DNA from: Styela clava
Taxonomy: Eukaryota
Reading direction: 5' to 3'
Assembly (NCBI RefSeq): GCF_964204865.1
Contig: NC_135255.1
Coordinates: forward strand, 13,330,001-13,394,000
DNA length: 64,000 bases
In this document: positions 1 through 64,000 of the stretch, in pieces
Layout of the letters: every line of letters starts with the position of its first letter
How positions within the stretch are numbered: the first letter of the stretch is position 1
Made by a program: the position numbers and the translations under genes
Notes under the pieces: model-generated
What the model was told of the DNA's origin: nothing
Database searches by the model: none
The model's input: the letters and a program-made list of their open reading frames with translations, nothing else

Positions 1-3000
1 CCACTATAATTTATGAGAACATTGATACCTAGTTTATATGCGGAGAACGGGGACGCTATATTTTTCGAACTAGTAAAACTGTCGTCGATTGTTCTGCAGT
101 CCTATTCCCTTACTAATGTGGCGCCCTAGTTTGAAGAGTCTGATCTAGACATTGACTCATTGAGCAGATATGGGTAAATATCTAAACCGTATGGTACTAC
201 TTTATGGACTTGAAAACTGCCTTGGACGTCTTTTCCCAATGTAACGAGATCCAGGCAATAACCAGTTTGGTAAAATATGCACATAAAGTTACGCAAATGT
301 ATTTATTAAAAAAAATTAATAATATGCCATCAAAAGCATTTTTGCTTGCAGTGAGTGTCCAAGTGAAAAATGGAATCACGAAATACAGAAAAGGGGCAAA
401 GCAGTGACGGAAACATAAATACAAAGACTGAAAGAATATAAAATAAACTGCTGAAGATCAAAAAAAATGTTGGATCTTCTAAACTTCCAAATTTGCAGAA
501 AATGAGATATTCTAGACAAGGATCTTCTCACGAACTCGACAATAATTGAGCATCATTCACAGGAACAAATCGTATGCACAAAACTTTGGTTTAGGTCGGA
601 AGGAATCATCCAGTTTCTTGACAATATTCTGGTACAGAACTGATCTTCACAAACATCTTCCATCAATTCGTTAAGGTTACACTTAAACTAAGCAAGTAGT
701 CCTACAATACACCAAGTACTGCATAAAACAAAACAATATTAATTGGCATCTGCAAAGCCCATGAAGGAGCCGAGATGCAAAAATAACAGTTCATGTTTGT
801 TGTAGAACGGAACCTACTGCAGTATTAAACAGTACTTACTGCAAGTTGAGAAGAACGGGTACTGCAGAATATGCGAATCGAAGATATAGCTGGAAAAAAA
901 AATAAGTGGCAAAGATGTGTAGAAAAGATTATTGTTGTTATGAAAGTTTTTTTTATATTCTGCTCTATCGAAATGAAAGAAAAGTTTGATTAAGTTAAAT
1001 ACAGACAACCACCCTGCTGTATTCTAAGGGCGCTCACTTCCGAATACCCTACATTTCTATTCTGATGCAAAATATACTGTATATATACAAAAATGTAAAA
1101 TATTGAGATGCTTAATATAGTAACAAAGATAACCAACCACTCTCACCTTTTTATTGCAAGAAATTAACTTAAGGAGTTTTGGGCAGAAGACATCCTGCAT
1201 CCATCTGTAACCATGATGAACATCGAATCTTTTCGGGAATAAAATCTTCAGGTTTCGCATATGTTTTCAGAGTGGTGAGATACTGCAGTAACAGAGAAAA
1301 CGTATATTAAAACAAATAAATCGTAACAACATTGTGTAGAATGGAAAGGAATATAGAAAAGAAATAACAAATCAAACAATCCACAATGTCAGTTCTTCTT
1401 GCGGTTTCAATACAAGACATGTTGAGGAATTTCCGAAGCAATCAAAACACCTCCAACAGGCAATGCAAGAGTGATTTCAAATATCTGAAGTTACTATAAA
1501 CTTTATCTGCCTCTCTTAACACAATACTCTATCCTGTTGTTCCTAAACTGTTCTGATGAAGAGACTAAATACAAGTCGATATAAATATTTTACCTGAAAT
1601 TTTAGAATGGATGTATTCTAAATATGCATGTTAGTATTCGATAATAGGAAGAAAAAAATCCAAGACCTCTAAGTCTGCTGAAACTATACTGAAATCAAAT
1701 GAATATGAGTTTCTTATTACTTTAAAATGGGACATTCCTAAAATAGTGTGAGAAAGAATTTAAAAAGAAAATTTCTTTATTTTTCTTCAGAATGCAAAAT
1801 AATAGGAATGTCCATAGAATTCAGACACGACGAAGCCCGGGTTTCAGGGCTATAACATGCAGAAAACGCAATTTACTGTTTTAAAATATTGTGAATAAAT
1901 TGTACAAATTCAAAAACTTGAAGATTCCAGACTTCAAAGTCAAAACTAAAAGAATGACGAAATTCAAGCAAAGGAATAAATTACCAGTTTAAATGTTGCT
2001 ATTTAAATGATTTGGTTTCTGCAGACTAACTACTTAACTTTTATGCTTTTGTGTCGGTGAATCCATATGCACTCAATGCAAGGATGCTGTAGTAAGAGTG
2101 GAGATAACTATCCTAGTGATTCAAAAGTCTTGATGCACACTAACACAAATATATTTCTATAACGTTTCGTCTGACATTGAACTTAAAACAATGATGACAG
2201 GCTTTCAAATCAAACTGAAATGCTAGTCTTTCAACCAGCAAGATTATTAAAACTTCTGGTGTATCACTAGCAAAACAAAGCAGTTTTACAATCCAACACT
2301 CTGACTCTTGATTCATTGAAATAAGAAAGTGCATCTGATTTCAGTACTAGTTTAAGAGAATAAACATTTAACTGTGGCAAATACAAGACACATTCAAAAA
2401 TCTCATTCTATTCAAGCTGGAAATTTTCTACCTGCATCTTAAGGACATCAACTCCCATAATAGCTAATTCATCTGAAAGTATGAAATTATCACTTTACAA
2501 ATATAACAACTTTCTAATTGCACTCACCTGTTGCCCAGGAAACAAAGTTTAAAACATTTTACCAGTTAAGAAAAATTTATATTTACATCAGTCCACAGCT
2601 CACGAGAATACGGTACTGCATCCACAGACCGCCGGGACAGATGTATTGCCTAAAATAGGGATTATTTTCAATAAACATAATTGTCACTTTGTCAATTTCA
2701 CAAAATTAAAACTTGATACTCGTACCTTTGATATTCTTCCTCGAGAGAAAAGTGACAGGACTGATCTAGTGAATTTTGTGAAAAAAAAATAAAAAAATTA
2801 TTAAGTTGCCTCATGAAACTTTTATAAATCAATTACAAAAAGGATTTAAACATTGAACATCTAATTACTTAGCTTTACATACAACTCGTAAGAAAACATG
2901 TTGATTACCATAAAACTTAAATAGGAAATGAATCAAATATTATTCAAAAAAGATTATTCAAGATTTACTACATTTTCCATATCATCATGTTTTGACACAA

Positions 3001-3435
3001 TGTAGTGAAGTTATCCTCCATAATATGGAAACGATTGTTGAGTCATCTCCAAAACTGAGAAAATGTCGGCAAGCCCTGGAATATAAAAAAAAATTCCATA
3101 AAATTTGGAATATCTGAGTTAATGTTCCCGAAACCTTGATCTAAAATGCTGATGAAAGTACAGTCAACATTGAAAAACCAAACAAATATTATTTTTCCAT
3201 TACAAGATAATTTACAAAGACTGTGTATATCAAATACTAATTCTAAATGCCTATGAAGAACGCTAAAGCTAAAATGTTTCTACAATAACATTTCTAAATT
3301 TGGTATACTCTAATGGTCCCTTGTTTGATTGGAAAATTGTTGTTAAAGAATTCCTTTTACTTGAATATAAATTCAAAAATTCACCAAATCAAATACAAAT
3401 ATTCATAAACTTATTTAAATAGCTGCATATTAGTT

Positions 3436-3674
3436 TGCGCTCCCGAAGTATGTGAACCAAAATGGCAGACACCGGAACGTAGTACGTGTAGGCTACTAGG
3501 TTAGGGTTAGGCCATATTTTTATGCCAATTTTCCTTATTTTAGTTCTACTACGAGTTCAGGGACTAGGCAAGTGACTCCTATACTATGTACCTGAAATTA
3601 TGGCCTAGCCCTAACCTGGCACACATACCACGCTCAAGTGTTTGTCATTTTGAATCACATACTTCAGGAGTACC
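3436..3674. mobile_element. MITE with ~85-bp TIRs containing GGTTAGGGTTAGG; paralogs at 19883-20121, 34193-34420, 51128-51361
   Basis: GGYRCTCCYGAAGTATGTGAA... inverted ends; 8-bp TSD TACTAGTT intact in units 3 and 4. Confidence 0.85.
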
Positions 3675-4092
3675 TACTAGTTTACCTTCCAACAAATCAC
3701 CATTTATCCACTTACCTCAATAACAGTGGAACATTATACGGCATCAGATCAGTAAGAAAATTATAAGCAGTTGATATGTGTTGCCTTGTATGAAAGCATG
3801 ATAAGTAGATAGACGCAACCTGAAGTTTATAAAATAGTAAAATCAATATCATCATGTAAATACTGTCATTATCAAAAATCGATCGGTCTATGCATTATTA
3901 TATTTTATATTTAAAATATTTAGTATCCTAAATGAGTTTATTATCATTAAGCAAAAAAGCAAATTCACAAAAATCTTTATTATTCCGAGAATTAGACATA
4001 AACATCTATAAAAAATAAAAAGATATCAATTTTAATAAACAACTGTACACTTACTATTATTATGTATCATGTTAGAATCTGGTAACCTAGAG

Positions 4093-4612
4093 CAGTGCTC
4101 TTCAACCGGGTATACGGTATACACTTGTGTATACCAGACCAAAAGTTGGGTATACAACTGAAAAAGGGTATACGAAAGGTGTACAGCGTAAATTAGGAAA
4201 TCTAAACTCTAATATATATAATTAATTATAAAATATTCAATTGGAGACAACAATGCAAACGCGGCGCACATGAAATATAAAATGTTATTAACGCTAAGAA
4301 CCGACGTGAGCACATTGTTACATCACAATTTATATAGATAATACGGTCATGTGTCTGGGTTGGTGATTTCGTCTGCCATGCACTTTGTTTGATTTACGTC
4401 GAACATTATTCCCGTCGACGCTAAGGCAGTCAGTCAAATTTATAACTTGCGGTCACTAGCCTATTAGATTGCATGATGAGATTGCAGTACAATATGGCCC
4501 TAAATGTTATTGTTTATTTGAGCCTCAAATAAACATTGGTATTTGTAAGGTATACAAAGTTCTTGAAAAACTGTAAAAGGTATACTTCGATAAAAAAGGT
4601 TGAAGAACACTG
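4093..4612. mobile_element. Non-autonomous hAT element (520 bp)
   Basis: TIR CAGTGYTCTTCAACC at both ends; 8-bp TSD ACCTAGAG at 4085-4092 and 4613-4620; single empty site at ~20532. Confidence 0.9.
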
Positions 4613-5615
4613 ACCTAGAGTACATCATCGCCAATAAGTTCACATTATATTTCTACCTGATTATGAAATGTGTAGTCAGAAAATCTGGCATCAGAGCTGA
4701 GCAATTCATCAATGGCTAAATCTGGAGAACAAGTTGTTATGCATCGACGAATAACTGCAGTAAAATTCTTTAACCATATTTGACGCGTTTTTACAGTTAT
4801 TGTTGTTGGTTCGACTAGTTTTGAAGCAAGATGCTGACGATATAGAAGATATCTGTATAGAAAATTTGATATAAAAAAAATGGACTCGGGATATTTTTTT
4901 TTCCAAATGGGAGATGTTTTGACCATTTATGTAGTAGTAGTACTTACATATTTATCCTGGAGGAGAGAAAAGAATAGGAATGGAACGCTTAGCACAACGT
5001 GCCACTGGATATCATCAAGATGTCAAAGGTGACGTGACAATTGAAATTTTAAGAAGTCGCTTAGACAATTTTTAATTCAAGATTCTCAGGCATGGCTGGA
5101 AACATTATCTAGCATTTGATTAGTTTTTTCGTTGTCTCCAAAACGTGAGTACAATTAAACAACTGAATGATTATTTTGTCTTCCTAAAAGTTTTAATTCA
5201 GTCACAAGGATCAAAAATGAGTCCTGAGAAGAGAAACTCAAATTAGCTATCAATACTTTTGGATTTTACAATGATGGTATCAAGAAGTATCCAAATAAGT
5301 ATTTCGAGGAAAATGAATTATTTGAATATACTTTTATTTTTATTATTAAAAAAATTTGCGAATCTGATTATAAAGTCCCACCTTAGCCATATTTGTCTTC
5401 TATCATTTTCATCACCCACATCCACAATTGCCTTTTCATAATAATCCAGTATAACGTTGACAGATTCGCTGGATAAATCGAGAATTACACTGAAAAGAAC
5501 ATGATACACCATAAAGCATTGTTCAAAAATGAATAGAATCCAAATAGGAATTCCATTACAATTTCCTTAATCACAAACATTGATTGAGTGGCACATCAGG
5601 ATATTTCTGGATCTA

Positions 5616-6100
5616 CAGGGTGTCCATAAAGTCCCTTTATATTTTCAATTTTGTTACGAAGTCAGGTCTAAATATATCTTAACCAGGTTTGTTGTTTTTT
5701 ATTCAGTGAATTCAAAAGTATTTTTACTTCATCGATCTCGATAAGTATGTTGATAGGTATTTGTTGGTTTGTTTGTCTGTCAGACACTTTCGTATGTTAC
5801 GCGATATCTCACGAAAACCAGGTTTGAATCTACTCCAAATTTTGCATGTGCATTCAATATATATTGAATCAGAAGCCTATTGCTTTTGGATGAATTATGT
5901 CGTATAATTAGCGAGTTAATAATTATTTAGTGATGGAACATGCGGTGTTGTTATAGAGTCAGAGCGAAGGATTCGAAACCGCAGATCGATAAGTCGACGG
6001 TCTTCGATCGCTAGCTAGTTTAATACATCTGTAAGGGCCGAAACAATTTATGACATCGATAAATACCATTTGCAATATTAAAAAAAATTGAGACACCCAA
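5616..6100. mobile_element. Tc1/mariner-like MITE with a nested Helitron/DINE-like insert (~5731-6019); paralogs ~21501-21984, ~35775-36240
   Basis: TA-CAGGGTGTC ... GACACCC-(nn)-TA. The inner piece has a GTTT/GTCT microsatellite, a GATCGA..TCGATC hairpin and a CTAG end. Confidence 0.5.
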
Positions 6101-6406
6101 TATATCTTAACACTCATAATTTCAACAGCCTTGATCTATTTCACTTACATGTAAATCATCCATAAATATGCTTTGTTCTTCCCAACAATTTTCCAACTAA
6201 TTTCCGGTAAAAGAGAAAGATGTTTGTCAGTTAATGAATCCGATAATCTCAATAAGTAGTGAAATAATTTCTTCAATTCTGATAAATTAATCACATCTAT
6301 ATCTGAAAAAGATACCAAAATGAAGCAAAAATTGAGAACCTAATATTAATATTAAAATCAACACTTAGGGTGTAATAAACTAGGCAATGCCGAAACCTGG
6401 TAACTA

Positions 6407-6552
6407 CAGGGTGGTGGCTAGAAAAACAGTACCAACCTAAAACAACCAAGAACCTAAAAGAAATAAAAATGTATCGAAAAAGAAATAAGCACACATTTTA
6501 TTTGTGATGTCATGTGACCTTCAAATTTTCTGCTTTTTTATCAACCACCCTG
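6407..6552. mobile_element. Small inverted-repeat element; paralogs ~22295, ~36547
   Basis: CAGGGTGGTGGCTAGAAAAA ... TTTTTATCAACCACCCTG. Confidence 0.5.
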
Positions 6553-7238
6553 GTGTATTTCACATGATGAATCTTGATTTTATAAAAACCACAAAACTTT
6601 TACCTATTTTCAAATAAGCTGAAGCACAAGTTTCAAAATACAGAAGTGCAGCATCAATGTCCGATGATTCTTGATTCAATTGAAACAAAGCTGCTTCATA
6701 ACAAAGTTTTGCATCAGATGGATTTTCTGTCACAGCTTCTTCAAAGACCTTTAAAAAAGTAATATTAAATAGATAAGATCTTCTTGCCTGTTTGTCCTAT
6801 CCATGACTGTTATAATATCCCATTAAAAATAAGTATGCATTAACGATTTGACATTTCTCATTTATTACCACAAGAAAAATAATTTTTTTATTCTTTCAAA
6901 CTTAACATAATAATTTTGATATTTCAGTGCCTTTTTTATGCTTCTAATGGCTCAGTTATAGTTACATAGTTAATAGCTTTTTCAAGCTGCAAAATAACAT
7001 TTCAAACGCCTAAATGTCTGTTTTTCAGGCACTTCGTCATTTTCTCACACAACACATTTTGACAACAATACCAAACGCGCAGAAATTTCACAGCCAAATA
7101 GCAGGGGAAACAAGTTTTTTGCAATTTCCCATGGCAATTCAAAACACTTCACGACAAAAATAGCACTTTTTTAGCCATTCAAATTTAATGAATGGAAACA
7201 TTCCAACCTCTGAAATCTAAACGAATACAAAAATTCAA

Positions 7239-7246
7239 TATAAATA
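7239..7246 (+). promoter_or_regulatory. Candidate TATA box of collectin A; equivalents at ~23098, 26171, 37343, 58284
   Basis: TATAAATA conserved ~90-110 bp downstream of the paired site in five copies. An aaacAG acceptor 9 nt before each ATG implies a spliced 5' leader. Confidence 0.5.
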
Positions 7247-7451
7247 CTTTGCTTGCTACAGTAGTACAGTCAGCTGCTTAAGGCAGTAGGTTGGCATGCA
7301 TAGATGTATTTGCCTCAACTTTATAAATAACAAATAGTAACATAGAAGTTTCATTGAAATGGAATTGCAACTTGATTAATTTTAGACAGAAATGTATGTT
7401 AGACTGCATTTGAGTTTCAATTCTAATGTTTGCTTTAAACAGGCGTTAAAT

Positions 7452-9195
7452 ATGAGTAAGGGTATACTATATTGGATGTTTTTGAGCATTCAATTGCTCG
7501 TCAACCAAGTATATTGCAATCAAAGAATTTGCATGCAAATTGAAAATGTCAATGCAGAAGAAACCTACCCAATTCCACCACAACGAAGTTCACAGGGTGT
7601 TCCGGGCAAACGTGGGCCACCTGGTGAAATTGGCCCAAAAGGATCACAAGGGCCCAGAGGCCCAAAAGGAATTGTCGATTATGAAAGAATGAATGCAGCA
7701 ATAGAATCAGGTAATTTAAATTAATATTGAATTCGTTATTGGTTGTAAGCATCAGTGGGGCTTGTACAAAGCCTTGTCTGAGTGGAAGATCTTGCAGATT
7801 TCCCTTTAAAGGAATATATTGAAGTTTACTTCTTATTGTATATATATATAGTTTAAATGATGATATAATGACTGTTCGTATGAATGGACTTTGTATAGAT
7901 AAACCTAAGAATGTGGTTTTGGCAGAACATCCAATAATATTCTGTTGCAAAATCTTCTCACTCATTCATTGGTATTAAATTGAAATAAGGTATCCCTAAC
8001 ATTGATTCATTTAAAAATTTAGTTTGTATGATTTATACTATTAGTTCAGCGACCCATACTTTTATATGTAACTTGTTGCAGTGATAAATGATCTGCGGAC
8101 AGAAACGGAAGAGAAGATGAATAAAACCATGAATGATCTTCAGCAGAGGATGGGTAATAGTCGACTAAACTATCAATTATGTAAAACTGTTTTGTTAACA
8201 TTACATGATGAATTTTTTGTCAATGAGTTCTCAAACCTAAAATGCAAACTGGAAACATAAAAATTGTTGGGCAAATAAAATTCAGAATCCAGAATTCCCA
8301 ACATGAATTTAATTCATTTTTAAATAGAGCTAATTAAAAATTTCATTTTCTAGATAAAACAGTCAACTGTGAAGTCCTTCACAAAAATAAATGTTATCGG
8401 ATGATACTTCGTGGAACCACAATGCATTTTGACCAAGCAACACAAGCATGTAGAGATATTGGTATGAATATTGGATACATTGAAGATGAAACACATTACC
8501 AAAAAATAGCAGAGTTAGTCAGATCAAAATCAACATCATCTGGGACAGGATACTGGACAGGACTATTGTACAAAAACTCAGTGAGTATTTAAATTTGATT
8601 CATAACGAATATGGTGAACCAGCAAATATTTATCATTTCTATCACATTAAACTATCATTGTCTTATCTCGAATTAGGCTCAGAGCATAGTGCCAAACGTT
8701 AGGAATACGCTTGCCACAACACCTCAGATTACCCTGCGTGGGTTGGATGGTCCGATCATGTGTGGGATAACTATGTACAAGATAATTGCTGGACTTCTCG
8801 CTTCCATAGGGTGGTTCACATAACCGCTGGTCAGTTACAGCTTCCTTCACTGTCAAGTTCATGCATCAGGAAACTGGCCAACTAATCCCATACCCAACAT
8901 GACTGGTAACCGTACAAGAGGCTGCGGTTCCCCATATCATTATTAAGTCGCCTTATCGTCTCACCCTTGATACATATGTAACTCCTATCCTATCTATTTT
9001 AGCAACTTGTGACACTTTCTGGAAATCCATCACCGTTCATTAAATGGTATTCGGGTACACCCAGAAGTGGTGAGCAAAACAAAAATGTGTACATTTATGT
9101 CAGGAAAGATACAGGAAGTGAAAAACCACGGCATGGATAACAACAATCCAACACTCACACTACCTGGAGTGTTATGTCAAATCATGTATACTTAA
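7452..9195 (+). pseudogene. Collectin-like gene copy A (collagen + neck + C-type lectin); 1-nt frameshift in last exon
   Basis: GT-AG exons 7452-7710, 8082-8153, 8363-8580 (alternative in-frame acceptor at 8354), 9003-9195 with compatible phases. Signal peptide MSKGILYWMFLSIQLLVNQVYC, 9 Gly-X-Y, neck INDLRTETEEKMNKTMNDLQQRM, CTLD motifs C-x7-CY, FDQATQAC, YWTGL, VLCQ. An extra A in the run at 9121-9125 gives TAA at 9138-9140; this could be a homopolymer sequencing error. Confidence 0.85.
8676..8994 (+). mobile_element. Older copy of the same SINE filling collectin intron 3; also at ~24431-24754, 28563-28881, 39640-39958, 57026-57346, 60063-60368
   Basis: Colinear with 14211-14587 (cgttaggaatacg, agggtggttcac, atcccataccc, tcctatcctat). 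Confidence 0.85.
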
Positions 9196-9766
9196 GATCG
9201 GATTTGCAAGCATTGTTCACATAGTTTTATTTGTTAACTTCTCCAATCACACAATACTACAATGCTAGTTATATTGTCAATATTCAAATTACATAAATCG
9301 TATGGTGCCCTTGCTTACAAAATTCCATTTTTTTTATTATTTTATGATTTGATCATTATCTTGCTTGATATCAATCACATATCAAGTGAATATGGTCAAA
9401 ATTAATGTTGTGTTTTTTTGGTACTGGCAACAAATATATGAATAATTAAAAATTAAAAAAGTATGGTCGAAATAAAAGATAGAGATGGGAGAAGCATATT
9501 TGATTTGTAAAGTACGGTAGTAGTTTTGCGGAAAACATCAAATTTTCATTTCCTGGCAGTCGAAGGATTAATTGACTAATTATTTGATTAATTCCAATAC
9601 TATACCTGTGTAGCAGATAAGCTGTCGCCCTTCTTCACCAAAACATCTGCCCATATTATAGAAATATCAGTCACTCCCTTTTTGATCTGAGTTAGCGTTT
9701 CCTCATTTATTGACAGTTTTTGTATCGCTTTAGTCATAGTTTTACACAAAAACCTGTAAAACCAAG

Positions 9767-9823
9767 AAACTCATTCAAACTCATTGAAAACTCATTCAAA
9801 CTCATTGAAAACTCATTCAAACT
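9767..9823. repeat. 21-bp minisatellite (aaactcattcaaactcattga) x ~2.6, unit 1 only
   Basis: Direct inspection; replaces a longer intronic stretch seen in units 2-4. Confidence 0.7.
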
Positions 9824-12800
9824 TTTTCTCTGATTTCTAGAATCTTATTATTTTCAGGAACAAATTATTGAGGATACAAAATTTCTGACATTACATTTTG
9901 ATGAATATGGAATAAAAATTTACATTTAGTTTTGAATTTGCGATAATCTTTAGAATAGAAAGTCATAAATCAGAATGATATGTTTTACTTTTTAATGTAT
10001 ATATACTATGTAAATAAAATCATTCAGTTAATCAGTTGTTTTATTCGTCGATATTGGGCTGATTGGCCATTGTGAAGAAACCAAATACAACGAAGATCAC
10101 ATCATGGGGAAATGCAACATAGAATTCAATGATAGAAATGAACAGGTTGTAAAGTACTGGTTAGGATGACAATCAATCGAGATAAAAAAAAAGAGAATTC
10201 CCAATTCTTACTTTCAACTATTAGCAGCGTTGTCCCATTTTTGCTGAGATATTTCCAATCGCAATCTTTCCCGAAGTAACTGTAGAGCTGATAATGGATC
10301 TTCAGTTGATGAAGAATCCTTGATAGCAACTGAATCAAACATATAGTAAAATTAAGAATAACTTTGAAAATTCAAAAATACAAACGACAGAACTGCCCAA
10401 ATGAGCGAAGCCATTAAAAGAAATCCTACATTTCAAATTCATTAAAAAATTAGTTGTAAACGATTATTCACAATATTTCATTACAATTACGGCAACGAAG
10501 TGATGCCTAATTTAGGTCGTAATTGTAATTATATCGATTCATACCCTACAGACAGAACAGAAGATATATGGCCTATTTAACTCATGATGACGTCACAAAT
10601 ATAAAAAAAAAACTAGTAAAAACAATGTTTATGCTATTCCCAATATTTTCAAACTTTATATGTGTAAATTTTTTCATCTTATCAAACGAAAAAATTCAAA
10701 AATAATTTCATGATGTATTTGGAATGATAAATTATTTAATTTGGCCACCCCTGACCCGTACCATTATCTAAGTGAACAGGTCATAAAGCGTTGAGAATCA
10801 CCCCTAATGGGCATATTCGATAGTCCATTAGGCTACTCACCGTCAAGGTCAGCATGCAGGTTAGAATAGAAACTTTCGTCAAGTTTATTCCTTGAATTAA
10901 AGTCAAGCTGAACTTCTAATCCTGGATAAACTTTGATCCCGAAATAATTTCGAGCATTGAATGCAGAGCTAAAAAGTGACAAATAAGTGATATGTATTTC
11001 TGCTCAATATAGAAATTTGACTCACTCACAAATTCAAAGTAATTATGAGAATAACGGATTCAGGTATTTATTTTCACTGTGCATGAAAATTCAGTCAGTT
11101 TTTAAAGTCAAAATTTGACTATTGAAATTTCAAAGAAGTAAATGAGAAAACAAAGACACATATAAAGCAGTGCTTGCTGCTTTGACAGCAATATGATAGG
11201 ATGTTTCACTAAATAGTGCATTGTGAAAAATAAATAAATAAAACAGCTCAACCAATAACCATATTGCACACCATAACATATCCTATTATTCGATTGCTAG
11301 TCTACATTAGGTATGGGGTAAAGGTAACCAATTGATCATTTGAAATAGACGGATATGGATAAAACTTGGTATTGTTTTCAGACACTTACTTGCACCTTCC
11401 GCTGCCTACAAGGCCCTGTACAAGCAGCAACTGAGAACTCACTCGAACCCAATCAAAATGTATGAAGCTACCGCTATTAGAACAGCCCCAGATCTTTCCG
11501 GTTAGGCATTGCCTACACATTTTCATATTACTCTGGGTGAGGTGGGACTTATGGGATATTAACCCAAGATGAATAATATTATTAGAGTACCAAACCAGAA
11601 AACTCTTCTTTTCACTTTTTGTTACATTACCTTATATTTGGAAAAAAGCATCGTGGGAGATTATTGAAATGCACGACGTTTAAATATGCCAACCAAAGAT
11701 GATTAAGATCAGTCGACGTCAAACATCTATTCAAAGAAGATGTAGAAAAGGTGGGAAACTTCTGACTTTGTGGAGAGAATTCTTTTACTGTTACCTGTAG
11801 AAATGTTTTCGAATGTTAGAGGGACAAAAGTCGTAAAAAAAGGTCAGTCTAGATAAGGGTTATTCAAAATGAACCCTCCGCTCCACTAGGGGACCACAGA
11901 GAGTTTCCCTCTGGGCAAAAAGAACTTTCACTAGGTTTCATTCACGATAACGATGACAGATCTAGATTAACATTCCAAGTTATCGAGTAAAATCTTGTCT
12001 GATATTATGCAGAAAATTTGAAAAATTAAAAAAAAAAATAACTTCTTTTGAAATATTTTGCTCTCGGTAACGAATTATACATATGGATCGCTATACTATT
12101 TCTCATTGTTGTTATTCTTGTTGACATTATTTGGAAAAAATGGCCAGTACTGCTTGATTTCTCATTTTTAGTACTTAGATAGAAAAAGTTGCAAATTTGC
12201 TATTGCTTTTATTTTATTTCTCAAATTTTTCTATGAGACCATTATAATTACGAAAAACTTTTAGGGCTTTAATTAAAGGGGACACTTTTTTATTTCATCA
12301 CACTGGTCTTTTTTTGTCATAATTGGTGCTATGAGGTCTTACCGTAACCTTTGATGCACAGAGGGTCATATAGAAATGGTTATCTGGCCAGATTGGTTCA
12401 ACAGTTATTGTTAATATATGCCTTCAACATTGGAGCATTAATAAACATCGTTAGTCAAATGAACTTAACTTATTGAGACAATGTAACTATTTATTACGAA
12501 ATTCGAATGATAAGAAATATACTTGAAAATGATTAATTTGATCAAAAAAATAATTCTTACTTTCAACAATGGTAAAATCTTTAAAAATTTGGCGATTATA
12601 ATAATTGAAGTTGAGTTCGTTGCAACACTGTTTGCAAAAGCTATCTTGAAGTAACATCTGGTGATAAACCATTTACAGAGATCCCACCTTATAAAGAGAA
12701 AGAATATTGATAACAAACAACAATAAAATTTACGAAAAAGTCCCAGAGTCAAAAACAAAGTAACAAAAACTGAAAAATTTAGAAATCACGTTCAACATTT

Positions 12801-12889
12801 TTCAGCAAGTTTAAGAGGAGTTGGTCGTATAGAAATTCCCTTTTTACGTTTAAATCTCATGACAAAAGCTGTAAAGCAAGAAGTCAAAC

Positions 12890-13645
12890 AAACTTGTGGC
12901 ATTAAGGAGTTAGAGGGGTAGCAAACCAACTCCTGGCTAACTAGAATGCTATTTGTTTAAATGGGTTCATGCTGTTCCCCTACCTTGCCTGTGACCCTGA
13001 AGGCGCCCAGAGATCTTGCTTGGGCCCGACGTTATTCTGTATTTTTATCAATGATTTCCCCCACAGCTTCACACTATTTTCAAAATTGTTCGCTGATGAC
13101 ACAAACCTTCATGATAGCGACGACAAGTCTCCGGATGTGCTTGAGTCCAGAGTGAACACTAAAATACAAAAAAGTAGCAAATTGATAAAACTTAACAAAC
13201 TAACATTGAATGTTGAAAAATCAAAAACTATGCTATTGCGGTAGATGCTGTATCGGCTTAGGTGTTTCACTTCAATTTCAACTTTGTGCATGGTTTACTT
13301 TGTCTTGTTTCAGTCTCATTTGCAATATGGATTTGTAGCTTGGGGATCAGCTAAGAAAACCATACTACGTCGAATCGAGATAATTCAAAACAGCGCTATG
13401 CGTGCTGTACTCTTTGCTGAGCCAATGTCAAAAATAAACCCCCACTACCATAAGATGCAACTAATCAAAATGGCAGATATTTATAAAAGCGAGGTATTAA
13501 AACTCATGCACCAGCACCATAAAACTGCCTACTGCATTTTGTCAAACAAACCAGTTGGCAGTTGCCAGTGTACACTCTTGTGCAATTCGGTCCGCTGCCA
13601 ATAGCCCATACTATGTGCCTCGCTATTCCTGTATTCCACCAATCA
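12890..13645 (+). mobile_element. Degenerate CR1/L2-type RT fragment
   Basis: LGPTLFCIFINDFP..LFADDTNL, NKLTLNVEKSK, SHLQYGFVAWGSA, IQNSAMRAV, with stops and frameshifts. Confidence 0.85.
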
Positions 13646-14210
13646 GCCAATTGTTATAGATATAATATATGGAATGAGTGTTATCTTTATTTGTCCATGT
13701 TTTTTTATAATATGCTATCACCATCACCATAATAATTCTCATCAACACTGTGGTTTACTTTGTTTCCAGTATTATTTGCTCCCACCTGACAGAGAAAAAT
13801 AACTCCAGTATGACTTTTTCCCACAAGTATTTTACCTCAATATCCTCAAGATTCCTTAATAGGCTATTCATCATCATTATATAAATTTGCATAAATGTTG
13901 TATTTTTACCCAAATAGTATGTGCACCTTGCAAGAGTCATAGCACAAAATAACTTTATAGCTTATGAACTTTTCCAATACTTGGATAAAGGCAAACTTCA
14001 TTTAATATTCTGTTACCTTTAATACTGTAATAGTCAATGTTCCATAACAGGCTAATCATTATTGTATTATTATATTCCATATACGTTGTTTAATAATGTT
14101 TCCATTATTATGTGTTCCACGCACCTCTCATTGACATTTCTCTGCATAAAATCCAAATTATGTATTTCTAGTTCCACTGTTGTTGCGGGGAATCCCCATG
14201 TAGTTCGTAG

Positions 14211-14587
14211 CGGGCTCGGCGGTGTGGCTCATTGTGCTCAAAGTGACTATAAACTTAGCGACTTATAGTCGCTTTGATCGTGCTAAGCGTTAGGAATACG
14301 CTCGCCCCCGCATCTCTGATTACTCTGCATGGGTTCGCAGGTTCGAATCCCATGCGGGATAGTTATGTGCGGGAGGATTGCTGGACTCCTCGCCGTCGTA
14401 GGGTGGTTCACGTAACCGCTGGCCGGTTACGGTTCCTCTACCATCAAGTCCATGCTTCCGAAACAAATAACTAACTAATCCCATACCCGACATGGACTGG
14501 TAACCGGACGAGATGCCGTGGTTCGCCATATGGATATGCCGTCTTATCGGCTTTCCTCTCCCCCGGGATAAATATATAAATCCTATC
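14211..14587 (+). mobile_element. tRNA-derived SINE (best-preserved copy; 38-bp insert in the A box)
   Basis: A-box-like TGGCTCATYGTG, B box GGTTCGAATCC, internal hairpin GTAACCG..CGGTTAC, 3' stem-loop GCCG-TCTTAT-CGGC, TCCTA tail. Confidence 0.85.
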
Positions 14588-14606
14588 GTGCTTCTTCCCA
14601 TCCACA

Positions 14607-15512
14607 CGCTTTGGTCCAAACCCAGGTTCGCGGGCCACATGTGGCCCACCGCTCCATAATCTGTGGCCCGCGTCGCATTTGCGCCAACGTAGACAAAAAA
14701 TCGTATTTGGTGTTGTTTCGTCAAAATAAAAATAACCGGAAAAATCTTTTGAGATATTGTTACATCACTAATTTAACTGGATTGACTAGTGTTATGGCTA
14801 GTGAAGTTGAATAATAATGTGCTTGGCTAGTCTAAATTGTCAACTGGCTTTCTATTTTTTTTTGGTCGTGAATATCTGCTAGCAAAATAGGCTTCATAGA
14901 AAACTAAAAATCAAATGAGTTGATTATGCATGATAACTAAACATTATTGTAATGGCCTAACAATATAATTCCTGCGGGTGTTTTTTTTTTGCAACCAGTC
15001 TTAACAGTAATACAAAAAATGCTGCCTATATATCAGAAAATTTAGTAATTACCCTTCTGTATCTCAAATTAGGTAAAATTCGGTAATCAGTCAATTTGCA
15101 GTTATTTGTAGGTTATTTTGTAAATATGAGTTTGAAAAGAAAGCTGGCCAATTTAAAGAGATATTTGACCTAATATAGGAAGGAAAATACCACAATGTTT
15201 GCTTAAATATGTCTGCAAACTGTGTCGGTAACAATCTAAAACGGCATTTTCTCATTATGTCTCTTTATCCGTTATGAGGTGTTCGAAATATTATACTAAA
15301 TGTAGATATAGTAAGATTTTTGCACGTTTTAGTGAGTTTTTTGGTGGTTGTTGCATGTTTCAGCTTGATAAATGACAAATAATGATCAATGTGATTTGAA
15401 CAATAAAAGCGTTTGTTTTGTACTGTTCAACTATTCTTGGCACTACTGTGACCCGCGAACATTACAAAAATATTAGTGTGGCCCGCGAGGCTGACAACTT
15501 TGGACCACCCTG
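14607..15512. mobile_element. hAT (Charlie-like) MITE with decayed left TIR; paralog ~45990-46891
   Basis: Subterminal GTGGCCCGCG/CGCGGGCCAC motifs at both ends; right TIR TTTGGACCACCCTG; left remnant TGGTCCAAA. Confidence 0.65.
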
Positions 15513-15538
15513 TAGGCATCGATGTAATATATTGTGTA

Positions 15539-16215
15539 TAATTTTGATGAATAGGGGTATCTTCAACAGGGGAGTACCCCAATTTATAAGTTTAAGTAGT
15601 TTTAGGCTCAAGGTGCGTGACAAACTTTATGTATTCCACTTTGATATAAAATAATAATATCACGTGCCTCTTGTGCGGAAAGGACATGCTATTAATCTTT
15701 GAAAATTCAACACTTTATCGGTATACGTAATTTTGATAAATAGGGGCATCCTTGACAGGGAAGACCCCAATCTTTAGATTCGAGTATTTTTATAGGCTCA
15801 AAGTGTGTGACAAACTTTATTTATTCCACTTCGATATAGAATAATAAAATAGGACATGCTATTATTCTTAAAAATTTAACCTTTTTATAGGTATACGTAA
15901 TTTTGATAAATACGGTCATCTTCTACAGGGAAAGGCGCAATTTCTAAGTTATAATTTTAGGTTCAAGGTGTGTGACAAACTTTACTTAATCTACTTTGAT
16001 ATAAAATAATAAAAACGCGTGCCTCTTGCGCGGAGACCATGCTATTAATCTTTGAAAGTTGCAATATTTAACACCTTATCGACATAGGTAATTTTGATTA
16101 ATAGGGGTATCTTCAAACAGGGAAAGATCCCAATTTCTAAGTTCGAGTAGCTCTATAGGTTCTAAGTGTGTGACAACTTTATATATTCCGATTTGACATA
16201 AAATCGCGTACCTCC
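15539..16215. repeat. Tandem repeat, four 170-190 bp units (three units at ~46918-47345)
   Basis: taattttgat.aatagggg...gtgacaaacttta recurs at ~15540, 15728, 15898 and 16089. Confidence 0.8.
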
Positions 16216-19200
16216 TGTGCGGATACCGGTTTCATGTCATATTACCATTTTCAATGAGTTGCATTTACTTTTAAAAATCAGTTGAATAAAACAAATCAGC
16301 CGGTTCCGCGTTCATTATTTTGTTTCAGTTAGTATTGTATTATCTACCACAAGAGATTCTTGTATCGATACCCAACACCACTAAAATTTATGAGAATGTG
16401 ATAGATACTTAGTTTATACGCGTAGAACGGCGACGCTACATTTTGTGAACTGATGAAACTGTCGTCGATCGTGTCGTGCAGTCCTATTCCCTAACTAAAG
16501 TGGAGCCCCAGTTTGAAGAGCCCTGTTCTAGACATTGACAGGGATAAACAAAGAGAAGGATATGGATAAATATCAAAACCTTATATCGACATAAAAACTG
16601 TTCTTTGACGGCCTTGTATTTCTAAATCTGGACAAAATGTAAGGTAATCCAAGTTTGATAACAAAATGCAGACAAAGTTACGCAAATGTATTTATTAAAA
16701 AAAGTAATAATATGCCATCAAAAGCATTTTTGCTTGCAGTGAGTGTCCAAGTGAAAAATGAAATACAGAAACGGGGCAAAGCAGTGACGGAAACATAAAT
16801 ACAAAGACTGAAAAAATAAAAACTGCTGAAGATCAAAAAAAATCTTGGATCTTCTAAACTTCCAAATTTGCAGAAAATGAGATATTCTAAACAAGAATAT
16901 TCTCACGAACTCGACAATAATTGAGCATCATTCACAGGAACAAATCGTATGCACAAAACTTTGGTTTAGGTCGGAAGGAATCATCCAGTTTCTTGACAAT
17001 ATTCTGGTGCAGAACTGATCTTCACAAACACCTTCCATCAATTCGTTAAGGTTACACTTAAACTAAGCAAGTAGTCCTACAATACACCAAGTACTGCATA
17101 AAACAAAACAATATTAATTGGCATCTGCAAAGCCCATGAAGGAGCCGAGATGCGAAAATAACAGTTCATGTTTGTTGTAGAACGGAACCTAGTGCAGTAT
17201 TAAACAGTACTTACTGCAAGTTGAGGAGACCGGGTACTGCAGAATATGAAAATCGAAGATATACCTGAAAAAAAATAAGTGGCAAAGATGTGTAGAAAAG
17301 ATTGATGTTATGAGAGTTTTTTTTTATATTTTGCTCTATCGAAATGGAAGAAAAGTTTGATTAGGACAAATACAGGCAACCACCCTGCTGTATTCTAAGG
17401 GCGCCCACTTCCGAATACCCTACATTTCTATTTTCTGATGCAAAATATACTGTATAAAGTAAAATATTGAGATGCTTAATATAGTAACAAAGATAACCAA
17501 CCACTCTCACCTTTTTATTGCAAGAAATTAACTTGAGGAGTTTTGGGCAGAAGACATCCTGCATCCATCTGTAACCATGATGAACATCGAATTTTTTCCG
17601 GAATAAAATCTTCAGGTTTCGCATATGTTTTCAGAGTGGTGAGATACTGCAGTAACAGAGAAAACGTATATTGGAACAAATAAATCGTAACAGCATTGTG
17701 TAGAATGGAAAGGAAAATAGAAAAAAAATAACGAATCAAACAATCCACAATGTCAGTTCTTTTCACGGTTTCAATACAAGACATCTTGAGTAATTTCCGA
17801 AGCAATCAAAACACCTCCAACAGGCAATGCAAGAGTGATTTCAAATATCTGAAGTTACTATAAACTTTATCTGCCTCTCTTAACACAATACTCTATCCTG
17901 TTGTTCCTAAACTGTTCTGATGAAGAGACTAAATACAAGTCGATATAAATATTTAACCTGAAATTTTAGATTGGATGTTTCCTAAATATGCATGTTAATA
18001 TTCGATAATAGGAAGAAAAAAATCCAGGAGCCCTAAGTCTGCTGAAACTATACTGAAATCAAATGAATATGAGTGTCTTATTACTTTATAATAGGGCATT
18101 CCTAAAATAGTGTGAGAAAGAATTTAAAAAGAAAATTTCTTTATTTTTCTTCAGAATGCAAAATAATAGGAATGTCCATAGAATTCAGACACGACGAAGC
18201 CCGGGTTTCAGGGCTATAACATGCAGAAAACGCAATTTACTGCTTTAAAATATTCTGAATAAACTGTACAAATTCAAAAACGTGAAGATTCCAGACTTCA
18301 AAGTCAAAACTAAAAGAATGACGAAATTCAAGCAAAGGAATAAATTAACAGTTTTAAATGATTTGGTTTCTGCAGACGAACTACTTAACTTTTATGCTTT
18401 TGTGTCGATGAATCCATATGCACTCAATGCAAGGATGCTGTAGTAACAGTGGAGATAACTATCCTAGTGATTCAAAAGTCTTGGTGCACACTAACACAAA
18501 TATATTTCTATAACGTTTCATCTAACAATGATGACAGGCTATCAAATCAAACTGAAATGCTAGTCTTTCAACCAGCAAGATTATTAAAACTTCTGGTTTA
18601 TCGCTATCAAAACAAAGCAGTTTTACAATCCAACATCCTGACTCTTGATTCATTGAAATAAGAAAGTGCATCTGATTTCAGTACTAGTTTAAGAGAATAA
18701 ACATTTAACTGTGGCAAATACAAGACACATTCAAAAATCTCATTCTATTAAAGCTGGAAATTTTCTACCTGCATCTTAAGGACATCTGAAATTAAAACTC
18801 CCATAATGGCTAGTTAATCTGAAAGTATGAAAATATGACCCACAAAAAACTTTAAAATGAATGCAATCAAAATAAATCGATTTTACGTACATTTGCAAGA
18901 AGCCACATGGTCCCAATTTTTGTATGAAATTATCACTTTACAAATATAACAACTTTCTAATTGCACTCACCTGTTGCCCAGGAAACAAAGTTTAAAACAT
19001 TTTACCAGATAAGAAAAATTTATATTTACATCAGTCCACAGCTCACGAGAATATGGTACTACATCCACAGACCGCCGGGACAGATGTATTGCCTAAAATA
19101 GGGATTATTTTCAATAAACATAATTGTCACTTTGTCAATTTCACAAAATCAAAACTTGATACCCGTACCTTTGATATTCTTCCACGAGAGAAAAGTGACG

Positions 19201-22200
19201 AGACCGATCTAGTGAATTTTGTGAAAAAAAAAATATAGAAATTATTAAGTTCCCTCATGAAACTTTTATAAATCAATTAAAGAAGGGATTTAAACATTTA
19301 ACATCTATTTACTTAGCTTTACATACAACTCGTAAGAAAAGATGTTGATTAACATAAAACTTGAATAGAAAATAAATCAAATATTAATCAAAAGATTATT
19401 CAAGATTTACTACATTTTCCATATCATCATGTTTTGACACAATGTAGTTGAAGTTATCCTCCATAATATGGAAACGATTGTTGAGTCATCTCCAAAACTG
19501 AGAAAATGTCGGCAAGCCCTGGAATATAAAAATATATTCCATAAAATTTGGAATATCTGAGTTAATGTTCCCGAAACCTTGATCTAAAATGCTGATGAAA
19601 GTACAGTCAAAATTGAAAAACCAAACAAATATTATTTTTCCATTACAAGATAATTTACAAAGACTGTGTATATCAAATACTAATTCTAAATGCATATGAA
19701 GAACGCTAAAGCTAAAATGTTTCTACAATAACATTTCTAAATTTGGTATACCCTAATGGTCCCTTGTTTGAATGAAAGATTGTTGTTAAAGAAACCCATT
19801 TACTTAGAATATGAATTCAAAAATTCACCAAATCATATACAGATATTTATAAACTTATTTAAATAGTCGTTGCACACTAGTTGGCGCTCCTGAAGTATGT
19901 GAACCAAATTGGCAGACACCGGAACGTAGTACGTGTAGGCTACTAGGTTAGGGTTAGGCCATATTTTTATGCCAATTTTTCTTATTTTAGTTCTACTACG
20001 AGTTCAGGGACTAGGCAAGTGACTCCTATACTATGTACCTAAAATTATGGCTTAGCCCTAACCTGGTACACATACTACGCTCAAGTGTTTGCCATTTTGA
20101 TTCACATACTTCAGGAGTACCTACTAGTTTACCTTCCAACAAATCACCATTTATCCACTTACCTCAATAACAGTGGAACATTATACGGCATCAGATCAGT
20201 AAGAAAATTATAAGCAGTTGATATGTGTTGCCTTGTATGAAAGCATGATAAGTAGATAGACGCAACCTGTAGTTTATAAAATACTAAACTCAATATCATC
20301 ATGTAAATACTGTCATTATCAAAAATCGTTCGGTCTACGCATTATTATATTTTATATTCAAAATATTTAGTATCCTAAATGAGTTTATTATCATTAAGCA
20401 AAAAAGCAAAATCACAAAAATTTTTATTATTCCGAGAATTAGACATAAACATCTATAAAAAATAAAAGGATATGAATTTTAATAAACAACTGTACACTTA
20501 CAATTATTATGTATCATGTTAGAATCTAGTAACCTAGAGTACATCATCGCCAATAAGTTCACATAATATCCCTACCTGATTATGAAATGTGTAGTCATAA
20601 AATCTGGCATCAGAGCTGAGCAATTCATCAATGGCTAAATCTGGAGAACAAGTTGTTATGCATCGACGAATAACTGCAGTAAAATTCTTTAGCCATATTT
20701 GACGCATTTTTACAGTTATTGTTGTTGATTCGACTAGTTTTGAAGCAAGATGCTGACGATATAGAAGATATCTGTAAAGAAAATTTGATATAATAAAAAT
20801 GGACTCGGGATATTTTTTTTTCCAAATGGGAGACGTTTTGACCATTTATGTAGTAGTAGTACTTACATATTTATCCTGGAGGAGAGAAAAGAATAGGAAT
20901 GGGACGCTTAGCACAACGCGCCACTGGATATCATCAACATGTCACTTAGACCATTTTTAATTCAGATTCTCAGGCATGGTTGGAAACATTATCTAGCAAT
21001 TGATTAGTTTTTTTGTTGTGTTTCCGAAACTTGGGTACAAATTAAACAACTGAATGATTATTTTGTCTTTCTAAAAGTTTTAATCAGTTACAAAGATCAA
21101 AAATGAGTCCTGAGAAGAGAAACTAAAATTAGCTATCAATACTTTTGGATTTTACAATGATGGTATCAAGAAGTCTCCAAATAAGTATTTCAAGGAAAAT
21201 GAATTATTTGAATATACTTTTTTTTTATTATTAAAAAAATTTGCGAATCTGATTATAAAGTCCCACCTTAGCCATATTTGTCTTCTATCATTTTCATCAC
21301 CCACATCCACGATTGCCTTTTCATAATAATCCAGTATAACGTTGACAGATTCGCTGGATAAATCGAGAATTACACTGAAAAGAACATGATACACCATAAA
21401 GCATTGTTCAAAAATGAATAGAATCCAAATAGGAATTCCATTACGATTTCCGTAATCACAAACATTGATTGAGTGGCACATCAGGATATTTCTGGATCTA
21501 CAGGGCGTCCATAAAGTCCCTTTATATTTTCCATTTTGTTACGAAGTCAGGTCTAAATATATCTTAACCAGGTTTGTTGTTTTTTAATCAGTGAATTCAA
21601 AAGTGTTTTTACTTCATCTATCTCGATAAGTATGTTGATAGGTATTTGTTTGTTTGTTTGTCTGTCAGACACTTTCGTATGTTACGCGATATCTCACGAA
21701 AGCAAGGTTGAATCTACTCCAAATTTTGCATGTGCATTCAATATATATTGAATCAGAAGCCTATTGCTTTTGGATGAATTATGTCGTATAATTAGCGAGT
21801 TATTAATTATTTAGTGATGGAACATGCGGTGTTGTTATTGAGTCAGAGCGAAGGATTCGAAACCGCAGATCGATAAGTCGACGGTCTCCGATCGCTAGCT
21901 AGTTTAATACATCTGTAAGGGCCGAAACAATTTATGACATCGATAAATACCATTTGCAATATTAAAAAAAATTGAGACACCCAATATATCTTAACACTCA
22001 TAATTTCAACAGCCTTGATCTATTTCACTTACATGTAAATCATCCATAAATATGCTTTGTTCTTCCCAACAATTTTCCAACTAATTTCCGGTAAAAGAGA
22101 AAGATGTTTGTCAGTTAATGAATCCGATAATCTCAATAAGTAGTGAAATAATTTCTTCAATTCTGATAAATTAATCACATCTATATCTGAAAAAGAAACC

Positions 22201-23310
22201 AAAATGAAGCTAAAATTGAGAACCTAATATTAATATTAAAATCATGTCATCACTTAGGGTGTAATAAACTAGGCAATGCCGAAACCTGGTAACTACAGGG
22301 TGGTGGCTAGAAAAACAGTACCAACCTAAAACAACCTAGAACCTAAAAGAAAACACACATTTTATTTGTGGTGTCATGTGACCTTCAAATTTTCTGCTTT
22401 TTTATCGACCACCCTGGTGTATTTCACATGGTGAAACTTGATTTTATAAAAACTACGAAACTTTTACCTATTTTCAAATAAGCTGAAGCACAAGTTTCAA
22501 AATACAGAAGTGCAGCATCAATGTCCGATGATTCTTGATTCAATTGAAACAAAGCTGCTTCATAACAAAGTTTTGCATCAGATGGATTTTCTGTCACAGC
22601 TTCTTCAAACACCTTCAAAAAAGTAATACTAAATAGAAGAAGATCTTCTTGCCTGTTTGTCCTATCCATGACTGTTATAATATCCCATTAAAAATAAGTA
22701 TGCATAAACGATTTGACATTTCTCATTTATTACCACAAGAAAAATAATTTTTTTAAAACTTAACATAATAATTTTGATATTTCAGTGCCTTTTTTATGCT
22801 TTTAATGGCTCAGTTATAGTTACATAGTTTATAGCTTTTTCAACCTGCAGAATAACATTTCAAACGCCCAAATATCTGTTTTTCAGGCACTTCGTCATTT
22901 TCTCACACAATACATTTTGACAACAATACCAAACGCGCCGAAATTTCACAGCCAAATAGCATGGGAAACAAGTTTTTTTGCAATTTCCCATGGCAATTCA
23001 AACTACTTCATGACAAAAATAGTACTTTTTTAGCCATTCAAATTTAATGAATGGAAACATTCCAACCTCTGAAATCTAAACGAATGCAAAAATTCAATAT
23101 AAATACTTTGCTTGCTACAGTAGTACAGTCGGCTGCTTAATGCAGTAGGTTGGCATGCATAGATGTATTTGCCTCAACTTTATAAATAACAGTTAGTAAG
23201 ATAGAAATTTCATTGAGATGGAATTGCAACTTCATTAATTTTAGACAGAAATGTATGCTAGACTGCATTTGAGTTTCAATTCTAATATTTGCTTTAAACA
23301 GGCGTTAAAT

Positions 23311-24955
23311 ATGAGTAAGGGTATACTATATTGGATGTTTTTGAGCATTCAATTGCTCGTCAACCAAGTATATTGCAATCAAAGAATTTGCATGCAAATT
23401 GAAAATGTCAATACAGAAGAAACGTACCCAATTCCACCACAACAAAGTTCACAGGGTGTTCCGGGCAAACGAGGACCACCTGGTGAAATTGGACCAAAAG
23501 GATCACAGGGGCCCAGAGGACCAAAAGGAATTGTTGATTATGAAAGAATTAATGCAGCAATAGAATCAGGTAATTTAAATTAATATTGGCCGTAAGCATC
23601 AGTGGGGCTTGTACAAAGCCTTGTTTGAAGTGGAAGAACTTGCAAAAATTACAGATTTCCGTATATAAGAATATACTGAAGTTTACTTCTTATTGTATAT
23701 ATATATATAGTTTACATCTTTTTAAATGATGATATAATGACTGTCTGTATAAATGGACCTGGTATAGACAAAACTTAATAATTGGGTTTGTGCAGAACAT
23801 CCAAGTATGTTATGTTGTGGACTTTATTCACTCATTCAGTGGTAAAATTAAAACAATGTATCACTAATTTTGATGCTTTTATAAAATTTAGTTTGTTTGA
23901 TTTGTATTATTACTTCAGCGACCCATACTTTTATATTTAATCCATTGCAGCGATAAATGAGCTGCGGACAGAAACGGAAGAGAAGATGAATAAAACTATA
24001 AATGATCTTCAGCAGAGGATGGGTAATAGTTACTAAACTATCAATTATGAACAAACATGAATTTAATTTATTCTCAAACTGAGCTAAATGAAATTTTCAT
24101 TTATCAAATATGATAGTCAACTGCGAAGTCATTCACAAGAATACTTGTTATCGGATGATACTTCGTGAAACACAAATGAATTTTGACCAAGCAACACAAG
24201 CATGTAGAGATATCCGTATGAATATTGGATACATTGAAGATGAAACACATTACCAAAAAATCGCAGAGTTAGTCAGATTAAAATCAACATTATTTCGAAC
24301 AGGATACTGGACAGGACTATTGTACAAAAACTCGGTGAGTATTTAAATTTGATTCATAATGAATATGGTGAACTACCAATTCTTCAGCATTTCTATCTCA
24401 GTAAATCATCAATGACTTATCTCAGCTTACGCTCGACGGTGTAGTGTAAAGTGCTGAGCGTTAGGAATACGGTTGCAACAGCACCCCTGACTATCTTACA
24501 TAGTTTTGCAGGTCCAAATCCTGTGTGGGATAATTATGTACGAGATGAATGCAGGAATCCTCGCCTCCATAGGGTAGTTCACATAACCGCTGGTCGGTTA
24601 TGGCTTTCTTCGTCATTAAGTTCATGCATTAAAAACTGGCTAACTAATCCCACACCCAACATGACTGTTACCGGACGAGAGGCTGCGGTTCCCCATATGA
24701 TTATTAATTCGCGTTATCGCCTCTCCCGGGATGAGTGTGTAACTCCTATCCTATTTATTTCAGCAACTTGTGACACTTTCTGGAAATCCATCACCGTTCA
24801 CTAAATGGTATCCAAGTACACCCAATAGTAGCGGGCAAAAAAAAAATGTGTTCATTAATGTCAGGAAAGATACAGGAAATGTAAACCACGGCATGTATAA
24901 CAACTATCAAACAGTCACACAACCTGGAGTGTTATGTCAAATCATGTATACTTGA
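23311..24955 (+). CDS. Collectin-like protein copy B, intact, 246 aa
   Basis: Exons 23311-23569, 23951-24022, 24117-24334, 24764-24955 (259+72+218+192 = 741 nt), all GT-AG, open frame. Signal peptide, collagen GVPGKRGPPGEIGPKGSQGPRGPKGIV, neck, CTLD. Confidence 0.9.
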
Positions 24956-26426
24956 GATCGGATTAGCAAGCATTGTCCTGTTTGTTAACTTCTCGGATCA
25001 CACAAACTACAATGCTAGTTATATTGTCAATATTCAAATTACATAAATCATAAGGTGCCTTTGATTACAGAATCCCATTTTTATTATTATTTGATTTGAT
25101 TATTATCTTGCTTAATATCTATCAACTACTATGTGTAATGTGATAATGGTTAAAATTAATTTTGTGTTTTGCTTTTTGTTTGCATTGGCAACAAATATAT
25201 AAGTATTGAAAAATAAAGAAATATGGTATTTATAAAAGATAGTGAAGGCAGAAGAGGCATATTTTATTGTTGAAGTACAGTGATACCTCAGTAGTCGAAT
25301 GACTCGTTACTCAAACATTCAGCAGTCGACCAAAAATTATAGTCAAAAATACTGAAGTTCCTTAAAACGAAAATCGGGTGATCGAACATTTGAGCATTCC
25401 CTGAGTGAGATTACATCAACCAAACAGCAAATCTCGACTGCCTCTTTACCACTCAACAACAGAGCCATGCTAATATATGTGAACATGAAAGACAATATAA
25501 AGAAGTACGCGTATGGTTTATGTCACAATAAACTGTTGGTTGGTACAGCAATTTTCACGACTAACGAGGAAGCAGAACTGTCACAAGATGGACAAATATT
25601 TATGCAGTCATCGTAAACAATGAACAAATCCCATAGAACCCAAAGATTTTTATCTTCATTATGTTTAATCTTTATTATGTACACATTTAAATGATTATTG
25701 TTGTTTAAAAACACTTTTTGTTGATAGTTAGTTAAAAACATATTACATTACATAGGCTGTCTAATACATTAAATTCTCAAATTAAAATTTCTCATTCATT
25801 CCACACAAGTCATACATCTTTTTTATTTTCATATACTTTTCAAAAAAATAATAATTTAGATATTTTAGTGCCTTGTTTTTATGGCTCAGTTGAAGTTGCA
25901 AAAAACATTGTTAATAGCTTTTTTCAAGCTGCAAAAAACATTTCAAATGCCCAAATGTCTGTTTTTTCTGTAAATCATCATTTCCTTGCACGAACAGGCC
26001 AAGACTTATATTGAAAACAATACCAAAAGTACAGAAATTTCACAGCCAAATAACGTGGGAAACAAGTTTTTTGCAATTTACACGACAATCCAAAACACCA
26101 CACAACAAAAATAGCAAATTTTTCGTGGTTAAAAACAACACACCATCTAAAAACGAAAGCATAATCCCAATATAAATACTTGCTACAGTACATTGCTTAA
26201 TGTAGTAGGTTAGCAACAATACTAGAATGCTGGTTATAAAATAAAGCACATGATGATGAACTATTTAACTTCACATGAATAATCATTTTATTAAGAATCA
26301 TCGATTTGGACTTATATAGGTGGCACCTGATTACAAAATTCTATTTTTTTATCATTAATATTATTTGATTATGATCTTGTTCAATATCACTCATCTAACA
26401 TGTGCAGCAATTTCACAGCCAAATAG

Positions 26427-26458
26427 CGTGGGAAACAAGTTTTTTGCAATTTCCCACG
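26427..26458. promoter_or_regulatory. Inverted CSL/Su(H) paired site (SPS) upstream of collectin C
   Basis: CGTGGGAA-16 nt-TTCCCACG. Variants at 7102-7133, 22960-22992, 26054-26084, 37213-37244, 58141-58172. Confidence 0.55.
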
Positions 26459-26629
26459 ACAATCCAAAACACCACAACTCAAAAATAGCAATTTTTTAGT
26501 CGTTGGAATTTAGTGGTTCAAAACAACACAGAACACAGCATCTAAAAACCAAAGCATCATCCCAATATAAAGCTGTATTGACTGCATTTGAGTTATAATG
26601 CTAATGTTAGTTCCAAACAGGCATTAAAC

Positions 26630-29081
26630 ATGAGTAAGGGTATACTATATTGTATGTTTTTGAGCATTCAATTGCTCATCAATCAAGTATGTTGCAATCA
26701 AAGAATTTGCATGCAAATTGAAAGTGTCAATGCAGAAGAAACGTACCCAATTCCACCACAACGAAGCTCACAGGGTGTTCCGGGCAAACGTGGACCACCA
26801 GGTGAAATTGGCCCGAAAGGGCCACAGGGGCCAAGAGGCCCAAAAGGAATTGCTGATTATGAAAGAATTAATGCAGCAATAGCATCAGGTAATTTAAATT
26901 AATATTTATTTGCTATTGGCCGTAAGCATCAGTGACGCTTGTACAAAGCCTTGTTTCGAGTGGAAAATCTTGCAAAAATTAGATTTCCCTTTATAAGAAT
27001 ATATTGAAGTTTACTTCTTATTGTAAATATATATATATATGCTTTACATCTTTTTAATTGGTGATATGAAGACTTTCCGTATAAATGGACTTGGTATATA
27101 CAAACTTAATAATGGGGTTTTGGCAGAACATCCAAGTATGTTGTGTTGCAAACTTTATTCTCTCATTCATTGAAAAATTAAAAAAAATAGTGTATCACTA
27201 ATTTCAATGTTTTTAAAAAATTTAGTTTGTTTGAATTGTACTATTACTCCAGCAACCCATACTTTTATATTTAACTTATTGCAGCGATAAATGATCTGCG
27301 GACAGAAACGGAAGAGAAGATGAATAAAACTATGAATGATCTTCAGCAGAGGATGGGTAATAGTTACTAAACTATAAGTTATGCAAAACTGTTTTGTTAA
27401 CATGACATGATGAATTTTTTGTCAAGGAGTTTTGTCTCAAACATAAAATCAAATGCAAACTGGAAACATAAAATTGTTTGGCAAAAAAGATTCAGAATCT
27501 AGAATTCCCAACATGAATTTAATTCATTTTTAACCCTTTCCATGCGATTTTTATTTTTTATTAAATAATCGTATTTGCTACGCCGACTTTATGCATTTGT
27601 ACCCCCACAACTAATCGATCGACTAACGAAAAAGTAATGATCCTCTGCTGCCCACTGACGGCTTGTTGGAAAGCTTATTTAAAGAGCTTGCAATTGGCGA
27701 TTAAAAAAAATTTTTTTTTTAAAAGGGGTGGTCTGAGTCACAAACCGGATAGAAAAAAGGCATTTTTTTTTCTTGGGTGTTGAAACTTCAAACCGTGATA
27801 AAAAATAGAAATATTTGCTAAATCCTTTACTGTTACCGCTTCTTGGTTGGCAAACAATGCATAATATTGCTGTAGCAATTTCGTTATCTAACTCAAAATA
27901 CTTTGGTAGATGGAAGGGATAATTTGTCTTCTATCACTACCCAAAAAACACCGAAATTTGCATAAATTTCAAAAACACTCCATCGTTCCTCCGCAAATAA
28001 AACTCCCATGGTAAACGAAAGCGAGATTTATCGTCGCTTATGTTAATCTCGAAGAAGACTTTTTATCAATAAACTAAAACCCGGAAAAACTAGACCAACA
28101 GTTTGCGACCGATTGCTAAATAAAACAGTGGAGTACATCAACGTACCCGCCGCAATCTAGCGAGTTTTGTCGTGGGTACGTATACGTGCCCACCGCACGG
28201 AAAGGGTTAAACGAAGCTAAATGAATTTTTCATTTTCTAAATATAATAGTCAACTGCGAAGTCATTCACAAGAATACTTGTTATCGGATGATACTTCGTG
28301 GAACACAAGTGAATTTTGACCAAGCAACACAAGCATGTAGAGATATTGGTATGAATATTGGATACATTGAAGATGAAACACATTACCAAAAAATAGCAGA
28401 GTTAGTCAGATCAAAATCAACATCATCTCTTACAGGATACTGGACAGGACTATTGTACAAAAACTCAGTGAGTATTTAAATTTGATTCATAACGAATATG
28501 GTGAACCAGCAAATATTTATCATTTCTATCACATTAAATTATCATTGACTTATCTCGGATTAGGCTTAGAGCATAGTGCCAAACGTTAGGAATACGCTTG
28601 CCACAACACCTCTGATTACCCTGCGTGGGTTGGATGGTCCGATCCTGTGTGGGATAACTATGTACAAGATAATTGCTGGATTCCTCGCTTCCATAGGGTA
28701 GTTCACATAACCGCTGGTCAGTTACAGCTTCCTTCACCGTCAAGTTCATGCATCAGAAAACTGGCTAACTAATCCCATACCCAACATGACTGGTACCCGT
28801 ACAAGAGGCTGCGGTTCCCCATATCATTATTAAGTCGCCTTATCGCCTCACCCTTGATACATATGTAACTCCTATCCTATCTATTTCAGCAACTTGTGAC
28901 ACTTTCTGGAAATCCATCACCATTCACTAAATGGTATCCGGGTAGACCCAATAGTGGTGAGCAATACAAAAATGTGTACATTTGGGTCCAGAAAGATACA
29001 GGAAGTGTAAACCAGGGCATGTATAACTACATTCCAACACCCCTACGACCTGGAGTGTTATGTCAAATCATGTATACCTAA
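26630..29081 (+). CDS. Collectin-like protein copy C, intact, 246 aa
   Basis: Exons 26630-26888, 27285-27356, 28250-28467, 28890-29081; open frame, GT-AG; piggyBac-type MITE in intron 2. Confidence 0.9.
27534..28206. mobile_element. Non-autonomous piggyBac-type element (673 bp) in collectin C intron 2
   Basis: TTAA-CCCTTTCCATGCG ... CGCACGGAAAGGG-TTAA; single TTAA at the equivalent site in copy A (~8320). Confidence 0.9.
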
Positions 29082-30494
29082 GATCATATTAACAAGCATT
29101 GTCTACAGATTTCTTATTTGTTAACTTCTCCGATCACACAATACTACAATGCTAGTTATATTGTCAATATTCAAATAACGTAAATCGTATCGTGCACCTA
29201 ATTACAGAATTCCATTTTTTATTATTATTTCATGATTTGATTATTATCTTGCTTGATATCAATCCTTCATGAGGTGACTATGGTCAAAATTAATATTATA
29301 TAAAAAAATAAATAAAAAAGTATGGTATATATAAAAGATAGAAATGGGAGAAGCATATTTGATTATTATTACAGTTGTTTTGTGGAAAACAGCAAATTTT
29401 CATTTTATGACAGTTGAAGGATTAATTAACATTAACAAACAGACAATTTTTCCTAATACCATTAATTCTTTGGAAGGGAATTTGATGAAAAAACAATGTC
29501 ATGCGCACTCTAAAATAAAGGAAATTGATAACCACTGAAGTATAAAGAGCTACTGAGATTATAAGAATTTTGATGTAGAATTCAGTGTTAGTGCATGTGT
29601 ATTCAAAATATAATGCAATAAACGTAATAAAGGATCTATAATTAGAAAACATCTCAATACCATACCTGTGTGGCAGCTAAGCTGTCTCCCTTCTTCACCA
29701 AAACATCTGCCCACATCATAGAAATATCAGTCACTTTCTTTTTCATCTGTCTTATCGTTTCCTCATTTATTAACAGTTTTTGTATCGCAGTAGTCATAGT
29801 TTTACACAAAAAACTGTAAATCCAAGAGAAAATTTTTTTCTCCAATGAAAATGATGTTATAAATATAACTTTGCCATTGACAAGATAGAGTTTGTAAAAC
29901 CTCATTTGTCTTTTCTTATTTTTTCTAACAAAAATGGAAATTAGATAGACAAGAAGAAATTGAAAACTCAGTCAAACCTTTCCTCTTATTACTAGAATCT
30001 TATTATTTTCAGGAACAAATTATTAAAGTTACAAAATTTCTGACATTACATTTTGATAAATGTGGAATGAAAATTTACATTTCGTTTTAAATTTGCGATA
30101 ATTTTTAGAATAGAAAGACATAAATCAGAATGATATGTTTAATTTGTTACTGTATATATACTATGTAAATAAAATCATTCAGTTATTCAGTTGTTTTATT
30201 CGTCGATCATGGGGGAATGCAACATAGAATTCAATGATAGGAATAAACAAGTTATAAAGTACTGGTTAGGATGAAGTTAAAAAAAAAGACGATTCTCAAT
30301 TCTTACTTGCAACTATTAGCAGTGTCCAATTTTTGCTGAGATATTTCCAATCGCAATTTTTCCCGAAGTAATTGTAACGCTGATAATGGATCTTCAGTTG
30401 ATGAAGAATTCTTGATAGCAACTGAATCAATCATAATTATAGTAAAATTCAGTGTAACTTTGAAAAATCAGAAATTGAATGGATCAAATATCTA

Positions 30495-30750
30495 ACTGCT
30501 AAGGGTTAGGAACATTATTGTCACCACTCTGATTACATGTGTAAGTTCGCAGGTTTGAATCCTGTGAGAGATAATTATGAGCGAGAAAATGGCACGATTA
30601 CTCGCTGCCATAGGGTGGTTCATGTGACTGCAAACTCATCCCATACCCAACATGGACCGGGAACTGGACAAGAAGCTGTAGTTCACCATGTGATAAAGCA
30701 GTCTTAATGGCATTCCCCTCTGTCAGAATAAATATGTGAATCATCTCCTA
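30495..30750 (+). mobile_element. Decayed SINE copy; also ~41615-41870, ~61985-62230, and a more decayed one at ~58460-58670
   Basis: gttcgcaggtttgaatcc, agggtggttca and atcccatacccaacatgga motifs. Confidence 0.7.
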
Positions 30751-31523
30751 TGATAATACCTATGATATAGTCCTAATTGCCATTATATCAAAATTCATAG
30801 CCTACAGACACACTCTTATTCTTATATTTTCAAATTTTCTCTGTGGGAATTTTTCAATCTTAACGAGAGAAAATATATTTCCATATGTATTTGGAATGGT
30901 AAATTATTTAGTTTGGCCATCCCGGACAATCGCCGTTATCCGAGTGAACAGGTCATAAAGCGTTGAGAATCACCCCCAATGGGCATATTCGATAGTCTAT
31001 TAGGCTACTCACCGTCAAGGTCAGCATGCAGGTTAGAATAGAAATTTTCATCAAGTTTATTCCTTGAATTAGAGTCAAGCTGAACTTCTAATCCTGGATA
31101 AACTTTGATCTCGAGATAATTTCGAGCATTGTATGCAGAGCTGAAAGTGACAAAAAAATGATATGTATTTCTGCTCAGTACAGAAATTTGACTCACAAAT
31201 TCAAAGTAATTATGAGAATAACGGATTCAGGTATTTATTTTCATTGTGCATGAAAAATTCAGTCAGTTTTTAGAGTCTGTAAATCTGAATATTGAAATTT
31301 CAAAGGAGTAAATGATATGTATTACTGCTCAACACAGAAATTTGACTTGCTCACAAATACAAAGTAATTATGGGAATAACGGATTCAGGTATTTATTTAC
31401 ACTGTGCATGAAAAATTCAGTCAGTTTTTAGTTTTTATAGTCTGTAAATTTGACTAAGGCCTATTGCAATTTCCAAAAGAGTAAATGAGAAAACAATGAC
31501 ACATAAAAAGCAGTGCTGTTTTG

Positions 31524-32738
31524 TAGAGCTCGACCGATATATCGGCCAACCGATATATCGGGCCGATATTGCGTGTTTGCCGATATATCATATTGGCCCA
31601 ACCGGCCGATATATCTTGCCGATATATATCAGCGCTAGTCGCTTTTCCACGTCCTAAAAAATGAGTATTTTTCTCCGGGAAATATCTGCGGCCGAGCGTT
31701 TTCTTTTTTTCGCTCCTCTCATTTTGCCTTTCAATGAACAGAGAGTTCTCTTCTATATTTCTCTCTCTCTTTTATCTCTTCGTGCGGCGCAAAATCCTCG
31801 CCTTCGAATATCTTGCGTCCCCACTAGGCTTGCACGTAATCGACAAAAATCAATTCCGTAATTACGGCAAAATCGATTACGTAATGACCCCGTAATTGCG
31901 ATATTTTTCACACGTTTAAGCCTATCATAAAAACCATTTGAATCCACTTCTTTTCCGAATGGGACATCGAAGTTTGGTTTTCATATTACCAACAGTACTA
32001 CACGCCGGCGACAGATGTTAAAAACAAATACCAAGGAGTGAATTCGAATTAAATTTATTCTGATTTTTATCTTGTTTTATTGTGTTGGCTTTGATTTTCC
32101 TTTATCACCTTCGCAAATTAACCGTCCCAATTTTATGCGATCAATTTTATCATTGCCGTATTTACCGACACTGGTATACGGATATATATGAAACGATAGT
32201 TGCCTTTTTTAAAATCGACTTTCGTATTGAATAAAAATTTCGGGTTTCTAAGATATTAATCAACGACAAGCGTATTCTTTCATTTGATTATATCTGCGCC
32301 TGCCTCGCGACGAAGACTTGTTATTGCTCCGTTTTTTACATTATCCGACTTTGCTACCTAGTTAGCATTTTAAAATAATTATTGATGCTGAATTATTGAC
32401 GACATTCCGATTACCAAGCTTCATTTTATATCAAATCATTTCGCGGACTAAATGTTATAACATTATTTGCAATAAATTTAGATCACATATTAATTATTTA
32501 GCCGGCGATAAATTCTTACCCGTAACTCGTTGTAAATTAATGCTAATAAATTCTATTTTGTTTTTTAATGCGCAGTGATTTGTATTAATAAAAGTGATTC
32601 AGTCGGGAAAAGAAAGTAGCCTAGCCTCCTCTACTTTTGAGTGCTTATAGCGGCGGTAAAATTCGTCTCATGTCTGTTTCACGGAGAGAAAGAAAAATAC
32701 GCCTTCCGGAATTACAATCAACTATCACACATTCTTAT
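31524..32738. mobile_element. One-ended hAT-like element at the unit 2/unit 3 junction
   Basis: Begins TAGAGCTCGACCGATATATCGG with a cluster of CCGATAT/ATATCGG subterminal repeats (31524-31630); no matching right end found. Confidence 0.55.
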
Positions 32739-35700
32739 TCCTAGTGATTCAAAAGTCTTGATGCACACTAACACAAATATATTTCTATAACGTTTCATCT
32801 GACATTGAACTTGAAACAATGATGGCAGGCTTTCAAATCAAACTGAAATGCTAGTCCTTCAACCAGCAAGATTACTAAAACTTCTGGTGTATCACTATTC
32901 ACTAGCAAAACAAAGCAGTTTTACAATTCAATACCCTGACTCTTGATTCATTGAAATAAAAAATTGCATCTGATTTCAGTACTAGTTTAAGAGAATAAAC
33001 ATTTAACTGTGGCAAATACAAGACACATTCAAAAATCTCATTCTATTCAAGCTGGAAATTTTCTACCTGCATCTTAAGGACATCTGAAATTAAAAGTCCC
33101 ATAATAGCTAGTGCAAATTTCAACCCATAATCTAAAAGTATGAAAATATGACCCACAAAAAACTTTAAAATGAATGCAATCAAAATAAATCGATTTTACG
33201 TACATTTGCAAGGCCACATGGTCCCAATTTTTGTATGAAATTATCACTTTACAAATATAACAACTTTCTAATTGCACTCACCTGTTGCCCAGGAAACAAA
33301 GTTTAATAAAACATTTTACCAGTTAAGAAAAATTTATATTTACATCAGTCCACAGCTCACGAGAATACGGTACTGCATCCACAGACCGCCGGGACAGATG
33401 TATTGCCTAAAATAGGGATTATTTTCAATAAACATAATTGTTACTTTGTCAATTTCACAAAATCAAAACTTGATACCCGTACCTTTGATATTCTTCCACG
33501 AGAGAAAAGTGACGAGACTGATCTAGTGAATTTTGTGAAAAAAAAATATAAAAATTATTAATTTTCCTCATGAAACTTTTATAAATCAATTAAAAAAGGA
33601 TTTAAACATTTAACATCTAATTACTTAGCCTTACATACAACTCGTAAGAAAACATGTTGATTAACATAAAACTTGAATAGAAAATAAATCAAATATTATT
33701 CAAAAAAGATTATTCAAGATTTACTACATTTTCCATATCATCATGTTTTGACACAATGTAGTTGAAGTTATCCTCCATAATATGGAAACGATTGTTGAGT
33801 CATCTCCAAAACTGAGAAAATGTCGGCAAGCCCTGGAATATAAAAAAAAATTCCATAAAATTTGGAATATCTGAGTTAATGTTCCCGAAACCTTGATCTA
33901 AAATGCTGATGAAAGTACAGTCGAAATTGAAAAACCAAACAAATATTATTTTTCCATTACAAGATAATTTACAAAGACTGTGTATATCAAATACTAATTC
34001 TAAATGCCTATGAAGAACGCTAAAGCTAAAATGTTTCTACAATAACATTTCTAAATTTGGTATACCCTAATGGTCCCTTGTTTGATTGAAACATTGTTGT
34101 CAAAGAAACCCTTTTACTTGAATATAAATTCAAAAATCCACCAAATCATATACAAATATTTATAAACTCATTTAAATAGCTGCATACTAGTTGGCGCTCC
34201 CGAAGTATGTGAACCAAAATAGCAGACACCGGAACATAGTACGTGTACTAGGTTAGGCCATATTTTTATGCCAATTTTCCTTATTTTAGTCCTACTACGA
34301 GTTCAGGGACTAGGCAAGTGACTCCTATACTATGTACCTGAAATTGTGGCCTAGCCCTAACCTGGTACACATACTACGCTCGAGTGTTTGCCATTTTGAT
34401 TCACATACTACAGGAGTACCTACTAGTTTACCTTCCAACAAATCACCATTTATCCACTTACCTCAATAACAGTGGAACATTATACGGCATCAGATCAGTA
34501 AGAAAATTATAAGCAGTTGATATGTGTTGCCTTGTATGAAAGCATGATAAGTAGATAGACGCAACCTTTAGTTGATAAAATACTAAAATCAATATCATCA
34601 TGTAAATATTGTCATTATCAAAAATCGTTCGGTCTACGCATTATTACATTTTATATTTAAAATATTTTATTATCCTAAATGAGTTTATTATCATTAAGCA
34701 AAAAAGCAAAATCACAAAAATCTTCATTATTCCGAGAATTAGACATAAACATCTATAAAAAAAAAAGATATAAATTTCAATAAGCAACTGTACACTTACT
34801 AATATTATGTATCATGTTAGAATCTAGTAACCATCGCCAATAAGTTCACATTATATTTCTACCTGATTATGAAATGTGTAGTCAGAAAATCTGGCATCAG
34901 AGCTGAGCAATTCATCAATGGCTAAATCTGGAGAACAAGTTGTTATGCATCGACGAATAACTGCAGTAAAATTCTTTAGCCATATTTGACGCGTTTTTAC
35001 AGTTATTGTTGTTGGTTCGACTAGTTTTGAGGCAAGATGCTGACGATATAGAAGATATCTGTAAAGGAAATTTGATATAAAAAATGGACTCGGGATATTT
35101 TTTTTTCTAAGTGGGAGATGCTTTGACCATTTATGTAGTAGTAGTACTTACATATTTATTCTGGAGGAGAGAAAAGAATAGGAATGGGACGCTTAGCACA
35201 ATGCTACTGGATATCATCAAGATGTCAAAGGTGACGTGACACGTGAAAATTGAAATTTTAAGTAGTCGCTTAGACAATTTTTAATTCAGATTCTCAGGCA
35301 TGGTTGGAAACATTATCTAGCAATTGATTAGTTTTTTTGTTGTGTTTCTGAAACTTGGGTACAAATTAAACAACTGAATGATTATTTTGTCTTTCTAAAA
35401 GTTTTAATTCAGTTACAAAGATCGAAAATGAGTCCTGAAAAGAGAAACTAAAATTAGCTCTCAATACTTTTGCATTTTACAATGATGGTATCAAGAAGTA
35501 TCCAAATAATTATTTCGAGGAAAATGAATTATTTGAATATACTTTTTTTTATTATTAAAAAATTTTGCGAATCTGATTATAAAGTCCCACCTTAGCCATA
35601 TTTGTCTTCTATCATTTTCATCACCCACATCCACAATTGCCTTTTCATAATAATCCAGTATAACGTTGACAGATTCGCTGGATAAATCGAGAATTACACT

Positions 35701-37554
35701 GAAAAGAACATGATTCACCATAAAGCATTGTTCAAAAATGAATAGAATCCAAATAAGAATTCTATTACGATTTCCAGGGTGTCCATAAAGTCCCTTTATA
35801 TTTTCAATTTTGTTACAAAGTCAGGTCTAAATATATCTTAACCAGGTTTGTTGTTTTTTAATCAGTGAATTCAAAAGTGTTTTTACTTCATCGATCTTGA
35901 TAAGTATGTTGATAGGTGTTTGTTTGTCTGTCAGACACTTTCGTATGTTACGCAATATCTCACGAAAGCGAGGTAGAATCTACTCCAAATTTTGCATGCG
36001 CATTCATCATATATCGGACCAGAAGCCTATTGATTTTGGATGAATTATGTCGTATAATTAGCGAGTTATTAATTAATAAGTGATGGGACATGCAGTGTCG
36101 CTATTTAGTCAGAGCGAAGGAATCGAAACCGCAGAGACGGTCTCCGATCGCTAGCTAGTTTAATACATCTGTAAGGGCCGAAACAATATATGACATCGAT
36201 AAATACCATTTGCAATATTAAAAAAAATTGAGACACCCTATATATCTTAACACTCATAATTTCAACAGCCTTGATCTATTTCACTTACATGTAAATCATC
36301 CATAAATACGCTTTGTTCTTCCCAACAATTTTCCAACTAATTTCCGGTAAAAGAGAAAGATGTTTGTCAGTTAATGAGTCCGATAATCTCAATAAGTAGT
36401 GAAATAATTTCTCCAATTCTGATAAATTAATCACATCTATATCTGAAAAAGAAACCAAAATGAAGCAAAAATTGAGAACCTAATATTAATATTAAAATCA
36501 ACACTTAGGGTGTAATAAACTAGGCAATGCCGAAACCTGGTAACTACAGGGTGGTGGCTAGAAAACAGTACCAACTTAAAACAACCTAGAACCTAAAAGA
36601 AAGCACCCATTTTATTTGTGATGTCATGTGACCTTCAAATTTTCTGGTTTTTTATTGACCACCCTGGTGTATTTCACATGGTGAATCTTGATTTTATAAA
36701 AAAACTACAAAACTTTTACCTATTTTCAAATGAGCTGAAGCACAAGTTTCAAAATACAGAAGTGCAGCATCAATGTCCGAGGATTCTTGATTCAATTGAA
36801 ACAAAGCTGCTTCATAACAAAGTTTTGCATCATATGGATTTTCTGTCACAGCTTCTTCAAAGACCTTTGAAAAAGTAATATTAAATAGATAAGATCTTCT
36901 TGCCTGTTTGTCCTATCCATGACTGTTATAATATCCCATTAAAAATGAGTATGCATTAACGATTTGACATTTCTCATTTATTACCACAAGAAAAATTTTT
37001 TTTTTATTCTTTCAAACTTAACATAATAATTTTGATATTCCAGTGCCTTTTTTATGCTTTTAATGGCTCAGTTATAGTTACATAGTTTATAGCTTTTTCA
37101 AGCTGCAAAATAACATTTCAAACGCCCAAATGTCTGCTTTTCAGGCGCTTCGTCATTTTCTCACACATTTTGACAACAATACCAAACGCGCAGAAATTTC
37201 ACAGCCAAATAGCATGGGAAACAAGTTTTTTGCAGTTTCCCATGGCAATTCAAAATACTTCATCACAAAAAGAGTACTCCTTCAAATTTGTTGGTTGGAA
37301 ACATTTCAACTTCTGAAAGCTGAACGAATGCAACAATTCAATATAAATACTTTGCTTGCTACAGTAGTACAGTAGGCTTCTTAGCGCAGTAGGTTGGCAT
37401 GCATAGATGTATTTGCCTCAACTTTATAAATAACAGTTAGTAAGATAGAAATTTCATTGAGATGGAATTGCAACTTGATTAAATTTAGACAGAAATGTAT
37501 GCTAGACTGCATTTGAGTTTCAATTCTAATGTTTGCTTTAAACAGGCGTTAAAT

Positions 37555-40158
37555 ATGAAAAAGGGTATACTATATTGTATGTTTTTGAGCATTCAATTGC
37601 TCGTCAAACCAAGTATATTGCAATCAAAGAATTTGCATGCAAATTGAAAATGTCAATACAGAAGAAACGTACCCAATTCCACCACAACAAAGTTCACAGG
37701 GTGTTCCGGGCAAACGAGGACCACCTGGTGAAATTGGACCAAAAGGATCACAGAGGCCCAGAGGACCAAAAGGAATTGTTGATTATGAAAGAATTAATGC
37801 AGCAATAGAATCAGGTAATTTAAATTAATATTGGCCGTAAGCATCAGTGGGGCTTGTACAAAGCCTTGTTTGAAGTGGAAAATATTGCAAAAATTACAGT
37901 TTTCCCTACATAAGAATATATTGAAGTTTACTTCTTATTGTATATATATATAGTTTACATCTTTTTAAATGATAATATAATGACTGTCAGTATGAATGGA
38001 CTTGGTATAGACCAGGGATAGCGAACCACTGACCCGCGGGTCACAAAGTGACCCACCGCGTTTTATTCTTGACCCGCCAAGGCACTAATAAAATAAAAAT
38101 GCTAACATATCACTGATGAGAAGTGATAAAACCGGTCTTAAATTAATCTAACAATAACTAAACTATTATAATGTACCGTCAGTTGGTCATGACTGCGATC
38201 GCTCATATTTAAGTTGTTAATTTCCGGGCCGGTATGGTAATTTCCTAAACCTCTAATCTTGGGCGCATGTGTGCACCGTTCGTTATTCAACTATTGGCTC
38301 TGACATAACAATGCAATTGCTACTTTGCATTTTATTAGTTTCTCGCCTACAATGCCGTTGAGAAATCAAAATATTCCAGACTTGAAATAAAAACCGAGAA
38401 ATCTGAAACAACAATGGGGCAGTGTAAAAGTGCCTTAATGTGGTTGAAAGCTGATCTAAAAATATAAAACTATCAGAGTGGAATTCCCTCCAAACTCTTT
38501 GGATCCGGAAAAGAATTTGCCGCATCGTCCTAAGCGTTTTTGGCGATTCATATGCGTGTTTTCGTACTCTGATTCCATAAAATCGAGTGAAATAAAAAGT
38601 CCCCGATTAAAGTGATGCATAAGTGAAACCCAAAACTACAACAACAGCAACAGAAGCTTATAAGATTTGTTTCAGAAGTTTCTCATAGATACAAACATTG
38701 ATTAAATATATGTGACCCAATCTCTTCTGTTCCGCGATAAAAATATAATTTTTGACCCATTCATTGGAAAAGGTTCGCCATCCCTGATAGACAAAACTTA
38801 ATAATGGGGTTTGTGCAGAACATCCAAGTATGTTATGTTGTGAACTTTATTCACTCATTCATTGGTAAAATTAAAACCATGTATCACTAATTTTGATGCT
38901 TTTATAAAATTTAGTTTGTTTGATTTGTATTATTACTTCAGCGACCCATACTTTTATATTTAATCCATTGCAGCGATAAATGATCTGCGGACAGAAATGG
39001 AAGAGAAAATGAATAATGTCAACAAAACCATGAATGATCTTCAGCAGAGGATGGATAATAGTCGACTAAACTATCAATTATGTAAAACTGTTTTGTTAAC
39101 ATTACATGATGAATTTTTTGTCACAGAGTTCTCAAACATAAAATTAAATGCAAATTGGAAACACAAATAAGATTCGAATCTATAATTCCCAACAAATAGA
39201 ACTAAATGTAATTTTCATTTTCTAAATAAAATAGTCAACTGCGATGATTCAGAATCAAGAATTTCCAACATTAATATAAATTATTTTCAAACCGAAATAC
39301 CTAAATTTTTCATTTTCTAAATATAATAGTCAACTGCGAAGTCTTTTACAAGAATAATTGTTATCGGATGGAACTTCGCAAAACCAAAATGAATTTTGAT
39401 CAAGCAACACAAGCATGTAGAGATATTGGTATGAATATTGGATACATTCAAGATGAAACACATTACCAAAAAATAGCAGAGTTAGTCAGATCAAAATCAA
39501 CATCATCTATAGGATACTGGACAGGACTATTGTACAAAAACTCAGTGAGTATTTAAATTTGATTCATAACGAATATGGTGAACCAGCAAATATTTATCAT
39601 TTCTATCACATTAAATTATCATTGACTTATCTCGGATTAGGCTCAGAGCATAGTGCCAAGCATTAGGAATACGCTTGCCCCAGCACCTCTGATTACCCTG
39701 CGTGGGTTGGATGGTCCGATCCTGTGTGGGATAACTATGTACAAGATGATTGATAGACTCCTCGCTTCCATAGGGTGGTTCACATAACCACTGGTCAGTT
39801 ACAGCTTCCTTCACCGTCAAGTTCATGCATCAGAAAACTGGCTAACTAATCCCATACCCAACATGACTGGTACCCGTACAAGAGGCTGCGGTTCCCCATA
39901 TCATTATTAAGTCGCCTTATCGTCTCACCCTTGATACATATGTAACTCCTATCCTATCTATTTCAGCAACTTGTGACACTTTCTGGAAATCCATCACTAT
40001 TCACTAAATGGTATCCGGGTACACCCAATAGTGTCGAGCAATACAAAAATGTGTACATTTATGTCAAGAAAGATACAGGAAGTGTAAACCACGGCATGTT
40101 TAACTACATTCCAACAGCCACACGACCTGGAGTGTTATGTCAAATCATGTATACTTAA
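37555..40158 (+). pseudogene. Collectin-like pseudogene copy D
   Basis: Exons 37555-37814, 38974-39054, 39330-39544, 39967-40158. Lesions: +1 A at ~37606-37608 (frameshift in the signal peptide), Gly>Arg in collagen (GSQRPR), exon-2 donor GT>AT at 39055. Confidence 0.85.
38013..38786. mobile_element. Non-autonomous hAT (Charlie-like) element (774 bp) in collectin D intron 1
   Basis: TIR CAGGGATRGCGAACC; ATAGAC duplicated on both sides (6 of the expected 8 bp); empty site ggtatagacaaaac at 23761. Confidence 0.85.
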
Positions 40159-43100
40159 GATCATATTAACAAGCATTGTCTACAGCTTTCTTATTTGTTA
40201 ACTTCTCCGATCTCACAATACTACAATGCTAGTTATATTGTCAATATTCAAATTACATAAATCGTATCGTGCACCTAATTACAGAATTCCATTTATTATT
40301 ATCATTTCATGTTTTGATTATTATCTTGCTTGATATCAATCCTCCATGAGATGACTATGGTCAAAATTAATATTATATAAATAATGAAAAATAAAAAAAG
40401 TATGGTATATATAAAAGATAGAAATGGGAGAAGCATATTTGATTATTAAAGCAGTTGTTTTGTGGAAAACCGCAAATTTCCATTTTATGACAGTTGAAGG
40501 ATTAATTAACATTAACAAACAGACAATTTTTCTTAATACCATTAATTCTTTGGAAGGGAATTTGATGAAAAAACAATGTCATGCGCACTCTAAAATAAAG
40601 GAAATTGATAACCACTGAAGTATAAAGAGCTACTGAGATTATAAGAATTTTGATGTAGAATTCAGTGTTGGTGCATGTGTATTCAAAATATAATGCAATA
40701 AACGTAATAAAGGATCTATAATTAGAAAACATCTCAATACCATACCTGTGTGGCAGCTAAGCTGTCTCCCCTCTTCACCAAAACATCTGCCCACATCATA
40801 GAAATATCAGTCACTTTCTTTTTCATCTGTCTTATCGTTTCCTCATTTATTGACATTTTTTGTATCGCAGTAGTTATAGTTTTACACAAAAAACTGTAAA
40901 TCCAAGAGAAAATTTTTTGTCTCCAATGAAAATGATGTTATAAATATAACTTTGCCATTGACAAGATAGAGTTTGTAAAACCTCATTTGTCTTTTCTTAT
41001 TTTTTCTAACAAAAATGGAAATGAGATAGACAAGAAGAAATTGAAAACTCAGTCAAACCTTTCCTCTTATTACTAGAATCTTATTATTTTCAGGAACAAA
41101 TTATTAAAGTTACAAAATTACTGACATTACATTTTGATAAATGTGGAATGAAAATTTACATTTCGTTTTAAATTTGCGATAATTTTTAGAATAGAAAGAC
41201 ATAAATCAGAATGATATGTTTAATTTGTTACTGTATATATGATACTATGTAAATAAAATCATTCAGTTATTCAGTTGTTTTATTCGTCGATCATGGGGGA
41301 ATGCAACATAGAATTCAATGAAAGGAATAAACAAGTTATAAAGTACTGGTTAGGATGAAGTTAAAAAAATAGAGGATTCTCAATTCTTACTTGCAACTAT
41401 TAGCAGCGTCCAATTTTTGCTGAGATATTTCCAATCGCAATTTTTCCCGAAGTAATTGTAACGCTGATAATGGATCTTCAGTTGATGAAGAATTCTTGAT
41501 AGCAACTGAATCAATCATAATTATAGTAAAATTCGGTGTAACTTTGAAAAATCAGAAAATACAAATGACAGAACTGCCCTAAGGAGTGAAGCCATTGAAT
41601 GGATCAAATATCTAACTGCTAAGGGTTAGGAACATGATTGTCACCACTCTGATTACATGTGTAAGTTCGCAGGTTTGAATCCTGTGAGAGATAATTATGA
41701 GCGAAAAAATGACACGATTACTCGCTGCCATAGGGTGGTTCATGTGACTGCAAACTCATCCCATACCCAACATGGACCGGGAACTGGACAAGAAGCTGTA
41801 GTTCACCATGTGATAAAGCAGTCTTAATGGCATTCCCCTCTGCCAGAATAAATATGTGAATCATCTCCTATGATAATACCTATGATATAGTCCTAATTGC
41901 CATTATATCAAAATTCATACCCTACAGACACACTCTTATTCTTATATTTTCAAATTTTATCTGTGCGAATTTTTCAGTCTCAACGAAAGAAAATATATTT
42001 TCATATGTATTTGGAATGGTAAATTATTTAGTTTGGCCATCCCGGACAATCGCCGTTATCCGAGTGAACAGGTCATAAAGCGTTGAGAATCACCCTCAAT
42101 GGGCATATTCGATAGTCTATTAGGCTACTCATCGTCAAGGTCAGCATGCAGGTTAGAATAGAAATTTTCATCAAGTTTATTCCTTGAATTAGAGTCAAGC
42201 TGAACTTCTAATCCTGGATAAACTTTGATCTCGAGATAATTTCGAGCATTGCTTGCAGAGCTAAAAAGTGACAAAAAATGTTCAAATACGTATTTATTTC
42301 ATTACAGAAACTCAATTAGGAGAATACCGGATTCAGATTCCGATGTTTATTCTTGGTGTGCATGAAACATTGCAGACAATTTTTTTTTAGACTATTTGAG
42401 ATGGACAGACATTGATAAAAACTTGGTATTTTTTAGACACTTGCACCTTCCACTGCCTACAAGGCCCTGTAGAAGCAGCCACTAATAACTCAAAATACTG
42501 TTATATCGTTATCTGGAAAGACCCAAATCTTTTGGTTTGGCATTGCCTACACATTTTATGATATTCCGGGTGAGATGGACTTATGCGGCATTAATCCAAG
42601 ATGTTAAATATTATTAAAGTAACCATGAAACCCTTCCTAATCATATTTTGCTACATTACCTCATATTTGGAAAAAAGCACTGTGGAAGAGTATTGAAATG
42701 CAAGACGTTTAAATATGCCAACCAAAGATGATTAAGATCAGTCGACGTCAAACATTTATTCAAAGAAGATGTAGAAAAGGTGGGAAACTTCTGACATTGT
42801 GGAGAGAATTCTTTTACTGTTACCTGTAGAAATGTTTTCGAATGTTAGAGGGACAAAAGTCGTAAAATAAGGTCAGTCTAGATAAGGGTTATTCAAAATG
42901 AACCTTCCGCTCCACTAGGGGACCCCAGAAAGTTTCCCTCTGGGCAAAAAGCACTTTAACTAGGCTTCATTCACGATGACAGATCTAGAATAACATTCCA
43001 AGTTATTGAGTAAAATCTTGTCTGATATTATGCAGAAAATTTGGAATTGAAAAAAAAAAAAAATTTCTTTTGAAATATTTTGCTCTTGGTAACGAATTAT

Positions 43101-43914
43101 ACATATGGATAGCTATACTATTTCTCATTGTTGTTATTCTTGTTGACGTTATTTGGAAAAAATTGCCAGTACTGCTTGATTTCTCATTTTTAGTACTTGG
43201 ATAGAAAAAGTTGCAAATTTGCTATTGCTTTTATTTTATTTCTCAAATTTTTCTATGAGACCAATATAATTACGAAAAACTTTTAGGGCTTTAATTAAAG
43301 GGGACACTTTTTTATTCCATCACACTGGTCTTTTTTGTCATAATTGGTGCTCTGAGGTCTTAAAATCCTCGTACCGTGACCTTTGATGCACAGAGGGTCA
43401 TATAGAAATGGTTATCTGGCCAGATTGGTTCAACAGTTATTGTTAATATATACCTTCACCATTGGAGCATTAATAAACATCGTTAGTCAAATGAACTTAA
43501 CTTATTGAGACAATGTAACTATTTATTACAAAATTCAAATGATAAGAAATATACTTGAAAATGATTAATTTGATCGAAAAAATAATTCTTACTTTCAACA
43601 ATGGTAAAATCTTTAAGAATTTGGCGATTATAATAATTGAAGTTGAGTTCGTTGCAACACTGTTTGCAAAAGCCATCTTGAAGTAACATCTGGTGATTAA
43701 CCATTTACAGGGATTCCACCTTATAAAGAGAAAGAATATTGATAACAAACAACAATAAAATTTATGAAAAGGTCCCAAAGTCAAAAACAAAGTAAAAGAA
43801 TAACGTAAAAATCACCTTCAACATTATTCAGCAAGTTTGAAATGAGTTGATCGTAAAGAAATTCCCTTTTTACAACATTTAAATCCTACGTCGGAAGCTG
43901 TAAAACAAGTCAAA

Positions 43915-44645
43915 CAATCTTGTGGCATTATGGAATTAGAGGGGTAGCAAACCAACTCCTGGCAACTACTTGACCAATAGAATGCAATTTGTTCAAATTG
44001 GTTCATACTGTTCCCCTACCTTGCCTGTGTCCTCCAGGGATCTTGCTTGTGTCTCAACATTATTCTTAATTTTTATCAGTGATCTTCCCCACAGCTTCAA
44101 AATTGTTCATGATAATCTTCATGATAGCGACAAGTCTCCGGATGTGCTTGAGTCCAGAGTGAACACTAAAATACAAAAAAGTAGCGAATTGATGAAACTT
44201 AGAACTAACATTGAATGTTGAAAAATCAAAAACTATGCTATTGCGGTAGATGCTGTATCAGCTCAGGTTTTTGTCTTCAATTTCAACTTTGTACATGGTT
44301 TACTTTGTCTTGTTCCAGTCTCATTTGCAATATGGAATTGTAGCTTGGGGATCATCTAAGAAAACCTTTCTACGTCGCATCGAAATAATTCAAAACAGCG
44401 CTATGCGTGCTGTACTCTTCACTGAACCAATGTCAAAAATAAACCCCCACTACCATAAGATGCAACTAATCAAAATGGCAGATATTTATAAAAGCGAGCT
44501 ATTAAAACTCATGCACCAGCACCATAAAACTGCCTACTGCATTTTGTCAAACAAATCAGTTGCCAGTGTACACTCTTGTGCAACTCAGTCCGCTGCGTAT
44601 AGCCCATACTATGTGCCTCGCTATTCCCCCAATCAGCCAATTGTT
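43915..44645 (+). mobile_element. Degenerate CR1/L2-type RT fragment (paralog of 12890-13645)
   Basis: Same motifs (SHLQYGIVAWGS, IQNSAMRAV); FADD region decayed. Confidence 0.8.
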
Positions 44646-44784
44646 CTAGATTTATATGGAATGACTGTTATCTTTATTTGTCCATGTTTTTATAATATGC
44701 TATCACCATAATAATTTTCATCAACACTGTGGTTTACTTTGTTTCCAGTATTATTTGCTCCCGTCTGACAGAGCAAAATAACTC

Positions 44785-45235
44785 GGGTCTAGTATAGTTT
44801 AGTACCACAGGTACTTCCAGTGGGCGTAGCATAACGATTTTTGCATATGTTATTCCTAACCCCCACCTGACTCTGCCATCCTAAAATTACGTCAATGCGA
44901 CGTCGCCATCACGTCATAGGTCTCGAAGTATAATTACGATCGCCCGAAATGACATCTGCGCCGTCGATAACAAACTCGCTAAAGCCGGCAAACTCTCTCC
45001 TATCGTGATCGTTGTGACGAGAAAACGAGAGAGATAGCTTGCTCGATTTCGGGTGCTCGTCTGCGCGTTTTGGACGACCATTCGCATACTTTGGTGGGCA
45101 TTATTACGCCACTGTGACGTCGAAATGACGTAATGTTTGGGTGACATAGTCAGGTGAGGGTTAGGATTGACATATGCAAAAATTGTTGAGCCAGGCCAAC
45201 TAGAAGTGCATGTGGTACTAAACTATACCAGACCC
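44785..45235. mobile_element. MITE (451 bp), long TIRs, 8-bp TSD
   Basis: GGGTCTRGTATAGTTTAGTACCACA ends; TSD AATAACTC; empty site at ~13798 in unit 1. Confidence 0.9.
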
Positions 45236-45641
45236 AATAACTCCAGTATGACTTTTTCCCACAAGTTTTTTACCTCAATATCCTCAAGATTCCTTAATAG
45301 GCTATTCATCATCAATATATAAATTTGCATAAATGTTGTATTTTTACCCAAATAGTATGTGCACCTTGCAAGAGTCATAGCACAAAATAACTTTATAGCT
45401 TATGAACTTTTCCAATAACTGAATAAAGGCAAACTTCATTTAATATTCTGTTACCTTTAATACTGTAATAGTCAATGTTCCATAACAGGCTAATCATCAT
45501 TGTATTATTATATTCCATATACGTTGTTTAATAATTTTCCAATAATATGTGTTCCTGGCATTGACATTTTTCTGCATAAAATCCATATTATGTATTTCGA
45601 GTTCAACTGTTGCTGCGGGGAATCCCCATGTAGTTTGTAGT

Positions 45642-45969
45642 GGGCGCGGCGATGTGGCTCATCGTGCTAAGCGTTAGGAATACGCTTGCCACCGCATCTC
45701 TGATTACCCTGCGTGGGTTCGAATCCCATGCGGGGTAGTTATGTGCGAGAGGATTGCTGGACTCTTCGCCGTCGTAGGGTGGTTCACGTAACCGCTGGTC
45801 GGTTACGGCTTCCTCCACCATCAAGTCCATGCTTCCGAAACAAATAACTAACTAATCCCATACCCGACATGGACTGGTAACCGGACGAGAGGCCGTGGTT
45901 CGCCATATGGATAAGCCGTCTTATCGACTTTCCTCTCCCCCGGGATAAATATATAAATCCTATCCTATC
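45642..45969 (+). mobile_element. tRNA-derived SINE (paralog of 14211)
   Basis: A and B boxes and (TCCTA)2 tail. Confidence 0.85.
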
Positions 45970-48900
45970 GTGCTTCGTCCCATCCATACGCTTTGGTCCA
46001 AACCCAGGTTCGCGGGCCACATGTGGCCCACCGCTCCATTATATGTGGCCCGCGTCGCATTTGCGCCAACGTAGACAAAAAATCGCATTTGGTGTTGTTT
46101 CGTCATAAAAATAACCGGAAAAATCTTTTGACATCTTGTTACATCACGAATTTAACTGAATTGACTAGTGTTATGGCTAGTGAAGTTGAATAATATTGTG
46201 CTTGGCTAGTCTAAATTGTCAACTGGCTTTCTATTTTTTTTTGGTCGGGAATATCTGCTAGCAAAATAGGCTTCATAGAAAACTAAAAATCAAATGAGTT
46301 GGTTATGCATGATAACTAAATATTATTGTAATGGCCTAACAATATAACTCCTGCGGGTGTTTTTTTTTTGCAACCAGTCTTAACAATAATACAAAAAATG
46401 CTGCCTATATATCAGAAAATTTAGTAATTACCCTTCTGTATCTCAAATTAGGTAAAATTCGGTAATCAGTCAATTTGCAGTTATTTGTAGGATATTTTGT
46501 AAACATGAGTTTGAAAAGAAAGCTGGTCAATTTAAAGAGATATTTGACTTAATATAGGAAGGAAAATACCACAATCTTTGCTTAAATATGTCTGCAAATT
46601 GTGTCGGTAACAATCTAAAACGGCATTTTCTCATTATGTCATCTCATCCGTTATGAAGAGTTCGATATATTACACTAAATGTAGATATAGTAAGATTTTT
46701 GCACGTTTTAGTGAGTTTTTTGGTGGTTGTTGCATGTTTCAGCTTGATAAATGACAAGTAATGATCAATGTGATTTGAACAATAAAAGCGTTTGTTTTGT
46801 ACTGTTCAACTATTCTTGGCACTACTGTGACCCGCGAACATTACAAAAATAATAGTGTGGCCCGCGAGGCTGACAACTTTGGTCCACCCTGTAGGCATCG
46901 ATGTAATATATTGTGCATAATTTTGATGAATAGGGGTATCTTCAACAGGGGAATACCCCAATTTATAAGTTTGAGTAGTTTCAGGCTCAAGGTGCGTGAC
47001 AAACTTTATGTATTCCACTTTGATATAAAATAATAATATCGCGTGCCTCTTGTGCGGAAAGGACATGCTATTAATCTTTGAAAATTCAACACTTTATCGG
47101 TATACGTAATTTTGATAAATAGGGGCATCCTTGACAGGGAAGACCCCAATCTATAGATTCGAGTATTTTTATAGGCTCAAAGTGTGTGACAAACTTTATT
47201 TATTCCACTTCCAGGTAATTTTGATAAATAGGGGTATCTTCAAACAGGGAAAGATCCCAATTCCTAAGTTCGAGTAGCTCTATAGGTTCTAAGTGTGTGA
47301 CAACTTTATATATTCCGATTTGACATAAAATCGCGTACCTCCTGTGCGGATACCGGTTTTATGTCATATTACCATTTTCAATGAGTTGCATTTACTTTTA
47401 AAAATCAGTTGAATAAAACAAATCAGCCGGTTCCGCGTTCATTATTTTGTTTCAGTTAGTATTGTATTATCTACCACTAGAGATTCTTGTATCGATACCC
47501 AACACCACTAAAATTTATGAGAATGTGATAGATACTTAGTTTATACGCGTAGAACGGCGACGCTACATTTTGTGAACTGGTAAAACTGTCGTCGATTGTG
47601 TCGTGCAGTCCTATTCCCTAACTAAAGTGGAGCCCCAGTTTGAAAAGCCCCTTTCTAGACATTGACAGGGAGAAAAAAAAAGGATGAAAAAAGGGATATG
47701 GATAAATATCAAAATCTTATATCGACATAAAAACTATTCTTTGACAGCCTTGCATTTCTAAATCTGGACAAAATGTAAGGAGATCCAAGTTTGATAACAA
47801 AATGCAGACAAAGTTACGCAAATGTATTTATTAAAAAAAGTAATAATATGCCATCAAAAGCATTTTTGCTTGCAGTGAGTGTCCAAGTGAAAAATGGAAT
47901 ACAGAAACGGGGCAAAGCAGTGACGGAAACATAAATACAAAGACTGAAAAAATAAAAACTGCTGAAGATCAAAAAAATCTTGGATCTTCTGAACTTCCAA
48001 ATTTGCAGAAAATGAGATATTCTAGACAAGGATCTTCTCACGAACTCGACAATAATTGAGCATCATTCACAGGAACAAATCGTCTGCACAAAACTTTGGT
48101 TTAGGTCGGAAGGAATCATCCAGTTTCTTGACAATAATCTGGTGCAGAATTGATCTTCACAAACACTTTCCACCAATTCGTTAAGGTTACACTTAAACTA
48201 AGCAAGTAGTCCTACAATACACCAAGTACTGCATAAAACAAAACAATATTAATTGGCATCTGCAAAGCCCATGAAGGAGCCGAGATGCGAAAATAACAGT
48301 TCATGTTTGTTGTAGAACGGAACCTACTGCAGTATTAAACAGTACTTACTGCAAGTTGAGAAGAACGGGTACTGTAGAATATGTGAATCGAAGATATAGC
48401 TGAAAAAAAATAAGTGGCAAAGATGTGTAGAAAAGATTAATGTTATGTTATGAAAGTTTTTTTTTATATTCTGCTCTATCACAATGGAAGAAAAGTTTGA
48501 TTAGGACAAATACAGGCAACCACCCTGCTGTATCCTAAGGGCGCCCACTTCCGAATACCCTACATTTCTATTCTATTCTGATGCAAAATATACTGTATAT
48601 ACAAAAATGTAAAATATTGAGATGCTTAATATAGTAACAAAGATAACCAACCACTCTCCCCTTTTTATTGCAAGAAATTAACTTAAGGAGTTTTGGGCAG
48701 CAGACATCCTGCATCCATCTGTAACCATGATGAACATCGAATCTTTTCCGGAATAAAATCTTCAGGTTTCGCATATGTTTTCAGAGTGGTGAGATACTGC
48801 AGTAACAGAGAAAACGTATATTAAAACAAACAAATAGTAACAACATTGTGTAGAATGGAAAGGAAAATAGAAAAAAAATTACGAATCAAACAATCCACAA

Positions 48901-50282
48901 TGTCAGTTCTTCTTGCGGTTTCTATACAAGACATCTTGAGTAATTTCCGAAGCAATCAAAACACCTCCAACAGGCAATGCAAGGGTGATTTCAAATATCT
49001 GAAGTTACTATAAACTTTATCTGCCTCTCTTAACACAATACTCTATCCTGTTGTTCCTAAACTGTTCTGATGAAGAGACTAAATACAAGTCGATATAAAT
49101 ATTTAACCTGAAATTTTAGATTGAATGTATTCTAAATATGCATGTTACTATTCGATAATAGGAAGAAAAAAATCCAGGAGCCCTAAGTCTGCTGAAACTA
49201 TACTGAAATCAAATGAATATGAGTTTCTTATTACTTTAAAATGGGACATTCCTACAATAGTGTGAGAAAAAATTTTAAAAGAAAATTTCTTTATTTTTCT
49301 TCAGAATGCAAAATAATAGGAATGTCCATAGAATTCAGACACGACGAAGCCCGGGTTTCAGGGCTATAACATGCAGAAAACGCAATTTACTGCTTTAAAA
49401 TATTGTGAACAAATTGTACAAATTCAAAAACTTGAAGATTCCAGACTTCAAAGTCAAAAATAAAAGAATGACGAAATCAAAGCAAAGGAATAAATTAACA
49501 GTTCAAATGATGCTATTTAAATGATTTGGTTTCTGCAGACTAACTATTTAACTTTTATGCTTTTGTGTCGGTGAATCCATATGCACTCAATGCAAGGATG
49601 CTGTAGTAAGAGTGGAGATAACTATCCTAGTGATTCAAAAGTCTTAATGCACACTAACACAAAGATATTTCTATAACGTTTCATCTGACATTGAACTTGA
49701 AACAATGAAGACAGGCTTTCAAATCAAACTGAAAGACTAGTTCCAACAAGCAAGAATATTAAAACTTCTGGTTTATCACTAGCAAAACAAAGCAGTTTTA
49801 CAATCCAACACTCTGACTCTTGATTCATTGAAATAAGAAAGTGCATCTGATTTCAGTACTAGTTTAAGAGAATAAACATTTAACTGGGGAAAATACAAGA
49901 CACATTCAAAAATCTCATTCTATTCAAGCTGGAAAGTTTCTACCTGCATCTTAAGGACATCTGAAATTGAAACTCTCATAATAGCTAGTAAATCTGAAAG
50001 TATGAAATTATCACTGTACAAATAATAATAGCTAGTTCTCATAATAGCTAGTTCAAATTTGAACCCATAATCTGAAAGTATGAAAATATGACCCACAAAG
50101 AACTTTAAAATGAATGCAATCAAAATAAATCGATTTTACGTACATTTGCAAGAAGCCACATAGTCCCAATTTTTGTACGAAATTATCACTTTACAAATAT
50201 AACAACTTTCTAATTGCACTCACCTGTTGCCCAGGAAACAAAGTTTAAAACATTTAACCAGTTAAGAAAAATTTATATTTAC

Positions 50283-51506
50283 ATCAGTCCACAGCTCACG
50301 AGAATATGGTACTGCATCCACTGACCGCCGGGACAGATGTATTGCCTAAAATAGGGATTATTTTCAATAAACATAATTGTCACTTTGTCAATTTCACAAA
50401 ATCAAAACTTGATACCCGTACCTTTGATATTCTTCCACGAGAGAAAAGTGACGAGACTGATCTAGATCATTTTGTGAAAAAAAAAATATAGAAATTATTA
50501 AGTTCCCTCATGAAACTTTTATAAATCAATTAAAAAAGGATTTAAACATTTAACATCTAATTACTTAGCTTTACATACAACTCCTAAGAAAACATGTTGA
50601 TTACCATAAAACTTGAATAGCAAATATATCAAATATCATTCAAAAAAGATTATTCAAGATTTACTACATTTTCCATATCATCATGTTTTGACAAAATGTA
50701 GTTGAAGTTATCCTCCATAATATGGAAACGATTGTTGAGTCATCTCCAAAACTGAGAAAATGTCGGCAAGCCCTGGAATATAAAAAAAAATTCCATAAAA
50801 TTTGGAATATCTGAGTTAATGTTCCCGAAACCTTGATCTAAAATCCAGATGAAAGTACAGTCAAAATTGAAAAACCAAACAAATATTATTTTTCCATTAC
50901 AAGATAATTTACAAAGACTGTGTATATCAAATACTAATTCTAAATGCCTATGAAGAACGCTAAAGCTGAAATGTTTCTACAATAACATTTCTAAATTTGG
51001 TATACCCTAATGGTCCCTTGTTTGATTGAAAAATTGTTGTCAAAGAAACCCTTTTTCTTGAATATAAATTCACCAAATCAAATACAAATATTTATAAACT
51101 TATTTAAATAGATGTTGCATACTAGTTGGCGCTCCCGAAGTATGTGGACCAAAATAGCAGACACCGGAACGTAGTACGTGTACTAGGTTAGGGTTAGGCC
51201 ATATTTTTATGCCAATTTTCCTTATTTTAGTTCTACTACGAGTTCAGGGACTAGGCAAGTGACTCCTATACTATGTACCTGAAATTATGGCCTAGCCCTA
51301 ACCTGGTACACATACTACGCTCAAGTGTTTGCCATTTTGAATCACATACTTCAGGAGTACCTACTAGTTTACCTTCCAACAAATCACCATTTATCCACTT
51401 ACCTCAATAACAGTGGAACATTATACGGCATCAGATCAGTAAGAAAATTATAAGCAGTTGATATGTGTTGCCTTGTATGAAAGCATGATAAGTAGATAGA
51501 CGCAAC
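50283..51506 (-). pseudogene. ZFC3H1: ZFC3H1-like terminal exons, unit 4
   Basis: Four exons paralogous to 2587-3819. The four exons equivalent to 4657-6748 are missing and replaced by TE sequence at 51797-55240. Confidence 0.7.
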
Positions 51507-51796
51507 CTGAAGTTTATAAAATAGTAAAATCAATATCATCATGTAAATACTGTCATTATCAAAAATCGTTCGGTCTATGCATTATTATATTTTATATTTA
51601 AAATATTTAGTATCCTAAATGAGTTTATTATCATTAAGCAAAAAAGCAAATTCACAAAAATCTTTATTATCCCGAGAATTAGACATAAACATCTATAAAA
51701 AATAAAAAGATATAAATTTTAAATATAATAAACAATAATAACAATAATAAACAACTGTACACTTACTATTAATATGTATCATGTTAGAATCTGGTA

Positions 51797-52391
51797 TTTT
51801 TGATTTGTTCTCTCTATGTGTATACCGGTACTGTTTTAACAATGTTGGCCACGTCAATGTATCAATTAGGCTACCGACCTGCTCACGTGTGATTAGTGTT
51901 TTTCCTAATAATTGCTTTTATGAGTGTCCGCACACCGAATTTGCCGCCATGGTTTTGCGTTTGTTTGTATATTAAACCACTTATCACCTTTTCCGCAATG
52001 CCCAATCTAGCAATCAGTGTAGTTTTCCATGGCTTGGTTATTCTTAAAGCTTTCATGGCTTCATGAGTATGACTATCGTCGCAAATTTATTACATTCCAC
52101 TCCCCACATTATCTTTGCATGAGGTTGTAGGTATTGGTCATTATCAACGTAATTGTTGAAAGAGAGTACAACAGCCCGAAAGTTTATTACTATCGTGTAT
52201 TTTGTTTGTTAAGTTTGGCCCAAGCCTCATTTAATTGGGCTTGTGTTTTTGTGTGCGTGCTGGTGGGCAGGCACATGAGATACTTCATGTTTTAAACTTT
52301 TTTGTAGGTTTTGCTTGCCCTCCAGAATTCTCCATTTTTAATTCAGGTTTATTATGGAGTTTTCGAAATAAACTATCTATCTATCTATCTA
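51797..52391 (+). mobile_element. Probable retroelement 3' end with (CTAT)n tail
   Basis: Absent from units 1-3 at the equivalent site; ends in AATAAA-(CTAT)4. Confidence 0.55.
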
Positions 52392-52399
52392 ACCTAGAG

Positions 52400-52483
52400 C
52401 AGTGCTCTTCAACCGGGTATACACTTGTGTATACCAGACCAAAAGTTGGGTATACAACTGAAAAAGGGTATACGAAAGGTGTA
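52400..52483. mobile_element. Left-end remnant of the same hAT element in unit 4
   Basis: ACCTAGAG + CAGTGCTCTTCAACC..., matching 4093-4184, then broken off. Confidence 0.8.
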
Positions 52484-52710
52484 CGTGGATATCTCTCTCG
52501 TTTATTTATACTTGCGTTTTTTCGTAAAGAACTCGCAAAATCGGTAAACATCAAATACGGTAATCTCACCCGGCGTATTCACATCACAGCGAAGAGTCGT
52601 TATTGCACCATTTTTGCGTTTCCGCTTCACTGTCTAGTTAGCGTAAAATAATAATTAGTTGTGCCGACTCGTAACATTCCGATAAACTGACTGCAAAGAT
52701 CTTTACAGAC

Positions 52711-55238
52711 GTATGTATGTATGTTTATTCGTCTCGTAAAAGCAATATAAAAGAGTAAGTACTTATAAATACTGAAGACGGGATGTATGCACAAGACCAT
52801 ATTGGCCTAAAACACAGATGTGTGGCATACACCCCTTTGATTTATATAAATTATAATAGGGTAAATCAAATATGTACAATATGGTCCTTTATACAGGCAG
52901 TTGTGCGAGGAGGGTGGGTGGATGCGGTAACAGGGATATGGGTGGAGTGTACAAAACTGTTTGTACAAAGGAGTTTGTTAGACAAAACAACATCTATAAA
53001 TAGAGACACAACACAACATGAAACGCAATGCATATGAATATAGTAATAAAAAAATTTAAAAAAAAAAAAAAAAAAATTAAGAATTTGGATGAATGTACAA
53101 TACCATTGAGTGATGATACCACATACTATAAAACGCGGGAATGGTCAAGTTTAAAGGGTGTGTACATATATGGTATGCACCACTCAAGGGCGACAGTGTT
53201 ATAAGTGGTCTATGGCTGTTCTGGCCAAAATGTGACCCTACAGGTTTTGGCAAAATATGATAAAAAAGGTATGTATCAAATGACTCACTATTATAAGGTT
53301 TTTTTTTGAAATTCTGGATTCAGCCAAAAACAATGAAGTTTCAAAAAAAAAAAATTAATAAAAAGCATTTCCACAAAACCTATTATGGTTGCATTTCAGC
53401 CAGAAGATTAGAAAGGTATAAAGGTACAGTGGGATAAGGAATGATAAGTTATAAAGAGAAGCCATTTTACCATGTCATGGATTTTCCAATGTAAATTAAA
53501 ATAATAAAATTATATGGTATCCTGGGATGAGCAGAAGAAAAAGTGTGATTCGGAGATAGGTAGCAACAATGGAAATAAATTGAACAGCATGCTACTCAAA
53601 CAAAAACCATTGTCCCTACTATTTGAGCATTCTATCTATAACCTAAATTGCTGTGCTTTTGTTGTTGTCTAATTACGCATGATAATGAAATTAGAATGGT
53701 GTGCTAGTTATTAATTCAGTCGATTGTTCTATATTGAATCCGGGTGAAGTATCCTGTGGAGTTATTGAAATTGTCAGCTGGTCTATGGTGACTGAAGAGG
53801 AGGACAGTTTCCTGATAGTTCATTCAATCCAAATAATCAACAGCTCTCTCTTTCAGTGTTGAACTGACCTTAAAAAAATAATCTCCAAACAGTAACATGT
53901 TCAAAGCAGAGAAAATTGCTAATATGATGATAATATATATTGTTTAAGTTTGGAACGAAATTCTGAGTTCGATTTTGAATTTTTGATGTCATCGGGTAGG
54001 GAATTCCAAGCTTTTGGTCCACATACTGCGATTGATTCTTGTGAAATACTTTTACTGACAAATGGAATAAAAAAATTATCTTTATTTCTGCTGTTTGAAT
54101 TTGGGTTTGCTTGGAACAGGCTGTTCAGGCTGGACGGAAGCTCTCCAATGTGACAAGAGAACATCATATTACATAGTTCGAATTTAGCTAAATCCACAAC
54201 TCGTAGTAGCCTATGCTCTTTAAATAAGTCATCAATTTTTTCGCGATTACCTCTATGAAAAACTCTTCTAATAAAGCGATTGCAAACACTTTGAATTTTT
54301 TTGAGAATGGACGATTGGCGATGAACATAAGCTGAGGCACAATAACGAATATGGCTTTCTATCAGAGAGTGGTATAGAGATATTAAACAAGATGTATTTA
54401 AGTAGTTGGCTATTTTCGTAATGGCACTAAGAGACGACCTTGTTTTCGATAGAACCATATTGGTGTGTTGTTTCCAAGACAATTTATCATCGATCATTAC
54501 ACCCAGAAAGCGAGTCTGATTAACTCTTTCTATATTTATTCCATTTAATTCCAAATTTTGTTGCAGAGTTGGACACTTTTGCTTCGGCGTGCTAAATATC
54601 ATATATTTAGTTTTATCGACATTAATAGTGAGTTTGTTCGCAGACAACCAAGCTTGAATATTTTCTAAGTCGGTATTTGCCTTGGTCAAAAGTTCATGCA
54701 AGTTTTTGCCTCGAAGATATGGCGTTGAGTCATCAGCAAAAGTATGATATCAGAGTGAAGAAGAGAATTCGGAAAGTCGTTAATAATGATTGAAAAACAT
54801 AATGGAGCCAAAATAGAACCTTGTAAAGTACCTACAGTCAAATTACAGTATGTGCTAGATGCTACATCATTGTATATAACTACTTGTTTCCTTCCTGATA
54901 AGTAGCTTTTAAACCAATTATAACTCTGACCTCTAACGCCAATATGGTGCAATTTGGCTAGTAATATGTCATGGTCAATACTATCAAATGCCTTGGAAAG
55001 GTCCAAGAACATACTGAGAGTATACTCATTCTTATCAAATCCTTCTAGAATTTTACTGACAAGCAGGGATGTTGCATGAGATGTTGAATGATTTTGACGA
55101 AAGCCAAATTGTTGTGAATAAAAGAAATTTTTTTGGTCTAGGAATTGGTTGAGTCGTTTGTACATAATTTTTTCTAGAATTTTTGAAAATGCGGGAAGTA
55201 AGCTGATCGGTCGGTAGTTTTTTACATCTTTTGCATGA
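52711..55238 (-). mobile_element. 5'-truncated non-LTR retrotransposon (CR1/L2 group), RT ORF2 with one frameshift, 3' UTR and microsatellite tail
   Basis: NYRPISLLPAFSKILEK, QFGFR, FLDLSKAFD, QGSILAP, FADD (frameshift at ~54740), then a continuous ORF to the stop at 53919. On the minus strand it ends in AATAAA-(CATA)3-C at 52729-52711. Confidence 0.9.
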
Positions 55239-55788
55239 CGGCCGCATAGGTTGCAGTGGCCATACGCTGGTCGTGTATCTAAATATTTCTCAGCGGGTCT
55301 GTTCTAGTACACTCGGCAGACTAACATTGATAATAATAAAAAAGATTTAACGCCTTTCATATCTATTTTTGTATTTAACCGCTTACTATTAAAGTGTGTA
55401 AAGCGTGTCTTAATTTAGCATATCAGTATTTAGGGATTACATACATTTGGAACAATTGAAGGCCAAATATATTGTAATATTCTTAAATTTGATTGTCCTG
55501 GGATATGCCTGTTTAGTATCAAATTTCCAAATAAATAATACATTTATAGTAATACATTTACAATCCAGCAATGTGGAAATTCCCACTATTTGAATAAGTA
55601 TGAAAATAGAATAGGATTCGGTATTCTGGATTCGATTCAACTATTCTAGAATAGTAAATTATTCTGTAAGTGGAATTGCAAGTGGATTAATCAAAGCCAT
55701 ATACGTATGCATTCAATTCACTATAAACCAGCTGTATTGACTGCATTTGAAGTATAATTCTAATGCTAGCTTCAAACAGGCGGTAAAT

Positions 55789-57547
55789 ATGAGTAAGAAT
55801 ATACTATATTGTATGTTTTTGAGCATTCAATTGCTCGTCAACCAAGTATATTGCAATCAAAAAATTTGCATGCAAATTGAAAGTGTCAATGCAGAAGAAA
55901 CGTACCCAGTTCCACCACAACGAAGCTCACAGGGTGTTCTAGGCAAACATGGACCACCTGGTGAAATTGGCCCGAAAGGGCCACAGGGGCCAAGAGGCCC
56001 AAAGAGAATTGTTGATTATGAAAGAATGAATGCAGCAATAGAATCAGGTAATTTAAATTATTATTTATTTGCTATTGCCCGTAAGCATCAGTGGGGCTTG
56101 TACAAAGCCTTGTTTCGAGTGGAAGATCATGCAAAAATTACAGATTTCCCTTTATAAGAATATATTGAAGTTTACTTCTTATTGTAAATATATATATATG
56201 CTCTACATCTTTTCATTTGATGATATGAAGACTTTCCGTATGAATGGACTTGGTATATACAAACTTAATAATGTGGTTTTGGCAGAACATCCAAGTATGT
56301 TGTGTTGCAAACTTTATTCACTCATTGATTGAAAAATTCAAAAAAATAGTGTATCACTAATTTCGATGTTTTTAAATAATTTAGTTTGTTTGATTTGTAC
56401 TATTAGTTCATCGACCCATTTATATATAACTTATTTCAGCGATAAATGATCTGCGGACAGAAACGGAAGAAAAGATGAATAAAACCATGAATGATCTTCA
56501 GCAGAGGATGGGTAGCTAATAGTTACTAAACTATCAATTATGTAAAACTGTTTTGTTAACATTACATGATGAATTTTTGACGAAGAGTTTTGAAACATAG
56601 AATTAAAAGCCAACTAGAAACATAAAAGTTGTTTGGCAAACATGATTTAGAATCTATAATTCCCAATAAACAGAACTAAATATATTTTTCTTTTTCTAAA
56701 TATAATAGTCAACTGCAAGTCTTTTATAAGAATAATTGTTATCGGATGGAACTTCGCAAAACCAAAATGAATTTTGACCAAGCAACACAAGCATGTAGAG
56801 ATTTTGGTATGAATATTGGATACATTGAAGATGAAACACATTATCAAAAAAAGCAGAGTTGGTCAGATCAAAATCAACATTATCTAGAACAGGATACTGG
56901 ACAGGACTATTGTACATAAAGTGAGTGAGTACTAGTATTTAAATTTGATTTATAATGAATATGGTGAACTACCAATTCTTTATCATATATATCTAATTAA
57001 ATTATCATTGATTTATCTCAGCATAGACTCGGCGGTGTAGAGCATAGTGCTAAGCATTAGGAATATGCTTGCCACAGCACCTCTGATTACACTGCGTGGG
57101 TTCGCAGGCCCTATCCCTTTGGGGATAACAATGTACGAGATCATTGCTGGACTCCTCGCTTCTTAGGGTGGTTCACATAAATGCTGGTCAATTACGGTTT
57201 CCTTCACCATCAAGTTCATTCCTCACAAAACAACTAACCCCATACCCGACATGGACTACTAGCCGGATGGGAGGTTGTGGTTCCCCATATGATTATTAAG
57301 CAACCTTATCATCTCCCCCTTGATACATATGTAACTCCTATCCTATTTATTTCAGCAACTTGTGACACTTTCTGGAAACCCCTTATCGTTCACTAAATGG
57401 TATCCGTACAAACCCAACAGTGGTGAGCAATACAAAAATGTGTACATTTGGATAATGAAAGATACAGGAAATGTATACCAGGGCATGGATAACTACATTC
57501 CAACATTCAAACAAGCTGGAGTGTTATGTCAAATCATGCATACTTAA
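55789..57547 (+). pseudogene. Collectin-like pseudogene copy E
   Basis: Exons 55789-56047, 56440-56511, 56709-~56920, 57356-57547. Two 1-nt deletions in exon 3 (~56717 and ~56851), Gly>Arg in the last collagen triplet, and the upstream promoter block of the other copies is absent. Confidence 0.85.
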
Positions 57548-58815
57548 GATCGGATTAGCAAGATCGGATTAGCAAGCATTGTCCACCGAGTTCTTTTCGT
57601 TAAGTTCTCTGATCACACAATACTACAATGCTAGTTAGGTTGTCAAATTACATAAAGCATATGGAGCACCTGATTACAGAATTCTATTTTATTATTATTT
57701 TATGATTCGATTATTATCGTGCTTGTGATCAATTACGTTACCTGCGATGTGACTATGGTCAAAATTAATATTGAATTGTGTTTTTTGTTATTGGTGACAA
57801 ATATATAAATAATAAAAAAGTATATCATTGTCGGCATATATAAAAGATAGAGATGGGAGAAGCATATTTGATTACTAAAGCAGTTGTTTTGTGGAAAACA
57901 GCAAATTTCAATTACATATCAGTCAAACAGACGATTATTCTTAATACCATTAAATATTCAGGAGGAAATTCGATCTGAGCAACTTCATGGATACTCTGAA
58001 ATAAAGGAAATTCGAGATGCAAAATACTATTTCGAACCTACAAATGACTGTTTTCGGTATTTCATCATTTTTTAACACGAAAATGTCAAGTGTTTTATTG
58101 AAAACAACACCAAAATTGCGGAAATGTCATAGCAAAATAATATGGGAAACAAGTTTTATGCAATTTCCCATGGTAACCCAATACATCCAATATATTCATG
58201 GCAAAATATTATCACCTTACACATTGGAGTTTACTGCTTGAAAAAACACAACACTTGAAAGCTAAACAACCGTGTCAATTCAATATAAATACTTCCAGTA
58301 TTCAAAATTTACGAGCTAAACCAAAGAATACTCTTGATGCAGTAGGTTGGCGAGCATAGATGTATTTGTCTTAACTTTGTAATTAACAATTAGTAAGATA
58401 AGTTTCATTTAATTGGAATTTATAGAAATCAAATCTCATTTATCGATTATGTTTTGAACAGTTAAAAACATACTCGACATCGTAGCATTGATAACCTTCT
58501 CGGGCTTTAATCCCCAATGTTGGATACAAATGTACGAGTGGCGGGTAAGCCAATTCATATAATGATGGTTAGTTACGGCTTCCTCCTCCCTTAAATTTAT
58601 GCATCTGAAACTAAGTTGTTCCTCTATCCATTCCCATGCCCAACATATATACAAATCCTAACCTAAGTAAAAACCGTAAGTAAGTAATTGGAAAAGTACA
58701 AACGCTACAACAAAGTGCAATAATCTATGGCAGAAATGTATGTAATCAATTTATTCTAAGCCAGCTGTGTAGACTGCATTTCAATTCTAATGCTAGCTTT
58801 AAACAGGCGTTAAAT

Positions 58816-60568
58816 ATGAGTAAGGGTATACTATATTGTATGTTTTTGAGCATTCAATTGCTCGTCAACCAAGTATATTGCAATCAAAGAATTTGCATGC
58901 AAATTGAAAATGTCAATACAGAAGAAACGTACCCAATTCCACCACAACAAAGTTCACAGGGTGTTCCCGGCAAACGAGGACCACCTGGTGAAATTGGCCC
59001 GAAAGGATCACAGGGGCCCAGAGGACCAAAAGGAATTGTCGATTATGAAAGAATTAATGCAGCAATAGAATCAGGTACTTTAAATTAATATTGGCCGTAA
59101 GCATCAGTGGGGCTTGTACAAAGCCTTGTTTGAAGTGGAAGAACTTGCAAAAATTACAGATTTCCGTATATAAGAATATACTGAAGTTTACTTCTTATTG
59201 TATATATATATATATATAGTTTACATCTTTTTAAATGATGATATAATGACTGTCTGTATAAATGGACTTGGTATAGACAGAACTTAATAATTGGGTTTGT
59301 GCAGAACATCCAAGTATGTTATGTTGTGGACTTCATTTACTCATTCATTGGTAAAATTAAAACAATGCATCCCTAATTTTGATGCTTCTATAAAATTTAG
59401 TTTGTTTGATTTGTATTATTACTTCAGCGACCCATACTTTTTTATTTAACCCATTGCAGCGATAAATGAGCTGCGGACAGAAACGGAAGAGAAGATGAAT
59501 AAAACTATGAATGATCTTCAGCAGAGGATGGGTAATAGTTACTAAACTATCAATTATGCAAAATTTTTTTGTTAACATTACATGATGAATTTTTTGTCAA
59601 AGAGTTTTGTCTCAAATATAAAATCAAATGCAAACTAGAAACTTAAAAATTGTTCGACAAATATGATTTAGAATCTTAGAATTCCCAACACAAAATTAAT
59701 TTTTTTTCAAACAGAGATAAATGAAATTTTCATTTTCTAAATATAATAGTCAACTGTGATGTCCTTCACATGAATAATTGTTATCGGATGATACTTCGTG
59801 GAACCAAAATGAATTTTGACCAAGCAACACAAGCATGTAGAGATATTGGTATGAATATTGGATACATTCAAGATGGAACACATTATCAAAAAATAGCAGA
59901 GTTAGTCAGATCAAAATCAACATCATCTCTTACAGGATACTGGACAGGACTATTGTACATAAACTCAGTGAGTATTTAAATATGATTCATAACGAATATG
60001 GTGAACCAGCAATTTTTTATCATTTCTATCACATTAAATTATCATTGACTTATCTCGGATTAGGCTCAGAGCATAGTGCCAAGTTTGAGGAATACGCTTG
60101 CAACAACACCTCTGATTACCCTGCGTGGGTTGGATGGTCCGATCCTGTGTGGGATAACTATGTACAAGATAATTGCTGGATTCCTCGCTTCCATAGGGTG
60201 GTTCACATAACCACTGTCCACTGGTCAGTTACAGCTTCCTTCACCGTCAAGTTCATGCATCAGAAAACTGGCTAACTAACCCCATACCCAACATGACTGG
60301 GTTCCCCATATCATTATTAAGTCACCTTATCGTCTCACCCTTGATACATATGTAACTCCCATCCTATCTATTTCAGCAACTTGTGACACTTTCTGGAAAT
60401 CCATCACCATTCACTAAATGGTATCCGGGTACACCCAGAAGTGGTGAGCAATACAAAAATGTGTTCATTTATGTCAGGAAAGATACAGGAAATGTATACC
60501 AGGGCATGGATAACTACATTCCAACACACAAACAACCTGGAGTGTTATGTCAAATCATGTATACTTAA
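58816..60568 (+). CDS. Collectin-like protein copy F, intact, 246 aa
   Basis: Exons 58816-59074, 59460-59531, 59750-59967, 60377-60568; open frame, GT-AG. Confidence 0.9.
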
Positions 60569-61152
60569 GATCGGATTAAAAGCATTATCCACAGAGTTAT
60601 ATTTGTTAACTTCTCTGATCACACAATACTACAAGGCTAGTTATATTGTCAATAATCAAATAACGTAAATCATATGGTGCACCTGATTACAGAATTCCAT
60701 TTTTTATGTTTATTTTATGATTTGATTAATATCTTGCTTGATATCAATCCTCCATGAGATGACTATGGTCAAAATTAATATTATATAAATAATGAAAAAT
60801 AAAAAAGTATGGTATATATAAAAGATAGAAATGGGAGAAGCATATTTTATTATTAAAGCAGTTGTTTTGTGGAAAACAGCAAATTTCCATTTTATGACAG
60901 TTGAAGGATTAATTAACATTAACAAACAGACAATTTTTCTTAATACCATTAATTCTTTGGAAGGGAATTTGATGAAAAAACAATGTCATGCGCACTCTAA
61001 AATAAAGGAAATTGATAACCACTGAAGTATAAAGAGCTACTGAGATTATAAGAATTTTGATGTAGAATTCAGTCTTAGTGCATGTGTATTCAAAATATAA
61101 TGCAATAAACGTAATAAAGGATCTATAATTAGAAAACATCTCAATACCATAC

Positions 61153-63454
61153 CTGTGTGGCAGATAAGCTGTCTCCCCTCTTCACCAAAACATCTGCCCA
61201 CATCATAGAAATACCAGTCACTCCCTTTTTCATCTGTCTTATCGTTTCCTCATTTATTAACAGTTTTTGTATCGCAGTAGTCATAGTTTTACACAAAAAA
61301 CTGTAAATCCAAGAGAAAATTTTTTTCTCCAATGAAAATGATGTTATAAATATAACTTTGCCATTGACAAAATGTTTGTATAACCTCATTTTTATTTTTC
61401 TATTTTTTCTAACAAAAATGGAAATGAGATAGACAAGAAGAAATTGAAAACTCAGTCAAACCTTTCCTCTTATTACTAGAATCTTATTATCATTTTCAGG
61501 AACAAATTATTAAAGTTACAAAATTTCTGACATTACATTTAGATAAATGTGGAATGAAAATTTACATTTCGTTTTAAATTTGCGATAATTTTTAGAATAG
61601 AAAGACATAAATCAGAATGATATGTTTAATTTGTTACTGTATATATGATACTATGTAAATAAAATCATTCAGTTATTCAGTTGTTTTATTCATCGATCAT
61701 GGGGGAATGCAACATAGAATTCAATGAAAGGAATAAACAAGTTATAAGTACTGGTTAGGATGAAGTTAAAAAAAAAGACGATTCTCAATTCTTACTTGCA
61801 ACTATTAGCAGTGTCCAATTTTTGCTGAGATATTTCCAATCGCAATTTTTCCCGAAGTAATTGTAACGCTGATAATGGATCTTCAGTTGATGAAGAATTC
61901 TTGATAGCAACTGAATCAATCATAATTATAGTAAAATTCGGTGTAACTTTGAAAAATCAGAAATTGAATGGATCAAATATCTGACTGCTAAGGGTTAGGA
62001 ACATGATTTTCACCACTCTGATTACATGTGTAAGTTCGCAGGTTTGAATCCTGTGAGAGATAATTATGTGCGAGAAAATTGCACGATTACTCGCTGGGTG
62101 GTTCACGTGACTGCAAACTCATCCCATACCCAACATGGACCGGGAACTGGACAAGAAGCTGTAGTTCACCATGTGATAAAGCAGTCTTAATGGCATTCCC
62201 CTCTGCAGAATAAATATGTGAATCATCTCCTATGATAATACTTATGATATAGTCCTAATTGCCATTATATCAAAATTCATACCCTACAGACACACTCTTA
62301 TTCTTATATTTTCAAATTTTATCTATGCGAATTTTTCAGTCTTAACGAAAGAAAATATATTTTTATATGTATTTGGAATGGTAAATTATTTAGTTTGGCC
62401 ATCCCGGACCATCGCCGTTATCCGAGTAAACAGGTCATAATAAAGCGTTGAGAATCACCCCCAATGGGCATATTCGATAGTCTATTAGGCTACTCACTGT
62501 CAAGGTCAGCATGCAGGTTAGAATAGAAATTTTCATCAAGTTTATTCCTTGAATTAGAGTCAAGCTGAACTTCTAATCCTGGATAAACTTTGATCTCGAG
62601 ATAATTTCGAGCATTGTATGCAGAGCTGAAAAGTGACAAAAAAAATGATATGTATTTCTGCTCAATACAGAAATTTGACTTGCTCACAAATACAAAGTAA
62701 TTATGGGAATAACGGATTCAGGTATTTATTTTCACTGTGCATGAAAAATTAAGTCAGTTTTTAGTTTTTATAGTCTGTAAATTTGACTATTGCAATTTTC
62801 AAAAGAGTAAATGAGAAAACAATGACACATAAAAAGCAGTGCTGTTTTGACAGCAAAAGAATAGGATGTTTCACTAAATAGTGCATTGTGAAAAAAAAAA
62901 CAATAAAACAGCTCAACCAATAACCATATTGCACACCATACCATATCCTATTATTCGATTGCTAGTCTACCTTGTGTATAAGGAAAAGGTAACCAATTGA
63001 TCATTTGAGATAGATGGATATGGATAAAACTTGGTATTGTTTTTAGACGCTCACTTGCACCTTCCGCTGCCTACAACACCCTGTACAGGTAGCAACTGAG
63101 AACTCACTCAAACCCAATCAAAATGTATGAAGCTACTGCTATTCGAACGGCCACGGATCTTCCCAGTTAGGCCTACACATTTTTATAATACCTTGAGTGA
63201 GGTGGGACTTATGGGATATTACCCCAAGATGAATAATATTATTAAAGTACCAAACCAGAAAACCCTTCTTTTCACTTTTTGTAACATTACTTTATATTTG
63301 GAAAAAAGCATCGTGGGAGATTATTGAAATGCACGACGTTTAAATATGTCAACCAAAGATGACTAAGATCAGTCGACGTCAAACATCTATTCAAATAAGA
63401 TGTAGAAAAGGTGGGAAACTTCTGACATTGTTGAGAGAATTCTTTTACTGTTAG
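61153..63454 (-). pseudogene. ZFC3H1: ZFC3H1-like middle exons, unit 4 (continues beyond the window; status uncertain)
   Basis: Exon 61300-61153 and paralogs of the 10212, 10841 and 11631 exons, with frames apparently open. Confidence 0.7.
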
Positions 63455-64000
63455 CTGTAGAAATGTTTTCGAATGTTAGAGGGACAAAAGTTGTAAATTA
63501 AGATCAGTCTAGATAAGGGTTATTCAAAATGAACCTTTCGCTCCACTAGGGGACCACAGAGAGTTTCCCTCTGGGCAAAAAGCACTTTCACTAGGTTTCA
63601 TTCACGATGACGATGACAGATCTAGATTAACATTCCAAGTTATCGAGTAAAATCTTGTCTGATATTATGCAGAAAATTTGAAAATTAAAAAAAAAAAAAA
63701 TTTTCTTTTGAAATATTTTGCTCTCGGTCACAAATTATACATATGGATCGCTATACTATTTCTGATTGTTGTTATTCTTGTTGACGTTATTTGGAAAAAA
63801 TTACCTTTTCTGCAGCCAGTACTGCTTGATTTCTCATTTTTAGTACTTAGATAGAAAAAATTGCAAAATTGCTATTGCTTTTATTTTACTTCCAAAATTC
63901 TTCTATGAGACCATTATATTTACGAAAAATTTTATGGCTTTAATTAAAAAGGACACTTTTTTATTTCATCACACTGGTCTTTTTTTTCATAATTGGTGCT

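What the first reader, a model, noticed from the sequence alone, without database searches (positions are those of the whole stretch)
6749..9605. Collectin genes are nested antisense inside one intron of a ZFC3H1-like gene, and the host exons were amplified with them
Seen: minus-strand exon 9753-9606 (..KKGDSLSATQ) splices in phase to 6748-6604 (VFEEAVTENP..), and collectin A lies wholly in between. The same intron holds B+C (22613-29665) and D (36865-40745); E+F lie directly beyond the equivalent donor exon at 61153. Known: ZFC3H1 is the nuclear exosome (PAXT) adaptor and is normally single copy. Inference: selection for collectin copy number dragged the housekeeping gene's 3' half along as decaying passenger copies.
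Basis: partly seen in the sequence, partly recalled or inferred. Interest (0 to 1): 0.75.

Follow-up and report, generated by a model that had tools for sequence, protein, structure and literature searches.

The report
Lectin genes amplified inside ZFC3H1 intron
A collagen-tailed lectin gene sits backwards inside one intron of this animal's only ZFC3H1 gene, and the lectin plus the host's last exons were copied about 16-26 times, with the exon copies on one side of the lectin decaying while those on the other side are still expressed and kept intact by selection.

Summary
Collectin-like gene A lies inside that 2857-bp intron on the plus strand. B+C and D sit in the equivalent intron of two other units, and E+F lie beyond the fourth donor exon.

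The host is a ZFC3H1 orthologue. Its single-copy 5' half, with the genome's only zf-C3H1 match, lies 270 kb away at the high-coordinate edge of a ~340-kb array. Exon peptides match a 24-orthologue profile colinearly. Genome-wide there are 19 copies of the donor exon, 16 of the acceptor exon and 26 of lectin exon 1, all in this array.

"Decaying passengers" is only half right:
- Exon copies upstream of the lectin evolve neutrally and are often broken (16 synonymous, 60 nonsynonymous events).
- Exon copies downstream are spliced and expressed from non-parental copies. They show omega about 0.2-0.3 (25:19, p 4e-7 to 7e-5) and 14 of 14 intact splice sites.

They probably encode short C-terminal ZFC3H1 proteins paired head-to-head with each lectin. 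Other first readers noted the same array in two neighbouring windows.

The parts
9606..9753 (-). Unit 1, host exon 'P17' (donor side of the lectin-holding intron); 1 nt + 49 codons, open
   Evidence: (joints 9753>10212 and 6748>9606)
6749..9605 (-). Unit 1, host intron that holds collectin-like gene A (2857 nt)
   Evidence: joint 6746>9604 cut +2, minus-strand GT..AG, run X5, 1 contig
6604..6748 (-). Unit 1, host exon 'P18' (acceptor side); matches ZFC3H1 profile positions 689-733 from its first residue
6149..6302 (-). Unit 1, host exon 'P19'
   Evidence: joint 6302>6604 in X1, X2, X5; profile 729-786
5378..5489 (-). Unit 1, host exon 'P20' (start fixed by RNA loose ends at 6149; 3' end not fixed)
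   Evidence: (table 7)
4657..4818 (-). Unit 1, core of host exon 'P21' (boundaries inferred)
3715..3819 (-). Unit 1, core of host exon 'P22' (boundaries inferred); further 3' exons not mapped
10212..10329 (-). Unit 1, host exon 'P16c'; carries a TGC>TGA nonsense change at 10216-10214 that the 11 other copies examined lack
10841..10968 (-). Unit 1, host exon 'P16b'
   Evidence: joints 10329>10841 and 10968>11631
11631..11793 (-). Unit 1, host exon 'P16' (WLAYLN motif; 5' boundary +/- 2 nt)
12498..12888 (-). Unit 1, remnant of host exon 'P15' and flanks, with the two 1-nt insertions shared by all non-parental copies; upstream limit of the duplicated unit
7452..9140 (+). Collectin-like gene A coding exons: 7452-7710 (signal peptide, Gly-X-Y), 8082-8153 (neck), 8363-8580 (first half of C-type lectin domain), 9003-about 9140 (second half, frameshifted relative to B, C, D)
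8650..8990 (.). SINE-like dispersed repeat inside lectin intron 3 (also at 14277-14587 and 45660-45969)
   Evidence: table 2, DNA-run depth 2288-8439
22468..29813 (-). Unit 2: P18 22468-22612, intron with collectin-like B (23245-24952) and C (26582-29078), P17 29666-29813; P16c 30307-30421 and P16b 31013-31140 present, no P16
36720..40893 (-). Unit 3: P18 36720-36864, intron with collectin-like D (37489-40155), P17 40746-40893
55741..61300 (-). Unit 4: P17 61153-61300 with collectin-like F (58771-60565) and E (55741-57544) below it; P18-P21 absent
53922..55303 (-). Non-LTR retrotransposon reverse-transcriptase ORFs, where unit 4 lacks P18-P21
   Evidence: RVT_1 98 bits

Best explanation
The genome has one ZFC3H1 orthologue, on the minus strand of contig C6 from about 13,627,900 to below 13,598,900. 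One intron in its C-terminal HAT-repeat region, between exons I call P17 and P18, holds a plus-strand collectin-like gene.

A segment was duplicated in tandem many times. It runs from the intron upstream of exon P15 (the breakpoint abuts a SINE-like repeat), through that nest, to beyond the gene's 3' end. The result is a ~340-kb array downstream of the intact gene. The window holds four of its units.

Shown:
- the structure of the array;
- the splicing of the exon chain;
- neutral decay of the exon copies upstream of the lectin (P15-P17);
- protein-level purifying selection on the exon copies downstream of it (P18-P22);
- RNA that carries variants specific to non-parental copies.

Inferred: each unit's P18-to-end block is a working short gene. 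It would encode roughly the last 330 residues of ZFC3H1. It would be transcribed from inside the former intron, head-to-head with the lectin 660-900 bp away, probably from a shared bidirectional promoter. The array would then be a family of lectin / short-ZFC3H1 gene pairs, not lectins plus dead host debris. The start codon and the function of the short protein are not established.
For: Host identity and single parent:
- PF10650 has 1 match in the genome, at C6:13611219-13611266(-).
- The HAT2 exon has 1 copy.
- Against the profile of 24 orthologues: zf exon positions 212-257 (E 4e-16), HAT1 357-405, HAT2 411-468, P16 530-575 (1e-7), P18 689-733 (3e-7), P19 729-786, P20 785-822, P21 834-877, P22 876-910.
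- P16c matches 621-654 (E 0.028).
- The full-length hit is the Lingula protein so named.

Array:
- 16 P18, 19 P17 and 26 lectin exon-1 copies, all in C6 13.264-13.606 Mb with constant strands.
- The parental intron also holds a lectin.
- The breakpoint is at 13608368-76, next to a repeat at 13608383-13608536.

Splicing and expression:
- Canonical joints appear only in the RNA-like runs.
- In X5 the variant 6704T, found only in 6 non-parental copies, takes 67.1 of 105.2 depth. The parental-type 6717T takes 27.4 of 107.4.
- The X2 contig has neither 6717T nor any other difference from unit 1 over P18.

Selection:
- P16-P17 have 16 synonymous and 60 nonsynonymous events.
- P18-P22 have 25 and 19, with binomial p 4e-7 to 7e-5 for kappa 1-4.
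- An earlier count gave Fisher p 3.8e-4.
- Pairwise distance is 0.020 for exon P18 and 0.0245 for P19, against 0.055-0.12 in flanking introns. Exon P17 is 0.072 against 0.046-0.126.
- Unit 1 against each of the 11 non-terminal units (11 of 13 comparisons): 0.7-1.6% in exons, 3.3-6.4% outside them; against the two low-coordinate terminal copies 3.2% and 5.6% in exons, 8.3% and 15.0% outside.

Integrity: P18 is open with AG/GT in 14 of 14 copies and P19 in 13 of 14. P16-P17 have at least 5 disabling changes among about 12 units.

Head-to-head pairing: 13 of 14 P18 copies lie 660-900 bp from a lectin exon 1.

Possible internal start: a contig in X1 (6670-7075, depth 124) runs unspliced from the intron into P18. 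An in-frame ATG lies 19 or 28 codons upstream of P18 in 7 of 14 copies.
Against: - No start codon is common to all constrained copies. Seven of 14, including unit 1 and the parent, have no in-frame ATG in the intron before P18.
- The X1 contig that enters P18 from the intron could not be assigned to any sampled copy. Its strand is unknown, and it might be unspliced precursor RNA or a plus-strand transcript.
- Contigs give no strand, no ends and no reliable level.
- The runs are only guessed to be RNA and come from individuals whose arrays may differ from the assembly.
- The P17>P18 joint shows that at least some transcripts do read P17 into P18, so P18 is not only a first exon.
- No predicted protein of 181-577 residues resembling the ZFC3H1 C-terminus was found with the Lingula C-terminal part as query. 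That search depends on shared 5-residue words, so the blank is weak.
- Exon boundaries of P20-P22 are partly inferred, and exons after P22 are unmapped.
- Substitution events were counted against a consensus, not on a tree.
Confidence: 0.65

Rival explanations
1. One reading: every non-parental host exon copy is a non-functional passenger that decays, carried along only because the lectin was amplified.
For: - All 10 non-parental copies of P15 examined share frameshifting insertions.
- P16-P17 evolve neutrally and are often broken. Unit 1 has a nonsense codon in P16c.
- The lowest-coordinate copy has a frameshifted P19.
- The copies lack the gene's 5' half, which is single copy.
Against: - P18-P22 have 25 synonymous and 19 nonsynonymous events, p 4e-7 to 7e-5 against neutrality.
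- Exon divergence is 4-5 times below flanking DNA in each of the 11 comparisons with non-terminal units and 2.6-2.7 times below in the two with terminal copies. If one lineage of each pair were dead, the ratio should be about 0.6, not 0.2-0.25 (inference).
- Splice sites are kept in 14 of 14 P18 copies.
- RNA contigs carry variants private to non-parental copies.
Confidence: 0.12
2. Alternative 3' cassettes: transcription from the one ZFC3H1 promoter runs far into the array, and the parental P17 (or P15) donor splices to P18 (or P16) of distal units. Every P18-P22 block is then a used 3' end of the full-length protein and is selected as such.
For: - All units lie downstream of the 5' half on the same strand.
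- P17>P18 joints exist.
- P18 needs an upstream coding exon in the 7 of 14 copies without an intronic ATG.
- Non-parental P18 variants dominate the RNA contigs in X5 and X2.
Against: - It needs primary transcripts of tens to hundreds of kb that skip nearer, equally good acceptors and pass the gene's own 3' end. No joint from single-copy exons to a distal unit was seen.
- The only upstream loose end on P16 is parental-type P15, and which unit's P16 it joins is not known: unit 1 and the parental P16 are 95.1% alike and contigs were laid from 92%.
- Rarely used cassettes would be weakly selected.
Confidence: 0.13
3. Exon-limited gene conversion from the selected parental copy keeps the distal P18-P22 exons parental-like without any function of their own.
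For: Tandem arrays commonly undergo conversion (general knowledge). Many P18 variants are shared in mosaic patterns among copies.
Against: - Conversion erases synonymous and nonsynonymous differences alike. Here synonymous divergence in P18-P22 (0.165 events per site) is as high as in P16-P17 (0.136).
- Pairwise synonymous distance is in the intron range. Only nonsynonymous change is depressed.
- Introns 150-300 nt away are 3-12% diverged, so tracts would have to stop at exon edges.
Confidence: 0.07
4. Assembly artefact: the array comes from mis-assembled haplotypes or collapsed and expanded repeats.
For: Tandem arrays are hard to assemble. In run X10 the unit-1 letters at 9690 and 9695 were not seen.
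Against: - Units differ by 3-20% and in structure: one or two lectins, missing exons, retrotransposon insertions.
- DNA-run contigs and RNA contigs from three other studies carry several of the variant types.
Confidence: 0.03

Closest known systems
ZFC3H1 (scaffold of the PAXT nuclear-exosome connection; fission-yeast counterpart Red1)
   Same: The parental gene has the zf-C3H1 finger, C-terminal HAT repeats and colinear similarity to 24 animal orthologues. The role of the family is taken from the search listing and abstract starts of PMC7049725 and PMC5972229 and bioRxiv 10.1101/2022.01.19.476877.
   Different: Its last exons exist in 16-19 extra copies, and an intron in the HAT region houses a lectin gene. 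The extra copies lack the finger and everything N-terminal to it, which from recall includes the MTR4-binding part.
Genes nested antisense in an intron of a host gene (recalled examples: EVI2A/EVI2B/OMG in NF1, F8A in F8)
   Same: A complete gene with its own introns lies on the opposite strand inside one host intron.
   Different: Here the nest and the host's flanking and 3' exons were amplified together as a tandem unit, and the host's downstream exon copies stay under selection. I know of no described case, but only one literature search, on ZFC3H1 itself, was run.
Partial gene duplicates and new genes from tandem segmental duplication (known from Drosophila and mammals; recalled)
   Same: Tandem duplication with one breakpoint inside a gene gives 5'-truncated copies downstream of the intact gene. 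The breakpoint lies next to a dispersed repeat.
   Different: The truncated copies are split by selection regime exactly at the nested gene: neutral upstream, constrained downstream.
Collectins (collagen-containing C-type lectins such as MBL and surfactant proteins A and D) and invertebrate C-type lectin expansions
   Same: Signal peptide, short Gly-X-Y run, heptad-like neck and a C-type-lectin-like domain, each on its own exon, in a tandem family.
   Different: Pfam support is sub-threshold: Collagen 23.5 bits against 27.2, and Lectin_C 15.6-18 bits against 22.6 for the first half only. The second half gives no hit and, read by eye, lacks the two inner cysteines. Hence 'collectin-like'.

Membership tests
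ZFC3H1 orthologue (parental gene) | zf-C3H1 zinc finger (Pfam PF10650) | tested here: met
   22 bits in the genome scan against a cut-off of 20.9. 19.7 bits, E 7e-4, on the exon ORF. 49 bits, E 4e-16, against the profile of 24 orthologues.
ZFC3H1 orthologue (parental gene) | C-terminal HAT/TPR repeat region colinear with orthologues | tested here: met
   Nine exon peptides searched separately hit profile positions 357 to 910 in genomic order, plus P16c at 621-654. P16b, P17 and P15 are not significant on their own.
ZFC3H1 orthologue (parental gene) | Single locus in the genome | tested here: met
   One PF10650 match and one HAT2-exon match in 377 Mb.
ZFC3H1 orthologue (parental gene) | Binding of MTR4 and PAXT function | not testable with these tools
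   Biochemical. N-terminal exons gave no significant family match.
ZFC3H1 orthologue (exons flanking the lectin) | The two flanking exons are consecutive in the coding sequence | tested here: met
   RNA joint 6748>9606 (1 contig, 1 of 3 RNA-like runs). P18 aligns from its first residue to Lingula residue 1996 and profile position 689, and P16c ends at 654, leaving a gap that the 49-residue P17 fits. Whether orthologues have an intron at this point was not testable.
Collectin | Collagen-like Gly-X-Y region | tested here: inconclusive
   PF01391 at 23.3-23.5 bits, E 5e-5, below the 27.2 cut-off. About 9 triplets are visible.
Collectin | C-terminal C-type lectin domain | tested here: inconclusive
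   PF00059 at 15.6-18 bits (cut-off 22.6) on exon 3 of A, C and D, matching profile 2-50 of 107. Exon 4 of C and D gave no hit. Exons were scanned singly; the joined protein was not.
Collectin | Alpha-helical neck and oligomerisation; sugar binding | not tested
   A 23-residue neck exon is seen. No structural or biochemical test was made.
Processed-out or decaying pseudogene (non-parental host exon copies) | Disabling mutations and a neutral substitution pattern | tested here: met
   For P15-P17 only: shared frameshifts in P15 (10 of 10 copies), omega 1.0-1.4, and nonsense, frameshift and splice-site losses.
Processed-out or decaying pseudogene (non-parental host exon copies) | The same, for exons P18-P22 | tested here: not met
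   Omega 0.21-0.30. P18 is open in 14 of 14 copies and P19 in 13 of 14, with intact splice sites. Expressed variants are private to non-parental copies.

The most novel reading that the evidence does not exclude
The amplified unit is a pair of co-regulated genes born from a nested arrangement. Each collectin-like gene would share a bidirectional promoter with a short gene made of the host's last exons. About a dozen such short genes would encode free C-terminal HAT-repeat modules of the nuclear RNA-decay scaffold ZFC3H1, without its zinc finger and N-terminal half. Such modules could compete with or tune the full-length PAXT scaffold whenever the lectins are induced. That would tie an innate-immune lectin family to nuclear RNA surveillance.
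Probability: 0.25. Interest if true: 0.8.

Novelty: new variant of a known kind. Interest (0 to 1): 0.6.

Why it matters
Nested genes and partial tandem duplicates are each well known. Here the two combine in a way that lets the fate of co-amplified host exons be read directly.

The same duplicated unit holds exons that decay neutrally and exons that are kept by selection, and the boundary between them is the nested gene. That is a clean natural example of how an intron-resident gene can split a host gene copy into debris and a new transcription unit.

If the short ZFC3H1 C-terminal products are real, an essential single-copy RNA-decay adaptor has spawned a multi-copy family of truncated paralogues linked to immune lectins. 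That can be tested with long-read RNA and proteomics.

For annotation, gene finders are likely to fuse or mis-join these units.

Tried and rejected
Searches that gave nothing useful:
- A Pfam scan of ten duplicated-exon ORFs gave nothing.
- A PDB sequence search with the first HAT exon was blank.
- The donor exon P17 could not be shown to be ZFC3H1-like on its own. Its best local alignment to the Lingula protein is out of register (36 of 1000 shuffles reach it), and its profile E is 0.4-2.
- A word search with the C-terminal 330 residues of the Lingula protein, meant to find short ZFC3H1-C-terminal gene models, returned none at E <= 0.001 among 2664 candidates.
- Two papers were probed for what the C-terminal repeats bind. 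Passages of PMC13391367 were not informative, and my terms occur 0 times in PMC12873606.

Analyses that failed or were replaced:
- I tried to assign the X1 contig that enters P18 from the intron to the copy at 13449099. Its variants do not fit.
- A conservation scan to find exons after P22 saturated and was uninformative.
- MAFFT-based counts of intron 'events' (0.43-0.93 per site) looked inflated by misalignment. I replaced them with pairwise distances.

My own slips:
- One search used a mis-framed P18. It was corrected.
- timed out and was rerun on the last 1000 residues.
- The unit labels printed are miscomputed, though each row is still one unit.
- The first 'P20 core' included 23 intronic bases. 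It was corrected.

Considered and rejected: exon-limited gene conversion, the 'snapshot of the parent' model, and assembly artefact (see rivals).

Not done:
All searches, profile matches and substitution counts were made exon by exon, and codons split by introns were dropped.
- Supplementary files of papers were not asked for.
Full report
**The sequence and the observation**

The window is AT-rich (31-41% G+C). It is a patchwork of tandem segmental duplicates 75-96% identical to one another. It is G000:C6:13330001-13394000 of a 377-Mb assembly.

On the minus strand, 9752-9606 reads FLCKTM..SATQ and 6748-6605 reads VFEEAV..YLKI without stops. The flanks are AG and GT.

**RNA evidence**

One search found nine runs guessed to be RNA, from three studies, and four DNA-like runs. 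All are from one coded organism. I laid contigs of X1, X2, X5 (RNA-like) and X10 (DNA-like) on window 6100-11900 at 92% likeness.

Minus-strand joints with GT..AG ends occur only in the RNA-like runs:
- 6302>6604 in all three runs;
- 6748>9606 in X5 only (one contig, side 29, depth 25);
- 9753>10212 in X2 and X5;
- 10329>10841 in X1 and X2;
- 10968>11631 in all three runs.

Two further exons, 10841-10968 and 10212-10329, lie between the exon at 11631-11793 and the donor exon.

The same runs give plus-strand GT..AG joints at 7707>8079, 8152>8362 and 8580>9003. These define a four-exon plus-strand gene inside the intron. X10 covers all 30 bins and shows none of these joints. The RNA-like runs have zero depth in several intron bins. 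That supports the guess that they are RNA.

**The nested gene**

- Exon 1 encodes a hydrophobic start and about nine Gly-X-Y triplets.
- Exon 2 encodes a 23-residue neck.
- Exons 3 and 4 encode a C-type-lectin-like domain.

Scanned exon by exon, Pfam gives Collagen at 23.3-23.5 bits (cut-off 27.2). It gives Lectin_C at 15.6-18 bits (cut-off 22.6) for exon 3 only. I therefore call it collectin-like.

Six copies lie in the window: A 7386-9200, B 23245-24952, C 26582-29078, D 37489-40155, E 55741-57544 and F 58771-60565. Copy A has a frameshift in exon 4 relative to B, C and D. An X2 contig shows a 1-nt difference there (table 4).

**The host gene**

None of the duplicated exon ORFs hits Pfam. 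The genome's only PF10650 (zf-C3H1) match, however, is at C6:13611219-13611266 on the minus strand. That is just upstream of the highest-coordinate copy of the acceptor exon.

I fetched 13.45-13.65 Mb. It shows a long minus-strand gene with single-copy exons. These include a proline-rich N-terminal exon, a 748-codon exon, the zinc-finger exon, two HAT exons and exon P15. After them come the exons that are duplicated in the window.

A full HMMER search with the second HAT exon found 8 proteins at E <= 0.001. One is a 2325-residue protein that its sources name 'zinc finger C3H1 domain-containing protein-like [Lingula anatina]'. It carries zf-C3H1 and HAT domains.

With that protein as query I collected 95 ZFC3H1 proteins. 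From 24 of them I built a profile of the last 1000 residues. I searched the exon peptides against it one at a time:

| Exon | Profile positions | E-value |
|---|---|---|
| zinc finger | 212-257 | 4e-16 |
| HAT1 | 357-405 | 6e-10 |
| HAT2 | 411-468 | 1e-11 |
| P16 | 530-575 | 1e-7 |
| P18 | 689-733 | 3e-7 |
| P19 | 729-786 | 1e-5 |
| P20 | 785-822 | 3e-4 |
| P21 | 834-877 | 6e-5 |
| P22 | 876-910 | 2e-4 |

The RNA-defined exon 10212-10329 hits 621-654 (E 0.028 among 235 ORFs).

The donor exon P17 is not significant alone (E 0.4-2). Its assignment rests on the RNA joints and on the 34-position gap it fills. P18 aligns from its first residue to Lingula residue 1996 (4 of 1000 shuffles reach the score).

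**Extent of the array**

Genome-wide counts are as follows:
- The HAT2 exon has 1 copy.
- P17 has 19 copies.
- P18 has 16 copies.
- Lectin exon 1 has 26 copies, plus 3 distant relatives on other contigs.

All array copies lie between C6 13.264 and 13.606 Mb. The host exons are on the minus strand and the lectins on the plus strand.

The copy next to the 5' half is intact in every exon examined, and its P17-P18 intron also holds a lectin.

In the parent, similarity to the copies stops at 13608368-76. This is beside a dispersed SINE-like repeat at 13608383-13608536, which suggests repeat-mediated unequal exchange.

The window's four units are laid out under 'parts'.

**Are the copies decaying?**

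Upstream of the lectin, yes:
- All 10 non-parental P15 copies aligned share two 1-nt insertions.
- Unit 1, which holds lectin A, has TGC>TGA at the end of exon P16c where 11 other copies keep TGC.
- One P16 has a frameshift. One P17 lost its acceptor and has a stop. Two P16b copies have AT donors. Several copies are partial.
- Distinct substitutions against the consensus in P16-P17 are 16 synonymous and 60 nonsynonymous. That gives omega 1.0-1.4 and is not different from neutral.

Downstream of the lectin, no:
- P18 is open with AG/GT in 14 of 14 sampled copies.
- P19 is open in 13 of 14. The exception is the lowest-coordinate copy.
- P18-P22 have 25 synonymous and 19 nonsynonymous events, giving omega 0.21-0.30.
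- The binomial p is 4e-7 to 7e-5 for kappa 1-4. It is unchanged without the parent.
- One copy has 5 changes in P18, all silent.

Mean pairwise distances point the same way:

| Region | Exon distance | Adjacent intron distance |
|---|---|---|
| P18 | 0.020 | 0.055-0.12 |
| P19 | 0.0245 | 0.055-0.12 |
| P17 | 0.072 | 0.046-0.126 |

Unit 1 differs from each of the 11 non-terminal units by 0.7-1.6% in these exons and by 3.3-6.4% outside them; from the two low-coordinate terminal copies it differs by 3.2% and 5.6% in exons and by 8.3% and 15.0% outside.

Synonymous change is not reduced, at 0.165 events per site against 0.136 upstream. Exon-limited homogenisation therefore does not explain this. 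If one member of each pair were dead, the exon-to-intron ratio should be near 0.6 rather than 0.2-0.25 (inference).

**Which copies are expressed?**

Within P18 three variants are diagnostic:
- 6717T marks the parent and four other sampled copies.
- 6704T occurs only in non-parental copies.
- 6746C occurs only in non-parental copies.

In X5, 6704T takes 67.1 of 105.2 depth (3 contigs) and 6717T takes 27.4 of 107.4 (5 contigs). In X2 the single spliced P18-P19 contig has none of these changes. So non-parental copies appear to supply much of the P18-containing RNA.

Two caveats apply. The individuals differ from the assembly. Contig depth is also a poor measure.

**How it may work**

Thirteen of 14 P18 copies lie 660-900 bp from a lectin exon 1 on the other strand. 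Constraint begins exactly at P18.

A 413-nt X1 contig (depth 124) runs unspliced from 7075 into P18, while other intron bins are empty. An ATG 19 or 28 codons upstream is in frame with P18 in 7 of 14 copies.

I infer that the P18-to-end block is transcribed from within the old intron, head-to-head with the lectin. It would encode about the last 330 residues of ZFC3H1.

Points against this reading:
- Seven copies, unit 1 included, have no such ATG.
- The strand of that contig is unknown.
- P17>P18 splicing exists.
- A search for short homologues was blank.

The main rival is that distal blocks serve as alternative 3' ends of the full-length mRNA.

**What is known, and novelty**

ZFC3H1 with MTR4 forms the core of the PAXT connection. 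I take this from the abstract starts of PMC7049725 and PMC5972229 in the listing.

Nested antisense genes and 5'-truncated tandem duplicates are known kinds (recalled). Their joint amplification, with a selection boundary at the nest, is a new variant as far as I can tell. I ran only one literature search, so I make no claim that it is not in print.

Other first readers flagged the same array in two neighbouring windows. My searches cover those places and agree on the structure.

**Limits**

- Exons after P22 are unmapped.
- The read evidence is contigs only.

Noticed in passing
window 9398-9800: In X1 and X2 the depth over the host donor exon and the 200 nt below it (473-796) is at lectin level, far above other host exons (67-134 in X2). 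Contigs run unspliced across the donor site (9589-9728, 9490-9642). Plus-strand poly(A) signals lie at 9445-9476. A lectin 3' UTR reading antisense through host exon P17, or an unspliced host form, may exist. The strand is unknown.
   Followed up: partly
window 9761-9830: A short tandem repeat of about 21 nt (GTTTGAATGAGTTTTCAATGA-like) lies directly upstream of the P17 acceptor. An X2 contig skips 36 nt here (joint 9767>9804), so its length varies among copies or individuals.
   Followed up: no
window 8650-8990, 14277-14587, 45660-45969; also C6:13608383-13608536: A dispersed SINE-like element sits in lectin intron 3. DNA-run depth there is 2288-8439 against roughly 60-610 in the other bins. 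It also sits next to the duplication breakpoint in the parental gene, so it may have mediated the first unequal exchange.
   Followed up: partly
protein P0004 (Lingula anatina ZFC3H1-like), residues about 1395-1710 and 1711-2026: The Lingula gene model itself contains a near-perfect 316-residue tandem repeat of the HAT region. It runs from the HAT2 equivalent into the P18 equivalent, which is roughly the region that is duplicated here. It may be a real internal duplication or an assembly artefact.
   Followed up: no
window 30307-30421, 41391-41505, 61796-61910 versus 10212-10329: Two unit subfamilies exist. Exon P16c is 118 nt in unit 1 and in the parent-like units. It is 115 nt, an in-frame 3-nt deletion, in window units 2-4 and two others. 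The same split shows in P17 (89-91% against 94-97% identity to unit 1).
   Followed up: partly
window 12945-13601, 43940-44708, 53922-55303: Non-LTR retrotransposon reverse-transcriptase remnants lie between units. The most complete (RVT_1 98 bits) sits where unit 4 lacks exons P18-P21.
   Followed up: partly
C6:13603352-13603594: The lectin in the parental intron matches lectin exon 1 only from residue 6, so its start codon region differs from the others. Whether it is intact was not checked. Lectin D's exon 1 has a TGA inside the match, and lectin E matches exons 3-4 in shifted frames.
   Followed up: no
C9:6505087-6512011 and C5:17470313-17470510: Only three distant relatives (41-52% identity) of lectin exon 1 exist outside the array. 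This lectin type therefore seems to have expanded only inside the ZFC3H1 intron.
   Followed up: no

Follow-up and report, generated by a model that had tools for sequence, protein, structure and literature searches.

About 30 tandem copies of a gene for a collectin-like protein lie in the Styela clava genome, spread over about 340 kb (C6 13.267-13.606 Mb), and they probably form a germline-encoded repertoire of soluble, collectin-format recognition molecules for microbes or other non-self. The window analysed here is a 64-kb stretch of the same contig; it holds six plus-strand copies between positions 7452 and 60568, a sample of a far larger array.

A tandem array of four-exon genes

Intact copies share a single gene model, with four exons, GT/AG junctions and 246 codons, and 17 of the 30 array copies are intact under this model; about 40% are broken. 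The encoded protein is ordered as a signal peptide, two N-terminal cysteines, nine Gly-X-Y triplets, a helical neck and a C-type-lectin-like head. A database protein of exactly 246 aa, in which exon 3 corresponds to residues 112-183, is identical to array copy g462. RefSeq labels the array genes only as 'uncharacterized' and has no name for the family, and no paper on it was found in the literature searched. Database searches for orthologs found no relatives of the family outside S. clava, which means that substitutions cannot be polarised. The copies and other elements in the window are as follows.

7452..9195, plus strand: copy A, exons 7452-7710, 8082-8153, 8363-8580 and 9003-9195 (by exon alignment); pseudogene or assembly slip
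23311..24955, plus strand: copy B, intact, exons 23311-23569, 23951-24022, 24117-24334 and 24764-24955 (ATG, GT/AG throughout, 246-codon frame)
23455..23535, plus strand: collagen-like stalk of copy B, 9 Gly-X-Y triplets including Pro-Gly-Lys-Arg-Gly-Pro (from the translation)
26630..29081, plus strand: copy C, intact, exons 26630-26888, 27285-27356, 28250-28467 and 28890-29081
28941..29051, plus strand: hypervariable segment of copy C exon 4 (codons 18-54 of the exon, residues 201-237)
37555..40158, plus strand: copy D, pseudogene, exons 37555-37814, 38974-39054, 39330-39544 and 39967-40158
53919..55165, minus strand: LINE reverse-transcriptase remnant between D and E (Pfam RVT_1, E=1.8e-20)
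55789..57547, plus strand: copy E, pseudogene, exons 55789-56047, 56440-56511, 56709-56924 and 57356-57547
58816..60568, plus strand: copy F, intact, exons 58816-59074, 59460-59531, 59750-59967 and 60377-60568

The first-pass annotation had described six paralogs with a near-constant scaffold. All six were located, and every peptide string quoted from them was found in its place, but A, D and E are broken, which leaves B, C and F as the intact copies. One base too many in an A-run (about 9121-9125) shifts exon 4 of copy A by +1, so that the string MDNNNPTLTL is read in a different frame from SGTPRS. Because this is the sole lesion of copy A and lies in a homopolymer, it may be a sequencing error. 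Copy D carries several lesions: exon 1 is frameshifted by +1 at about 37606, a Gly of the collagen repeat has become Arg, the exon-2 donor has changed from GT to AT (39055-39056), and there are insertions of 9 nt in exon 2 and 0.8 kb in intron 1. Copy E has lost 1 bp at each of two places in exon 3 (about 56717 and about 56852), and the end of that exon and its donor are altered. The exon-4 frame is still open in both D and E, and is open in 27 of the 28 exon-4 copies of the array. The hypervariable-segment codons begin at 24815 in copy B and at 60428 in copy F. Intron 2 of copy C contains a high-copy repeat insertion (about 27440-28239), and copy B has a near-twin, g532, outside the window. 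The birth-and-death evolution proposed at first reading is evident across the array from pseudogenes, mosaic copies and transposon insertions, the LINE remnant between D and E being part of this evidence.

B- and C-type copies are transcribed and spliced. RNA-like contigs match exons 1, 2 and 4 of copy B, with the exon 1/2 junction seen, and exons 2, 3 and 4 of copy C, in each case at 97% identity or more. Three RNA-like runs, from three studies, cover the exons only and have GT..AG joints between exons 1 and 2; a DNA-like run shows neither.

Stalk, neck and head of the protein

The N-terminus is hydrophobic (the signal peptide was judged by eye), which points to secretion, and is followed by Cys22 and Cys27, kept in all intact copies. 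The collagen region consists of nine unbroken triplets (residues 49-75), is constant in length in all intact copies, and is very short for a stable triple helix; its Pfam Collagen score is below the 27.2-bit cut-off both on the exon of copy B (23.1 bits) and on the full-length protein (20.3 bits). At residues 51-56 nearly all copies have the Pro-Gly-Lys-Arg-Gly-Pro sequence, a candidate lysine motif of the MASP-binding type in which Xaa is Arg, whereas the Xaa of such stalk motifs is usually aliphatic (PMC2856262).

In the model of a full-length member the neck helix spans residues 77-111, forming a 35-residue coiled coil. Prediction of the homotrimer gave an ipSAE of 0.55 (best control, 0.32), with contacts agreeing in at least 53% across runs and partner pLDDT of at least 84; the mark applied to such predictions is reached by 21 of 30 solved homo-pairs and by 0 of 23 single chains. 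The predicted interface covers residues 75-110 with heptad spacing and includes none of the hypervariable residues. A neck-mediated homotrimer is therefore supported by prediction, although its score may owe something to solved collectin necks already known to the predictor.

The head is modelled with a pLDDT of 83-95. Foldseek gave CL-K1 trimer, SP-A, tetranectin and SP-D as its best matches, with probability 1.0, and VIA-align of the neck plus CRD gave tetranectin as the best structural match (Z 17.2, rmsd 2.1, 136 aligned), with Z scores of 16.6 for CL-K1, 15.9 for SP-D and 15.7 for MBP. Pfam Lectin_C is just sub-threshold (21.3 bits against a cut-off of 22.6). In the alignment, the Ca2+ site 2 ligands EPN/QPD and WND are absent from every copy: the EPN position reads K/T/R/A/L-P-N/R, with Glu in none, and the WND position reads x-N-Y/N/H in all. 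The only cysteines in the head are Cys113-Cys121, the long-form pair, and Cys140/Cys241. The inner CTLD disulfide is absent, with Thr233 at the second Cys position, from the family and from its S. clava relatives.

Are these proteins collectins, as the first reading had it? The stalk-neck-head layout and the CTLD fold bear the name out, giving a collectin-like architecture with a non-canonical head. Because EPN/QPD, WND and the inner disulfide are missing everywhere and both Pfam domains are sub-threshold, the proteins are not collectins in the strict sense, and the loss of these ligands and of the disulfide suggests that target binding probably proceeds without classical calcium-sugar chemistry. 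They share with vertebrate collectins (MBL, SP-A, SP-D, CL-K1/collectin-11) the domain order, a superposable neck and head and a predicted neck trimer, with a stalk lysine motif that may be of the MASP-binding type; they differ from them in these head features, in sub-threshold Pfam scores and in having only 9 triplets in the stalk. Moreover, vertebrate collectins are few, conserved genes, whereas some 30 paralogs make up the tandem array, and their ligand face is hypervariable. Tetranectin likewise has a trimerising helix directly before a long-form CTLD, and its ligand need not be a sugar; unlike the array proteins, it lacks a collagen stalk, retains every CTLD disulfide and is encoded by one conserved gene. 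Membership of the tetranectin group was rejected on the collagen region and the missing disulfide.

Selection and reassortment in exon 4

Exon 4 differs from the rest of the gene in its pattern of substitution. Under M0, ω is 0.29 for exons 1+2 (p=8e-8 below 1), 0.50 for exon 3 and 1.68 for exon 4 (p=0.027 above 1), with identical values from IQ-TREE, and tree-free nonsynonymous to synonymous counts are 70:16 in exon 4 against 73:51 in exons 1-3 (p=5e-4). Site models, run with M0 branch lengths and a single scale factor, favour M2a over M1a for exon 4 (2ΔlnL=37.8, p=6e-9), with 37% of codons at ω=4.5; M8 is likewise favoured over M7 (41.6) and over M8a (41.1). Twenty-one exon-4 codons have a posterior >0.8 for ω>1 under M2a, and the last third of the exon has ω=4.0 (p=0.006). 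The same models found no selected sites in exons 1+2.

Could this be relaxed constraint in a decaying family, with recombination imitating positive selection? Many copies are indeed broken (about 40%, as noted above), and recombination is frequent and inflates the likelihood-ratio test, since 2 of 8 recombination-null simulations exceeded 5.99. For the entire exon, tree-free estimates put ω at about 1.1-1.2, which is not significant: the minimal-state method gives 1.17, sister pairs have dN 0.057 against dS 0.053 (also not significant), and the tree-free tests alone therefore do not show ω>1 for exon 4 as a whole. The simulations, however, reached 2ΔlnL of at most 14.8 and ω of 0.46-0.61, far short of the values observed for exon 4. 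When exon 4 was split into three 21-codon segments, each with its own tree, M1a was rejected in every one (10.8, 8.2 and 21.8; sum p=3e-7). Relaxed constraint also predicts ω of 1 or less, evenly spread, whereas about 60% of exon-4 codons vary little or not at all (ω 0.36) and are interleaved with variable codons that have 4-7 amino acids and 0-1 synonymous variants. The strong constraint on exons 1-2 of the same genes, the almost always open exon-4 frame and the transcription and splicing of the genes argue in the same direction. We consequently disfavour relaxed constraint as very unlikely. The variability of exon 4 far exceeds what chance would give and is restricted to discrete codons, with invariant ones between them.

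The first-pass annotation had leaned on a hand count for copies B and C. Nei-Gojobori counting agrees with it, giving 16 amino-acid differences in exon 4 (22.5 nonsynonymous, 4.5 synonymous) and 9.0 nonsynonymous and 9.0 synonymous differences in exon 1, but the contrast between the two exons is confounded as evidence by mosaic ancestry. Intra-exon recombination in exon 4 is real: 83 of 300 site pairs show four gametes, and for 74% of the exon-4 differences that separate sister genes, each of the two states recurs in other copies. Divergence within sister pairs is 2.5x greater in exon 4 than in intron 3. This divergence, together with a dN that does not significantly exceed dS in sisters, points to old variants that were retained and reassorted under selection; a simple post-duplication burst was rejected on the same two observations. 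The diversifying selection originally proposed thus stands for the exon-4 sites, but not as a simple post-duplication history.

Where do the selected residues fall? Those in the long loop are 201, 202, 204, 206, 207 and 209, of which 202 and 204 align to the E and N of EPN. Those in β3 (213, 215 and 217) alternate with invariant V212, I214 and V216; residues 228 and 230 align to the W and D of WND; and the remainder, in loops, are 222-225, 231 and 234-237. As judged by secondary structure and sequence alignment, not by coordinates, the selected sites are predicted to lie in the long loop, at alternate β3/β4 residues and in adjoining loops including β3-β4 and β4-β5. This placement takes in the long loop and β3-β4 region named at first reading and extends to the loops beside it; the variable β3/β4 residues presumably point outward. 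Tandem CTLDs that do not bind sugar and that show accelerated change in the long loop and β3-β4 are known from NK-cell receptors (Ly49/KLR) and snake-venom snaclecs, which are membrane receptors or venom heterodimers and have neither collagen stalk nor trimeric neck.

A candidate recognition repertoire

In the reading we favour, the N-terminal cysteines would cross-link chains and the neck would bring three of them together. Purifying selection maintains stalk and neck, and strong diversifying selection between paralogs acts on about twenty head residues, on the distal face where ligand would bind. Head variants are reassorted among copies, and introns homogenised, by gene conversion or unequal recombination, and every paralog would come to differ in specificity. 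Through the MASP-type lysine motif of the stalk, binding might feed into complement.

Secreted trimeric CTLD proteins could instead serve in tunic or matrix assembly, food capture in the pharynx or gut, settlement or predator defence, their rapid change tracking external substrates. The uninformative RefSeq label leaves room for such roles, CTLDs without Ca2+ sites have many non-immune functions, and tetranectin, the closest structural match, is a protein-binding CTLD. We nevertheless think a non-immune role unlikely, as ω of about 4.5 on the ligand face, a large tandem array with pseudogenes and a collectin-type stalk with a lysine motif of MASP type usually mark host-parasite or self/non-self conflict, not structural proteins.

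A slightly less likely alternative is that the heads tell self from non-self between individuals, in tissue allorecognition or gamete self-sterility, and do not serve to recognise microbes. Diversifying selection on a protein-type (non-sugar) face with retention of old variants resembles allorecognition and mating loci, and the heads do lack sugar-binding ligands. The diversity measured, however, is between paralogs of one haplotype and not between alleles, and contigs of other individuals over B and C hardly differ at the hypervariable codons. A repertoire is the better fit to about 17 intact genes residing together, at least two of them transcribed in one run.

Such a repertoire might also be combinatorial, with co-expressed paralogs joining in mixed trimers or oligomers, about 17 heads yielding hundreds of multivalent specificities, and MASP and complement recruited through the conserved stalk lysine. 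Mixed trimers could form since stalk and neck are nearly identical across paralogs and the heads differ, and the open exon 4 of dead copies could serve as a donor pool for gene conversion. We regard this as an unlikely elaboration of the favoured reading.

Tunicate lectins of related kind are already known: the collagenous lectins of Styela plicata (same genus), the MBL-like collectins of Ciona and the glucose-binding lectin of Halocynthia with its MASP are humoral and have been linked to inflammation and the lectin complement pathway (PMC5465252). These have a collagenous or C-type lectin format in common with the array; compared by description, they differ in being sugar-binding and in having one or few forms, with no hypervariable array or selection analysis reported. 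Large tandem families of secreted proteins, with diversity in the binding part and a history of duplication, conversion and selection as in the array, include snail FREPs, sea-urchin 185/333, bivalve C1qDC, amphioxus and Ciona VCBPs, and prawn Rlec C-type lectins (PMC7536079). Those families rely on repeat-number variation, element mosaics, or Ig, fibrinogen or C1q heads, whereas the array has a collagen-neck-CTLD trimer scaffold whose CTLD ligand face varies by point changes. The array gives no sign of somatic diversification.

No living group is closer to the vertebrates than the tunicates, and since these lack antibodies the question arises of how their recognition becomes broad. The array offers a testable case, in which the collectin format, the starter of the vertebrate lectin complement pathway, has been amplified to about 30 genes, and a hypervariable surface, strongly selected to diversify, has taken the place of the classical sugar site. 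Should the microbial or non-self ligands prove to differ from head to head, a new scaffold would join the few diversified innate receptors (FREPs, 185/333, VCBPs and VLRs), and the CTLD ligand face would prove usable as a variable region in a chordate. Were the combinatorial reading also true, it would mean antibody-like breadth on a collectin scaffold in the sister group of vertebrates.

The gene array and its relatives

Alignment of the copies in the window, which is 33% G+C and contains no N, resolves six plus-strand copies (A to F) of one gene and yields a clean model of four exons, in which all junctions are GT/AG and the product is 246 aa. The exons are:

Exon 1, 259 nt: hydrophobic N-terminus, Cys22 and Cys27, and nine Gly-X-Y triplets
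Exon 2, 72 nt: with the end of exon 1, the helical neck
Exons 3 and 4, 218 nt and 192 nt: one half each of the C-type-lectin-like domain (CTLD)

Copies B, C and F are intact. Copy A has one additional base in an A-run of exon 4; copy D is frameshifted in exon 1, its collagen repeat is broken by a Gly-to-Arg change, and its exon-2 donor now reads AT; copy E has two 1-bp deletions, both in exon 3. Every peptide string quoted in the first-pass annotation is present in the window, and its hand counts of changes between B and C were right on recount. The two copy A motifs that it quoted together both exist, but in different frames.

How far does the array extend? An exon-by-exon search of the whole genome found about 30 copies, all on the plus strand of a single contig (C6), in about 340 kb (13.267-13.606 Mb). 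The window corresponds to 13.330-13.394 Mb, and the array runs well past both of its ends. Judged by the same four-exon model, 17 copies are intact, and the proposal of birth-and-death evolution is upheld. The array analysis drew on 60 loci (L001-L060), a few copies being represented without exon 1/2 or exon 4. In one sub-group (copies g493, g504 and g512) exon 3 has lost 18 nt in frame and with them part of helix α2; exons 1-2 of these three were not recognized within the DNA examined.

The genome-wide exon search also gave more than 100 weaker matches of the same CTLD type in further clusters. Dense clusters, which share the disulfide-poor CTLD type and are 35-50% identical, lie on contigs C18 (15.2-15.9 Mb), C9 (21-23.5 Mb), C5 (1.7-1.96 Mb) and C17 (14.8-15.05 Mb); exon-4-like matches number at least 145 genome-wide. 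At least one such relative, the database protein P0012, has a longer collagen stalk that is above the Pfam threshold. A deep search with the exon-3 peptide returned only 13 proteins among 1.84 billion representatives. The best match, P0001, is a 246-aa protein identical to array copy g462, in which exon 3 corresponds to residues 112-183; at NCBI this protein, like eight paralogs, is labeled 'uncharacterized protein [Styela clava]'. Distant single-domain relatives likewise come from S. clava, and when relatives outside the species were sought by profile and deep searches, only S. clava proteins and one Logan cluster came up.

The window also contains repeats and other recurrent sequence:

8600-8990, 24350-24750, 28490-28880, 39560-39960, 57000-57340, 60000-60370: intron-3 element
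53919-55165, minus strand: LINE reverse-transcriptase remnant between D and E (Pfam RVT_1, E=1.8e-20)

The intron-3 element is a repeat-like sequence of about 300 bp, found in all copies, whose two strands both contain long spurious ORFs; related sequence occurs outside the genes, for example at 14320-14724 and 45603-46020. It is probably a SINE-type element that predates the amplification of the array. Copy C carries an insertion in intron 2 (27440-28239); its read depth is in the thousands in all runs, DNA-like and RNA-like, and it is a high-copy transcribed repeat. Another insertion, of 0.8 kb (38012-38790), is confined to intron 1 of pseudogene D. On the plus strand, 12961-13604 and 43970-44711 contain weaker RT-like ORFs. 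Minus-strand ORFs at 4645-6733, 20534-22669 and 35491-36458 recur with every large duplication unit, and these co-amplified ORFs have no Pfam matches.

Fold and assembly of the product

P0001 was used as the full-length stand-in for fold and assembly, whereas the exons of B, C and F were searched singly and were joined only for frame checks and codon counts. Searched singly, exons gave only sub-threshold Pfam matches, and exon 4 none. Full-length P0001 fell just short for Lectin_C (21.3 bits against a cut-off of 22.6) and was also sub-threshold for Collagen (20.3 bits against 27.2). Because the Pfam domains were sub-threshold, the fold was examined directly by structure. The AlphaFold model has a confident head (residues 112-246, pLDDT 83-95) preceded by a helix (77-111). 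Its best Foldseek matches, each with probability 1.0, are the neck plus CRD of the CL-K1 trimer, SP-A, tetranectin and SP-D. VIA-align placed 136 residues on tetranectin (Z 17.2, rmsd 2.1), with Z values of 16.6 for CL-K1, 15.9 for SP-D and 15.7 for MBP.

A homotrimer of residues 74-246 was predicted at 0.55 versus 0.32 for the best control, with contact agreement of at least 53% between runs and partner pLDDT of at least 84; in calibration 21 of 30 solved homo-pairs, and none of 23 single chains, attained the pass mark. This pass may owe something to solved collectin necks that the model remembers. The predicted interface comprises residues 75-110, with heptad spacing, and includes none of the hypervariable residues. 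Taken together, the Foldseek and VIA-align matches and the predicted neck trimer indicate a collectin-like architecture. Strict membership of the collectins, as first annotated, fails: the Ca2+/sugar ligands of the EPN and WND motifs are missing in all copies (in place of the Glu stands K, T, R, A or L), as is the inner CTLD disulfide.

Selection and recombination in exon 4

Selection was analyzed in the 17 intact genes, with each partition on its own tree. Under M0, ω was 0.29 for exons 1+2 (below 1, p=8e-8), 0.50 for exon 3 and 1.68 for exon 4 (above 1, p=0.027). For exons 1+2 and exon 4, our GY94 code and IQ-TREE agreed exactly on likelihoods and ω; for exon 3 the IQ-TREE value is given, the separate GY94 fit (ω 0.80) being under-optimized. 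For exon 4, M2a was preferred to M1a (2ΔlnL=37.8, p=6e-9), with ω=4.5 for 37% of codons and 0.36 for the remainder; M8 was preferred to M7 by 41.6 and to M8a by 41.1. The diversifying selection that had been proposed for this exon is thus borne out. Site models found no selected sites in exons 1+2 and a single one in exon 3, residue 171, immediately before β2, a less certain call since it uses the under-optimized exon-3 branch lengths. The exon-4 peptide alignment has an invariant framework interspersed with positions occupied by 4-7 amino acids. The 21 exon-4 sites with posterior >0.8 (codon i being residue 183+i), placed by the model's secondary structure and by alignment, are:

Residues 201, 202, 204, 206, 207, 209: long loop
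Residues 213, 215, 217: β3, interleaved with the invariant Val212, Ile214 and Val216
Residues 222, 224, 225: β3-β4 loop
Residues 228, 230: β4, aligned with the W and D of WND
Residues 231, 234-237: β4-β5 loop
Residues 244, 245: C-terminus

Most of the selected sites lie, as first suggested, in the CTLD long loop and β3-β4 region. In canonical CTLDs this region is the ligand face, on the far side from the neck. Aligned to a solved mosquito lectin, residues 202 and 204 fall on the Glu and Asn of its EPN motif, and the alternation of 213, 215 and 217 with invariant residues is taken to mean that these three face outward.

Could recombination account for the selection result? The array copies are mosaics. 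B and F, for example, are 97% identical in the 5' half, from exon 1 to intron 2 (23274-24049 versus 58779-59558), and 83% identical in the 3' half, from exon 3 onward (24054-25123 versus 59687-60749), with the breakpoint near a deletion in intron 2 of B. Read from the sequences, this switch is direct evidence of recombination among array members. All four gametes occur in 83 of the 300 informative site pairs of exon 4. Four checks were accordingly made. First, when three 21-codon segments of exon 4 were each given their own ML tree, M1a was rejected in all (2ΔlnL 10.8, 8.2 and 21.8; combined p=3e-7), and in the last third ω for the whole segment was 4.0 (p=0.006). Second, eight null data sets were generated from the fitted M1a, the three thirds following different real trees, and analyzed as the real data were; the test was inflated (2/8 above 5.99), but the maximum, 14.8, was far below the observed 37.8, and ω was 0.46-0.61 versus 1.68 observed. 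Third, the tree-free minimal-state count put N/S at 0.23 in exon 1, 0.32 in exon 2, 0.55 in exon 3 and 1.17 in exon 4; the difference between exon 4 and exons 1-3 is significant (p=5e-4), although neither its 1.17 nor the 1.12 of the a-priori ligand-face segment is significantly above 1. Fourth, 11 independent sister pairs were picked by the similarity of their introns; their exon-4 divergence, 0.057 nonsynonymous and 0.053 synonymous, was in each case about 2.5 times that of intron 3 (0.022; p=5e-11 and p=3e-4).

Two other histories were rejected. An amino-acid burst after every duplication would place dN above dS in the sister pairs, where pN and pS are about equal. Gene conversion specific to exon 4 does not fit either, as both states occur in other copies for 74% of exon-4 differences between sisters versus 65% of those in intron 3 (p=0.23). 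Across all pairs, dN is 2.4-2.7 times intron divergence when the pair is recent and reaches a plateau at about 0.13-0.15 when it is old. At a restricted number of codons, old variants would be retained by selection, and conversion or recombination would reassort these among paralogs, meanwhile homogenizing the introns. We read the history of exon 4 as an MHC-like pattern rather than a simple post-duplication burst.

Expression and comparison with other families

Expression was assessed from contigs over window 23240-29239, that is, copies B and C. Exons are covered and introns are not in three RNA-like runs from three studies. The GT..AG joint of exons 1 and 2 is present in two of these runs and absent from the DNA-like run; in the third, loose ends match the predicted exon 1/2 junction. 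One and the same run has contigs with at least 97% identity to exon 4 of B and to exons 3 and 4 of C, so that two or more head variants are transcribed side by side, and expression of the array holds for both B and C types.

An in-frame ATG occurs 20 codons 5' of the signal peptide (window 23251-23310; equivalents at 7392 and 55747), and one RefSeq model (P0015, 269 aa) takes this start. An RNA contig end at 23305 that abuts adapter suggests that the transcript starts just 5' of the ATG at 23311; transcripts would then begin 3' of the upstream ATG, favoring the 246-aa form.

Collectin-like lectins are already known from tunicates, namely the collagenous lectins of S. plicata and the MBL-like collectins of Ciona, and a Halocynthia lectin acts together with MASP (review PMC5465252). 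Our literature search found no paper that describes, for Styela or another tunicate, a hypervariable array of collectin-like or CTLD genes. Diversified lectin families under selection are familiar from other invertebrates, examples being the prawn Rlecs (PMC7536079) and the bivalve C1qDC, FREP and 185/333 families. The S. clava array differs from these in its predicted use of a collectin-format trimer, and it has a variable surface in place of the canonical sugar site. The observation of a hypervariable collectin-like array is confirmed, and its interpretation as a diversified recognition system is partly supported; the array is a candidate for such a role in an animal that belongs to the sister group of vertebrates.

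What the first reader, a model, noticed from the sequence alone, without database searches (positions are those of the whole stretch)
26427..26458. Canonical Notch-dimer (Su(H)/CSL paired) site conserved upstream of the collectin genes
Seen: CGTGGGAA-ACAAGTTTTTTGCAAT-TTCCCACG, a head-to-head pair with a 16-bp spacer. B and D have CATGGGAA..TTCCCATG (17 and 16 bp spacer), F has TATGGGAA..TTCCCATG, and A has a mutated left half. Both halves co-vary (CGT/ACG vs CAT/ATG), keeping the symmetry. Known: inverted CSL sites 15-17 bp apart (SPS) bind Notch complex dimers in Hes1/E(spl) promoters. The same bases also contain a C/EBP-like TTTTGCAAT and a kB-like GCAATTTCCC. Inference: collectin transcription is wired to Notch and/or NF-kB-C/EBP, with copy-specific affinity.
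Basis: partly seen in the sequence, partly recalled or inferred. Interest (0 to 1): 0.7.

Follow-up and report, generated by a model that had tools for sequence, protein, structure and literature searches.

The report
Notch-dimer site before sea-squirt collectins
A head-to-head pair of CSL-type binding sequences 16 bases apart sits upstream of most genes of a sea-squirt collectin-like gene cluster, and the same rare layout lies upstream of two other collectin-like subfamilies and a Hes gene, so these secreted proteins are likely switched on by Notch dimers (untested at the bench).

Summary
The motif is real (26427-26458, 8+16+8) and is not a dispersed repeat: all 34 DNA matches lie in one 340-kb cluster. 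It sits 117-171 bp before a conserved TATA-like box in 29 of 29 copies. 17 of 26 genes carry an exact pair. The block changes half as often as its flanks (18 vs 36 changes, P=0.0007). Both TGGGAA cores are conserved once redundant and damaged copies are dropped (3 vs 12, P=0.002, post hoc). Genome-wide the pair is rare (45 sites) and peaks at 16 bp. It recurs upstream of Hes and of two other collectin-like subfamilies, but in 0 of 54 other family promoters. Notch keeps the K-D-R dimer residues and CSL is present. Binding and Notch dependence are untested. Verdict: likely a functional SPS (0.6), a known element in a new target class.

The parts
26427..26434 (+). left CSL half-site, consensus CGTGGGAA
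   Evidence: consensus as given in PMC8494340 passages
26435..26450 (.). 16-bp spacer, best-conserved part of the block
   Evidence: 5 changes vs 17.2 expected in 29 copies, P=0.0006
26451..26458 (-). right CSL half-site, head-to-head with the left one
   Evidence: 8 vs 9.5 changes in all 29 copies; core 2 vs 6.1 in 20 proximal copies of intact genes
26433..26442 (.). Grainyhead-like AAAC-NN-GTTT match overlapping left half and spacer (inferred)
   Evidence: 6 matches in the 64-kb window, one in each of the 6 elements; central two bases are the tolerant ones for GRHL2 (PMC13105062 passages)
26442..26450 (+). C/EBP-like match (recalled consensus); weak
   Evidence: present in 5 of 6 window copies; the pattern matches 244 times in the window
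26446..26455 (-). kB-like match, one mismatch to the recalled consensus; weak
26563..26572 (+). conserved TATA-like box
   Evidence: found 117-171 bp after the element in 29 of 29 copies; 3 changes in 10 columns
26619..26620 (+). AG acceptor 10 nt before the ATG; likely trans-splice acceptor
   Evidence: leader-like loose end at the matching AG of a paralog in run X4; 995 genomic copies of that 15-mer vs 5 control; followed by AG|GT in L167
26630..26888 (+). collectin-like gene C exon 1: signal peptide, Cys, short collagen
   Evidence: joints
27285..27356 (+). gene C exon 2 (neck-like)
28250..28467 (+). gene C exon 3, first half of C-type lectin-like domain
28890..29081 (+). gene C exon 4, second half of the domain and stop; 246-aa open frame
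26029..26176 (+). distal duplicate of the promoter segment (matches 26402-26571); pair at 26054 has a broken right half; TATA-like box at 26168
7102..7133 (.). copy before gene A, left half broken; gene has an exon-4 frameshift
22960..22992 (.). copy before gene B, exact pair, 17-bp spacer; gene intact
37213..37244 (.). copy before gene D, exact pair; gene frameshifted
58141..58172 (.). copy before gene F, exact pair; gene intact

Best explanation
The 32 bases are a head-to-head CSL pair with a 16-bp spacer upstream of a collectin-like gene, and they likely act as a Notch-dimer site (SPS): two CSL-Notch-Mastermind complexes would bind cooperatively and switch on the secreted protein in Notch-receiving cells. 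Shown: sequence, spacing, position before a conserved TATA-like box, conservation of the block, recurrence before Hes and two other subfamilies, and presence of CSL and of a Notch with the dimer residues. Inferred: binding, cooperativity, activation. Also inferred: a second factor that reads the conserved spacer (Grainyhead-like match, C/EBP-like match) helps open or gate the promoter. The element arose once in this cluster and was spread by tandem duplication. Gene C belongs to a lineage in which both halves moved from the A variant to the consensus G variant.
For: (1) Only in the cluster: 34 of 34 DNA matches at C6:13.27-13.60 Mb. (2) 24 of 26 genes have the element within 1 kb and 17 of 26 an exact pair. 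(3) Block 18 vs 36.1 changes, P=0.0007; cores 7 vs 14.2, P=0.028 in 29 copies and 3 vs 12.3, P=0.002 in 20 proximal copies of intact genes. (4) Independent relaxed pairs number 6, 11 and 5 at 15, 16 and 17 bp (hand count) vs 4.2 per spacing at 18-23 bp; P=0.011 for 16 bp without this cluster. 16 bp is the preferred gap in PMC7685452 (abstract passage). (5) One 16-bp pair lies 3.7 kb upstream of the bHLH exon of a Hes gene. (6) 2 of 21 independent outside loci lie within about 500 bp upstream of collectin-like genes on C5 and C17; P from 2e-5 to 0.006 depending on the null. (7) The Notch ankyrin exon reads K-x-x-x-D and R, gapless against 2f8x_K/3nbn; K..D is the Notch2/3 pattern (PMC10761890 passage). 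CSL found.
Against: The spacer is more conserved than either half (P=0.0006), which a pure SPS does not need, and the right half over all 29 copies is no better kept than flanks (8 vs 9.5, P=0.40). The subset that rescues it was chosen after seeing this. 11 of 29 copies have a broken half, and 4 of 20 intact genes have only a broken pair. The link between broken pair and damaged gene is not significant (P=0.084). 0 of 54 other family promoters have a pair. In the C5 trio only 1 of 3 keeps the 16-bp pair. 3 of the 5 exact C17 copies have a stop in exon 1. Most C6 copies use the A variant, not the consensus G variant. Two other Hes/Hey-type genes have only single sites. Chance pairs exist: C1 and C2 pairs lie in coding exons. 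No orthologous promoter from another species could be compared.
Confidence: 0.6

Rival explanations
1. The block is kept for other factors (Grainyhead/CP2-type, C/EBP, Rel) and at most one CSL monomer; the second half-site is incidental.
For: The spacer is the best-conserved part, and the most conserved 32-column windows start 6-10 bp left of the pair. AAAC-NN-GTTT is invariant and occurs only in the elements within the window. 9 of 11 broken copies are broken on the right. Tunicate collectins rise in inflammation (PMC5465252 passage).
Against: It does not explain the same geometry, with unrelated spacers, at Hes, C5 and C17. The right core holds in proximal copies (2 vs 6.4, P=0.045). The C/EBP-like pattern is common (244 in the window) and is lost in D.
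Confidence: 0.2
2. The pair is bound by CSL without Notch, as a standing activator or repressor, possibly by the second, divergent CSL paralog.
For: Two CSL loci exist, C18:7.20 Mb and C14:12.35 Mb. Notch-independent activation of terminal genes by LAG-1 is reported (PMC8289040 passages).
Against: Head-to-head 15-17 bp spacing favours the Notch activator complex; the Su(H)/Hairless complex does not bind SPS cooperatively (PMC8494340 passages).
Confidence: 0.1
3. A neutral chance match in the ancestral promoter, multiplied by tandem duplication and gene conversion.
For: All 29 copies are one origin. About 12 relaxed 15-17 bp pairs are expected by chance genome-wide. Repeats can inflate any spacing: 143 sites at 9-14 bp, many of the 50 listed from one repeat.
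Against: Block conservation P=0.0007, column-shuffle P=0.004; recurrence at two further subfamilies.
Confidence: 0.06
4. The palindrome matters as a DNA or RNA hairpin, or is kept symmetrical by hairpin-templated mutation.
For: A 9-bp stem folds (z -3.45 for copy C, -2.53 for D). The mirrored base change occurs in one group of copies. Contigs of three RNA-guessed runs bridge the element.
Against: Copy F folds no better than shuffles (z -0.43) and the two halves of the Hes pair do not pair in its fold. T-type, C5, C17 and Hes pairs are asymmetric yet mostly fit the CSL pattern.
Confidence: 0.04

Closest known systems
Sequence-paired / Su(H)-paired site (SPS) of Hes1 and E(spl); NTC dimer structure 3NBN
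   Same: Two consensus CSL sites, head-to-head, 16-bp gap (PMC7685452 and PMC8494340 passages); a Hes gene of the same genome has the layout.
   Different: The target is a secreted collectin-like gene family, not a transcriptional repressor. The spacer sequence is conserved. Most copies use the A variant at position 2.
Cryptic SPS of Hes5 (one strong plus one weak half)
   Same: Three T-type copies have a consensus left half and a one-mismatch right half.
   Different: The site at 26427 has two consensus halves. The isolated Hes5 pair was not dimer-dependent in PMC7685452 (passage).
Grainyhead-site plus SPS enhancers in Drosophila
   Same: Grainyhead sites enhance Notch reporters and synergise with SPS (PMC7213981 passages); a Grainyhead-like octamer is invariant here.
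   Different: Those are synthetic and place the sites side by side; here the match overlaps the left half and spacer, so binding might be sequential or exclusive.
Tunicate collectins (Styela plicata collectin-like proteins, Ciona MBL-like collectin)
   Same: Signal peptide, short collagen, neck, C-type lectin-like domain; known from PMC5465252 passages.
   Different: Both Pfam matches are below cut-off. The EPN/WND sugar-binding motifs (recalled) are replaced by RPN or TPN and YNY, so sugar binding is not established.

Membership tests
SPS (Notch-dimer site) | two CSL consensus octamers | tested here: met
   CGTGGGAA on both strands at 26427 and 26451
SPS (Notch-dimer site) | head-to-head orientation | tested here: met
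SPS (Notch-dimer site) | 15-17 bp gap, 16 preferred | tested here: met
   16 bp here; 17 of 18 exact cluster copies have 16, one has 17
SPS (Notch-dimer site) | lies in regulatory DNA of the gene | tested here: inconclusive
   117-171 bp before a conserved TATA-like box, but the start site is unmapped and the mRNA is likely trans-spliced
SPS (Notch-dimer site) | half-sites constrained more than flanks | tested here: inconclusive
   cores P=0.028 (29 copies), P=0.002 (20 copies, post hoc); right octamer alone P=0.40; spacer also constrained
SPS (Notch-dimer site) | host Notch has the ankyrin dimer residues and CSL exists | tested here: met
   K, D and R at the matching positions (the residue-number offset for chain 2f8x_K is recalled); CSL; Mastermind not searched
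SPS (Notch-dimer site) | cooperative binding of two CSL/NICD/Mastermind complexes | not testable with these tools
   needs EMSA
SPS (Notch-dimer site) | dimer-dependent transcription | not testable with these tools
   needs reporter and inhibitor tests
dispersed repeat / transposon end | copies at unlinked loci | tested here: not met
   34 of 34 matches in one cluster (the tool notes that counts are lower bounds)
Grainyhead site | AAC-NN-GTT with fixed C3 and G6 | tested here: inconclusive
   pattern met and invariant; two central mismatches to the optimum; Grainyhead gene not searched
kB site | GGGRNNYYCC (recalled) | tested here: not met
   one mismatch at position 9; degenerate sites can still bind
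collectin | signal peptide, collagen, neck, C-type lectin-like domain | tested here: met
   scores below Pfam cut-offs
collectin | Ca-dependent sugar-binding motifs | tested here: not met
   EPN/WND (recalled) absent in gene C and P0001/P0002

The most novel reading that the evidence does not exclude
Notch dimers drive a battery of secreted collectin-like proteins in this ascidian, and three distant subfamilies on three chromosomes gained paired sites independently (the exon-1 tree needs 3 changes in all 200 bootstrap trees), with the C6 version a compact SPS-plus-Grainyhead switch. Notch-dimer control would then reach terminal barrier or immune effectors, not only Hes-type regulators.
Probability: 0.3. 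Interest if true: 0.68.

Novelty: new member of a known kind. Interest (0 to 1): 0.46.

Why it matters
Most well-studied SPS targets are Hes/E(spl)-type regulators (own knowledge). A paired site before a 26-gene secreted-protein cluster and two other subfamilies points to a Notch-specified secretory or immune cell type in an invertebrate chordate. It also gives a natural allelic series (A/A, G/G, G/cryptic, 17-bp, broken halves) for testing dimer-site rules in one genome. Searches listed no paper on paired CSL sites or Notch control of tunicate collectin promoters; the library lacks most subscription journals.

Tried and rejected
Dispersed repeat: rejected. Co-variation as support: rejected, one event; the same changes could also come from templated mutation. 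Family-wide element: rejected. 0 of 26 promoters (2 kb, 12 loci) and 0 of 41 loci (1.2 kb; 28 with a signal-peptide exon, 13 without) hold a 15-17 bp pair with at most one mismatch; 40 of those 41 were picked from the first 100 listed of 200 matches. Spacers of 9-14 bp as background: unusable, only 50 of 143 listed and many from one repeat. C2 triple and C1 site: in coding exons, treated as chance. NOD family search: no hit; Notch found through PF00066. PDB searches did not print the Notch alignment, so residue numbers rest on the gapless range plus a recalled offset. No RNA holder listed as such; the runs laid are guessed RNA contigs and cannot give a start site or level. The leader sequence was not found in the two papers opened. 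The AU test of one clade did not run. The first ORF check had exon ends off by one and was redone. PTF1-type composite: no E-box seen next to the pair. COE/EBF site (recalled consensus): does not fit the G-variant copies. Two C17 family members (L156, L160) were not checked for near-pairs. Earlier-findings look-ups returned nothing. No supplements were read; genome-wide SPS lists in them may bear on novelty.

Full report
Observation. The window reads CGTGGGAA, 16 bases, TTCCCACG at 26427-26458. A sixth, damaged copy lies at 26054 in a tandem duplicate of the promoter segment. Gene E has none within 1 kb.

Context. The window is G000:C6:13330001-13394000. The nearest named relatives of the downstream gene are uncharacterised Styela clava proteins at 88-92% identity (9 of 10 hits). 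Gene C has four exons and a 246-residue open frame; its three introns are bridged by joints in RNA-guessed contigs. It encodes a signal peptide, short collagen, neck and C-type lectin-like domain, with Pfam scores below cut-off and without the recalled EPN/WND motifs. 'Collectin-like' describes the architecture only.

Not a repeat. A 181-bp promoter piece gave 34 matches, all in C6:13.27-13.60 Mb. In 444 kb of adjoining sequence there are 26 first exons and 29 full elements. 24 of 26 genes have an element within 1 kb, 17 of 26 an exact relaxed pair. Every element lies 117-171 bp before a conserved TATA-like box.

Transcript start. In run X4, 2 contigs carry a foreign 5' end joined at the AG ten bases before the ATG of a paralog. 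That 15-mer has 995 genomic copies against 5 for the control and is followed by AG|GT in 1 of 6 loci viewed. I read it as a spliced leader; its likeness to the Halocynthia leader is recalled, not verified. The true start is therefore upstream and unmapped. In Ciona, TATA boxes sit at -32 to -29 and many outrons are under 500 bp (PMC4691747 passages), which fits a start just after the box, but that is inference.

Conservation. On a tree built from the flanks, the 32 columns show 18 changes against 36.1 expected (P=0.0007; column-shuffle P=0.004). The spacer shows 5 vs 17.2, the left half 5 vs 9.5 (P=0.09) and the right half 8 vs 9.5 (P=0.40). This counts against a pure dimer site. Dropping 4 distal or orphan copies and 5 copies before damaged genes (post hoc, 20 left), the two TGGGAA cores show 3 vs 12.3 (P=0.002), and 5 of the 8 half-site changes fall on the two degenerate outer positions. 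Copies were anchored on a spacer pattern, but BLAST found the same 29. Tandem copies recombine, so these P values are approximate.

Co-variation. A to G on the left is one change. The mirror column on the right has two, one of which is the later C-to-A step in T-type copies. The A/A form is found in the three other lineages and is probably ancestral. This is one event. It fits selection toward consensus or templated mutation and is not independent evidence.

Genome-wide. The strict pair occurs 8 times in 377 Mb, 3 in the cluster. The relaxed pair occurs 45 times, 18 in the cluster. Collapsing duplicates by hand gives 6, 11 and 5 loci at 15, 16 and 17 bp, against 25 loci over six spacings at 18-23 bp (28 sites). 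The 16-bp excess has P=0.004, or 0.011 without this cluster. One 16-bp pair lies 3.7 kb upstream of the bHLH exon of a Hes gene, with further single sites around it. The two other Orange-domain genes have single sites only in 20 kb each.

Other subfamilies. Of 21 independent outside loci, two lie upstream of collectin-like genes. On C5 the pair is 494 bp before the ATG; of its two paralogs one has a 19-bp gap and one has lost the right half. On C17 five copies have an exact 15-bp pair and a sixth has one mismatch; three of the five have a stop in exon 1. With 175-1000 family genes the chance of two such hits is 2e-5 to 0.0015, and 0.006 if half of all pairs are assumed to sit in promoters (family size from 200 motif matches against 50 control). 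Yet 0 of 54 other family promoters carry a pair. On a 42-row exon-1 tree the pair-bearing genes need 3 changes; the tree is short and weak at its base, so independent gains are likely but not shown.

Machinery. Notch lies at C5:15.49 Mb. Its ankyrin exon matches chain 2f8x_K (also 3nbn) without gaps and carries K, D and R where human NOTCH1 has K1946, E1950 and the dimer arginine (offset recalled). Mouse Notch2 and Notch3 have K..D there (PMC10761890 passages). Two CSL loci are present.

Spacer. AAAC-NN-GTTT is invariant in the 29 copies and occurs 6 times in the window, once per element. GRHL2 tolerates changes at the two central bases (PMC13105062 passages; consensus also in PMC5829564 passages). 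Grainyhead sites boost SPS enhancers in flies (PMC7213981 passages). This is a post hoc match. The C/EBP-like and kB-like matches are weak.

Mechanism and verdict. Most likely (0.6) this is an SPS that lets Notch dimers activate the cluster, with a second factor reading the spacer. Rivals: other factors with at most one CSL (0.2), Notch-independent CSL (0.1), neutral copy (0.06), hairpin (0.04). It meets every sequence-level SPS criterion; binding and dimer dependence are untested. The element is of a known kind; the target class and its recurrence are what is new. All papers cited were seen as search passages only, none in full; PMC10970066 passages showed no lectin target for ascidian Notch.

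Noticed in passing
window 3046-6796, 19486-22687, 29654-29971 and repeats through C6:13.26-13.61 Mb, minus strand: Exon fragments of a ZFC3H1-like gene (P0011) are co-duplicated with most collectin units; the collectin genes appear to sit between its exons on the other strand.
   Followed up: partly
L046:5928; window 26619-26620: The cluster's mRNAs are likely trans-spliced; the leader-like 15-mer has 995 genomic copies, many in pairs 5-6.5 kb apart, which suggests LTR elements carrying the leader.
   Followed up: partly
G000:C18:7.20 Mb and C14:12.35 Mb (L173, L174): Two CSL genes, the C14 one more divergent.
   Followed up: no
window 53919-55303, minus strand: Reverse-transcriptase (LINE-like) fragments directly upstream of gene E, which lacks the element and is frameshifted.
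   Followed up: no
many contigs, e.g. G000:C2:29093343-29098013: A dispersed repeat carries an inverted CSL-like pair with a 9-10 bp gap in tandem units about 105 bp apart.
   Followed up: no
window 26563-26630: In gene C the proximal promoter copy is fused about 145 bp closer to the ATG than in most copies (202 vs about 349 bp), so its outron would be very short.
   Followed up: partly
genome-wide: A family of roughly 150 or more secreted proteins shares a signal peptide, a Cys-containing segment and a G-x-P-G-K-[KR]-G collagen start; a Ciona relative exists (P0010).
   Followed up: partly
L101 (G000:C8:14.30 Mb): A 574-residue uninterrupted open frame that looks like a TCP1 chaperonin subunit (recalled likeness) starts about 1.1 kb from a 16-bp pair.
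   Followed up: no
exons 3-4 of the cluster genes: Paralogs differ most around the loop where C-type lectins bind ligand (RPN, TPN, KPN, APR, TPR variants), a hint of diversifying selection.
   Followed up: no
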